This document shows, in pieces, positions 1 to 64,000 of a DNA stretch of 64,000 nucleotides. The position numbers and the translations under genes are program-made. The notes under the pieces are model-generated. The model saw only the letters and a list, made by a program, of their open reading frames with translations, ran no database searches and was not told where the DNA came from. This stretch comes from Marsupella aquatica (Eukaryota > Plantae > Marchantiophyta). The DNA lies in assembly GCA_973895155.1 (NCBI GenBank), contig OZ316892.1, forward strand, positions 16,420,357-16,484,356. The letters run 5' to 3'. Each line of letters begins with the position of its first letter. Position 1 is the stretch's first letter.

Positions 1-2077
1 AGATTGGTACAAATAAAAGTGCAAGGTCAAAGGGAAGAATACTGCAACCTTGATCTTGGCCGACACTGGCCCCACCCCCAGTAATAGCATGCCAAGCCCC
101 CCAACTACCGCAACTTGGGTAAACCCCACCCCCACTGTCACAACCTACTCCCCCGTCTATTTTATTTGGGACCATTGTGAACAATGGGCCCCTGCCACCC
201 CCTCTTGTTGTGGTGCCCCCGTTGCCTCCAACGTAGCCACCACCAATTCCACCACCCCCTGCAGATCCCATTCCCTCTCCCGTGCAAACTACGGAGGAAG
301 CAGTAGCCCCACCCATGGCAGGACCCCTGCCAAAGACCGTGGAGAAGTACCAAGTAGTTACGGGTACCTTAGTCCACAATTCAAATGATCCAAAAGTTTA
401 GTTAGGACCTTTTAATGGAGCTAGCAAAGTACATCACCCTCCAGGTCACTAACTACTTCCAACCGGCCTTCTTCATGTTGGATCACCACCCATTGCTTAT
501 GGCCCTCTTGCAATACAAACTCATGGCCAAGGGAAACAAGATGGGGGCCTTCAAATGACCATGGAGGGTCTGGAGTCCGCAACCACCACCCACCAAGGGG
601 ATTTAGTTTGCGTCTCAGACCAATGGGATGGACTAAAACTAGAACTACTTAAGGTTCAAGCAGACCTTAAGGAGCAAAAGGTTGTCGTAGCTTGGCTTGA
701 GGAGGAGTCAACGGCTTGGGTTAAGAGCCTAGCCAACCTAAATAGCCAGTTTGTGTAGACCGCCCAGCAGGTGAATATTATCACCTTCAAGTGAGATAAG
801 TGGTTGGCGCAGCATCAGGCCGACCTCAAAATGATTGATAACCTCAAACTAGAGGTGGCGCGTCTGCAAGCCAAGGTGGACAAATTAAGTCTCCAACAAG
901 GCAGAGGAGGCAACTCAAGATAACCAAGCCCTATAGGCTTGGGTTACTCTGCTGGCAAGCTAGAAGGATGGGATGGGAAATGCCTTTGACCAAGGCGACT
1001 CAAAATCCCAGCTCAATAAAGGGACAAACCCAGGGCCATCAGCGTAGCACGCGTGAGGGGTGGTTAGAGGAGGGGGCGGTCAGTCAGCTATGCAATACAG
1101 CAAGAAGGTAGTGGCATCTTAATTTTGGGCTAACTTTAGCGGCATGCTAGTCATTTTTAGACGTTGATTAGCAACGCAGTAGATAGGATTAGGACAAACT
1201 CAGTTAGGACGGTCATCAGACATAGGATAGGATGTCAATAACGTGTTATGAGTGATTGGCAATAATACCTAGGGATTAGGATCGTAGTCAACCGCTCCAA
1301 CAAATTGACACAATCAAGCTAAGTCAATTTGTTGACACTTAATTTCATCAATTTTTGAAGGCCGCAACTAGTTAGGTACTTAGGCAGGGATTTCTTGGGA
1401 GAGGTAGCGTCTCCCGTGGCCCTTTGGCAAAGAGTATTTAAGGACCCTCCTTTCGCTTGGATTGGGGGTGCTTTTTGGTTTATTTTGGAAAAGTAAGCTT
1501 ACATGGTGCATGGGGAGTCTCGCCTTGAGTAGGATTAGAGAGCACTAAGGAGTGAGAGCCAGAGTTGAGCTTGTGGGCAAGTGCAAGGTAGGGTCTCGTA
1601 GAGACTGGGCATCGACTGTCGTTAGGCCTGTTAGTTGCTTAGAAGTTGAGTCAAGTATGTACATGACACTCCTTTCTCTAAGTAAAATATAGTCTTCCTC
1701 TTTGATCTTTGCAAGTAATCTGTGTATTTAGCATGACTTGTCTCCGAAAAATATGTCATTTCAAATGATGCACTGGGTACGGACTAATGGTTGGGATTGT
1801 GGGAAACCGTATGCTAAATACATTGCGAGTTCTTGTTGTTGACAATGGCTTGTAAAGTCCCCAAGCCGGGAGTTAGTCTGAGTCACTAATTGTGGGTATA
1901 TATTCTAGCGGCGGAATCCAAAACATACCTATGATATCCCTATACATAAATATATAGTTGAACTTAGACTAACACGGGTCACTACACCCCTCCTTGCTCA
2001 TAACCTCACCTTTACCGGTGGTCATGTGCACGTCAAAGCTTTAACTTGGAATTAAGGCTCGGGTTGTTAGTGTGACA
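1..2077 (+). mobile_element. 3' part of a long LTR-like sequence (family B), left end outside the window; contains a decayed coiled-coil ORF (555-~920)
   Basis: Ends ...TTAGTGTGACA at 2077. Bases ~1370-2077 are colinear with 55932-56646 (e.g. GTAGAGACTGGGCATCGACTG, CCCAAGCCGGGAGTTAGTC), which ends at the same CA. Confidence 0.65.
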
Positions 2078-2273
2078 ATCTCTATGTGGTCTTGCCATCT
2101 ATATATGTGCTCGTTATTGTCTTTTCCATTGTAATGGCTACTTCTCGCTGATTCAAGAACGGAGGGGATTAGCTTGTGTAAAGGTCATCAGGTGGTTTCC
2201 AACCTTGTTTGTTTGTTTTGCACGTTTGAGCTCTTGTCAATCTCCAATCTTTGCTTCACTAGTACATTAAATG

Positions 2274-3840
2274 GGGTATAACGACCGTGACAGGAAACAG
2301 TAAAAAGGAAACTGGAAACAGCAAAAACTAAACAGGAAAAATGTTCGAGAACAAGACACACAAAGATTGCCAAGATAACATGTAAAATAGAATATTCCTA
2401 AAATTACTGCTGTCAATATGCACATACTGGACTTGCCCCTTATGTTTCCGAGACAAAATTTTGGTGCAAAGTTTATACTTTTGGTCAAGATTAAGAACTC
2501 AACTACCTGAAATCCCACGAAAACATACAAAGCATCCCATCTTTTGTCTTCCAAAAATTTAGGGTTTAGGGTGTGTCCGAAACAAAGTCATAAAACCAAT
2601 GAGGATGGCAACTCATACTCCAGCTTCAACATAGATATTTAAGTGCGTTTATTGTGAGAAAAATATGTACAACTGACTGTGCTCGCAAAACACCAAATCT
2701 ATTCAGGAAACACAGTCATTCATTTATTGAAAAGCTTAACATATTGCCGACCAGCTTGTCCGAGGGTAATACAATGGAAAATTCTAATTGTAATACTAAA
2801 GTCAAGAGGTAATTGACAAAAACAACCTTCGATGGCTAAAAACTCAAAACAAATTGAGAGTCTGAGGGATCATCCATGCTTCTACATTGTTGGGATGAAT
2901 GACAGCCCACACAAGCGTCGGGCGCTACTCAAAACCATATCATTCCTATCTCAAGATCCAAGATCGCCAGAGGACTGACATTCATCGTCCACCACTGCAT
3001 TTGCTCTATTTTGATGTTGTTGAAAACCAAATGTGCTGAACATATTGCCGACCGGCTTGTCCAAGGGTAACACAATGGAAAATCCTCACTGACGAATATG
3101 AACTCAATGTCACTAAGGCTAGAAACTCAATACAAACTTAGAGTCCGAGGGATCGTCTCTGATACTACATTGTTGGGATGATATGACTGCCCATGCTAGC
3201 GTCGGGCGCTACTCAAAACTATGGCATCCTTCTCAAGATCCAGGATTGCACAAAGATCCACATTCATCGTCCACCCTTGCTTTCGCTCTAAACCGATCTT
3301 GCTGAAAACCAAATGTGAAAAATCTCAAATATCGTTGACTCAGAAGTCTTCGAGCTGGAACTGAGGAAGAAGGACCTGGAGAATGTGTCATGGAAATTGA
3401 CACGCCCAAGGAACTCCGCAGTGCGCACTTCAACTTCCCAATCAATATTCTCCGATGGATCTTGGGGAGTGGGATAGTGAATCGAGAAACGTTCCTGAAA
3501 TGGTCTAGGGGGAGAATCGGGAAGCCATGGAATGTTTCGATCACCAGGACTCATCCCTTCATCACGAGGCAAGAAAAGATGATTTCAAATGTCCGATGTC
3601 TCCGTCACGACACTCTCATTGTCCACAATGGAAGTGGATGAAAGTTCAGTTTTCGATTGCGGCACCAACAATGGCACAAGGCGCGGTGGCCTTGCGCCCC
3701 TACCATTAGCAAGGACTCGATGCTCCATCACTCTGGAATCAGGATGGAATGATTCACTTTCTTCAAATGATGCAAAATGAGGAACGGTAAAGGAAAAAAA
3801 AGCGTTGTAAACCCAAAACAAAAACTCTCTGTATGAACAA
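2274..3840 (-). mobile_element. Terminal fragment of the MULE/ParB-methyltransferase transposon family (inner boundary approximate)
   Basis: Starts GGGTATAACGACCGTGACAGGAAACAG, matching the inverted right end of 32461-32810 and 56880-56920. Carries palindromes at 2913 and 3197. Minus ORF 3288-3572 (DEGMS...SPPRPFQERFSIH) is homologous to ORF 52424-52786. Confidence 0.7.
2738..3316. repeat. Imperfect tandem duplication, unit ~300 bp
   Basis: AACATATTGCCGACC(A/G)GCTTGTCC at 2738 and 3039. Each unit contains CTACATTGTTGGGATGA and AGCGTCGGGCGCTACTCAAAA. Confidence 0.85.
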
Positions 3841-3858
3841 TACATTAGCCCTTTCGCA

Positions 3859-6172
3859 TTGGCAGGTAAAGCAAAACCATATTCAGTATGGCCAATTTTT
3901 CTAACAAACTACAATATCCCTCCATGGATGGCCATGAAGAAAGGTCATCTACTACTCTCAATGATCATCCCGGGTCCTAAGCAAGTAAAAAATATTGACA
4001 TCTACTTGCAACCTTTGATTGATGAGCTTTTTCAACTTTGGAGGGGAGTGGATTGTTATGACGGACGTCGCAACACTGGAGGTTTATCTTGCGCATTCAC
4101 CCTCAAGGCCATTCTTACGTGGACCATGCATGATTTACCAGGTAATCACAGTAAACCTTGCAATTAATTTAACCCTATTTCATCAATCTTGCACTTAATT
4201 AAAAGTTGTATTCTTTTCTCTAACCTTCTTTCATTGGTTGGCTGTCCCTTGACCAATCATAGGGTTTGGATATATCTCTGGATTGCAAACATCAGGCTAT
4301 CGAGCTTGCCCTTCATGTGGACCAGATTTGGAGGGAGTGGCAAGATGCAAGTCAACTACTTTGCGGAAGATAGTTTACATTGGTCATACCAAATATCTTC
4401 CAGCAGACCATCCTTGGAGGAGTGACCACTCCCTGTATGACACTGATGAGGGCCAACCTAATACCTGTCCTCAACCTTAGCGAAAGGATGGACCAGCATA
4501 TTGGAGAGAGGTATGGCAAAGAGTTCAAGACCCAGATGATCCATTACAATTTCTCAGATGTGGCATGACCCGTTTGTCTGCATTATCACAGTTGACATAT
4601 TGGTCAGAGATGCCCATTAATCACTTGTTAGATCCAATGCACATTGAGGGGAATGTGGGGAGGTCATTGATTTGTCATCTATGTAGGGAGAAGAACCACA
4701 ATTGGAGAGAAAGTTGTGAGGAGATGGGGATGCATGGTCTTCTTGGTTTTTGGCCATCTTTGGACCCCCCTGGAGACCCCCCTAGCATCCATCCACCTTG
4801 GGTTTTGACTGGGGCAGAGCGCGCTGAGTTTTGCAGACATATTGGGTCAATGAGGTTTTTCACAGGTTATGGCGCAAATCTCCAAAAAGCATTTGGGGGG
4901 GATGATTCTCCAAAATGGCCATCTTACTTGTAAACACATGATTATCATCGGTTACTAGAACATGTCATTCTAGTTGCGATTATTGGATTGGGTAGTGAGG
5001 AACTTCGTGATCATGCCCTTTGGTCATAGGGAAAGCTTTTGAGATTGGTATGTCAGAAGGAGGTACAGGAGGATGAAAGTGCTGCAATGGAGATATTTGA
5101 AGTAGAGGTTATTTGTAAGTTGGAGAAGGCACTCCCTCCCTCTTTCTTTGATGGCCAGGTTCATTTTCTCATACATTTAGTGCATGAGGTTGCAATTGCA
5201 GGCCCAGTGCATTGTCGATGGATGTATTGGGTTGAGCGTTATATGGGGGTGATGAAGTCGTACGTCTCTAATCGCGCTAGGGTGGAAGGTAGCATTGCAG
5301 AGCGTCATCTTGGAGCAGAGAGTAAGTTTTATTGTACAAACATAGTTGCCACACTGTCTAACGCTCCTAGGGGATGGATACATGAGGCAGTGCGCGAGGC
5401 GGACTATGAGGATGATAGACTCACTAGGGCATCAGGAGAGCGTCTCTTGAGCTTAGTGGGGTGTTTGCAGCTCACAACATTTATGTTGTATAATTCACCA
5501 GAGGTTGTAGGGGAGTGGACAACATTTTATGAGGAGGAGAAGAAAAATAGTCGACGACCACGATTATTTCCCAAGTTTCACCCATACATGAAGTCAAAGA
5601 TGTTAGAAGTGGATGCCTTGGTGGGTATTGGGGAGAGCATATCACACTTCCCAAAGGTGACGGATAAGCTTCGTACCTTGATTCATGGTCCACTACTTAT
5701 AGTCACGACCCGGACAGCCATGTGGTCCAAGAGGAGACATTTATGTGTTGAACGACTTGATGAGAAGAGGGCAGCTACACAAGATTGTGGGGTGATGGGT
5801 TGGTTCATCCAGGATTCATAGAGTAGCACATCAGACAGGAATCCCATTCGGTCCACTGTCGCCCATTATGGAAAGATTGAGGAAATCCTTACCATAAAGT
5901 ACCATGCACATACTACTTTGGAGGCAGTGGTATTAAAGTGCAAATGGTTCAAGATGAATCTTGTAGGCCACAACCGGAGATGTGAAGATGATCCATGCGG
6001 TTTTACCCGATTGAAGACAACCGCAAATAGTGTCATCAGCTCAAATTGGAGGTCCTCAGATCCCTTTGCGTTCCCCCTTCACCTTGAACAATGTTTTAAC
6101 CTACCCTATCCAGATGACTCAGATTGGTCCATTGTCATGCCATACATTCCACAATCACGATCCATTGTCTAG
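3859..6172 (+). pseudogene. CACTA transposase (Transposase_21/TNP2 C-terminal part + DUF4218 + DUF4216), 5'-truncated, with stops
   Basis: SVWPIFLTNYNIPPW...IIPGPKQ...DIYLQPLIDEL...WTMHDLPG; HLLDPMHIEGNV; LPPSFFD..VH.LIHL..GPV..RWMY.VER; VVLKCKWF. Likely intron ~4142-4263. Confidence 0.92.
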
Positions 6173-6369
6173 GATAGACCTAACATAGTTGTAGTGGAAG
6201 ATACTGACATTCCCTCCACTAGTTAGATATCTAGTACATCAATGGCGTAGCTAACCCCTACCATCTTATTTTGTGGCTATTTTATTGGCATTACATATTT
6301 ATTTCATGTGTTCTCACTCTCTACCATTGCATAAACTATATTGCTACAAGTATCCATAATCAAACCATG

Positions 6370-6952
6370 ACCACAATACAATGTCCCACTGTGAATCCCA
6401 TGGAATCTACATCGCACAGGCATTGGTACTCGGTTGGAGAACTAAACCTCTTTCCGATATTCAAAGTGATGGAACACATGCGATTCAAAACCTATCGGAA
6501 ACATTTTCTCGTTCCAAAAAACATCGGACCCCTCGGCAAAAATGACAAAGGAGGGGTCCGATATTTTTACCTTTGGACAACTTCCGATACTTTTACTATT
6601 GCACCTAGGTTCCGAACCAATATCTGTCCCAATATTATGTCTGTTGTTTTAAATATCGAACCATGTCTGTTTCTTTTTCCAACAAGCCTCAAGTCCGAGT
6701 GTATTTGCATCGGATGCTAAAGCCTTACTTTTGTTGTCTCTTTGCGATGCTATTAATTTTGGACATTGTCCAATAGATCTGGTATGGAATATGGTTTGCA
6801 ATGCATTTTACATCAGTACCTTTATTTCCAATATATTATGAATCGGAAATTATGATGGTTTTAATATTGGAATTTGTCCGATGCATTCGGTTTTGGACGG
6901 GTAAAAGAAGCCACGATTTGAGTATTGGAAAGAGACCAAAAATGTACTAGTG
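6370..6952 (+). mobile_element. CACTA right end (decayed subterminal TCCGAT/ATCGGA repeats + terminal inverted repeat)
   Basis: Ends CCAAAAATGTACTAGTG at 6952, identical to the end at 23532. Confidence 0.8.
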
Positions 6953-8332
6953 CAAGCCAACGCGTATTGGACCTTGCCATTAAACTAGAATCGGACTATC
7001 ACCTTTCCAACCCAATCACAAACGGGCCGTCACTACGATGTAGGAAAAGTTGGATTGTTTGTCCAAGCCAGAAACAATTGGACTGCTTGGTCCGATTCTT
7101 CTCCAATGCTAGATGAATTGGAAACCCCTTTCCAAAGAAAAATGTAAGCACGTTTTCCGATCAAATTAGAATTGGAAGTTGCCATTCAATACAAATTGGA
7201 AGTTTTTGATGCGCATGGAATTGGATATTCCAAGGTTTTTAGGATTGGACAATTGTTTCCAAGTGGTAGGCAATGGGATTCATATTTGCAATACAAATAC
7301 AATGAGATCTTGGTCCAATTGTTGGTGCAATGGACTTTGTGGTCCAACTCTTTGGGAATTGGAAGTGTGTGTACGATTCATTTAGAATTGGAACCTTTGG
7401 CAAGGCCAGGGTCATCCCTGATCTGCTCATGGAAAGTATTAACCGGCCCTGAATCATGTGTAGCATAGCCTTTGTAGTTTGTGTTCCTAGGATGAGAAAT
7501 CTTATGCCAATGGCCATTCCTATCTTTACAATGCACTACCCTGTAATGGTTACCATAAGTTTTCATTAAATTGTAAGTCAAAGCCTTTTGACTCGATGAA
7601 TTTTTTTTTCTTGCGGTCAACAAAAACAATTGTCTTCATTGTCATCTAGATCAAAACTCTACATATATTGTATCCCTAAATAAACTTAACCACGCCCCAA
7701 AAGGAATTGTAGCAATTTGAGGACATAGGTTTGTTTGGCGATCTGACATAGGTAAATTGGTTCCCATACGGTCAACATAGAGCTTTCATAATTGACCAGG
7801 CAACCCAAAGTCATGATACGCAAGAATTCATCAAGAATTGGCCCAAACTATGGATCTGAATGAACTCAAAGGTGTATAAAAACCCCAGGCACTCTATAAG
7901 GAACATCAAATGTGCCTAAGGTTGCATGTACAATGCAAGAGCTAAGAACTAGGAAGTTAAGCACCTATTGAGAGGAATAGTGTTTGGGATGGGTGACCTT
8001 ACTTCTCTAGTAGCCCACAATCTTGCTAAGACTTGAAGCCTCACACAAAAGAATACACTAGCTAGTGATATATGCCTCCTGTGGAGGAGTAGGATCAGGC
8101 CGGGGCAGCGCTAGGGCCGCCGATTGGGGTAATTGCACTGCAATTTTTGATTTGATTCTAATTGTGACCCTTCCCATTGTAGTACAATAGCACAATAGTT
8201 TTCGATTGCGAAGTACTTGAAAATGGTCATGCCATTCTCACATAATTGGACAATTGTTTGCCATTTCTTTTGAATTGAATGCGTCTTTTTGATACTAGTT
8301 TAATTGGACAAGTCCAATCTCGGTTCGATAAC

Positions 8333-11300
8333 TGTGATGCCTAGCCAGGAATCACTAGGCCAGTTAAGTGGGGAAAATGGAGGTGTACCCTATAAACACA
8401 TTAGTATAGTAACAAAAACAAGGAAAATATAAACAATTAAGGGTGACTATGGAACCCGGGCCGAGGCCGAAGGTAAGGACGTCGGGGGAGAGAACACGAT
8501 TAGGGTTAGGGCGCGCTAAGCATCGGCGGCTAGGGGTAACCAACAGGAGGAAAGACCAGAGGAGGAGAGGGGTAAGGATCGCTCGCGAGAAATGGTGGCT
8601 CATTTGCAAGCACGAATTGGGCAGACGACTACGGAAGGCCAACTACTGTCAGCTGCTTAGGCAAGCACTCTGGGCGGGAGCAGATACCAACGACCGAGTC
8701 AAGGAGTTTGAATGTATGTGGGAGCCTCAAGCCCTGAATCGGAGGCAGAGCAGCCTAAGGCTCCTGCCTGCGGAAAGTAGAGGGAGAGGACAGCCTGGAA
8801 ACCAGAGGAGGAACCAGAGCCCGTGATCTGTGAGGCCATTTTCACGGCAAGACCAGGGGAACAGAGGGGGAAGTCGGGAGTCCAAGCAGTGGAGGAGGCA
8901 GTGGAGGACTACAGCAATGATAACTTCGGCTATGGGTCAGATCATCATGTTCCAGGAGTAAGGACCTGTGGCCAGTTTATCCCCACGCTTCCAAGAGTAG
9001 TTCGAGGGGACCCCACCCAGCAGAGTAGCCCCGAGTCTCCCCCACCAGAGGTTGCTCCCCCGAGCTTTGACGACATAAAGCAGACGGCACAAGAGTTTCA
9101 GGAGCGACTTAGGGAGGAAGAGAAAGCAGCCCTGGCTAGGGAGAAAGATTTACCAGGAGGAGATTGGCCGGAGGACATCAGGCGGCTTGCCGAAAAAAGA
9201 AGCAACCCTCTTGCCACCATAGAAGAAATCCGCAAGGCGGCTTGGGAACAGAGGCCGCGGTGGTTGATGCCGATGACTTCTACTTACTCCACCTATGCTA
9301 AAGATAGAGCCATGGAGTACGGGGAGATGTGTGGCGAACTTGCGTTCAGCATCTTTGGGGAGGAGTTGGAGTAGGGACCCTTTCTCCAGAGGGAGATGTT
9401 GGAGAAGCACCAATTAGAAGAAGCGGTGGCTTTGGAGAGAAGCAAGAAGGACGAGGTCATCCGACGGCTTAGGGAGAAGGAAGTCGAGGTGGAAGACCTG
9501 CAGGCGGCCAAGAAAGCCCAAGATGAGCTGTGGATTAAGCGGCATGAGCTAAACATCATGCAAGGACAATTGGATGCCGCTCAGTCTGGCAATCAGATTA
9601 TCAAAGATAAACTTACTCGGACCCAAGGAGAGTTGGCCGGCGCGGTCAAGGACAGGGAAAAGTGGAAGCAGGAGCTGAGGGACGCAGAGGAGGCCCACAT
9701 AACCGCCAACAACTGGGCCATGGCGGAGACTCAGAGAAGGGAGAGGGCGTTGAAAGGAGAGCTTGAGGATATCCGTGGAGCCCTTGAGCAGAAGGAGGCC
9801 GAGTTAGGGAAATCCTATCAAGGGATTATTGCGCTGCAGCAAGAGCTTGCGTCCCTGATGGCCAGCTTCAAGGCCGACCTGCGTGAGAAGGACGAACAGC
9901 TCGACCAGACTTATGCCAAGATGAATAAGATGGAGTCTGAGGTCGTAACGGAGCTCGACAAGGAGCTAAGAGCAACCCAGGAGGAGAGGGCTACCTTAAA
10001 ATTGGAATTGGAGGAAGCCAGAAAGGAGCTGCAGGAGGGACGGAAGGACCTGGAGGAAGCCCAGGAGGAGTTGGAGGAAACCACCAGGAAGATGGAGAAC
10101 TTATAGCGGCGGGCCGACAACCAAACGGAGCGGCTGAAGAAACAGGCCGCAGTATTTAAGTAGCTTCATCTGGTCCAATTCCAATTGTGGGAACTCCGTT
10201 ACCAGGAGGGGTACTGGCCGAAGGACAAGCCGAGACACATGCCCCAGTGCCGGAGGTAGGTAGCAAAGGGAAGGGACCAGCTACCAAAACAGGGAAGAAG
10301 AAGAAGCGGAAACCTTCTGGATTTGGGAGTTATACAGCTTACCAAGCCGTTGTGACCCAGGAGGTCAACCCGGCACCGACCTCCGACATGGTCACGGCAG
10401 TAGATCCACCTGTTGAAGAAGGTGGGGATGGCAAGGCCGAGGCCGGGACAGCTATTGAAGCCGAGGTACCGGATCCTCCACTAGAACATGTCGGGGAGGC
10501 CGAAGCCGTATCGAAGGCCGTGACCGATGCTGAGACCAAAGCCGAGGGTGGACCCAATCAAGCCGATGAAGTGTTGACTCGGTCCGGGGCAGGTAATCTG
10601 TCAGAGGACGGACCGACGGCAGTGGCTGCGGGGGAAGCATTGGGGGCGTCCATTGAGGATCCGCCACCGGTGTCGTGATGGTGCAAGGGCATCGTTCCTT
10701 TTAGGAAGGGTGGACGTGGAGGTAGGAGGCGTGAGTGGGCAGGGTGGGCTCAGATCTCCAAGTTTAGGATTAGGATCAAGACCAGGAGACGGCCCTAACA
10801 CTTAGATTAGTGGGATGGCGGATCCATTGGTAGGAGCAACACTTGTGCTCCTGCCTCGCTGTACAGTTAGGTAGATTATAGGTAGGATAGATTAAGCTTA
10901 CGCAGCGAAGTTCTGGACAGATCCACTGCCAGGATAAATACCTGGGCAGCGGGGAGTCCAGGGCCTCTTCTTTAGCAAGTTTTTAGTTGCACCAGCAGGG
11001 CTGGGATCAAGTAGTAAGAGAAGCTCTCGGTTAGTTATACAGTGACCCTTGTGTATATTCATGTTTCCTCATACCTAAGAACTGAATAAAGTTGGCCTCA
11101 CGGCTTAGTTCGTAGAGCTTGTGTATGAGATGTACTATTTGTATGGCAAGTGCATGGTATAACTCAGTCAGAAGGAGTCATTTTGCTATTTGTGTATCAC
11201 ATTAACTTGTGTGAAGAGTGCCCACATCAATGAAGGGAAGTAGCAAGGGAGTGAGAGTTGGATGTGTCGAGCTGAGAGAGGTCTTAGCGGCTTAACCAAG

Positions 11301-11579
11301 CCAATTGGGGATCATTCCGGCGGCGGAATCCAAACATACCTAATGGAAGACCAGGAGAGGATTACAAGGGAAAGCCTAGAATAGGCCGGCTAAGTATCTC
11401 ATGACCCGATGAAGGATCTATCCAGTATATGTGTGTAAAATGTTAATAGTAGTAGAAAGAGAGTTAGCAGTGTCCCATGCCGCTAAGCCGCGGAACGGCC
11501 TCGCCGAGGACGAAACCTGCGGGAATCGGCTTGAGCAAGGGGGTTTTCTTGGGTTTGGGGAGCCATGGGATGCACCACA
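8333..11579 (+). mobile_element. 3.25-kb solo-LTR-like element (family A) containing a coiled-coil ORF
   Basis: Termini TGTGATGC...GCACCACA. Perfect 5-bp TSD ATAAC at 8328-8332 and 11580-11584. No adjacent PBS, PPT or gag-pol. Confidence 0.9.
8449..10678 (+). pseudogene. Long coiled-coil protein of unknown function in the family A element, broken by stops and frameshifts
   Basis: Consecutive ORFs 8443-8826, 8823-9374, 9396-10106 and 10187-10678. E/K/L heptad-rich middle, KKKKRK motif, acidic Ala/Glu/Pro tail. Near-identical peptide at 20931-22707 (-). Confidence 0.8.
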
Positions 11580-12315
11580 ATAACGCTAACCCAATTGTTT
11601 GGGGATTGGATGATACGATGCGACTTAAATTGGAACATCGGTAAAAACTGCACCAATCCGCCGAAGGGGTCCGATTTGAGGAGAATTGGATTAAGGGTGA
11701 ATTCTGTACTAGTGCTTTTGGATTAGTTTTATAGTTGGACTTGTTGTAAGTGGTTGCCTTTGTGGTTTGTGGTCTTATTGTTCTTATTCCACGAGCTGAT
11801 TGATTGTGAACTTTATATGACTCTTGAGTCAACGCGACAACAAATTGCACCTACAATAGGTTGTCAACGACTAGCCTAAATGACAAGAAACATTGATTGG
11901 TTGCAGCACCCATGCCTCCCCTTGGATACTAGAATCTCGGGGGGGTCACTCTATGTAAGGCCCTACATCATGTGCAATGTTTTAGGGTCTGGACCCCCTA
12001 ACTTTTAAGTGAATTTTTTTCCTCACACCCTTACTTTATGAAAAGCGACCATTTTTTGAATTAATTACCCCTAAAAATATTTAAGTAAAGTTCTTTCATG
12101 ATTTAAAAAATGCCTATGAAGAGAAGTTAAGTTACTCAATAATGTAGATTCATGCGTGAACAGTTCCATTGAAGTAAGATTCTCCAGCAGAGCATGGTGG
12201 GTGCCAGGTACTATGAATAGGTAACCGAACACCATAGGTTGCCTATTCAAGGCATCAGTACTCTACCTTGTTTCACAAACTCCTGCATGATGATGTCCAC
12301 ATGACGGAGGGGAAT

Positions 12316-13550
12316 TGTGGTGAGTCCCATGGCTCCCTTAACCCAAGAACCCTCCCTGAACAAGTCGATTCCCATTGGTTTCGCTCTTGCCAAGGCCGGT
12401 TCCGCGGCTTATCGGCATGGGACGTTGCTTACTCTTGACTTCTTTCTAACCACATATACTAGACAGATCCTTCATCGGGTCATGAGATATGCACCCGGCC
12501 TACTCTAGGCCTCTCCTTACTCTCTTCTGCCGGTCTCCCTTCAGGTATGTTTGGATTCCGCCCCCAGAATGATGCCCAATCGGCTTAGGTAGCCGCTAAG
12601 ATCCCTCTCAGCTCAACACATCCAATTCTCCCTACTTCTAAACTTTCTTTCTCTCCTGGTCGTTGATGTGGGCAATCTTCACACAAGTTGATGCGACACA
12701 CAATTAGGAAGATGACTCCTACTGACTAAGGTATGTCGTGCCATTGCAATACAAGGAGTACTTCTCATACAAAGGTCTGCGAACTAAGCCATAAGGCCAA
12801 TTACTCTATTCAGCTCTTAGGCATGAGGAAACATGAATGTACACAAGGGTCACAACATAACTAACCGAGAGCTTCTCTTAACTAATTGATCCCAGCCTTG
12901 TTGGTGCACTAAAAACTTGCTTTAAGAAAAAGGCCCTCGGGTCCCCGCTGCCCAGGTATATATTTATCCTAGCAGCGTACCTACCTATTTCCTTGCTGCG
13001 TAAGCCAATCTACCCCTAAGTGGAATCTACCTATATACAGCGAGGCAAGAGCACAAGTGTTGCTCTTACTAGTGGATCTGCAATCCCACTAATCTAAGTG
13101 TCAGGGTCGCTTCTTGACCCTAATCCTAATCCTAAATCTAGAGGTCTGCGCCTGCTCTGCCCACTCACGCCTCCTACCTCCACGTACGCCCTCCCTAACA
13201 TGGATGGCACCCTTCCACTGTCACGATGCTGGTGGCTAGCCCTCAATGGACGCCCCCAATCCTTCCTCGACGGCCAATGTAGGCTTCCCGTCCTCTGACA
13301 GGTTACCCAAACCTGACTGGGTCAACCCATCTTTGGCGTGATCGGGCCTCACCCTTACCTCGGCCTTTGCTTCTCCGGCTTCTGCTTGCCCGGCTTTTGC
13401 CTCCCCGGCTTCTGCCTCCTTGACTTCTGTTAGTGGGGGTCCACCCCTGTGGCTTTTGCACTGTCCCCCTGGCATCGGCTACCCTGCCGTAGTGGTCCTC
13501 CTCATAGGCTTGTTCTATGAGTTGGGTTGTCTCGTCCTCCCAAGGTTGGG
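12316..13550 (-). mobile_element. Diverged family A element, 3' portion
   Basis: Begins TGTGGTGAGTCCCATGGCTCC, the inverse of the family A 3' end. Colinear with the reverse complement of ~10500-11579. ORF 13236-13475 matches the acidic tail (GNLSEDG...LGASIE). Confidence 0.85.
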
Positions 13551-13558
13551 TTGATGTT

Positions 13559-14311
13559 TGTGATGCCTAGCCAGGATTCACTAGGCCAGTTAAAATGGTA
13601 AAACCGGGAGTGTACCCTAAAAACACATTATTATAGTAACAAAAAACAAGGAAATATAAACAATTAAGGGTGACTATGGAACCCGAGCCGAGGCCGGAAG
13701 TAAGGACGCCACGGCAGGGAACACAATTAGGGTTAGGGTGCGCTAAGTGCCAACGGCTAGGGGTAACCAACGGGAAGGAAGACCAGGCAAAGGGGGGGCG
13801 TAAGGACCGATCGCAAGGAATGGCGGCTCATTTGCAAGCACAAACTAAGCAAACGATTACATGAAGCCAACTACTGTCAGCTACTTAGGCAAGCACTCTG
13901 GGCGGGAGCAGATACCGACTATCAACTCAAGGAGGGTATGAGCAACGTCAATCAAGCTGCTCATTTCTTGGGATGCTTGTTCGAACGGGCAACTGAGTAC
14001 ATTGGGACCTACGAGGACAAAGAATCGGAAAGGGCAGCTCGGGAACGGCAGGAGCTCGCTTGACTGTGGGAGCTGCAGAAGTCTGCCTTCCTAGGAGGAG
14101 AGCTTACCCTAGCCGCCGACACTTAGCGCGCCCTAACCCTAATTGTGTTCCCTGTTGTGGCGTCCTTACTTCCGGCCTTGGCTCGGGTTCCATAGTCACC
14201 CTTAATTGTTTATATTTTCCTTGTTTTTTGTTACTATACTAATGTGTTTTGAGGGTACACTCCCAGTTTTACCATTTTAACTGGCCTAGTGATTCCTGGC
14301 TAGGCATCACA
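13559..14311. repeat. Fold-back made of two family A 5' ends in inverted orientation (~205-bp arms)
   Basis: TGTGATGCCTAGCCAGG from 13559 and CCTGGCTAGGCATCACA ending 14311. Arms ~13559-13765 and ~14105-14311. No TSD. Confidence 0.9.
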
Positions 14312-14714
14312 CTTCACGTATCGCAAAACATTTTTGAAGCAATAACCATTGAATACTTTAGCGATCTTCATCACTTCGCAAATTCATTGCGATGCGATGG
14401 CCATCCAACACGTTGCAAATGTTTTAATATCTCAAACTGTTTTGCGATTGCAACCATCTTGCAAATGAGCAATATTTACGATATGACTAACTTGCAATTC
14501 CAGTAGGCTCGCAAAGATTGTGCTTGTCAAGGGTCTCATTTTGTGAATGTTTAAATGGTTTCACAAATTTGAGAACCTTGAGTATTCGGAAGTTTGCAAT
14601 GAGTTCATGGTGGAAATTAGTGATCATATTAGTATCGCAAATTAGTGATGAGTTTGCGTCGGTCAGGGTTTCGCAAGATGTTTTGCAAAATATTATGAGC
14701 GCTTCAAAGAGGTG

Positions 14715-15260
14715 GAAAAGGAATGGGATTGGGGAGAGAGGGTAAAGGAGGGAGGATACATGTAATTTTTAGGGAGGGACAATGCAAAGGAGGAGGAAGG
14801 GAATGGGGCTAGGAGGGACAAGGAACGGAGGGATTAAAGAGGGAGGATACAGGTTTAGGGGGCACAAGGAAATGAGGGAGTAGGAAGGGTATGTACATAT
14901 AGTTTTAGGGAGGGTTTTGATTTAGGGAGGGAAAACAAAAAGGAGGGAGGAGGAAATGTATGTATGTATAGTTTTAGGGAGGATATTGATTTAGAGAGGG
15001 ACAAGGAAAGGAGGGAGGGTATTGGTTTAGAGAGGGACAAGGAAATGAGGGAGGAGAGAATCTAGGTTGTATAGGTAAGAGTGGGGGACAGGGGTGGAAA
15101 GTAAGGAAAGTATAGGGTTGAAATAGAAAGGGGTTGGGACAAGGAGAGGAAGGAGGGTTTAATAAGAGGGATAGACAATGAAACAAAGGAGGAGGGAGGT
15201 GGGTACAAGTAATAAGGAGAAAGGCTAGGGGGGATTAGGAAAGCACGGAGGATGGAGGAC
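14715..15260. repeat. Purine-rich (GA) imperfect minisatellite / low-complexity tract
   Basis: Recurrent AGGGACAAGGAAA(G/T)GAGGGAGG units, almost no C on the + strand. Confidence 0.8.
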
Positions 15261-16824
15261 CACAAGCAACATGAGTTTTCTTTGCATAAAGTCTACCAAA
15301 AGGTGTGGTGAGTGTGGGGTAGGGATGGGAGATACAGAAAAACAACATTTGAAAATGATATACTTACAAAACATAAGTTTATTGATAATTAAGAAGCACA
15401 TATTTCTCCATTCTACCGAGAAGAGAAATCTTCTTATCATCAAATCTAACTATATATCCGTGTAGCTATATATCCACAAACACAGACCCCTCAAAATTGG
15501 TCCTCATTATCTTCAGGTTGGGACACAACTAGAATATCAAGCTTTTCCCCAATGATTGAACGAGACCGTGGCACATATGTGATGACAAGTGACCATTCCT
15601 CTGGGTTTGGGGGGGGGGTATGGAATATAGAAACCTTGTTCCACATGACTTGGAAAAGTGAACGGCTCTGATATTTGCCAATGAGATGGTTGGAAACTAG
15701 TGGCAGACGTCTTTAGTCATGTAAATCCACACTCATCTTGAACCATAATAGGATTGTTACCTGCAAGGTTCACTTTGAACCACTTGCACTTGAAGATATA
15801 CTCTTCAAACTTTGATTGTGCATCATAAGATATCACTAGAATCTCTTCTACCTTTCCATAATGTGGCACAACATCTTGAATAATATTCGTGTCATGGCGA
15901 CTGCTGTGGGAATCTTGAGAGAATTGTCCTTGAACTCCACAATCAAAGGTATGAACCCTCTTCTCATCAAGGGAAGAAATCCTAAAATCATCAAACCATA
16001 AGGACATGTTACATAAAAATAAACACAAACATATTCCAATTACCAGAACATACCAAGAATCTGCCTCTTCAATATACGTGCTTGTATTACAAATGAATTA
16101 AATTAAACCAACTGACTCAAATAAAAGGTTACTAAGGTAGATGGAGATCACCTTAAATGTCTTCCTTGTGTCCACATTGCTGTCCTTGTTGTAACCATTC
16201 TCAAGGGACCATGAACAATGGTACAAACATCATCTGTGATAGCCAAAAAATGTAATACACTCTCTCCCCTGACCACCATGTCATCCACCTCAACTAACTT
16301 CTCCTTTATATAGTCAAGGTACCCTAAACCATCCAACGCACAAGAGTCGACACAAAGAGATACGTGGTTCACCTCCACATGAGGCTACGTCCACGAGAAC
16401 ACACATGAGCTTTACGACACTCTAGGCCGACCGGCCATACCAAGCATCCACAGCGCAAGCTCTCTCTATCTCTCAACTAGCTCCGTAACAATGAGCCTGA
16501 GTTCCCCCTCTCCAAGCAAACACCACTTGGTTATACAGTGTGTACAGCATGACTAACCTAACCAAGTCTGCGACTAAGGTTAGCCTTAACTACGGTACAT
16601 TTGTAACTCTAGACCTAAGAGTAAATTCTAACAATCTCCCCCTTGACTCTGGTCTAGGGGAGGGTAAAGACTGCTACCAATATGACTGCTCAGCGGGAAG
16701 TTCTGGAAAGAAAAACCAAACCGGTTTTTCCCTAGTTATACGAGAGTAGACCAGAACTAAGCCATAGCCTATACAAGGAATGAGCAAGAGCATATCTCAG
16801 TATCTACACAAATGTTAAATAACC

Positions 16825-19800
16825 CTACTTGTGAGGCAATTGCAAAACCTGCAACGCATCACGGTGTCTAGAAAAACTCTCCAAAGGAATCACTTTGGTA
16901 AAAGCGTCAGCCGGGTTGAGTTTACCGTCAATCTTGACTAGCTCAAACATATTATTAGACACAGTCTGCCTGATAAAATGGTACCTGACGTTGATGTGCT
17001 TCACTCTGCTGTCCATCACCTGGTGGAGTGCACTCTAACTATCACAATGGAGCTTCAATTCCCCTATGGCAATCCCATCTCAGTGATAAGTCTATCCAAC
17101 CAAATTGCTTCCTTTGTTGCTTTCACTGCTGCAACATACTCCGCTTCTGTAGTAGACTAAGCAATACACTTTTGCAAAGTAGACCTCCAACTTATGCATC
17201 CACCTCCAAGTGTGAACACATAACCTATTGTTGACCTCCTCTGATCCAGATCCTGTGCATAGTCAGCATCTACATAGCCCATCAATGATCTAGCATTATC
17301 AGCATGTGCATCAAACAATAGACCATGATCCACGGTACCCTTCAAATACCAAATAATCCACTTCACTGCTTCCCAGTGTACCTTCCCTGGATTTGACATG
17401 TACCTGCTCACCTTGCCCATAGCCATGGCAAGATCAGGTCTAGTGCAAGTCATCAAATACATGAGACTCCCCACTACCTTGTCATACGGAACCTTTGACA
17501 TCAACCCCTTCTTTGTGTCATCCGTAGGACAAAAAGCTGATGACAACTTGAAGTATGGAGCCAACGGGGTACTTACTGGCTTGCTATCCCCCATGTTGAA
17601 CCTAGCTTGCAATTACCTTCCTCGCATAACTGCTCTGCGTCAACCATAGCTTACCAGCCTTCAAGTCCCTAGTGATCTCCATACCCAAAATTCTCTTAGC
17701 TGGCCCTAAGTCCTTCATCTTAAACTTTGCACTAAGCAGTGCCTTGAGCTTAACAATCTCAGACCTATCCTTGGCCGCAATAAGCATGTCATCCACATAA
17801 AGTACTAAAACAATGAACCCAAAAATAACATTCTTCATCGGTTTAAGATACACACATGGATCAAACACACTCCTACGAAAGCCTTGTGCACGGATCTAAT
17901 CATCAAACCGCTTATTCCACTATCTTGGTGACTGCTTCAACCCGTACAAGGATCTCAGCAATCTGCAACCCAAATTCTCTTGCCCTTTCTTCACAAAACC
18001 TAGCGGTTGTCTCATGAAGATCACCTCTTCCAAGGTGCCATAGAGGAAAGCTGTGACAACATCCATCTGATCTAGCAACAGACCAAACATAACAACAAGC
18101 ACACACAATAGCTGTATTGTTGAATACTTAGCAACTGACGAGAAGACTTCATTGTAATCCACATTTTTTTCCTATGTGAATCCCTTGGCTACCAACCTAG
18201 CCTTGTAGACCTTTGATCCACCTCCTGTGGACTGATCCTTCAGCTTGTATATCCACTTGCTGTCCACCACTTGCTGTTCCTCAGGCAGCTTGATAAGCTA
18301 CCAAGTTTTGTTGTCCTTCAGTGACTGCATTTCTGTTTGCATTGCTATAGCCCATTCCTACTTCTCCTTTGAAGCACTTGCTTCATGAAATGAAGAAGGT
18401 TCCCCTTCTTCCAAAATCAACGCGTCACCCTCATCATCAGTAACAAAGTCCTCCTCTTGCAATTGAGATGAATCAACCCATTGTCCATACCTTGGTGGAG
18501 CGCATACAGTGCGACCAGATGCTCTTCTAGCCGATGACTCCGGTTGATTTGCGTGTGCTGGTACAATTTGAAGCTCAGCAACATCCACTTGTTGCTCACC
18601 AGCATCAATAAACTCCTCTGGTTCTTCTGGCACAAGAACCAACTCCATAATTGGAGCAACTCCTTCTCTCCGGTCATGCACATCATGACCAATCTCCCCC
18701 TCAATGAGATTCGGGATAGGAGATTTTCCTTTGTCAGTATGGGAGACCTGAGTATTCTCCCCCTCCTTCAATAATCTGGATTCATTGAAGGAAACATCCC
18801 TACTGACAACGAGCTTATAGGCAATAGGATCCCATAGCCTATAGGCTTTCACACCACTCTGGTACCCAAGAAAAATACATTTCTTGGAGGTAGGATCCAA
18901 CTTGGTCCTATTCTGCTTCGGTGTGAGAGCATATGCATCACTTCCAAAAACTACCAAGCCTTGATAGTCTGCTTGCCGCTTATAGCGCATCTCAAACGGC
19001 GTTTTGAAATTAATAGCACTAGAAGGAGAAAAAATTACCAAATAAGTTGCGATATTGACAGCTTCTGCCCAAAATTCTTGTGGTAAACTTGATTGGCTCA
19101 ACATACTCCATGACCACTCCAACAGTGTCCGATTGAGCCTCTCAGCGACACCATTCTACTGCGGAGTATAAACTGTGGTGAGATGGCAAGTTATCCCCTG
19201 TTTTGAACAGTACTCTTCAAATTCCACTGAAGTGTACTCCCCGCCGTTGTCTGAACTTAGACTCTTCACCCTTGTATCCAAACACTTGACAGTGTTTCCA
19301 GTCTGATTCTCCACCTGGGCCTTCCACTTCTTAAAAATGGACAAGACATCAAACTTATGCGTCATGAAATAAATCCACACAAATCTTGAGTAATCGTCAA
19401 TAAATGATACATAGTACAACTTTCCAAAGTGTGAGGGAGTCGGGGATGGACCCCACACGTCACTATGTATGTACTCAAGAACCGCTTTGGAACGATGAGT
19501 TCCAACACCAAAAGGACGACGATGTTGCTTTCCAAGAATGCAATGCTCAGAGAACTCTAATTTACAAGATTGCAAATCAGAAATGAGTCCATTCTTCCGT
19601 AAGATAGCCAAACCCTTCTCACTCATGTGGCCTAGCCGTGAATGCCACAGTTGAGTCATCTCCTTGTGAGACTTGGTTACATTGGCCTCTCCACATATAG
19701 TATTGCCCTATAACACATACAAATTCTTCTGTCTACTCCCCTTCAAAATCACTGTCTCTCCCGACCTGACTTGAAGTTCACCATCAATAACGCTCCATTG

Positions 19801-20018
19801 ATGACCATTTGAATCCAACACACCGAGTGAAATCAGATTCTTACGCATGCCAGGTACATACCTGACTCCGGACACTGTGCGCACAGTGCCATCAAACATT
19901 TGAATCTTCACAGACCCAATTCCCTCAATTTGACAGGAGTGATCATTTCCCATCAGAACTAAACCGTTTAAAATAGAGTAAGAACTGAAAAACTCACAAA
20001 TGTAACAAATATGAAAAG
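16825..20018 (-). pseudogene. Copia pol (protease C-terminal part, GAG-pre-integrase, integrase, RT, RNase H)
   Basis: LWHSRLGHMSEKGL; HSDVWGP..FIDDYSR..SDNGGEY; QMDVVTAFLYGTL; LYGLKQSPR; LYVDDML; GYVDADYAQDLDQRRST; KHINVRYHFIR. Confidence 0.95.
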
Positions 20019-22878
20019 TGTGGTGCGTCCCATGGCGCCCCAAACCCAAGAAACCCCCTCGCACAAGCCGATTCCCGCAGGTTTCATCCTCGACGAGGCC
20101 GTTTCCACGGCTTAGCGACATGGGACGCTGCTAATCTCCTCTACTACTACGATTAACATCTTACACACATATACTGGACAGATCCTTCATCGGGTCATGA
20201 GATACTTAGCCGGCCTATTCTAGGCCCTCCCTTGTATTCCTCTCCTGGTCTTCCATTAGGTATGTTTGGATTCCGCCGCCGGAATGATCCCCAATTTGGC
20301 TTGGTTAAGCCACTAAGACCTCTCTCAGCTCGACACATCCATCTCACTCCCTTGCTACTTCCCTTCATTGATGTGGGCACTCTTCACACAAGTTAATGCG
20401 ACACACAAATAGCAAAATGACTCCTTCTAACTGAGTTATACCATGCACTTGCCATACAAATAGTACATCTCATACACAAGCTCTGCGAACTAAGCCATGA
20501 GGCCAACTCTATTCAGTTCTTAGGTATGAGGAAACATGAATATACACAAGGGTCACTATATAACTAACCGAGAGCTTCTCTTACTACTTGATCCCAGCCC
20601 TGCTGGTGCAACTAGAAACTTGCTAAAGAAGAGGCCCGAAACTCCCCGCAGCCCAGGTATTTATCCTTGTTGTGGATCCGCCTGATTCCTTGCAGCGTAA
20701 GCCTAATCTACTTACTGTAATCTACCTAACTGTAATCTACCTATGTACAATGAGGCAGGAGCACAAGTGTCGCCCTCACTCGTGGATCCGCAATCCCACT
20801 AATCTAAGTGTTAGGGCCGTCTCCTGGTCCTGATCCTTAGTCTAAACTTGGAGATCAGCGCTCGCCCTGCCCACTCACGCCTCCTACCTCCACGTCCACC
20901 CTCCCTAAAAGGGACGGCTCCCTTACACCGTCACGACCCCGGTGGCTGGTCCTCAATGGACGCCCCCAACGCTTCCTCCGCAACCACTGTCATTGGTCCG
21001 TCCTTTGACAGATTACCTGCCCCAGACCGAGTCAACTCTTCATCGGCTTGACTGGGTCCACCCTTGGCTTCGGCCTCAGCATCGGCCACGGCCTCCCCGA
21101 CATGTTCTAGTGGAGGATCTGGTACCTCGGCTTCATTACTGGTTGTCCCGGCCTTGGCCTTGCCATCCCCACTTCCTAGGACTGGTGGATCCACCGCCGT
21201 GCCGATGCCGGAGGTTGGTGCCGGGTTTATCTTCTCGGTCACAACGGCTTGAGAAGCCGTATAACTCCCAGACCTAGAAGGTTTCCGCTTCTTCTTCTTC
21301 CCTATTTTGACAGCCGGTTCCTTCCCCTTGCCACTTACCTCCGGCACCGGGGTGAGTGTCTCAGCTTGTCCTTCGGCCAATACTACCCCTGGTAACTGGT
21401 TTGCCCCAATTGGAGTTGGACCTGATGAAGCCAAGCATTTAAATATTGTGGCTTGTTTCTTCAACCGCTCCGTTTGGTTGTCGGCCCGCCGCTGTAGGTT
21501 CTCCATCTTCCTCGTGATTTCCTCCAACTCCTCCTGGGTCTCGTCCAGGTCCTTGCGCGCCTCCTCCAGCTCCTTTTTGGCTTCCTCCAATTCTTTCTTT
21601 AAGGTAGCCCTCTCCTCCTGGGTTGCTCTTAGCTCCTTGTCGAGCTCTGCTACGACCATAGCCTCCATCTTATTCATCTTGGCATAAGTCTGGTCGAGCT
21701 GGTCGTCCTTTTCATGCAGGTCGGCCTTGAAGCTGGCCGTCAGGGACGCAAGCTCCTGCTGCAGCGCAATAATCCCTTGATAGGATTTCCCTAACTCTGC
21801 TTCCTTCTGCTCAAGGGCTCCACGGATATCTTCGAGCTCTCCTTTCAACGCCCTCTCCCTTCTCTAAGTCTCTGCCATGGCCCGGTTGTTGGCGGTTAAG
21901 TGGGCCTCCTCTGCGTCCCTTAGCTCCTACTTCCATTTCTCTCTTTCCTTGACTGCGCCGGCCAACTCTCCTTGGGTCCGAGTCAGTTTATCTTTGATAA
22001 TCTGATTGTCAGACTGAGCGATATCCAACTGCCCCTGCATGATGTTTAGCTCATGCCGCTTAATCCGCAGCTCATCTTGGGCTTTCTTGGCCGCCTGCAG
22101 GACTTCCACCTTGGCTTCCTTCTCCCTAAGCCACCGGATGACCTCGTCCTTCTTGCTTCTCTCCAAAGCCACCGCTTCTTCTAATCGGTGCTTCTCCAAC
22201 CTCTCCCTCTGGAAGAAAGGTCCCTGCTCCAACTCCTCCCCAAAGATGCTGAGCGCCAGGTCCCCACACATCTCCCCGTACTCCATGGCTCTATCCTTAG
22301 CATAGGTGGAAAGTAGAAGTCATCGGCAACAACCACCTCGGCCTCTGTTCCCAAGCCGCCTTGCGGATTTCTTCTACGGTGGCAAGAGGGTTGCTTCTTT
22401 TTTTGGCAAGCCGCCTAATGTCCTCCGGCCAATCTCCTCCTGGTAAATCTTTCTCCCTAGCCAGGGCTGCCCTCTCTTCCTCCCTGAGTCGCTCCTGAAA
22501 GTCTTGTGCCGTCTGCTTTATGCCGTCAAAGCTTGGGGGAGCAACCTCTGGTGGGGGAGACTCAGGGCTACTCTGCTGGGTGGGGTCCCCTCGAACTACT
22601 CTTGGAAGCATGGGGATAAATCGGCCACAGGTCCTTACTCTTGGAACATGATGATCCGACCCATAGCCGGAGTTATCATTGTTGTAGTCCTCCACCGCCT
22701 CCTCCACTACTTGGACTCCCTGCTTCCCCCTCTATTCCCCTCGTCCTGCCGTGAAAACGGCCTCACAGATCACGGGCCCTTGTTCCTCCTCTCGGTTCCA
22801 AGCTGTCCTCTCCCTCTGCTCTCCGCGGGAAGGAGCCTTAGGATGCTTTGCCTCCGATTTGGGGCTTGAAGCTCCCAC
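20019..22878 (-). mobile_element. Family A element (5' ~390 bp missing) inserted in the Copia protease region
   Basis: Begins TGTGGTGCGTCCCATGG at 20019. Reverse complement of ~8718-11579, including the coiled-coil ORF (20931-22707). Confidence 0.92.
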
Positions 22879-22879
22879 G

Positions 22880-23532
22880 ACCCTCCACAAGCTAGTTAGT
22901 ATATTTTGTATGTAGCTAGCCCCCCCCAACCACACCACCTTCATGTTTATTTAATCGGCAATATAAAAGTTGGCATCATTACTTCTTTCATTGTCATGGT
23001 ATGCACATGCCCAAAATCTCTTGGTTATATATAGAAGTGTCCTTACCTTATATACCCTTCCTAAGAACCCCCCGCCTTATGTCCCATTGACCGTCCCATG
23101 AAAAAACCATCGGATTTCCATCGAACCTTCTAAAAACAAAAACCAGACTTTCTGATACAACATCCGACATAACCTTTTACGCACACAGTATCCGATCATA
23201 AACCCAACGGACACAAATATCCAATGCATTCCATGATGGTCCTATTCCGATACAACTACCAATGCAAACATCTTCCGATGTATTAAGGTTTGGATGTATT
23301 ATGCGGTCATGGCGACATAGTTTCCGATATGTTTAGTGTCGGACAATGTCCGATAGTAATATAATGGGACAACATATGCAATGGGTTTTACATCGGAATG
23401 TAGAGGTCCAATGGGATCAGGATTGAAAAGTACATTGCAGGGAACATTGGATATTGTCCGAAGTGTTTGGCATCGGATGGGTGAAGTTTGGCTCAAAAGG
23501 AGTATCGGAAAACCGCCAAAAATGTACTAGTG
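22880..23532 (+). mobile_element. Isolated CACTA right end inside the Copia element
   Basis: Many TCCGAT/ATCGGA repeats. Ends CCAAAAATGTACTAGTG at 23532, directly abutting Copia gag. Confidence 0.8.
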
Positions 23533-24512
23533 CTAGCCACATTTGCCGATGAAGTTTTCGTTGCCTTTCCCTTACAGTCTTGCTTGAAGTGTCCAACTTG
23601 GTTGCACTTCCAACATGTCACCTACCTCCTCTGAGGGGATTTACCCCTGGACTTAGATCTGGATTTAGATCTAAACTGGGTTCTACGGTCCCCAGTTGGT
23701 TGCTGCATACTCCTCCCACGGTTAACATTGAGGGCAGCACCAGATGATGAAGGCTGTGACGTGATGTGCATCTTCTGCTGAAGATCATCACTAAGCAGAG
23801 AACTTACCACGTCATTGTATGAAATGGTATCCCTATCACGATGCAACAACACTCATGATAGGGACTAGTAAGATGGAGGCAATGAACTGAGAAGCTACAG
23901 AGCCTTTGTCTCATCATTCAAAGTCTCCCCAAGGTTTTCCAAGTCAACGACCATGTCGTTGAAAGCATCCACATGGTCTTGCAACTTCGTACCGGATTCC
24001 TTCATCCTAAAACTCATCAGTTTGTAGGAAGTGTAGAGCCGGTTTGACAACTCCTTGCGGTGATACTTGCTCTGCAATTCCGCAAACAAGGACATGCAAT
24101 CCTTATGTGCACCCAACTGCTTGATGATGGGAGGCATGAGATAGAGTGTAACACACCACACTCCCTGCTCCTGCATGCGGCCCCATTGTTTCTCATCAAC
24201 ATCGTCTTCACGAGGGCTCAGTAGTTGGCCCATCCCTGACGCATAGAGCACTCCCTTCACCTACTTCTCCCATAGCAAGTAGTCAGAGCGCCCATCATAC
24301 TTTGTCACTTCATACTTGGGTCCCCCAAGTTTGAAAGTCCCCATCTTCTTCTTTGGCACTACCGTGAGCTCCGGTAGTACTGCTTCCTCCACCACACGCC
24401 GCACCGGTGATGGTATCGGTATCACGTGCTCTTCCTCATGCTCCTCTCTTTGCCCCTCAAACCGCCGTGGTGATCCTCGTGCTTCAAGTTCCACGTCTTC
24501 AAAAAACTCCAC
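23533..24512 (-). pseudogene. Copia gag (UBN2-type, CCHC zinc knuckle)
   Basis: KYEVTKYDGRSDYLLWE; NRLY...L.SFRMKE...DHVDAFN.MV.DL; CWKCNQVGHFKQDC. In-frame stops. Confidence 0.9.
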
Positions 24513-26082
24513 TCAACTGCCTCCGCTTCGGTTTCCAATGAGAAAAGTGATGACCGCTGACATGAAAATGTTGCCAAATGGCACCGGCACGTCTGCAACT
24601 CCACCAGAGAAGAGAAAACCTCCGCCGTGTCTTACTCTCTCCGCGTCAAGGGCCAATCCCGGACTCAAAACGATTGCCTCACCACGATCTCTCCGTTGAG
24701 CCTCAGCACTTCACGTTTCTTCCTCCGAGTCTTGTCACGACGAGTAATCCGGTTCAGGGAAAAACAAGCACCATAGCTTGTCAAAAAACCAGAACTCAAC
24801 TTTCACTCGTCACGACGCACTCGCTCCACAAACGCCAGCAAACTAGGTACCAAAACGACCAGCTCGCTTCAACCTGCCTTCAACTTGAGCTATAACATGC
24901 AATGCCTCCCGCACCGCATAGCTCACACCATTGAAAAAACAATCTCTGGTCTCTCCCCCAAAATCCTGTCAAACACAAATAAACCCTGAACGACGCAAAC
25001 TTCAATTCCTCCGCACCACGGATACCGATCAGCGAGTTCTAACCACCGTTAGAAAGCCCTCTCACTAACCTATTCGCTCAGCCACACACATTTGAGTTTC
25101 ATGCAACAAAACCCCGAATGCAACACCAACAATGGACGCTGGAAAACCATCACAAAAAACCCTCGTCACCTCCCAGGCATGCTCTGATACCAATTGTTGA
25201 GCATAGACGACAATTGCAACGGCAAGCCCATGAACCATCTAACGCACAAGAGTTGACATAGAGAGATACGTGGTTCACCTCCACATGAGGCTACGTCCAC
25301 GGGAACACACATGAGCTTTACTGCACTCTAGGCCGACCGGCCATACCAAGCATCCACAGCGCAAGCTCTCTCTATCTCTCAACTAGCTCCATAATAATGA
25401 GCTTGAGTTCCCCCTCTCCAAGCAAACACCGCTTGGTTATAGAGTGTGCACAGCATGACTAACCTAACCAAGTCTGCGACTAAGGTTAGCCTTAACTACG
25501 GTACATTTGTAACTCTAGACCTAAGAGTAAATATGGCCACCTCATGAACAAGATGAACAAGTAAATGCACTTGACAGTCAAAAAAGGAAGGAGGAAGGGC
25601 CTTCTCCAACTTGCATACCACCTCTGCTGCCAAAACCTCCGTACCAGGGATCTCGTCAGTATATATCTCCTTAGAGCATACCCATCAATCTCCATAGTTT
25701 TCCCAATGACCAAAGGGCATCTTGCACTTCTTCACTTACCAAACCTATTATTGCCACAGGCAGTATGTGTTGCAATAACCTATGGTAGTCATGTGTCTTG
25801 AGATACCTTGGCCACTTATGATTGTCCTCCATCCCAAAGGCCTTTTGGAGATTAGCACCATAACCAATAGGAAACCGCATGTCTCCTAGTATGTGATTCC
25901 GAAACTCCCTTCTCTGGCCAACAGGAAGCACCCATGGAGCTGAAGGTTGATGCTCAATCCCTGTGATAGGATCACTTATGACCCACACGTCTGGATGCAT
26001 CTCAAGATCCTCACAAGCCTTCCTGAAGTTAGTGTCTTTCTCTCCATAGAAAGCCTTAGTTTATCAATTGAAAGCCTTTCCC

Positions 26083-27981
26083 GTTGATGCCAATAGACAG
26101 CAGTATTCTCCCCAGGATGCACGCACTGGATACACTGCGGATGGCAATGGTATTGCTGAACCTCGACCTGAAACCTTTCACTTGGCTCAGCGGCAATGGG
26201 AAGCGGAGCAAAATTCACAGCAGCAATGGGCTGCGCAGCAAACTGCTCTGAATTCAAGACCAACGGATTTTGGAGCTGGCCGGAGCTTGAGCAAAAATTC
26301 TGGGAGGCAGATCGGCACAACGGGTGGAGTTGCTGAAGAGAGGCAACGACAGGGTGCGTCTGGTACTGGGAAGGTAAACATAGATGCGGAGATGCTTGAG
26401 GAGGAAGAACCTGAGGAAACATCATAGGAGTGCATTCGGATCCTTAAAGAAATTGGTGAGCATTCCAAAGATGATTGGCACGAGAAGCTATATACCACGG
26501 TTGAATGGAGCCTGGATGAAGCAGCTAGTAATGCTAGGAAGTTATACAACTGTGCTATTCTATGCTTCTTCACGGACAGAACTCCTTTGCTCCCGGTTTT
26601 TCGAGAGTGGGTTGAGGAAACGATGGTGCAAGAGATGAATTGGCAGGTTCTGCAAGTTAAGTACATAGGAAAGAATTTCTACTTGGTAGTATTTTCATAG
26701 CCTGATCATCGGGATGCAGCGTTGGAGTATGCACCGTGGTTCATGGAACGCAGGTTTGTCTATACCTTTGCGTGGGATCCCTCGTTTGACATCAAGAATG
26801 AATCATACACTAAATTGCCGGTCTGGATTGAGATTCCATACAGAGCATTAGTACTTGAAGGATGCAGGCAGAAGATTGCGGAATCCTTTGGACAGTTGTT
26901 GTATTACATTCAAGGGGATGAGTTCAGCTCCTACCTGCATGATAGGGCCTGCATTCTATGGGACACTGAAAGGGAGATCCCGGCTAGCGCTCGGATTAGA
27001 ATTAGAGATGACATCATAATATGGCAGCCTGTTACATTCAGGAACATCCCGTATCATTGCTTTAAATGGAACCTTAAAGGTCATCTAGCTAGAGACTGTG
27101 TCATGGGAAGCACGGAAGTAGAGAATGAAGCTCCCAGATTATCTAAGAAGACTTTGGACCCGGCGGCTGCCCCTTATTGGGCGGCTGAAGTGGCAACAGA
27201 TCCTCCTTCAGCGGCAGCTGAGGTACGTACTGATGGTCTTCAGCATAAGCCTGGTATGGTCCCAGTTGATACTGGAGTGGAAGCAGACATATTGCAGGTG
27301 GAAAATATTCTGCTGCAGGCTAGTGGTATACAAGGAGGAAATATTGGGGCTGCACCTGTGACTATCAAAGATCAGAATGGTAGTAGGCCGTCTGGGGTTT
27401 TCAGGCTGGGGGTCGGACCCTCCTTTCCTGTGGACCCTGGGGATGCTGGTGTGCAGCTAGACACTTTGGGGCTTGACGAGAGGGGGACAAGGGCCAATGG
27501 TGAAGGAGTTGACGGGGGAAGGAGCCTGGGGGAATCTAGGCCTGACACTTTGCTGCAGTCGGGGACTGTTGGTGCTGATGACTACTCATTTCATGGGGAT
27601 ACTGACATGGAGCTCTCAGAGTACGAAGAATACATATCACGAAGTCAAACTAAACTTAGAGCAAGGAAACAAGAGCTGAGAACCCCCCCAAATCGCAAAT
27701 TGGAAAAAGATAAGATGGAAGGGAAAAAACAACGCTCCTTAAGCTTCTCACATGAGCCGTTGTTGGTTGCAGAGGGAAGTGGACCGGGAGGTGTTGCTGC
27801 TGCCACTGAGGAGGCTGGGGAGATAGCAGAACATACGGGTGGGTCTGCCAAGCGCTTGACTCCACTGGTTGCTTCTTCTCCTGTGGGGACTCGGATCCTG
27901 GGTAACCCGGAACTGGGGGTCACTCCCCCGGCTGAAAGAATTGGCAGGGTGGCCTCACCTGGGGCTCGTCCTCGTATCTAG
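26083..27981 (+). pseudogene. L1 ORF1 (DUF4283/RRM-like + zinc knuckle)
   Basis: APWFMERRFVYTFAWDPSF...LPVWIEIP; HCFKWNLKGHLARDC. Stops at 26425 and 26698. Confidence 0.88.
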
Positions 27982-28030
27982 GTGTGGGGGATCGCTGGAT
28001 CCTCGGGCTTACCTCTGTTGGATAGCCTGA

Positions 28031-31000
28031 ATGGATAGCCCGTGGAAAATCGCCTCTTGGAATGTGTGCGGGCTGTGTGAGCCCAATAGGAAACATGTGA
28101 TCAAAAACTGGGCCGTGGCATTAAGGCCCCCTCTGGATATATTTGCATTACAAGAAGTGAAGTCAGAACAGTTCAGATTGGACATTGCCCTACGTACTAT
28201 TCTACCACTGTATCAACACTTCTCTGCGGCACCGGATGGGGGACGCGGGGGGTCAGCCCTGCTCATACAACCCCTGCTTAAAGTGATTAGATCTGGTGCA
28301 CTTGAGCTTGGGAGAGCGATATGGGTGATTATAGAGCATACTAGTGGTATGATTGGAGTGGTAAGTGTGTATGCCCCCAACTCTGCAAGACAACTGGCTC
28401 TGTTATGGCATGAACTCAAGGTAGAACTGCCACAAGCGAACTGGATTTTGTGCGGTGATGTCAACATGACTGAATCTAGGATGGATTCATCGAGCGGATC
28501 CTCCTTACTGAAGGGACGGGAGGCAGAATTTTGGCGTTTTTTACAAGTGCGATTGGATCTTATTGATGTCTATAACCTGGGCTGCACAGTGATAGGATCA
28601 AGATACACGTGGAGACGTGTCCGGCATGCGAACCTCACCCAGTCTAGACTGGACAGGTTTTACCTTAGTGGTCTTGGAGGTTGGATTGCTGGCACAGTGG
28701 AGCTAACTCATGATGGGGGCTCATCACTGTCGGACCATGATCCCATTGTGGCTGTTTTGCGCTTTCAGAGTGAGGAGAGGGATTCTGAAAGAGGTAAGTC
28801 CCACTTTTTTAAAGCTAACCCTTATGTACTCCGGGATCCGAAGAATATTGAGCAATTGGAGGCTGTCTGGCGGGCGGGGGGGGTGGGCGAGGTGAACCCT
28901 CACTTGCGTTTCTCTCGTGCATGTCAGAGACTACGAAAAAAATATACGGAGTTGCAATCCGCACCGAGACAGTCTAAGGAGGAGTTGAACTTTCTGAGAG
29001 ATAAAGTGAGAATACTTAAGACTACTATTGTAGATGAATGCTCACTGGATGAACTGACAGAGTTTTTGCAATGGGAGGACATGCTTCACGTAGCTGAAGT
29101 CGAGACGGCGCACCAGGCCAGACGGTTAGCCAGAATTCGGTGGCTGGGAGAAGGGGAGGAATCAACTAAATTTTACTTTGCCACAGTCAAGGCTAAAAGA
29201 GAGAGAGAAGCTATGAGGATGCTAGTAAAGGAGGATGGATCGGTACTTACAGATTTCAAGGACATCATTGGGGAAGTAGAGCAGCAATGTGAGGCGCTTT
29301 ACTCTCCTGGGCAACCATCTGAGGAGGAGCTACTAGAAAGCAGGTGCAATAGGGATAAGCTATTGCGGAGTACTAAATCGACATTCACGGCGGCGGAGAT
29401 ACACAGGATAGAGGCACTTCCTACGATCTCCGAGGTGAAAGAGGTGTTGTGGCTTCTCCCGGAGGACAAGGCCCCTGGGACGGATGGGCTCACGGCTGAG
29501 GTTTACAGAGCCTGTTGGGAGTTCATGAAGGATGATATGGTGGCAATGATACAGGATTTCTGGCTCACAGGCGAGTTGGCTGCTGAGATCAAGGATGGCC
29601 TGATAAAGCTAATACCAAAAAAACCTGATAAAAGATACTTGAAGGACTGGCGCCCTCTGACGATGCTTAACACTAGCTACAAAATCCTGGCCAAAGTGAT
29701 CGCTCTACGAATTAAGCACCTGCTATGTAACCTGATCAGTCCTCAGCAGACCGGGTTTATCCCGGGTAGTCATATCTTAGAGAATATTTTGCTTGCTTGG
29801 CTTACAAGTGACTGGGTTCAGAATTGCAGGAAGGGAGCATTATTCCTAAAACTTGACTTTGAGAAAGCATTCGACAGGGTTAACCACGAGTATCTCTGGG
29901 AGTCTATGTTGCTGCTGGGATTTAGTGGTAGGATTGTGAACATAGTTAAAGCCTTGTTCTCTAATGCCAGCTCTCGAGTACTAGTCAATGGCTTTCTTAG
30001 CAAATATTTTTTGATGTGTCGGGGGGTGAGGCAGGGATGTCCTCTCTCCCCTCTTCTATTTGTGATTTCTACCCAACCTCTCATGGATTTCTTGGATGCT
30101 GAGCTTGCGGCTGGTCGACTTGCTGGTATCCAGGTTTCAGATGTGCTTACAGTGTGCTACAGATTGTTTGCTGATGATGTGGGGATGTTCATCTCTGCAA
30201 CAGAGGAAGCGTTTAGGGATGCTACTACGGCTCTGTCATGTTATGAAAGTGCATCTGGTGCTAGGCTGAACTTACGAAAATCTGTTATCATCCCACTTGC
30301 TTTGGACCTAATTCCAGACTGGCTCAAGGCTACAGGCTGCAAGATTAGTGAGCAAGGTGAAGTGCAGAAGTATCTGGGTGCTCCATTTGGTATTGGACTC
30401 TCAGTGGGTAATTTACATCGCTTCTGCCTGGATAAGGTTGCTGCACGCTTGTCCTCTTGGTCAAATAAATTGCTGTCCTTCACAGGTCGGACGTTGCTGG
30501 TGAAACATGTGCTCATGGCAATACCGATATATCACGTAATGTATATGAAGGCCTCGGAGGGGCTGGCAAAGAAACTGATTGCGCTGTGCAGGGATTTTCT
30601 ATGGGGTTATAATCCTGAGGGCGGGAAGAAGATTCCGCTGGTGGCATGGGACAAGATGGCTCGCCCTAAGGTGGATGGCGGACTGGGGTTTTGTGACTTT
30701 AGAAGTCACTCTGATGCGTTACTTACTCAGTGGTTTATGAAGGCCTTGGACTATCCCAACACGGAATGGGCTGGCATGCTTGCTGCTAATCTGAGTCTTA
30801 TTGGATGGCTGAATTTCAGGGTGATTACGCGAAATCACTACACATTTGCAGATAAGCTGCTTTTATGTACTCCAAGATCTTGCTGCGGGCTGACATACAC
30901 TTGGGGAATGTGGAAGCCCTGGGAGGCTTTGAGAGCAAATCTTTCCTTTGTCCCAGGGACTGCGGGCTTTCCTGGGAGATGGAGTATACAAGACGCATTA

Positions 31001-31951
31001 CGCTGTACATAGGGCTTTAATACTTGGCCTTCGGCACACACAGAGTTCACTGTGGAAATCTGTGGGAGGCTTGGGATACGGGTGATTGCCGACTGCTGGA
31101 ATGTTGAGGCGCACCAATGGAAGGACTTTTCTGGCAGATGGTGTTTGCTTCGAGGGTGGGCGCTGGCTCATAGGGACAGATGCCATCAGTTTCTACTTGT
31201 GATTGGCAGGGGGCGTTGCTGCAATGGTGGGCTGGTGCCGGGTGCTCGTTGTTGGCGTTGGCTTGAGATGGGGGTTCCACTGAAGAGGTTCACAATTCCT
31301 AACAAACACGTGTACCAACTTCTAAGACCTAAGGGCTCGGACTACCAAAGATGGAATAGAATTTGGCTCACCAACTGGACGGAGGAGGTATGGGGTAAGA
31401 GATGGCGTGCTCTGTGGGGTTCGGACCTGTCCACTAGAGGAAAAACCTTTCTATGGCGAATCATTGCCGGTGGCCTGTTTACGGGAGCAAGGGCCCTTAC
31501 TATTGGTGCAAGTGATGGTATTTGTCGGCTATGCCCTAGGAGGCTTGAAAGTATTCCTCATCTGTTCGTCCAATGTGTGCATGCTACTGAGTGCTGGAGA
31601 CTATGCTACGACTGCTGCCTGGGAGTTATGTTTGCACCTGGGCAGGATCTTATGGACAAGGTGGTGGCCTCATTTGGTCGCAGTCCATTGAGGGTGGCTC
31701 GTCTATTCCTACTGTTTCAAATTGTGTGGATGATTTGGCTGGGACGTAACACATAGATGTTCAAGGAACTTGGGCGCAGATCCTTTGATGTAAGATTGGT
31801 TCTTTCTGAGATGGTTTTGCACCTGCATGGGGCCTCTCTACGCTTCCCATCAAGCAGTAAACACATTCGGCTTCTTAGGGCTAAAGAATTAATTGAAATG
31901 GAACGGAGGCGCTGGTTGGTGCGTAGAGATGGACATGTGACTTCGGGCTGA
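28031..31951 (+). pseudogene. L1 ORF2 (APE endonuclease, reverse transcriptase, C-terminal CCHC)
   Basis: IASWNVCGL, LQEVK, SRLDRFY, LSDHDPI; KAPGTDG, WRPLTMLN, KLDFEKAFDRV, GVRQGCPLSP, LFADD; CRLC...ESIPHLFVQC. 993 codons open, then TAG stops at 31010 and 31754. Confidence 0.95.
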
Positions 31952-32460
31952 TGATGCTTAGAGTAGGTTAGGCTCTTTGATTGGTGATGTGGCTCTGGTG
32001 GGCATGGGCTGGGCTCACCTGTGCGGCTTTGTTTTTTGCTTTTGGGGCTTGCCCTTGTGTTATGGCTGCAAGCCTTTAGGTTGCTCATGGATCTGGCTCT
32101 CGCTGTCGTTGACTGGTTGGCTGGGGTTGGGCTCTTTACCGGGGCCGTATATGATGTCTGGGTGTGCCCTGTTTTAGGGGTGCCCTGCTGGCCTCCTGCG
32201 GGAGTTGTCCTTTTGTGCATGCTTGTGCTGTTTGCTTCCCCCGCCGTGGGGTTTTCACGGGTTATTTCTATAAAAGTTAGAAAAAAATTCCAAGGAAAGC
32301 CTTTCCCACATTTCCCTCAATGTGCATGGGGTCTAACAGATGGCGGATCTTCAACTCACCCCAATAGGGAAAAGTGGTTAATATACTCCACCTTGTCAAG
32401 CCACTACCCTCAAATTGCATGGGATCCTCTAGGTCTGCCACTCTTGCAACCATGTCTTTC

Positions 32461-32810
32461 GAGGTGTTTACAAAAGACAGCAAACAGGAAACAAGATTTA
32501 ATAACAGAAACTGGTAACAAGAAAAAAACTGGTAACAAGAAAATGGGTGGAATTTTTTTGTGAATTTTTTTTGAAATTATTATTTTTCGGTCGACCAGTT
32601 TTTTTTGCTAGCGCACGGCGCTGCTAATAGTAGCGCCCAAAGCTAGCCAAAAATGTTGCATTGTTAATTTTTTTGGGAAATAACATGTTTTAGGAGATAT
32701 TTTTAAATTGTCATTTTTTCTGGTAACAGTGATTTTTTCCTGGTAACAGCATATTAAAAATAGGAAAAAAAATTCCTGTTTACCTGTTTCCTGTCTCCGT
32801 CGCTATACCC
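32461..32810. mobile_element. 350-bp non-autonomous miniature element of the MULE family
   Basis: 8-bp TSD TGTCTTTC at 32453-32460 and 32811-32818, inside CACTA coding sequence. G-initiated ends with inverted ACAGGAAAC-type repeats. Central palindromes at 32609 and 32631. Confidence 0.85.
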
Positions 32811-35665
32811 TGTCTTTCCAGTGTGTAAAAGTTGTTGGCTCAAGTACATCACACTCGTCACCAAAGGGCATTTTAATAGAGGAAAATAGTAGTGGGTCAC
32901 GCCTCATCTGATGTCCCATTGGAAGAAACTTTGTATGCCCAAGATAAACAATCTTGTGAAGATGTGTTGAATACTTGGCTATATCACCAAGGCTTGGGCC
33001 ACAAGTGTCCGAGCAAGCCTTGTAGCCTTGGGTTTGCAACCCACTCACAAAGCCAAATCCTGGTCATATAAACACACATTATGTTAGGATTAGCACATGG
33101 AAATGAGGGGATACCATGCATTAGAATATGATGCATTTAAACAACAAAGTAGTCTAGTTTCATAGTTCTTACCTGGGTAGTCATGCATGGTCCACATACT
33201 AATCCCTTCCGTTTAAAAACCCATGATAAGAAAAACCATCTAAGAAAAACCTACTCTAATGTGTAATATGTCCTAGTCTTTGAAAGGTTTATAGTTAGGA
33301 ATGAAAATGTAACCTCATTAAAACCCCCTCTCCTTTCTTGTAGGGGGAAAGAGTGTTACCATTTTCTCCAAGCTATATGTTAATGTAAAGTTATTGTAGT
33401 CTGCTAAAAAAAATTAAGTGGGTTGTCTTATAGACTTTGTACCCGTATCGTTTGGTCAGTAGCCTTATACAGTAAGGTTCTACTATAATTTGCGTGTAAG
33501 TCCTCTACGTGCTACAAGTCCAAAGTTAGTCGTAGTTTGCGTTTAGGGCAGTGGAACTATGCTTAAGTCGATTCCTCTGATCCAAAGTCGATGTTTGATG
33601 GGTGCGCAATGTCTGGTGTGCGTTGCTGTCGTGTTCTTGATTCTCTGGTCAATTCTCTTTTGCGCGATTTGAATGTCGGGAAGCGGATGTGGCGAACTAT
33701 AGCTAGTGAGATTTGTTCCGGTAGATGCGCATTTTCTTTCAATCGTGTGTTGCTAGCTTCCCAAGAAGGTCCTCCTCTTCTTGTGCATGGTGGGTACTAT
33801 GTACTGTCTTGGGATGAGTGACTGAGTGCTCCCCCTAATGTTGTCAATTCTTCGAATTAGTTTGGCTTTGGTATCTGTCTTCTCAAATGAGTCAGCAGCA
33901 TCGATCCGTGGAGTAGTTGGTGGTGAGCTGTATCGCATTTCTCCCTCTGTTGTCAAAGGTAAAATTTTGTAAAGAATGCTATTCTTGAGGTTTGAATGGC
34001 TGTTTGTTTGAGGGTTTGGATCTCTCCCTGATTGTCATAAGCATGTCTGCTGTGATCTTTGTTCAAGATCTGTTCGAGTTGATCTGGTCCAAGCTTCGCG
34101 GTGTAGCCTGCAGATTGGGTCTCCCCCTGAGCAAAAAACAAGCGCTTCCACCGTAAGTATAATTGTGTTTAATTTTGTAGTTCAGTTAAGGTCCGTAGAC
34201 CTACTGAGATTGCATGCTGTTTATGCAATGCAGTAGGTAGGGATTTTGTAAACATCACGTTCGAACCGTCGGGAAATTCCCATTCGAACCGTCGGTGAAC
34301 CGTTCAATGGAGTACTCCTCTCCAAATCAAATTCCACCGCATTAGCTAGTAGCAAATTAGAAGCCTCTTTGAACAATCGAGGGGATCCAGCCAGGTCTAC
34401 TGAACGGAAAGCTAGTTCAAATACCGTAGGACCTGTTCCTCTATGTAACCCATCCCAATAGGCAGTATAAGCAGCAATTTGAGAGATTGCACGATTGTGG
34501 TCAATTTTACAACCCTCGAATAATCCGACAGTTTTCTTCCCTTGCCAAGCTTTCATGATACCATGAACTGCCTCAAATCCAGTGCAATTAGGAATCATCC
34601 CTCCTTGTGCACTTTTGCTCTGCAGGACGGCCAGAGTTCGTCAAATCTCAAAATCTACATTTGGAAGTTATGTTGATATTCTTCAACAATATGTATGAAT
34701 TAAAGGTAGCGCCAGGCGCTGACCAAAACGCTGAGATAATCAAGAAAAAGAAGGTGTTAATAATAGCGCAAGGCACTAGTATGGAAGTGTCTATTCAGTA
34801 AGTGAAAAAATGGTGATACTTACAAGTCGAATAAAATTTCCCCACTGCCGCCATCTTACAACCCACCAAGAGATCCATCCCTACAGCATCCAAAGCTTCC
34901 CGGGAATGCAATTGCCAGATCTCCACCACAAATCAATTTCTCGGGAAATCTTGTAAGCTTTGACAAACGTTGATGCATTTCTAAGCTTATCCTAGAGCAG
35001 GCGATGCTCAGAACGTTTGTCTTTGAGCACTCCTTTGATAGAATGGCGGTGCAAAGATTGGTAAAAATGAAAAGCATCCGATCTCTCTTTCTCCGGATTT
35101 GGATGGCCCCCAAAGAAAATGTTTCTGACCGCACGCCACCCCGACTGAGCATTATCAGCCATGAATCCATGAATTTGAACATCATCTACCCCATTTTCTA
35201 AAGCGACCTCGATCATTAATCTCCATGCTTTCTCGAGAGATTCAGTGTCCTCCGCTTTCAGCTCACACGTAAATATTGTAGATAAAGCTCGATAGTTATG
35301 GTCATAAACATGGGCGCTAAAAGTACTCCAATCTTTCGACATTCGTTTCATGACATCAAAACTCACCCACGCACCTTCGAGGGGTCCACTTTTTCATCTG
35401 TCGCAACAAATCTACTCCGGATCCATGCCCTTTGATCGTCATTTTGAAAATATGAGCTCGGTCCTCCTTAGAGCCTTGCCCTGGAAGTAGATACCTTTGA
35501 ACAAAAGGGAACCTGACATTCTTCTGCATCCGAACCAGATATTTGAGGTCTCCTCGCCCGACCTGATCTTTCCAGACACTCTTAAACAAGGCAAAGAACT
35601 TATGTGGAGTTGAAACAAGCATAAGTGATTGCCAAATCTCACTCTCTTCCATCTTCGAGATGTCA

Positions 35666-38442
35666 TGTGATGCCTAGCCAGGAATCACTAGGCCAGTTAA
35701 GTGGGGAAAACGGAGGTGTACCCTAGAAACACATTAGTATAGTAACAAAAACAAGGAAAATATAAACAATTAAGGGTGACTATGGAACCCAGGCCGAGGC
35801 CGGAAGTAAGGACGCTGGGGGAGAGAACACGATTAGGGTTAGGGTGCGCTAAGCGTCGGCGGCTAGGGGTAACCAACGGGAGGAAAGACCAGAGGAGGAG
35901 AGGGGTAAGGACCGCTGTCATGAGGTTTCCATCCTAAAGGAGGAATCCTCATGTTTTGTGAAGGAAGTTGAAACCAATTTTTGCTTCTAACTTGGGCAAG
36001 TTGACTTGACTTGAGCTAACTTGACCAATGTGAAGGAGGAAGTAGAGTTATGAGGGTCAAGGTAGGGATGAGGTCGAGCCTACCCACCCTTGTTACTATT
36101 GTGGGGTATGTTTTTCATTTGTGACCAGCGATTAAGTTATCATTTGGCGGATTGGCGGAATGGAGGTTGCTTGCTCAACAAGCAAGGTATCTAGGGTTTT
36201 GGCGACATGGTGACCAGGTTCATTGAATACATGGAGGAGGTGACCAGGTTCAAGGCATGTAAGAGGGTTTGGTCCAAGTGCATCAGTTTTGTGAGATATG
36301 GGCCAGATTCCTAGTTTTGTGAAATAAGAACTAGATTCATTGAACCTACATCAACGGTGGATCTTGGTTGAGTCAATGGATGAATGGATAGGATTGAGGA
36401 TGAGGACGTGCCTTAGGGTTTGGAGGAGGTCGAGGTTTTTTCGAAAGTGCGAAGCCTCATTTGGTTACAAAGTTACAAAGGATGGTATTTTGGCTCATTT
36501 TTGACCCTTAGATCTTTTTGATGGATGATCAAGGGCTGAAAATTGCCGAGGACTTAAACCATAAGTGGAGGGCTTGTGCCTTGCCCCAGGCCTTCCCACG
36601 AGAGTACTAAAGAGGAGAGTTCGAAGGGTGGGCTCTCTCTCACACCGTGATGCTGCTAAAGTGCTGTCGCTTTTGGCAGTTTTTGAGTCTTTGAGTAAGT
36701 TTTGAATAGGTAGGAGCGAACCTCTTGAGGGGAGCTCAAGCATGAGGCATGAGTGAAGGGGGAGCCCTCCTCCTTGGCCATGGCCTTAGGATTTTGAGGG
36801 TAGGAGATGTAGAGGCAATTTTGTGAAGAGATAGATGGAGTAGAAGCTTTGAATGTGAAGAGATTGAGTTTTGTGACGGTTTTTCTAAGGATTTGGAGAG
36901 AGGTTTCGAATGTAGGAGAGGCTGACTCGAAGCCTTAGGAAGGAGGTAGGATGTGAGTAGGAAGTATAAGGAGCTTGCATGAGAGATTGCCCACAAGATG
37001 GCATACTCGAATGTAGGTTTGTTGCTTCAAGTTTTGAGGAGAATGGACTTGTAGGAGATTTTCGAAAGCTTAGAGGAGATGTGACCTAATCTTGTTGAAG
37101 CTTGGGAGTCTTGCATTAGAGATGGCTCACTAAGAAGGCCTACTCTCTTGTAAACTCCTTGACTTGAAGCTTCGAAAGTAGATTTGGTTGAAAGAAGGAA
37201 GTATGAGAGAAGGAGACTAGGGTTTTGAAGCTTGGATAGGCTATGGAGGGATTTTGAATGCTTGGTTGATGATTAGACTTGGTGATGATTCATTTTTGCT
37301 AGGAGGGTCTTGCTTGTGACCCATGTTTTTACTTGGAGGCCATGATGCTACATGTGCCTTCTTGCTATGCATTTAGAGGAGAGGTATCCTCGTTTTTGAG
37401 ATGTGTGTTGATGCCTTGCTTTGGCTATGAGTGATGGAATGGTTAGAATGAATGTCTTCATGCCATTTTCGAATGTTGTTGTGAGCTTGAAGGTGTTTTT
37501 GAAAGTAGATGGGTTGAATGAAGGTACTTTCGAAAGTAGTTATTATGCATGAGGGAAGTTGCAAGAGTAAAGAGTGAAGGCATTTTCCATTGATGGAATG
37601 GGTTGTTTGTGGATTATACTTGGTGGTTCTACTAGAGGAAGGGACTAAGGTCAATTCCATGTTTGTTAAGGAGTTTGTTGACCAACCCTAGGTCACTTTT
37701 CGAAAGTAGTTTCCCATGTTTTGAAAGTTGGATGTTTGAATGGTGCATAGAGCTGCCTTGCATACCTTTGGATGTCCCACTTGTCTTAGCCACAACCAAG
37801 AGTGACCCTTAACTTGACCACATTGATGTATGCTTGAACTTGTGTACCTTAGAGGGTTGCAAGGGATTGTGTGCAATCAAGTGTTGGAAAAGGAATGGTG
37901 ACCAATTGAATGTTGGGCTTAGACTTGTGAGGATTACATTGGGAAGCTTGAACTAGTTATTTTGATTGTGATTGGATATGAGTATGTAAATGGCTTGAGT
38001 TTCGAAAGCATGCTTGCTTGCTTGTGATGATGTGGATGAAAGGTTAGGGTAGATACTTTGTCTTGTTTGCAACCGTTTCCTATCTCAAGCAGCCATACAC
38101 CCTGCGTGTCCCTTGAGGCCCTTTCCCACCTCTTTGCTTATCCTCAGGACAGCGGCTTAACCAAGCCAATTGGGGATCATTCTGGCGGCGGAATCCAAAT
38201 ATACCTAAAGAACAGGAGGGGAAGACAAGGGAAGGCCTAGATTAGGCCGGCTACGTATCTCATGACCCGATGAAGGATCTGTCCAGTATATGTGTGTAAA
38301 ATATTAATAGTAGTAGTAGAAGGAGGTTAGTAGCGTCCCATGCCGCTAAGCCACGAAAATGGCCTCGCCGAGGACAAAACCTGTGGGAATCGGCTTGCAC
38401 AAGGGGTTTTCTTGGGTTTGGGGAGCCATGGGACGCACCACA
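35666..38442 (+). mobile_element. Family A element with its interior replaced by another solo LTR
   Basis: TGTGATGC...GCACCACA termini. Perfect TSD TGTCA at 35661-35665 and 38443-38447. Only ~250 bp (5') and ~290 bp (3') of family A sequence remain. Confidence 0.92.
35916..38151. mobile_element. 2.2-kb solo LTR-like sequence with non-matching flanks
   Basis: TGTCATGAGG...CCTCAGGACA (9/10 inverted match). Flanks ACCGC and GCGGC. No coding motifs. Confidence 0.75.
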
Positions 38443-40222
38443 TGTCATCGATAGATTCATCTAGTGCATCCTTAAGAGATCCAGTGATCGCATTTTTCAA
38501 AACACTAGGCGAGGAAGAAGGATTCTTCAAATGCTCTTTCCGAATCTCTTTGACCGCTATCATCTCCAAACTTCTAGACCAGACCTTTCGACACGGATGG
38601 TTATGGACACCCATATGCACTGCAAGGCGTGACATATGCTGCGTTGTCGCTGAATCCAGGAGAACTTGTGGGTACATGTAAAACATTTTTGCAAAACAGG
38701 AGTCCAAACAGAACGGAAGTTGAAGACAATACCGACAAACAATCCCTCCTGAATCAATCAACTTTCCTGGACAATGTTGGCCTCCCAACTTGGGGGTCCC
38801 TTCCCAGGAGCTACAATTCCTACCATTTGTTCTAGTATAAAACTCGCATGATTTGTTTCGGCATTCAAGTGATCTGCTACAGCTGACTTTACCAAACTCC
38901 CACATCTTCTTCGGCAAAACATTCGCAGAAGTAGGACGAATTTGAGTCCATAGATAGCAATCCTTCAAACGGTCCATGTTAAGGAGACGCTTCCCCTTTG
39001 AACCCATACAATCGACAGGCGGAAGCTCAAATATGACATTGCCGTTGTAAGTTTTGGGAAGAAATTCTACTTGCTCGTGCTTGAAAGTCTGTGATCTTAC
39101 AAATCGAGATAGCTCACTTTGACCAATCGATTTCAGAAGGGCGTCTAACGCGCTCCTTCTATAAACTATAGGAAGAGAAGGAGATTTAAGAAGCTTGTCA
39201 CCTCCACTATCTTCCGTTGAGGTACTACATTGATGCATTGGAAATGGATTCTTTAACAAATAACATTCTTCACGCTTGATGTTCCTAAAGTCAATTGGCA
39301 ATTGAGAGACAGGGAAAGAGTCATCGCCATCAAACGTGAGGTCAATGACCTCTGTTGGTGCATCCCCCGTCTCTAGTTTCACTACTTTTCCTTGGAGGAA
39401 AAGCGTGTACTCGACACCGCAGTGCAGTTCCCACCATTTTTGACCAAAAATGTAAAAATAATTGACTACCTCCTCGACAGTTGTCCCTAAGCTTTCAATG
39501 TATTTCCTCCTAACATCAAACCTTCCCCAAAGATAATCTTCACTAACACGCTGATTACCATCTCCGTTAGTCATAGGAACGCTAATCACGTCTCCCATTT
39601 GAGGATATTTTACCCTAATAACCCGTGACATTCTGACAAAATGGCAAAATGGCAAGGGTGTTTCCAGCCTCGGTTTATTATTTCCCTCAAGTAAATCATC
39701 AAGAATGAAGAAACCACACACAAATGCACAAAATATTTAGATTTTTACCGTTCACTCAACGGATAAATTTGAGATAAATGGCGATAGATGACCGTTGAAA
39801 ACAAAATGTTTCCGTTAAGTTAATGGATATTTTCACAACGGAGAATAATAGCGCCAAGGGCTAGCAAAAACCCTACCAGATCGTCGTTCAAAAGCGTGAA
39901 TTTTATATATTTTATATTTTTTTCTTCCACCTTTTAATGGCAATTTAACAGTAAAACCCGCGAAACCCCACGGAAGGGAGGCCAAAACAGCCAGTACAAG
40001 AGATGCCAAGGGCCCAAAAAGCAAGAGTACCAGCAGCCTCACTCAACCGTGCCATAGTACATCAGGCAAAATTCTAATTCTGAGAATAAAAGAGCATTAT
40101 CCTATAGCCAGAGCGGAGATACCGGCAGGCATGCCCTAAGGTAACCCTAACTAGGGGCAGGCAGTAGTCTACTAGCAATAATGCAGGCGTGCTAAGAGGC
40201 AAGTAAGAAATGAGTGCTAATG

Positions 40223-43200
40223 CTATTGCCAGGTTACATAGGCATCCCTTCGGCCCATCCACCGCCGTCTCTCCAGTGCCACAGCATCCTTGGCCAGAAG
40301 CAGCCGCGAGTGCTTGTGGCTGGGGCCAAAGGACGCGCAAAGTCCCCGTATTTGGTCCTCCATTTCTGAAAGCACTAGATTCAGATTGAAGGATCTACTA
40401 GACCGGGGATTAAAAAGATGCTCATTCCTGGCGGTCCATAGAGCCCACAGAACCTGGTATACTACAAATGCTACCACAGTGTGTGTGAACCTGGGGCCTT
40501 TAAATTGGTCAATCAGTTGTAGGACTTCTACTGGAGGCCAAATTATACTGCCAGGGAAAGACTGCAGCACTAGATTCCAGCACCTATGTGCAAATTGACA
40601 TTTGAAGAAGAGATGCGGGATGGATTCCATTTCTGAGGGGCAGATCTGGCACAATCCGTCACTCTTCCCAATTCTCAGAGCCCGGGTACCGATGAACAGG
40701 CCTTGCGCCAAAATTCTCCAGACAAATGTGAAGGATTTCAATGGTAGGTCTGAGGTCCACATCGACAGCCATACTTTGTTCCATTCCAACTCCGAGAGTG
40801 CCGTTTGCCATATTCGGTTAAGCCTTGTGTAATCCGACCCTTTGGGTCGGAGTAGCTGGTAAGTTCGGGCATTTGGTAAAGTGAATTTCCTCAGTGTTTC
40901 AGGTTTATCCGACCACCTCCACTGCCCAGCTACGGCAAGCCCGTCAGTGTAGATGTCGTCCGCTGTCCCACTTTGCCCAAAAATTCTAGAGTCAAGAGTC
41001 TAGTTTCGTGGTCTAGACCTCTCACTCGATCCAGTTTGTTAGTGTACATGGCGATGGTAGCCGGAGAGGGCTCCCTTAGGTCTGCAATATCTTTGATTCC
41101 AATCCTGTCGTAGGTTCTGTTGATAGCACAAATTGTGTCCTCCCCGAGGTCCTGTATTCCTTCAATACAATGTATTACGTCTTCCACACGCCACCATGTG
41201 GCAACTGCAGTGTTTCTGGGTGAAAAAATGAGGTGTGTACGTAGCACCTCCCATGCTTGCCAAATACTGCCCGTGTAGCTCAGACCACTAAAATTCCTTA
41301 GGTAACAGAGCAGTAGCTTGTCTGTGAAGGAGTACTTGTTCCGTCGGATGGTTTTAGCATTGCGCCATTTGGCCAGACATAGGTTTGCGGCAAGCAATCT
41401 AGCCCAATCAGAGGAAGGCCAGTCAAGGGCCCTATTGAACCATTGGCAAAGCAAAGCATCGGAATGAGCTCGAAAGTCCTTCAGACCGATCCCGCCTTCT
41501 AGCTTAGGTCTTGAAAGCGTTTTCCAGGCTACAAGAGGAATCTTTCTGCCACCGTTAGCATTGTAACCCCAGAGAAGTCTCTGCAAAGCGCTACTAATTT
41601 GATAGCCAGACTATTCGAAGAGTGCAAAAACATCATATGGTAGATGGGAATAGCCTGCAGAACGTGTTTTACAAGTATAGTCCGGCCAGTGAAAGAGAGG
41701 AACCGATTAGCCCAAGATGAGAGTCTGTTACCAATCTTGTCTAGGCAGAAGGTGTGCAGTTGTGCATCATTCAGACCCCACCCCATCGGCGCTCCAAGAT
41801 ATCTTTGGACCTCTCCCCGTTTGCTGATTTTGCACCCCGTGCTAATTAACCACCCAGGAGGGTTTTCCAAAGCCAACGGGATGATAGTAGACTTGAGGAG
41901 GTTCAACTTAGCTCCTGAAGCCAGTTCGTAGCACAAAATCGCCTCCATTACTCCTTTGAAGTCTTCCTCGGATGCAGGAATGAATAGACCCACGTCATCA
42001 GCAAAGAGCTTGTAGCTGATAATTAGATTTTCAGATATCTACACCCCCTTGAATTTCCCGGTCGACATTGCAGTGTCAAGATGGTCCATCAAAGGCTGAG
42101 TAGCAATAACAAAAAGCAAAGGAGAGAGCGGGCAGCCCTGGCATACTCCTCTCCGCATCAGAATATCCTTAGAAAAGCACCCATTTACGTGAATTTGAGA
42201 ACTGGCATTGCTTATGAGTGATCTGACAAGACTAATGAAGTGGGGTCCCAAGCCAAGTATGTGCATGGTCTCCCAGATGTGCGAGTGAGAGACACGATCG
42301 AAGGCTTTCTCGAAATCTAGTTGCAAGAATAGCGACTCCTATTTTTGATGGGTGACCCAGTCCACATTCAACCACGCAACAGAGATGTTCTCTAGTATGT
42401 GTCGGCCAGGGATAAATCCCGTTTGCTGTGGGCTAATGAGCTTCCGCAGAAGTGGTTTAAGCCGTAGCGCAAGGATTTTTGCAATCAACTTGTAGACAGT
42501 ATTGAGCATTGTGAGCGGTCTCCAGTCTTTGAGACGGCGTTTGTCTGGTTTCTTGGGAATAAGCTTGATGATTCCTTCCTTGATGTGCGAAGTGAGAGCC
42601 CCTATACGCCAAAATTCAAGGATCATGTTGAGCATATCCTCCTTCACAAAATCCCAGCAGTGGCGAAACACCTCCGCCGTCAGTCCATCCAGCCCGGGGG
42701 CTTTGTCGAGCGGTAGAAGCCATAGAGTGGCTCAAATTTCTTCTAAATTTGGGGGCTTTTCTAGCCGGTGGATCTCGTCGGCCGATAGGGCTTTATGGGT
42801 ATTCATAAGGAGAACACGTCTGGCCTCCCTAACTACCAAAGAGTTGCAACGTGCAACCTCTTCATCCGCTTCGTAGAGATCTGCAAAAGTCTGTTCTACC
42901 TCTTCCAGTATCCTAGCGGCTTGTGTTATCACTGTCCCGTCCTCCAAGAGCAATGAATCCATGGTTTCTCGGTTCCTTTTTGCTTTAATGCTGGCAAAAT
43001 AGAACTTAGATGGCTCGTCCCCTTGCCCCAACCATCGTAGTCTTGAGAGCCTCCTGCCGTGTTCAGCCTCTTCGTGCTTGGCCTTCCGCATTGCTTCCTC
43101 CGCCGTTGCATAGTCTCTAAGATCTGAGTCTGAATAGTCACTAATTATTGCCAGCTTCAGAGCCCGAAGATTGTCTCTTAAGACTTGAATTTCTGCCTCC

Positions 43201-44144
43201 TTTGCTAATGCAGAGCCTTGTAGTTCCGCGAAGCGGTGTCTGAGTCGAGCTGTGGCTGAGTGGAAATGAAGAGATGGGTTGTCAATCCGCACTCCGTCAT
43301 CCCAGGCGATCTTGAGTTCCCCCACGAAGTCCGCGTCCTTCAGTAGACCTGAATTTGCTTTGAAGTAAGATGCTTTTGGCTTGTTCGTTGCAGGATTTGT
43401 AGTAGCCAGTTTGAATTGTATTAGAATGGGGTCGTGGTCCGACAGTGCCAAGCCTCCGTCATGGATCAGTTGCTCGACCAAACCCGCCCACCAACTTTTG
43501 CCGCTGAAGTAGAATCTATCTAGACGAGATTGTACCAGCTTGCCGTTAATTGTCCTACGCCATGTGAATTGAGACCCCTGAAAATCAGATGCCAGGGAGA
43601 GCGCGTCTTCAAGATCAAAACGAGTTTTGAAGAATCTCCAGAATTCAGCCTCCCATCCATGTATTAATGGGGACGATCCAGTCGAATCTCTCCTGGCTTC
43701 GGTCATGTTGAAATCGCCGCATACGACCCAGTTCTCTCGTGGCAAGAAGGACTTGAGTTCGTTCCATAGTACAGCGCGCTCTCTAGGGAGGTTAGGCGCA
43801 TAGATGTTGACCACCCCGAACCTTCCGACCGTGCTTTCTAGTCTAGCCCAGACCGCACGTCCCTTATCGACCACTCCATGATCAATGATTTGGAGCGAAG
43901 GATGAATAAGTAAAGTTGTCCCTCCCTTGCCCTCGTCAGGTGCCGAGGCTAAGTGCGTAAAGGAAGGTAGAATAGTTTTCATTGCCAAATCTAGTCTGAA
44001 TTTATCGGCCTTGACTTCTTGTAAGCCAAGAATCGAGATGGGTCAATTTAGAGAGGATATCCAATTTTTAACTGTATGCTTCTTGTTTGTCTCACACAGA
44101 CCGCACACGTTCCAGGATGCAATGGTTAGAAGCAACTCGCACAT
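40223..44144 (-). pseudogene. L1 ORF2 (endonuclease, RT, CCHC)
   Basis: IASWNVCGL, SRLDRFY, LSDHDPI, WRPLTMLN, LDFEKAFDRV, QGCPLSP, LFADD, CQIC..ESIPHLFFKC. Several stops and a frameshift. Confidence 0.95.
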
Positions 44145-44387
44145 TTTGCCCGAGTACTTCTAAACCCCTTCGTCCGCCGCCAGTAGACCTTACATCAGGG
44201 GGTAACCCCGGGCGCCAAGAGATGATCGTGGTGCAGATGCTTCCGCCAAATAGACCGGTCTACTGCCCTCCTCGCCATCGTTCTCGGTGTAGAAAAGGAC
44301 TAAAGCCATCCCAGTTGTTTCAGGTGGCAAAGGGCTTTCGAGAGGTGATGTTCCTCCAGTCTGAGCTGCTCCAGGGAATTGTAGCGC

Positions 44388-46607
44388 TCATACTTTTTTG
44401 TGCTCTTGCTTCTTTTCCTTTCTTTTCAAATCTGAAGGCGGCGTCCTTAGTTCTAGTTTGCGGGCTCTCTCCTTCTTGAGTTGACTCTTTGATATGTATG
44501 CTTCGTAGTCAGACATTTCTATGTCTGATCCGCCCGGAAAAGAGATAGCCTCATCCTCTCCATCCTCCCTGTATGCATCTTCTGGTTCTTCATCCGCGAA
44601 GGCCGCATTTAATCTGGAGTGTCCAGGAGAAAAACCGGGTGTTTGATGACGAGGTATTGCGCTCCGTTGTTGGTCAACCTCCGGTGTCCGATTCCGCCCT
44701 CCCTTAGAGCCCAGTGACGGCCAGCTATCCGTGTTGAGAAGACCCATCGCCGTGCCCTTGTCCGCTTGTGAGTCCGGTATCGTAGGTAGCCCAGTCTTGG
44801 CCGGATTTGATCTGACCTGCATCACCTCAGGTCGTATTAGTGGAAGCGATTTGGCGGATGAGACAGACCGCAGAGCTGGCTCAGAGTCCTTTAAGGCCGC
44901 CACCAAAGGTGAGGAAGGGTGCGTTGAATAAGCACTAATATTAGCCCCTTGCTGGTCGGCCGTCAGTCCGAGCTGCTCCAAAGGCGCAGCCAAAGCATGG
45001 TTGTCTGCGCGAACGCCGTGCCCATGCATTGGGTAAGAATATCTACCCGAGGAGAGTCCCGTTGAGTGAGTCGTTGCATGCCTGGTGTACGCCGGTAAAG
45101 TAGGCTCCTCACGATCAGTGCCCACAACAGTAGCATACCTCCCATCGAGATCTGAAACGAGGTTCGCACCTTGCACCACATTCCCATTAGCACTAGTATT
45201 GGCAGCAGTTGCACCTGCGCTGACGTCCTGTGTTTTAGGCTCCGTATCCTTCTTTGGTTTCTCCTCACCTGCTTTGCATTCTCGTGCAAGATGGCCTTTC
45301 AGGTTGCATCTAAAGGAATGGTAAGGGATGTTTTTGAAGACTACTGGTTGCCATATTGTGATTCCCTCCTGAATGTCAATAGCAACGCACTGCGACACCT
45401 CCCTACTTGTGTCCCATAGAATGCATGCCCAATCATGCGGGTACGAACTCCTTTTGTCTCCTTGAAGATAGTAAAGGACTCTGCCAAATGATTCCGCGAT
45501 CAGCTTCCTGCAGCCTTCCAGCACTAATGCTCTGAAGGGTATCTCAATCCATACTGGAAGTTTTGTGTAAGTCTCACTTCTAAAATCAAATGAAGGATCC
45601 CACAGAAAGGTAAATACGAATTTTCGGTCCATGAAGAATGGTGCTAGTCGGAGTGCGGCCTCTCTGTGCTCCGGATGTGCGAATGTGATCATATAAAAGT
45701 TTTTCCCAACAAACTTGATCTGCTCTACTGGCCAGTCCATATCACGGATGAAAATTCCCTCTACCCATTCATGAAATACTGGGAGAAGTGGTGTGCGATC
45801 CGTGAAAAAGCACATCATAGTGCAGTCGTATAGCTGTTGTACCGACAGTGCTGCCTCTGCCACCGACCATTTGATCCTGGTATGCAGTGTGTTGGGCCAG
45901 TCTTCCGTAGAGTTGAGAGCAATGGTCCTCAATATTTCCAGACAAGTGTTAGATATCTCTTCTTGTTCTTCCTCTAGAACCGGGGAACGATCACGGTCAG
46001 AGAATGGTAAATTTCCTTCCGACATCCTGTTGTCTGCATTCTGATAATCCATTTCATCATGATGATGGTGGTGAGAGTTGCTTGTATACTCCGTCCTGAG
46101 GGCAGGTATCCCACCTCTACAAAGCTCCCCAACCTGACCCATGTTATTACTAGTCCTGCGAGGAGAGTAGAGTGGCACCATCGGACGCTCAGTCCATTGC
46201 CGCTCTTGCAATGCAGCCCTGTCCTGGAGTTCTTCTTTGTTACTACGTTCCATTGGTGCCATTTCCACCTGATCTGTCCATGAAGGTCCAAGCCGCGTGT
46301 TGGACCTAGCATTACTTCTTCCCGGATCCTCATAAACCTTGCTTCTACGCGAATCGGGGTTTTTGAAAAGATCAAAGGGAGCCGTCAAGGGTCCCCTTCA
46401 CGCATCCTACATAGAAAATCTGCTGGGTTTGGGATCATTCATTCTGTATCTGCTTGATTCTCCGCAAGTGCTATATTCTTCTCTTCTATGTGCTGCCTCA
46501 CCGTAGCTGCGACCCCATCCTCTTCCTCCTGTAGTGCCAAAGATCCGGCCACCGCTGCGTCCAGTGTTTGCTGTAGAAAATCTACCAACCGGGTGCGTAG
46601 AGCTCAT
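44388..46607 (-). pseudogene. L1 ORF1
   Basis: 666-codon ORF 44388-46388 with APFFMDRKFVFTFLWDPSF...LPVWIEIP and FRCNLKGHLAREC. Same-frame upstream piece 46407-46607. Confidence 0.88.
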
Positions 46608-47765
46608 CGTGCGTATACCTAAAGGTCCTTTAGTTCCGCTGAAGTATCCAAATACCTCTGTGACACTACGGTGGTAGTGCCAAAGGTCGTAGCACTCAGT
46701 CTGCGAAAGAAACCCGGTGTTAGTTTCCTCACTTCTCCAAGTCTACAAACATTCATAATCTCCCCCGACGAGAGCCAGCCACCGGATGTCAAAGTCTCCG
46801 AGCTACACCTATTTTTGGTTGCAAGTTCGTGTTCAGCCTGTCACAAGGTTTTCCGAGTGTCCTATCGACCAGCGTTGCGATCCCTGGTTCACAGTTGTAA
46901 CCGGATCAATCCTGTCTAGAAGAGGTTCGTAAGACTCCAATGATGTCGCCCTTCCTGATGTACTCCTTAGAGAATCGATGCCTTCCTTGAATCTGATTCA
47001 GCCATAGATCGTAACCACGAAGCCTCAAGCTCGCTCCGCTCTTGTAGCTCTCTCAGCTCTCAGTCAGTCCTCCAAGAGTTCCAATGTCAAAAGTGTGAAA
47101 TTTTAAATCAGAATTCTGGAAAATATGACTTTATTTGATACTCTACATTGATAGCGCTATTATTGCGGAAAACAAAAATACAAAAGATTCTACAACAATC
47201 AATAATAGCGCCTGGTGCTATTATAGAAACTCAGCGGATTGCTTGTATTTTAGGGTCGAATCACCAGAAAATATGTATACTTTTTGGTCTAGAAGGAGTG
47301 ATGTTTATGATAGCGTTGGGCGCTATTAATGTTTATCCTCCGAGTTGTATGTCCAACGGATATTTGTAACAGTAACTTTATGCCTGTGTGACCATTTTTA
47401 CCTCTTGAATGAATGTTAATTACAAGATTCTTTGTTAGATTTGAGTAACCACGTCAGTACTATATGCCAACTGTCCCTTTCTCTTTGGTTCGATTGCTCG
47501 ATTACCTTGTATTTTTCATCATGGAACATTCATATTTAAGTCAACTGTCGGTCTTTTTTGGATCTTTTTCTTGTCAAAGGTCAATTTGACAGATCTAATC
47601 TTGTTGTGTGATTTGCTATCGTGTCATTCTGTTGCGGGAAAACGGTCTATATATTGGCTATTTTGGACGTGGGTCGTATCTATCCGGTTGCAGTAGAACG
47701 TTGCAGACCTTCGTGAGTGGCTGAGAACTCTCCAAATTTTAGGGCCAAAGACTCTATATCCAGAT

Positions 47766-50700
47766 ATGGACAACACTTCCCTAGGTAATTCTCAAACATC
47801 AGAGATATCTTTTGCTGGTTCTGTTTACACACGATGCGTTACTCGCTCGACTGCATCGCATTCACTTTGGAACTCTGCGCAGACTTTCCCAACGCAGAGA
47901 CAAGTGATTTCATCATGGAGGACGGGTGTGAAGGGTCACTAGCGATGGGAGATGTGATTGCCAAACATGCAATGTCATTCGTCATTGATTTCAGAGGAGA
48001 GCCCAAGGACCCTCCGCGTATACCGCTTTGTCGCCTGGTCAATATGGAAGTTGTTCGGACTCTCCAGAAGGAAAGCGCTTCAATCGAGAAGCTTAAAGAA
48101 TCATTTCATAGTTCCGGTTACAACTCCTCCATTGGGATGCGATTCTACGTGCAACCCGCTAATTCTGAAGGCATCATCCAATTTTGTACCCCCAAAATCC
48201 ATGAGAGTTGGGATGCTGTCTGGACTGTCCAGAATGAGAAATTTGAAGCGGACTGTGAAGCAGATCCAGATTTCCTTGTCTTAAAAGATAAGATGTTTTG
48301 TGTGTTCGACGGGAATCATCGTCTGTATTCCTGGTCTCAGGTAACAAAAGAGAACCCCAAAAATGTCAAGTACCACCCTCGTGTGCTATGCACTGTGTTC
48401 AAGGGAGATTGAGGTTCTCTTATTGAGATTGAAGCCGCCATGCACATTGTCAATCAGTAAGTTTGGTCATTTTCTTTGATTTGGACAAATTTCCAATTGT
48501 GAGATTTTGGTTAGCGTCTGGCGCTAATGAATTATGGTTGTATACAGATTGGGGCAAGCCGTTGTAGAACCGTCGTGGATCCTCGATGCTGACATAATTA
48601 GTCATATTCTGTCCCATGACCTTGATTATTACAAGACAATAATTGATGCCGGAAACTTCAAACGCTTTGAGGCAATTTGCGCAAAGACAAGGAAAGGCTC
48701 TTGGTATACGAAGAAGATGCCTTTGGAGGCCCTTGTATACATCTTGTGTGAGAACAAGATCAAGTCACACTCTGTGCAATTCAAACTGGACATGGCGACT
48801 GCAAACACTCAAGGGAGGCAGTGGTCAAAGGAGGAGGTCACCAAGCGTCATGCGGCAATGATGAAGGAGGCCACAAAAGAATGGAGCGTGAAGACCTCAA
48901 AGATCACTCCACTCCTTAGCCCCGAATTCAAAGATTTTTTGTCAACATGTTCGGAAATGTACACGCTGACAGAGAAAAACAAGCGAGAACGGAAAGCAGA
49001 CGCTATGGTTTGCACGATGGATCGTGCTTGTCTCTTTACTGCCGTCTCAGCTTTGGACCCAAAGTTGCATTCCACTCTTCTTGTGGCGCATTGCACGCCC
49101 AAACTTTGCAAGCAATTTTTCCATCCGCCGAGTGTGAACGACGAACCTGTTAAACAATGGTGTCACACTTGGCACATGTGGAGTTGGATTGAAGGAATTT
49201 CAATGGGGATGTTGTAGACTGCTCTCAGACAAGTTCAATCTGTCATGCCTCCGGAATGACTTGTCACAGGAGGTGTAGAAACTTTTGATGCTTTAGTGCA
49301 GACGATTTGCAATGATTTCAAAAGTTACGGAGATACAGTCAAGGCAAAGTTTTTTAACACAATGTGGGCGTCAAAGTATGGGGAGAAAGAAGATTTTTCT
49401 TCCCAAAACCAAAAGCGGGCAAAGAGAAACCTTTATCGGTTCTTCTTGTCCATGGAGAGCAATTCTCCTGAATATTTCTGGGCTTATCCTCCTATGTTCC
49501 AAAGGTGGTCGGTCATGGATGGGGATGATTTCAGTGAGGTTTACTCGATGTATCCTGCAGAAGGAGCCAATCCTCCACGTGACATTTCCGTTTGGGAGCG
49601 AACAAATTGTCCCTGGTACCTCGATACTGATAAGTGGGATACACCTTTTGATGAATTTGAGAAAGATGCCTTTTTGAAATTGTCCAAATCTTTAGTTCCT
49701 CGGAAATGGTTGTCTGAGATGAAGGAAGGATTGGTGGGAGACGTTGAAGCTTTTGCAGTGGAGCTTCAAAAAATATGTGAGACTGAAGTCTTACATGTTG
49801 ACAGGAGCCGAAAACCTCGCGCAAAAGTAAAAGTTGATACAGGATTGAATAGCCCGTCCATGAGATCCGGAAGAAAACGTAAGTTATATGACTTTTTGCA
49901 GTTCTTCTTGATATTTTCCTCTGAAATTCACTTAGTTGTTTGCATTGATTTTGGTTAGCACCAAGAGCTACTTTTAACTATTAAATGTATACTCATAAAC
50001 GAGAATTTAGAAAGTAAATGTTTGTCTAGCGCCGGGCGCTATTATAGTTTTCCCAGTGTTCTTACCTTTTCAATTCTCTGCAGGGGGAAGGAAATCAGAG
50101 GGAGAAGAAACTCAAGATGCAAAGACGACCATTACCCCTGATCAATCTGAAGCAAGTACTGAGGCTGTCGATGCTACCCAAGAGCAGACTCCTCCTACAA
50201 ATACCAACGTTGATCGCCTGGTTGATGCCACAAGCACCAGAAAAAAGAAGAAGAAAAATCTTGATCTCGCTTCTTCTTCTAGAGAATCGTATGCATGTAC
50301 AGGCATCCAACAAGAAGTTGGTCAATTCAAGTCTAAAGTTTTTCGTCATATGTTTGTTGAGTCCAGTCTAATGGACTTTTTTGAATCTGTTTTTACAAAA
50401 GAGACTAAACCCAAGTGGGTGACGAATGTCGAGAAGTGGGGAAAAGACTTAGTGACACTTGGGCTCCGGGAGAAAGGGGTAGTTAGGGGAGGCAAGTTGA
50501 GATCTTTTGGGGTGGATGCGGGTTTTGTCTACCTACCGACAAGTCTACGACCTTCTTTGCTTCACCAAAAATTGCCAAAGTGGAATGTACCGGATCACCG
50601 AATGGTTGGCTCTTTCTTTAGGGCAATGGACCCATTTCTTGCCGACGATGGGTTGTTAGCAGTTTTGCACACTGGGGAGTATGACCAGATCTCCCAAGTA

Positions 50701-51409
50701 ATTTCGGCCAGCCAAGACTCCCAGAAGTTCCAGTGCCTCAGAACACTCAACGTTGTTATGGGTGCCCCAATGTACATGGCCAAAAGCGATTGTCAGGTAA
50801 TTGTCCCTTTGAATCAAGAGAATCATTTGCTAGCGCTTGGCGCAATTAATAGATCTCATTTCATATTTGATGTTCACATGTAAATGTCCTCCTGTACCCA
50901 GGGTCTTTTGGGTAGCGTCAGGCGCTATTAATATATATGACCAAATCTCATATTGAATACTGTTTATTTTCCACGTTTTCACCTTAAGACTTGATATCTT
51001 TAGTTGAGTTACATGAAGGTTAGGGTCGGTCCCCAAAAATTCAAAGTTCAAGCCTTTGTCTTCAACCGAGGACCCTTCAATCACAAACCTCATTGGACTG
51101 CAGACTTTGAAGAAGGATCCTATTCTAGAAGCTGCATTTGCAGGGAATGCACGACTATCGGTCGGCTTCATGCAGTCTGTCCTAGAGTTAATTTCTCATC
51201 CGTGAGATATTATTATGGACTGGACGGTTGGGTCAGGAAGTACATTTGTGGCTCGGGATTTTTTTGGCCGTTTCATCCTTGGGATTGAGAATCGCAAGGA
51301 ATTTGTTTCTATTGCTGAGAGGACATACACTGACTTGCTCCTCCCAAAAGAATCGAGTGAGGCTGGTTCGAGCAAAGACATGGAGAAAAAAGTGAAAGAT
51401 AAAGTTTGA
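47766..51409 (+). pseudogene. ParB/Srx-like + beta-class N4C/N6A DNA-methyltransferase-like fusion gene (4 exons; stops and frameshifts)
   Basis: Exon 1 has MFCVFDGNHRLYSW. GT-AG introns 48457-48547 (phase 2) and 49879-50083 (phase 1) restore the frame; a third, 50797-51003, is followed by a frameshift. C-terminus: GVDAGFVYLPT...FFRAMDPFLADDG...SVGFMQSVLELISHP*DIIMDWTVGSGSTFVARDFFGRFILGIE. Confidence 0.75.
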
Positions 51410-52423
51410 TTTGTTCTGAATTTTGATTTCAAAGAAGAAGAAGATGATGATGAAGAGGCCGGTATTGATGTCCAGAAAGAAGGAGAGAAAAAGGATGGGG
51501 GGAATTCAGAAGGAGAAACAAAAGATTCAGATTCTTTTGAGTAATTCCCGTAAGCTCCTTTACATTACTTAACTTTCCATTTTCTTTTTATCTTGTATAC
51601 TTGAATTACTGGATTCTCTCGAAGTGTACTTAGTGTTTCAACTGACTCGCAGGTCAGAGTGGAATCTTTGCGAGAGGTTCAATCTGCGAAGGAAATTTTT
51701 GAGCAAAGTCCTAAACCCCTGAGAAACCATTTGTATTGCCTTCATACGCAGAGTATGCCGCTCGCAAAGAAGAGAGTAGAAGAACCCTGACCTGGGAGAA
51801 TGAGGGCTTACGATTGAGACGTGGTTTGGATAGAAAGTTCATCCGTCATCCATTTGTCGATGATATGGCACGAAATGAATTTATCGATGATGAAGTAGAG
51901 AGTATGGATAGATCAGAGAGTAGTGAGTCGGAATCTGGAGAATATATTAGATTGGATTAGGTTAGTTTAAATTAGATTAGTTATATATTCATGATTTTAA
52001 AACAAATTACCTCCTCCAAAATAGTAGCGTCGGGCGCTACTTATTGTACGCTTCAATTTTATATAAATACAAAGTGGGAAAGGTATTAGCTTTCGCATAT
52101 GTTTCTCTGATGTCAAGTGTAGTGTAATGTTTTCCAAAATGCAAGTACATGTACTGATGTACGATGAAAATCCTTTATGACCTTCACTACCATACGTACC
52201 TGTTTCCCTAGTTGAATTCCTTCGCAACGGTAGGCATTTTGACATCGCCTATGTTCAAGGATTTCCAGGAGCTCTTTCGCGTTTAGCGCCGCATAGACAT
52301 TGATCCAAAGACCATGGAGAAAGGAAAGCAAGTCTTGTGTGAGAGAACTTTCGGCCCCACAAAGTTGGAAGGCGAAGCTTCAATTGATTCTCTGGCCTCA
52401 GAGGTCCCCATCGACGAGACTCC

Positions 52424-52786
52424 TTGCCTATCACCTCAACTGAGAGGAATCGACTATGGCTGGCCTCGGATGAGGGGATAAGCATTCGAGCAAAACCAGA
52501 TTCATGCCCTGATTTGTCTCCTCCCCGATCTTTCAGAGAACGGTTCTCTATTCACGATCCGGATCCTTCTGATGTCTATAGGGTTGGACGGACGGTGTTT
52601 TTCAGGGGCATTCAACAATGGACCGGGCGAGTCCGATTTTCTGACTCCAACATTCCAAATTGCAGGCTGAGGAGTTGCCTTCCAGGACCGCGTTTTTTTG
52701 CTGAGCGGGAGGATGGATTTTGCCATCCAAGGGTCAAGGCATCGATCCATGCCCTCTTGGAAAATACAAAGGGGCACTATAAATAA
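52424..52786 (+). CDS. Small conserved ORF/exon of unknown function near the MULE end
   Basis: SDEGIS...SPPRSFRERFSIH is conserved in ORF 3288-3572 (-). Confidence 0.45.
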   Translation: MPITSTERNRLWLASDEGISIRAKPDSCPDLSPPRSFRERFSIHDPDPSDVYRVGRTVFFRGIQQWTGRVRFSDSNIPNCRLRSCLPGPRFFAEREDGFCHPRVKASIHALLENTKGHYK

Positions 52787-52850
52787 AGTGAAGAGGATCA
52801 CACTCTCCTCATTCGCATTTGTTTGATCTATCGTGTTGGACTCGCAACAC

Positions 52851-55800
52851 TGTAAGGAACTCTTCCCCTCTTGTGCACATGTCTTGTTTATTATTTACCT
52901 CCATGCTTGGGTACTAACTTGATTGTTAGCCTTAGAACTATTTTATGTTTTATGTTTATTAGTCTTGAGATCAATTTAGTGTGCTTGTAATGAATAATAT
53001 GATAAATGGAGTACCTAGAGTTTATCCCCCACCTGCTGTGCCATTTGTCAATCCTTTCTTAATTAGAATTCATTGTCTTAGCAAGCATACCATGAGAATG
53101 CATCTTCTTTATCATTTTGGGTTGAGTTAATGGAAACAGTTATGAATAGCGATGCACCATTTGTATACCCGATTGTTGTTTATGGAAATGAATGGAATGT
53201 AACTATTTTTATTTTATATTAGATGGATTTTAATAGACAATCCATAAATGTACCGGAGTTAGATTTGAATAGGCTTCCTAATAATGTGTATGATTTTCCT
53301 TCATCTATTGACATTAGAGTGGTATGCCGTAAGAAGGTTGATTGTAGAGATGTTTTAGTTAGAAAGTATGGAGATGAAAGATACAATGTTATGCTTAGGA
53401 TGCCAGAGCCTGTGATTATATCATCTATGGTAAATCTTAAGATCATAGTCTTTGTTTTCTATAATTGACTTATCTAATTGTAGGATTCGTTGGAAATTGC
53501 AATCTATGACTTGACTTGGGAAGTAAGTTATGTGGAAAGAGGATAGGTCAATTCGAGGCTTAGTGTGAGGAAGCCGCTCATCGTAGAGTGGGACAAAGGC
53601 TGTGAGAGATATTTTAGAGGATAATGGTGAGAGAAATTGATCGACAAAGGGGATCGCAAGGGTAATGTGAGGTGAGAAAAGACGTATTTTGGAAAGGTTT
53701 CTTCCAAGATAGGAAAAACAAGAGCTCGGTGCTTCCCAAGAACTAAAGATTCCCCCGACATAAGTGGCGACCATACTGGGGAACTCTTGGGGCCTATTTT
53801 TGGAAGAAAAAAGGAAGTATTGCATTACTAGAAGAGGCTAACTTTCTTTACTAGACAATTGGTCTAGGGACACCTAGGTGGTGGGTGCCTATTCATTGCG
53901 AGAGAGTAAACAAGTTTATATATAGCAATGCCTAACAGTACTGACATGGGAGACTCAAGTATGTCCCCCAACACTATGGACATGGATACCATGTCTAGAA
54001 TGTTGTTAACTTTGATGCAGAGTATGAAACCAACCGATACAACAGAAAATCAAAAGAGAGAGCAAGCACATTGTGCAACAAGGTGCTTGAGGAAGGTTCT
54101 TGAGAAGAATGGGCAATTTAATGGTCGTAATGTAACTCGTTACATGAAGACCTATTGGCAAGAGGCTACTATTGAGCAACTTTCAGAAGAGGTTGCAATT
54201 CGTCAATTTTCAACATTGGTGGAGCCAAAATTAAAAGGGATCGTTGATGCTATAGTTCTTGAGGCATCAAAAGACAAGACATGGAGGTGTTTTGAGAAAT
54301 GCATGAAGGAGGAATTCCAATTGGAGGATGCTGATCGAATTACACAAGTGACATTTTGTGATTGGGTCCATGAGAGGAACAAGAAATTGGGGCCACAAGA
54401 ACTATTGTGAGAGTTCAACAAGAAGTTCAATCAACTTCCAGATTTAGAGGCACAAGTCATCCGGATGCAGAGGTATACTCTATTTCTTAGAGCTGCAGAT
54501 GAGAAGCTAAGGGATGAGTTGGAGAATGCTTTGGATCTAATTGATCTAGATCGTACTGACTCTTCTACAAATTGGGAGAACATTGAGAAGGCAGTGATGA
54601 AGGTAAGTCATCGACATAGAAGAAGAGACTTGGATCAAGAGGCTATCAGTGGAGTTCCAAGTCAAACCAAGACATCAATCACTACAAGGATGGATAACAC
54701 TACTAGTGGGGGTGAGAAGAAGGAGATCAAGTCCACAGCACAAGAAGGCAAAGGAGGAGCAGTTGAAGAGCTTGCTGATTTGATGAGGAACTTGACCATT
54801 CTTACAACCCAAGTTCTAAACCAGACGCAAGCAACCAAGACTACAACAACAACAAATCGCACATGGAATTGCATGTGGTGTGACAGCAAGGAGCATAGAA
54901 GAAATGATTGCACTGAACTTTTTGTAGCACTTCGAAATCGACTTGTGAAGTTTGTTGGTGAGCAAGGACAAAAGAAGCTTGCATACTACAACACTGAGGA
55001 ACTTATACCACTCAACAATAATCGTGGAGGGATGAGAGCCTTAGTGGAGAAAAAGTTGGCAACAGAAGGAGTAGACACAGCAGCAACTATAATCGAGCCT
55101 AATGTTTTTGCTGCAACAAGTTGTTTTTCAGAAAAGGTACTTGATGAGACAGGAAAGAAAAAGCTTGCTGACTACATTCGTCAACAAACTGGATGGGATG
55201 CTCCTGTGTTAATAGCCCCAATTACTGCAGAAGTTGGAGCTACATGGGAAGCAAGAGTGGAGGACAAGCGCAAAACTCCTTCAAGTGATGAGCCAAGAGG
55301 AAAGATGCCAAGAAGAGAAACTTCAGATTCACCAATGGAGGAAGAGAAGAAGAATGAGAAGTCAACCAAAAAGGGACCTGGGTGGATACTAGGCCGTGAT
55401 GTGGAACAAACAATTGAACCAGAGAGAATTGCTGATAAGTTTTGGAAGCAAGAAGCCCGTGGTTTTACAAATGATGAGTTCTTTGGGAGTTTGAGGAAAG
55501 ACATACAAGAAGCAATTCTTACAAGATCAAAGAAGAAACGTTTTTACAAAGAGGGTCCTCATGCTCTAGCTGGGGAGATGGAGGATTCAGACAATGAAGG
55601 AGAAACTAAGAGCGTGAGCATTTGTGCAGTACAAGTTGAAGACAACAAAGTTGAGGTAGATTCCTATCATGCTAAATCTATAAAAGAAATGGAGTCATAT
55701 TGGGCAAGAGCTTGTGATGAAGTTGAGGTGGAGCTGATTGGAGTCAAAGGTCCTATCAAGGCACTTATTGATTCAGGATCAGAGGTGAATCTAATGTCAA

Positions 55801-55931
55801 GGGAGCTCTACAACCAAGGAAGGTGGAAGGTGGATCGAGACATCCAATGGAAGGTGAAATCAGTGAATGCAAATCACAATTCTTTGTGGGGAGCTTGTCC
55901 TGATGTGAAGCTTAAGGTAGGAAATGTCAGA
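52851..55931 (+). mobile_element. Ty3/Gypsy 5' fragment: LTR 52851-53760, PBS 53765-53782, gag-protease
   Basis: TG...CA LTR followed by TGGCGACCATACTGGGGA (tRNA-Arg-type PBS, as in Tat/Ogre-like elements). Truncated after the protease. Confidence 0.85.
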
Positions 55932-55937
55932 AGTTAG
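53928..55937 (+). pseudogene. Gypsy gag + aspartic protease
   Basis: FNGRNVTRY; CMWCDSKEHRRNDC zinc knuckle; ALIDSGSEVNLM. One in-frame TGA at 54408. Confidence 0.88.
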
Positions 55938-56646
55938 TTAGCCAGTAGGCATTACCCCGGGAGGTAGTATCTTCCGGTTCCTTTCCGCAAATGTAGTATT
56001 TAGGCTTCCCCTTCCCCTGTGGGAGGGGGAGAAGGCTTAGTTATTTCAGCGTTAGGAAAGGCGAGGCACGGGGAGTCCCGGCCTGAGCAGGGTCGAAGTG
56101 CACCAAGGAGTGAGAGCCAGAGTCGAGCTTGCTGGGCAAGTGCGGGGCGGGGCCTCGTAGAGACTGGGCATCGACTGCCGTTGGGCCCGCTGACCCCCTT
56201 AGAAGTCGAGTCAACTATGTAAACTGATTCTTCGCTGAGTAAATGTAGTCTTTTCCCTCTAAATATTTCCGCGAGTAACTAGTGTTGTGTGTATGCTTTG
56301 TCTGGGCAAAGGCGCCATTTCAAGGGACGTACCGGGTGCGGACTAATGGTAGGGATTGCCACCCATTGCATGTCACAAGGTTCTATCGCGACGATGGCTT
56401 GAAAGCCCCAAGCCGGGAGTTAGTCCGAGTCACTAACTGTGGGAATATTCCAGCGATGGAAAACAAATATACCTATGATTAGTACGAGTTGCATAAGTGT
56501 TATACCAGTAAGTATATTGCCTTAGCCTGACTTAGGGCTAATCGAGGCCACTACACACCTCCTTGCTCGAACCCTCACCCCTACTGGTGGTCAGCGTCGC
56601 CCCATGGAACTAAACTGGATTTAAGGCCCAGGTTAGGGGCGCGACA
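55932..56646 (+). mobile_element. 3' part of a family B LTR fused to the truncated Gypsy
   Basis: Homologous to ~1370-2077. Ends GGCGCGACA at 56646. Confidence 0.75.
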
Positions 56647-56920
56647 AGCTTACTACATCCCAGTTCTTTAGCCGTTTTTTAGCTCGCGGTATCTCTTAAG
56701 ATTTTAGAGCTTGAAGGCAGAATAGGTATCATCGTTCGGCTTTGTGTTTTTGCTACCATGTAACACACATTTTAAAGTGGCGCCATGCGCTACTAATATA
56801 CTCGGCATTTTTATACACGCTTTTTATTGATGGATGTCACAAATATTGTGTAAATTTCCTCACTTATTTTACTGTTACCATTTCCTGTTTCCTCTTACTG
56901 TTTCCTGTTTCCTGTCACGG

Positions 56921-59000
56921 AGGTTGGGCCCGTTGTAGGTGGTGAGGGTCGGATTATGAGCTTGCCCTGTGAACAAGCTAAACAGGGAGATTTCATGGAT
57001 GTGGGGTGGACCATTTCCGGTATGCCCAGGGTTTCTCTAATCAGTTTCAGGAACATTGTTGTTCCCGGGTGGCCCAGTCTCCTGTGCCATATCTCGGTAA
57101 GTGTGCCTTGGGGTGTTCCAGTGTAGAAGCTGTGGATTTCAGTAGTGTAACAACCGGGGGGTGATGCTCTCAGGATCTCTTTGATCTTGGTATTTGTTGG
57201 TTCCCCCGAGGTGATGTACAAGACTTCCCGTCCTTGTTGAGTGCCCGTCTTAATATGTAGTTTGTTAGCACGGATATCCCCAAAGCTTAGTAGGTTTCCG
57301 GTTGCCTTTGGGGCGTATATCGCAGACTCCACATGAATTATCGTCCCATGGGGTAGGGTGACCAATGCTGGTCCAAATCCCTCTTCCAATTGATGCTGGC
57401 CCATAATCGTTGTAAGTTTTCTTTGGGATGGTATAATTTGCTTGAAGTATTCCTTATGCTTAAAAATGGAATGCGATGTACCACTATCGACTATGCAGTG
57501 GGAAAAATTTTCTTTGATACTAGAATCAGGTGTGGTCTTTGATATGACCATGTTTATAGTTGGTATAATTTCTGTGGATTCTAGGAAAGTCCCATACGTC
57601 TCAGGTTCATTTTATGCAGTGCTCTTCTTATATAGTTGCACCAGGTGTGCAGGTGTATGGCAGAATTTTTGAATGTGGCCTTTAGTGCCACAAGAAAAAC
57701 AGGTAGAGGGGTTTTCGTATTTATCTCTTTGAGTGCTTTGCTGTTGATTTGTCCTCGCTCGGGGTTGATAGTTGCCTCGCTGCCAATTGTTTCTGAAGTT
57801 ATCGCCGGTGTTTTGGTATCTTCCCCTGGATCTGCCTCTGAAGTTGTTGCTTCTACCTCCGCGTCCTCTGAAAGAGCTACCTTGGCCTCTGTATGTGTTT
57901 CTCCCCATGAAACTATCTTGACCATGGTAAGATGAGCCCTCTCCCCTCTGGGTTGTAACGTAGTGGGATTCTGAATTTGTGACTGGAGGGAGAGTTCCAG
58001 GGGGTCATTTTTGGGAATTTTGTAATAGCAATAGCTGGTGCTTTTAAGCCAGGAGCATATGGGCAATCAACTCGGAATATTGTGTGAATCGCATATTGCG
58101 ATATTGGGTAGAGAGAATGAGATTTGTAGGGTGAAGGGTAGAGAGTGTTTTCTCAATCTGTTCGTCATCATTAACGGGGTGGCCACATATGGCCAATTGG
58201 GATACAATCCAAAATAATTTGCAATTGTAATCCGCGATTGATTTATGGTCCTGGACCCAGAGATTTATCCAATCGTGTCTGGCCGCAGGCAGGTGTATGG
58301 TGCGCATGTGGTCGAAGCATGATTGAAGTGCATCCCAAAGGACTCTCGGATTATATTTGTTCATGTACTGTCGCTTCAGAGAGTCACTCAAATGGTGTCG
58401 AATTAGTATCAATGCCTGCGCTTTTTGCTGAAGTGTTTGGCCATTGTCAGTTATTACTGTATCCTATAGATTCTTTGAAGTTAGACGAGCTTCAGCATTG
58501 AGTGTCCAGGACAAATAGTTGGCACCATCGATGCTGAGTGGTTGAAATAAAAGTTTCTCCATGGAATTCGTTGACATTTTTCTGGATAATTTCTTATTGA
58601 TAAACTCAATTGGTGAAGTTGAAGGAATTGAGAATAAACTTTCAAATCGTGTTTGGCAAATTTGGAGTTTCTTATCTCATTGCCCGATTTTGTATCCAAT
58701 TCGTTTTGATCATTGACATCCAGTCTCACAGGATGATTTCGGCCACTGCTGCACCTTTGTCTGCCTTTAATCCTTCCCTTAATGGTGGAAAAAAATGTAA
58801 TCCCTAAAAAAAATTGATTCAAATCCAGCATCGTGCTGATAACGTGTTGTAAGGTGTGGAACAACTGATCACTTCATTTATCATCTCCCCATTACATATA
58901 GCTCCTATGGAGGCTAGCTAGGTAGTTAGGCGGTTGGAATTAGCCTAACTGTAGTAGGGTTTAACCCTAGGTAGGGTAGGTTTAGGTATGGGTTATAACA
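56921..59000 (-). mobile_element. Copia, Bianca-like, 5' fragment (156-bp LTR 58845-59000, gag, protease, start of integrase)
   Basis: TG..CA LTR followed on the minus strand by CGTTATCAGCACG (Bianca-type PBS). ILIRHHL...ARHDW...EKTLST...QYR; CFSCGTKGHIQKFC; CIVDSGTSHSI; WHRRLGHPG. Confidence 0.88.
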
Positions 59001-62000
59001 CAATCATAATTCTCCACAATTTCTCAAAGGACTCCATGTCTTCAGCTTTTAGTTCGCATGTGAAGATTGTACAAAGAGCTCGGAAGTTGTGATCGTAAAC
59101 ATGTGCACTGAAAGTAAACTAGTCGGTTGTCACTCACTTCATCACATCAAAACTCACCCAAGCTCCTTCCAATTTTTTGCCGGGTTGCATCTGTCGGAGA
59201 AGATCTACACCAGATCCATGACCCTTGACTGTCATTTTGAATATATGGGGCCTATCTGCTACACAACCCTGACCCGGCAGGAGGTACCTTTGGAGGAAAG
59301 AAATGTTATTTGCCCTTTGCATCCAAGCTAGGAAATCTAACTCACCACGACCAGCCTGGTCCATTCAAACGCTTTGACAAAGCGATGCAAATTTCTGGGG
59401 GGTAGACAGTACCATGAGAGACTTCCAAATCTCCGTTTCTTCAATATCTACTATGTCGTCGAGGTTTTTGCAAAGAGCTTTCACGAGCAAACCGGTTGCA
59501 GAATTTAAAATACCAGCCGGCTTTGCTAGAGGATTGGCTTCATGATTTTTTCTTATCAAATCCTCAGCTATCTTCTCAGCGCTCCTCGAGAAAACTTTTC
59601 TACTCGGATGGTTATGCTCACCTATATGAACTGTGAGCCGAGACATGTGACTACAGGTCTCTGTATCAAGAAGGACTTGAGGGTACATATAAAACAAGCG
59701 AGCAGGGCAAGACTTCACACAAAAAGGAATCTGCTCACAATAGTGACAGACTACACCACCCTCTTCAATCAACAAACCCACCATGTGTTGGCCACTGAGT
59801 TTAGGAGCACCATGCCAGGCTTTTGCATTGCATCTCTTCTTTCGCTGAAAGTACTCACAGGACTTGTTCCCGCACTCGATGAACCTGTCACGCGATTGAC
59901 ATAGGTCTTAACACCAAAAATGTCACTATGGGTGCCAAAACCATCTCCTTGTACTTGAGGATCACGAAGGGATGTTGTGAAGGCCGGTAAACATCAGTTT
60001 ATGCCCTTAACACCAAACTATCATAGCAAGACTCTGTCACACATCACCCAAGCTCAATCCCTAGGAATCAAGGTTGGGAATCAGATCCTGTGCACTCATG
60101 GTAGTTCATGAACCTAGTTGTGTTGCCTACTAGAAAGAGCCACAATATAGCTTGCAAACCTGGCCAACTGTTGCTGTGAAGCGTGGCTGATTACTCCCTG
60201 AGTAATAGCACAACCAAGCTCTCCCCAGCACACAGCTTCCAAGCCCAGCCTTCCTTGCACAGAGCTTCTCCCTGCTACTCAGTCTACGTGAGATCACACA
60301 ACTGAAGTCCCCCTGCCTCTACCGGGGGCGCTGCTCTATATACTCTCATACTGAGCCCAAATGGGTGGATACTACGCTGCTGGAGCCCCATCCCAGCCCT
60401 AATAGAGCCGCCACTATCTCTAACTACTGAACCCTAACTCGCAACTTTATTTCTATCTCGAATTGACTATGTACTTCGGATTTGGCCCTCCTCCATGGTT
60501 TTTGCGAGCTTGCGCCTCCTCTCCTGATTTCTCTATTCAACCATTTGCTACGTGGATAGCATCGTTGGAAGCGACTTGAGCTCCTCTTTCCAACGAGGTT
60601 AATTATAGCCAATTTGGGCAAATACAGAGAAAGTTATGCCCTTGCAACCAAGAGGGGGTACTCATTGCTATGCTAACCCGAGTTACATAGCTAATCCGAG
60701 TTCGGCTAGCCTAGCTATCCTATCTAACCCGAGTAGAGCTAACCCGTGGTCTCGGGTTAGGCCGCTACCCGCTATCTGCTAACCTAGGCTAAGCTGAGCC
60801 TGAACCCGAACTTACCTATGCTAACCCAAGCCCGAGTTTAGGCAAACCCGAGTTCAGTCTAACCCGGGATCAATCTAATCCGAACCTGGGTTAAGCCTAA
60901 GCTGAAGCTGTGCTGACCTGAGCTAAGTTGAAGTCGTGCTTACATGAGCTAAGCTGAAACCATGCTTACATGAGCTAAGCTGAAGCCGTGCTCACATAAG
61001 TAAGCCGTGGCCGAGCTTAGGTTAACCCGAAACCGAAGCCGAATCCGCTAATTCCGACCACAAGTTAACCCGTCACACTAATCAGGCTGTATCTTCCTTA
61101 ATACACCTCCGTTTCCGAAGTGTTTTATATTGATTTTACTCGCATTGACCAGATCTTTCCAATGCTCTTTACAGATCCGGATTTGGTGACATATTGAATG
61201 AGATATGGTCACCGACCACCCACGATATTTCCCTAACATTCTAAGACTAGACTATGAACCACTAACCTAACTAACAAAATGAAGCTACACACCCAAGACA
61301 TTTAGATTTCATCCTGAGCACAATCACCATACCCCACAACTTCATATTCAGCTATGGAGACTCGCTTCCTGGAATTACCACGCCTACCTCCGTACCGGCG
61401 TCTTGAAGAGCCTCCATGCTCCATCTTGCTTGTCAAGAAGATGGTATGCTTGAAGAGCTGAATCCTCTCTTCCCCAGTTTCTCCTTTGTGGCCTTGACAG
61501 TGACTACCTCAATTGTGTCTGCCTTGGTTGTGCAGTCTTCAAACTGAAATACATTTATCCCTACTCTTAACGCCATGATTGCCCTTATTCTTGCTAGCTT
61601 GCTAATTGTTATGCAATATCAATAGCTACTCCTTGCATACAACAGCCTAGTTAATCAGATTATAGAATAAGGACCATGTCATCGGCGTCACAGATGCCGG
61701 TACACGTAACCTTACCAAATTCCCAATGTTTCTTTGGATGCACGTTCGCAGTTGTAGGAAAAATTCGGGTCCAAATGTAACAATCTTTGGCGCGGTCCAT
61801 GTCACGAAGTCTAGATCCCTTGGAGAGCGTTCCCTCAATGGGAGGCAGTTCAAATACAACATTTCCGTTGTACTTGTCTGGCAAACAAGGAACTTGCTCA
61901 TGCCGGAAGTCCCCTATCAAGATAAATCTTGATAGTTCACTATATCCCGTGGCCTTGAGTAAGGCGTCCATCGCACTCCTCCGGTAGACTTTATGACCAA

Positions 62001-62409
62001 CTGCAGAGGTAGCCACCGGCTCATCCTTAACAAAAGCGGAAACCGGAACTTTGTACTGCGATGGAGGAGTGGGTGCAACATCACCATCTTCACTGTCAGA
62101 TATGTCAACAACAACAGGAATGTTCCCAACTACTGGTTTTGGAGCGACACGTCTGACATTAAGCGTGTAACTAAGCCCGGCATTCATATGCCAAAAGCGT
62201 ACTCCCTCATCTACATCGAATGCCGCAGCCCGTTGAAGTTCTCCACTCGTCGATTCGTGCGGAACAATGGACTCAATATCATTCATCCTCAAATCAAATC
62301 TCCCACAGAGGTAGGTTTCACTAACTTGCTTGTAAGCATCAGAAACTTGCACGGGGATCTTGATGACGTCTCCAGTACAAGCACGTGTAATTACAATTGA
62401 GCGAGACAT
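59001..62409 (-). pseudogene. Second, diverged MULE transposase; interrupted by a solo LTR and 3'-truncated by the Copia
   Basis: Colinear with copy 1: VYRRSAMDALLK, YNGNVVFELPP, DCYIWT...WEFGKV, FYMYPQVLLD...HIGEHNHP, QRYLLPGQG...HIFKMT.KGHGSGVDLLRQM, WVSFDVMK. Confidence 0.85.
59886..61692. mobile_element. 1.8-kb solo LTR with internal short tandem repeats (~60670-61075)
   Basis: TGTCACGC...GCGTCACA termini. Degenerate 5-bp TSD GAACC/GATGC. Removing it restores the transposase frame (CTG.IEC). AACCCGAG and GAGCTAAGCTGAA repeats inside. Confidence 0.75.
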
Positions 62410-62640
62410 TGTGAGAAAATAAAGGAATCAACAAAGTGAATTCCTCCCAAATGGAATGCTTATACTAATGCGTGAAGACGACTGACCGTTATAAAAGTCG
62501 TTTGAATACGACATAGAATTGTTTCCGTTGAAATCATAAATGTAGTGTTTGTCCTTTTTGCCCCGGTAAGTGCGGGTGTCAGGGATATTTATTGTGTCAA
62601 AATGAACACATATAGGCCAAGATAATTCACATGATTTCAG

Positions 62641-63023
62641 CAGCGCCTGGCGCTACCAAAAATTCCAGGATTTACAAGGTTAGAATTCAGTCACACACCA
62701 GACTAGCGCCAGGCGCTAGCATTATAGTGGACCCCAATAAGTCTACTTTTTTGTATCTAAACATGCAATATCGTCCAAATTTAAGCACCATTCATGGATA
62801 TATGTACTAGCGTCGGGCGCTAGTATTGGTACACCATATGTAAGGACCAAATGTGAACGAAATTAAACTTCCTACGTCCGAAAGTACTTCATTTTCAAAA
62901 ACTTTCACATAAACTGGGACCAAAAACATAATCGTGAATAGACCATGGAATGGGTAGCGCCTGGCGCTATCCATTGAACACATTAAACTTTATGACCAAT
63001 CTTTTTACTAGCACCGGGCGCTA
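62641..63023. promoter_or_regulatory. Cluster of five TAGCGCC-N-GGCGCTA palindromes in the divergent intergenic spacer of copy 2
   Basis: Copies start at 62641, 62704, 62808, 62955 and 63009. A regulatory role is inference. Confidence 0.7.
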
Positions 63024-63336
63024 GCAATGCATTACCAAGTTTTAGTAGTCTGGTCAACGGTAATATTTAATGGTAACTACGGTTAGCGTGATCTTCACGA
63101 AAATAGTTTAGCGGATTTCACATTAATATCTGTCACAGTTCTTAGATTGTCGCTTTGTTTTAACGATAAGTAATACCCAATTTCATCGTAACGTCTCTTA
63201 AATAGATTACATGGAGGGAGATAGCACTGATCAATGAGGTATAACACTCCATCAATTGTTAATTTGGTACAGAGATTCAGTACTCGATCGTGAGAATTGT
63301 AGTGTACGACCGTTCGTACAACACTCATCGCGGGAG

Positions 63337-64000
63337 ATGATGGATGCAGTCCCCTCCTCGTTGAGGGGGTATAGTGTTGTTGGGGATTGTGATCGTGGCT
63401 ATTGCGAGTCTTCTGAGTCTTCATTTTCAGGTTCGGTGTATACATGTCGAGTGACGAGGTCAAGCGCATCGCTTGTTCCCATCTCAAGTAATTCGCTTCC
63501 GAAGCCGACGCAAAAAAAGATGGAGAATGTTGACACATTTGCAATCGGAGATGTCTCGTTCTCGGAGACCGACCTTATTTTGAAACATGTCATGTTCTTT
63601 GGGAAGGATTTCCAAGGGTTTAACAAGGAGCCTCCTAGGATTCCGCTGTGTCAGTTGGTGCATATGGAGGTCATCCGCACCTTGCAGAAAGATAGCTCCT
63701 CCATTGACAAGTTGAAAGACTCTTTTCGTAGTATGGGATACAATTCATCGATAGGAATGAGGTTTTATGTTCAGCCGACGGACGCTGAGGGTGTGACGCT
63801 CACTTGCACACAAGAAATTTATGATACTTGGGATCCAATATGGATATCCGAAAACAAAAAGTTCGAGGAAGAATGTGCGGCAGACCCCGATTTTCTCGTT
63901 CTAAAGGATAAGATGTTCTCAATTTTTGACGGGAACCATTGGTTGTACTCCTGGACGCTTGTCACTAAGGAGAATCCAAAAAACCCAAAATACCACCCGC
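63337..64000 (+). CDS. N-terminus of the second ParB/Srx-like gene (runs off the window; absent from the ORF track)
   Basis: Open frame from ATG 63337: PPRIPLCQLVHMEVIRTLQKD...GYNSSIGMRFYVQP...DPDFLVLKDKMFSIFDGNHWLYSW...KYHP, a clear paralog of 47834-48412. Confidence 0.85.
   Translation, partial: MMDAVPSSLRGYSVVGDCDRGYCESSESSFSGSVYTCRVTRSSASLVPISSNSLPKPTQKKMENVDTFAIGDVSFSETDLILKHVMFFGKDFQGFNKEPPRIPLCQLVHMEVIRTLQKDSSSIDKLKDSFRSMGYNSSIGMRFYVQPTDAEGVTLTCTQEIYDTWDPIWISENKKFEEECAADPDFLVLKDKMFSIFDGNHWLYSWTLVTKENPKNPKYHP

Follow-up and report, generated by a model that had tools for sequence, protein, structure and literature searches.

A probable Mutator-like transposon of non-seed land plants with a partner gene of predicted ParB and methyltransferase folds and family-specific palindromes

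Results

Two diverged copies of a head-to-head gene pair

The 64-kb window (the whole stretch of Marsupella aquatica DNA analysed here) contains two copies, A and B, of the same layout, in which a transposase gene on the minus strand lies head to head with a partner gene on the plus strand; the two genes are unrelated to each other. All four start codons proposed in the initial annotation were recovered, at 39631(-), 47766(+), 62409(-) and 63337(+), and the two ATGs of copy B lie 928 bp apart; for copy A the distance is 936 bp when a nested 7.2-kb LINE is left out. The transposase genes and the regions between the genes are organized as follows.

34215..34654 (-): copy A transposase exon with the candidate catalytic E (FEAVH), read from the translation
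34655..34823 (-): copy A transposase intron, GT/AG, with two palindromes (34707, 34764)
34824..35665 (-): copy A transposase catalytic region with the first D (SFDV), the second D (FMADNA) and DxxH; one frameshift and stops
35666..38442 (no strand): nested LTR-type insertion within the copy A transposase; 5-bp TSD TGTCA
38443..39631 (-): copy A transposase 5' part, an ORF 53% identical to P0001
39905..47086 (-): nested LINE separating the copy A genes; Pfam Exo_endo_phos and DUF4283; 17-bp TSD with 2 mismatches
59002..62409 (-): copy B transposase, interrupted at about 59926-61675 by an insertion with TSD ATGTCA
62410..63336 (divergent): copy B intergenic region of 927 bp with five palindromes

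Contig joints lacking the LINE join both genes directly, at 39880→47098 in X1 and at 39904→47119 in X2 and X3, and an empty-site joint for the LTR-type insertion (35659→38442) was found in two contigs of X1 and one of X3. The proposed linkage of the two genes is supported by other contigs and by more distant plants. Both copies are dead, with stops, frameshifts and nested insertions, and the copia element that cuts the copy B transposase at about 59000 is one further interruption. They are clearly diverged, as had been claimed: their DNA identity is about 68%, and dN is 0.20-0.29 with synonymous sites saturated in three of the four aligned segments, the fourth having been left out of the counts because it was out of frame. 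The aligned sequences indicate that the gene pair has been under purifying selection.

The transposase is probably Mutator-like

MULE-type DDE transposases follow the pattern D, D, C/DxxH, E. The motifs D, D, DxxH and E are readable in copy A, where the glutamate of FEAVH is likely the catalytic E. Among the named Atlas clusters nearest to the transposase, 23 of 30 carry MULE PF10551; the top match (0.92, 147 shared features) and the PF10551 share of 12-75% of members are a lead that involves no alignment. A Pfam profile search with 10 decayed transposase pieces at E<=10 did not match PF10551 or PF00872, a PDB sequence search returned no match, and tblastn against plasmids gave nothing useful (best E 0.4). 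The DDE motifs and the Atlas clusters agree with the earlier assignment, and the transposon is probably Mutator-like. Pattern matching also revealed a Cys/His cluster in the 5' part of the copy A transposase (C-x5-C-x4-C, CxxC, H-x-H), which we take to be GCM-like. A further 3' part of this gene may extend towards about 33500.

The partner gene codes for a predicted ParB fold

Five exons of the partner gene lie within the window in copy A; in copy B the gene is cut by the window end.

47766..48456 (+): copy A exon 1; predicted ParB/Srx-fold domain with VR, L-x3-F-x3-GY and DGNHR
48548..49878 (+): copy A exon 2; helical middle region; 2 stops; collinear with P0154
50084..50796 (+): copy A exon 3; motif IV half of the predicted methyltransferase; FVYLPTS at the DPPY position
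51004..51540 (+): copy A exon 4; SAM-binding motif X-I half (DWTVGSG); frameshift and stops
51653..51960 (+): copy A exon 5; acidic tail, frameshifted; delimited from splice sites
63337..64000 (+): copy B exon 1; predicted ParB fold; gene cut by the window end; 69% amino-acid identity to copy A

Exon 2 shares 24% identity with P0154 over 434 aa, and its stop at 49257 is missing from the other covering contigs of X1-X3. By eye, exon 5 resembles the tail of P0023. A full HMMER search with exon 1 returned 227 homologues, and a word-index search for longer ones found none.

The N-terminus of the partner protein is predicted to adopt the ParB nucleotide-binding fold, as the initial annotation had suggested. 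In VIA, the model of homologue P0156 aligned with ParB 7bm8 over 98 aa at an rmsd of 2.4 and a Z of 8.1, close to the level that the structure-comparison tool rates middling, and the 12 best matches all belonged to the ParB family (ParB/Noc/KorB/PadC). The model is confident over this part (pLDDT about 85-98, residues 11-170); the Foldseek match to ParB was weak (E 0.08). The homologues conserve L61, F65 and G69 of the Box I stretch and, in the GxxR box (Box II), G134 (56/61), N (60/61), H (57/61) and R137 (52/60). Pfam and PDB sequence searches did not recognise the ParB part, and on the whole partner Pfam convincingly matched no family except N6_N4_Mtase. The Atlas returned unnamed clusters and, as a lead only, DUF3723 (14% of members, 0.93). 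Searches for viral and prokaryotic homologues of the ParB exon, each with one short pattern and thus weak evidence of absence, found none. In the model, helices follow the ParB fold, but Noc alignments extended into the middle region, where pLDDT is about 45-75, only at an rmsd of 11-16; neither an HTH nor any other domain for reading DNA was recognised in the protein.

The methyltransferase half is likely a pseudo-enzyme

The C-terminus is predicted to have a beta-class amino-methyltransferase fold. Exon 4 matches PF01555 at 30.8 bits against a cut-off of 26.7, PHROG DNA methyltransferase profiles match the C-terminal half, and the permuted beta-class order is present (motif IV, then the TRD, then motifs X-I). 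The top Foldseek matches of this half were M1.HpyAVI, M.BceJIV and CcrM (E 2e-5 to 4e-5, from a model with a mean pLDDT of 51). The methyltransferase-like fold claimed earlier is thus borne out by both PF01555 and Foldseek. The catalytic (D/N/S)PP(Y/F/W) motif is absent from the window and from all 21 homologues checked, and the methyltransferase is therefore likely a pseudo-enzyme, as judged from these sequences. Two independent sequences of the window family read YLPT at motif IV; the first Asp is kept in 20 of the 21 homologues and an aromatic fourth residue in two.

Palindromes occupy non-coding DNA of both copies

The two copies share a palindrome, TAGCGCCNGGCGCTA, as had been reported, with 10 sites in copy A and five in copy B.

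39849: copy A palindrome
47206..52039: copy A palindromes around the partner gene, upstream at 47206 and 47311 and downstream at 52025
48512, 50027, 50831, 50913: copy A palindromes in partner introns 1-3
62641, 62704, 62808, 62955, 63009: copy B palindromes in the intergenic region

At up to 0, 1 and 2 mismatches we counted 3, 12 and 19 sites, compared to 0, 0 and 0.03 expected from 30 Markov sequences. All 10 copy A sites are non-coding, in a copy that is 25% non-coding (p about 1e-6). Column agreement is 0.95 in the arms and 0.43 in the flanks, which are unrelated. The palindrome contains CCNGG. For the CpG observed/expected ratio, the element gives 0.67-1.13 and its neighbours 0.33-0.69, a comparison confounded by age, coding constraint and the CpGs of the motif itself.

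Element ends and related fragments

The extent first proposed, 33450..64000, includes both gene pairs, but the palindrome also occurs beyond it, at 32461-32810 and from 2274.

2274..3800 (-): reversed fragment from the right end of a third, diverged copy, with a terminal repeat and a remnant of the third ORF
32461..32810 (no strand): non-autonomous 350-bp element with related inverted ends, 8-bp TSD TGTCTTTC and two degenerate palindromes
52240..52765 (+): candidate third ORF, broken and interrupted by a nested retroelement; recurs at 3459-3600 in the reversed fragment
56778..56931 (-): likely right end of copy A, past nested retroelements; one palindrome; terminal repeat starting GGG, with ACAGGAA subrepeats

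Over 56 bp, the repeat at 56778..56931 and the end at 2274 are 79% identical, and we infer that this repeat belongs to copy A. The element ends carry their own subrepeats, which differ from the palindrome. In the third-copy fragment, two palindromes (2913, 3197) lie in a 300-bp duplication. The possible third ORF gave a tblastx match of E 7e-6 over 19 aa, multi-copy cover to about 52765 and no Pfam match.

Mutator elements and MULEs have TIRs and an 8-11-bp TSD. The flanks of the 350-bp element place it within a CACTA transposase fragment; as neither copy A nor copy B yielded a left end or a TSD, the link of this element to the autonomous copies can only be inferred. The two genes are not enclosed by a TSD, the ends at 56931 and 2274 have no TSD partner, a search of 31500-56500 showed no long TIR, and a complete TSD-flanked element was not recovered.

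Related families carry their own palindromes

The partner has homologues in Riccia, in Adiantum and at 63 distinct metagenome loci; the tree relating them is a quick version. Four of the 12 long loci keep the head-to-head transposase and eight have no transposase upstream, and 10 long loci contained no long TIR. L016 and L019 were considered as transposase-deleted derivatives, which was not established.

At least three copies of one arm-6 palindrome were present in 11 of 23 upstream regions, compared to 0/22 far-flank and 0/18 window controls, with tandem arrays inflating the palindrome counts; the other 12 upstream regions lack an array. Related families carry different palindromes of their own, common within clades: the 12 motifs, 12-26 bp long with unrelated cores, are each concentrated in their own locus or clade. 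In the nearest relative, L001, the corresponding intron 1 contains 10 copies of another palindrome. With all 40 controls empty, the claim of element-specific palindromes gains from this wider set. Sharing of a motif within a clade follows from common descent, whichever protein binds.

Discussion

A possible self-recognition system

Part of the initial interpretation (the transposase, the folds, the gene linkage and the element-specific palindromes) is supported, whereas the proposal that the partner writes a methyl mark is not, because the catalytic motif is degenerate family-wide. We put a probability of about 0.45 on the reading that, in a Mutator-like group of non-seed land plants, a partner with a predicted ParB fold and a likely inactive amino-methyltransferase fold binds the element's own palindromes, in introns and flanks, against silencing. 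The partner protein, as a dimer, would load onto palindromes of its own family, form a nucleotide-gated clamp like ParB, KorB or VirB, and then spread over the element, the methyltransferase fold being a DNA- or SAM-binding module and not a writer. Protein and site would change together in each family, so that the effect would be confined to that family, as with VANC in VANDALs. One precedent is VirB, an anti-silencer of the ParB family, which spreads from a palindrome (PMC10653881, in excerpt). It is somewhat unlikely that a ParB/parS-type nucleotide-gated sliding clamp operates in plant nuclei, with the clamp of each family loading at its own palindromes, spreading, and stripping or blocking silencing; this would be the eukaryotic equivalent of VirB in Shigella, and VANC-like self-recognition would then have arisen a second time, independently.

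Alternatively, the transposase could bind the palindromes through its N-terminal Cys/His domain, the ParB-methyltransferase gene being a helper with another job. The AtMu1 transposase alone binds and demethylates cognate copies, but its peaks are located at TIRs (bioRxiv 10.64898/2026.08.24.746577, in excerpt), whereas most sites here are intronic or between genes, kilobases from ends that bear different subrepeats. The palindrome is also retained in the 350-bp element and near a terminus, yet palindrome arrays persist without a detectable transposase, for instance in L008 and L037, and we consider this explanation unlikely.

If the partner does bind the palindromes, it could instead act in a KorB-like way, repressing its own expression at the divergent promoter, or serve as a MURB-like helper in compacting the element or in pairing its ends. 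Sites throughout the introns of both genes and fast motif turnover between families, as for VANC targets, are not obviously needed for simple repression, and such a role appears quite unlikely despite the KorB hits among the top fold matches of the partner, the five sites in the 927 bp of promoter region that the copy B genes share, and the binding of MURA by MURB (PMC12973397, in excerpt).

An active 4mC or 6mA methyltransferase marking its own palindromes is very unlikely. Plants and rotifers have recruited such enzymes (available text of PMC8885841), and the beta-class fold, the SAM-binding motif, the first Asp, an aromatic fourth residue in two homologues and the CCNGG within the window palindrome fit an active enzyme; against it stand the lack of DPPY, NPPY or SPPY in every homologue, YLPT in two independent window-family sequences, and 12-26-bp sites with unrelated cores. 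Just as improbable is that host transcription factors recognise the palindromes, or that these arose as by-products of tandem duplication, with the partner as unrelated cargo: many arrays are tandem repeats in which any palindrome recurs (L028 flanks agree at 0.93 and arms at 0.94, and L048 is a simple repeat), but the window flanks are unrelated, the motif is common to copies saturated at synonymous sites, host sites are not expected to differ between families, and the palindrome controls are empty.

Comparison with known systems

Sequence-specific anti-silencing by transposons has few known cases, mainly VANC. A literature search, with Repbase and Dfam outside its scope, found no published description of the gene combination reported here. 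At the level of sequence and predicted folds, the different palindromes of related families are the VANC/VANDAL pattern assembled from unrelated ParB-type parts. As in Arabidopsis, a Mutator-like element has an accessory gene and family-specific short motifs in intronic, intergenic and terminal non-coding DNA, often in fast-diverging tandem arrays (PMC5735166 and PMC10398659, in excerpt); the targets that VANC binds in introns and between genes are motifs specific to its family (PMC5735166, same excerpt). Unlike VANC, the partner has predicted ParB and methyltransferase folds, which set it apart, and the 12-26-bp palindromes differ from the 9-bp non-palindromic VANC21 motif (excerpts of PMC5735166, PMC10398659). 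The hosts, unlike those of Arabidopsis VANDALs, are liverworts, ferns and plants in metagenomes, and the partner's function is a prediction only. This group bears the genomic signature of VANC in liverworts, ferns and further plants, but built from entirely different domains of bacterial type. For the question raised by VANC of how anti-silencing spreads kilobases from short motifs, a ParB fold offers an answer that is concrete and can be tested, and the dozen natural protein-palindrome pairs would be a ready set for studying the evolution of DNA specificity and possibly for targeted chromatin tools.

Like bacterial ParB/parS, Noc, KorB and VirB, the partner has a predicted N-terminal ParB fold that includes GxxR and a stretch resembling Box I, and palindromic sites of similar length nearby (PMC12704722, PMC10653881, as excerpted). 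Unlike bacterial ParB, it comes from an intron-containing gene in a eukaryotic transposon, with no parA seen and no HTH identified, and has a long helical middle and a methyltransferase-fold C-terminus. The nucleotide preference of ParB-type proteins is not predictable from sequence (PMC12704722, in excerpt). Phage ParB-N6_N4_Mtase fusions have the two domains in the same order (PMC12704722, PMC4738411, in part); the partner differs in about 600 extra residues between them and in its degenerate catalytic motif.

Domains that modify DNA or chromatin also occur in other transposons, at times in a catalytically dead form. Examples are TET/JBP in fungal DNA transposons, SET in HarbingerS and oomycete MuDR, and the inactive DIRS1 methyltransferase, for which the consulted parts of PMC12730594 and PMC4738411 report neither a ParB fold nor family-specific palindromes. 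MuDR mudrB is likewise a second gene in a MULE, but MURB binds the transposase, and a ParB or methyltransferase fold is not reported for it in the available portion of PMC12973397. Finally, the chlorophyte-type ParB-HTH Dam clade of Iyer et al., found in chlorophytes and chytrids, combines a Group-2 methyltransferase with a ParB-type HTH, whereas the predicted methyltransferase of the partner is of the permuted beta class (Group-1-like) and its ParB part is the nucleotide-binding fold.

Two diverged copies of a head-to-head gene pair

The window is made up of plant transposons nested one within another. All four start codons proposed in the initial annotation are present, and the head-to-head pair occurs twice as described there, the genes lying 928 bp apart in copy B and 936 bp apart in copy A after subtraction of a LINE. 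Two insertions were delimited:

39905-47086, LINE between the copy A genes, flanked by a 17-bp TSD
32461-32810, 350-bp element hosted by a CACTA fragment; its inverted ends are related, its TSD is 8 bp long and it contains two degenerate palindromes

LINE-free joints were found in contigs of the public sequencing runs X1 (39880 to 47098) and X2 and X3 (39904 to 47119), one of which may be the window's own source. Contigs of X1 and X3 are also joined across the transposase insertion, and the stop at 49257 is missing from the other covering contigs of the three runs. Variant contigs over both genes are numerous, their coverage greatly exceeding that of the unique LINE flank, which shows that both are multi-copy, contig depth giving no copy number. 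Since synonymous sites are saturated in three of the four aligned segments (dN 0.20-0.29; the fourth is out of frame), copies A and B are old relatives, and each has since been disrupted by stops, frameshifts and nested insertions. ATGTCA or TGTCA flanks the insertions of both transposase copies (35661-35665; about 59920-59925) at differing gene positions, and the insertion splitting transposase B holds a short tandem array at 60700-61020 (units of 16 and 26 bp).

The transposase has a Cys/His cluster followed by D, D, DxxH and E in the MULE order. It had no match in a Pfam search; in the Atlas its catalytic piece falls among MULE clusters (23/30). Ends resembling those of the 350-bp element also occur at 2274 and 56931. 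Copy A probably has its right end at 56931, since the third-ORF remnant on its 3′ side recurs in the 2274 fragment; a left end or TSD enclosing this copy was sought and not found. The third broken ORF itself (52240-52765 and 3330-3800) seems to be part of the element and had no match in Pfam or among the metagenome loci. CACTA transposase fragments (Tnp2, PF02992) adjoin ends of the Mutator-like element twice, at 32300-33340 and 3820-6230.

The partner protein combines ParB-like and methyltransferase-like parts

A profile built from both exon-1 copies matched 227 proteins; the ten whose organisms were looked up comprise six from Riccia sorocarpa, two from Adiantum and two without organism. Exons 1-2 are collinear with R1sor_027256 (1207 aa). 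The proposed ParB-like character is supported by the predicted structure of the homologue P0156, whose first 170 residues are confident; 98 residues align with the nucleotide-binding domain of ParB at Z 8.1 and rmsd 2.4. Its best 12 structural rows are ParB, Noc, KorB and PadC, and Foldseek with the whole model reached ParB at E 0.08 only. Conserved features include GxxR and a Box I-like stretch. The middle region comprises 400 helical residues in which no known fold or HTH was recognized.

The claim of a DNA-methyltransferase-like part stands for the fold but not for the catalytic motif: exon 4 of the window partner exceeds the Pfam N6_N4_Mtase cut-off and the low-confidence model of homologue P0155 matched beta-class enzymes, whereas a canonical motif IV was found in 0 of 21 proteins. 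Riccia members have DLPSG, DMPTG or similar, two others DVPFG or DLPFG, and the window and its closest relative YLPT. The C-terminus is therefore likely a pseudo-methyltransferase, most clearly in the window family. UniRef names P0152, P0154, P0155, P0159 and other R. sorocarpa members 'Trimethylguanosine synthase', a label that automatic annotation probably gave to these transposon proteins in error.

Linkage of the two genes in metagenomes

A metagenome scan gave 155 relatives, the best 80 of which collapsed to 63 distinct loci. An opposite-strand transposase homologue lies upstream in 4 of the 12 loci with at least 3 kb upstream; none was seen in the other 8. Three of the four came from plain tblastn (E 5e-15, 3e-8, 8e-7), the fourth only from a profile iterated on these same loci. 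There is also a weak short-range match in L060 and a downstream, same-strand one in L051. With the iterated profile, the methyltransferase half was found downstream in 13/63 loci, many contigs being too short to show it. A decayed coding segment is common to L065 (1487-2666), just past the transposase 3′ end, and to L019 (6683-7880) and L016 (8187-9250), just upstream of the ParB-like gene.

Palindromes accompany the gene pair

With ≤2 mismatches allowed, the palindrome that the initial annotation reported in both copies occurs at 19 window sites where 0.03 would be expected. Copy A holds 10 of these, none within coding sequence and with unrelated flanks. It was found in 0 of 63 other loci, where different palindromes occupy equivalent positions: in L008, 17 copies of GAGGTGCC-N6-GGCACCTC between an upstream array and one intron; in intron 1 of L001, 10 copies of GGGCTTC-N4-GAAGCCC; and others in L011, L028, L034, L037, L039, L051, L065, L068 and L070.

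At arm 5, 15 of 63 loci exceeded their own shuffles, versus 0 of 7 window controls; L048 is a false positive owing to a simple repeat. At arm 6, at least three copies occurred in 11 of the 23 loci with at least 1.2 kb upstream (four of the 11 marginal), versus 0/22 far-flank and 0/18 window pieces, tandem arrays inflating such counts. Most sets show stronger conservation of the arms than of the flanks, with L028 as the exception. In a quick tree (61 of the 63 loci plus 9 other rows), palindromes are common to clade members and differ between clades, as expected from common descent, which does not indicate the binder's identity. Elsewhere in the window, a TTGGAC-N3/4-GTCCAA-like type recurs near the CACTA element (6759, 8303, 23339), of which it may be the own subterminal site, and GGCCTA-N3-TAGGCC recurs in LTRs of a nested retroelement family (12497, 20212, 38234).

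Proposed role and comparison with known systems

Such palindromes suggest a dimeric binder. Their distribution agrees with that of the targets of VANC, the anti-silencing protein of Arabidopsis VANDAL elements, as reported in PMC5735166 and PMC10398659. ParB-family proteins load at palindromes and then spread, whereby VirB relieves silencing (PMC10653881); the partner has a predicted ParB fold near palindromes. Because of this VANC-like distribution, the palindromes and the loading-and-spreading precedent, we tentatively favor the partner as a predicted self-recognizing anti-silencer (probability about 0.45). It would recognize, perhaps as a dimer, its own family's palindromes and relieve silencing of its own element by ParB/VirB-like loading and spreading. 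Binding of the palindromes by the transposase, for which bioRxiv 10.64898/2026.08.24.746577 offers a precedent, seems unlikely, and a partner acting as repressor or transposition aid slightly more so. An active methyltransferase, at odds with the pseudo-methyltransferase reading, is improbable, as is an origin of the palindromes as host sites or repeat by-products.

The architecture is real and conserved, and apparently undescribed so far; it extends a known type, the MULE with a sequence-specific accessory protein. Full-text literature searches listed no description of the gene pair; supplements, Repbase, Dfam and most subscription journals lie outside their scope, and prior annotation is possible there. 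Phages have ParB-N6_N4_Mtase fusions, the domain pair predicted here in a plant transposon, according to a 2025 ParB-fold survey whose main text contains neither 'plant' nor 'transpos' (PMC12704722); the available part of a eukaryotic adenine-methylase review gives no such clade (PMC4738411). The literature consulted also included PMC12973397, PMC8885841 and PMC12730594. In the Atlas, the ParB-like exon (47912-48409) lies near fungal clusters with DUF3723 in 14% of members. DUF3723 is mentioned in Starship papers and may be a relative with a ParB fold.
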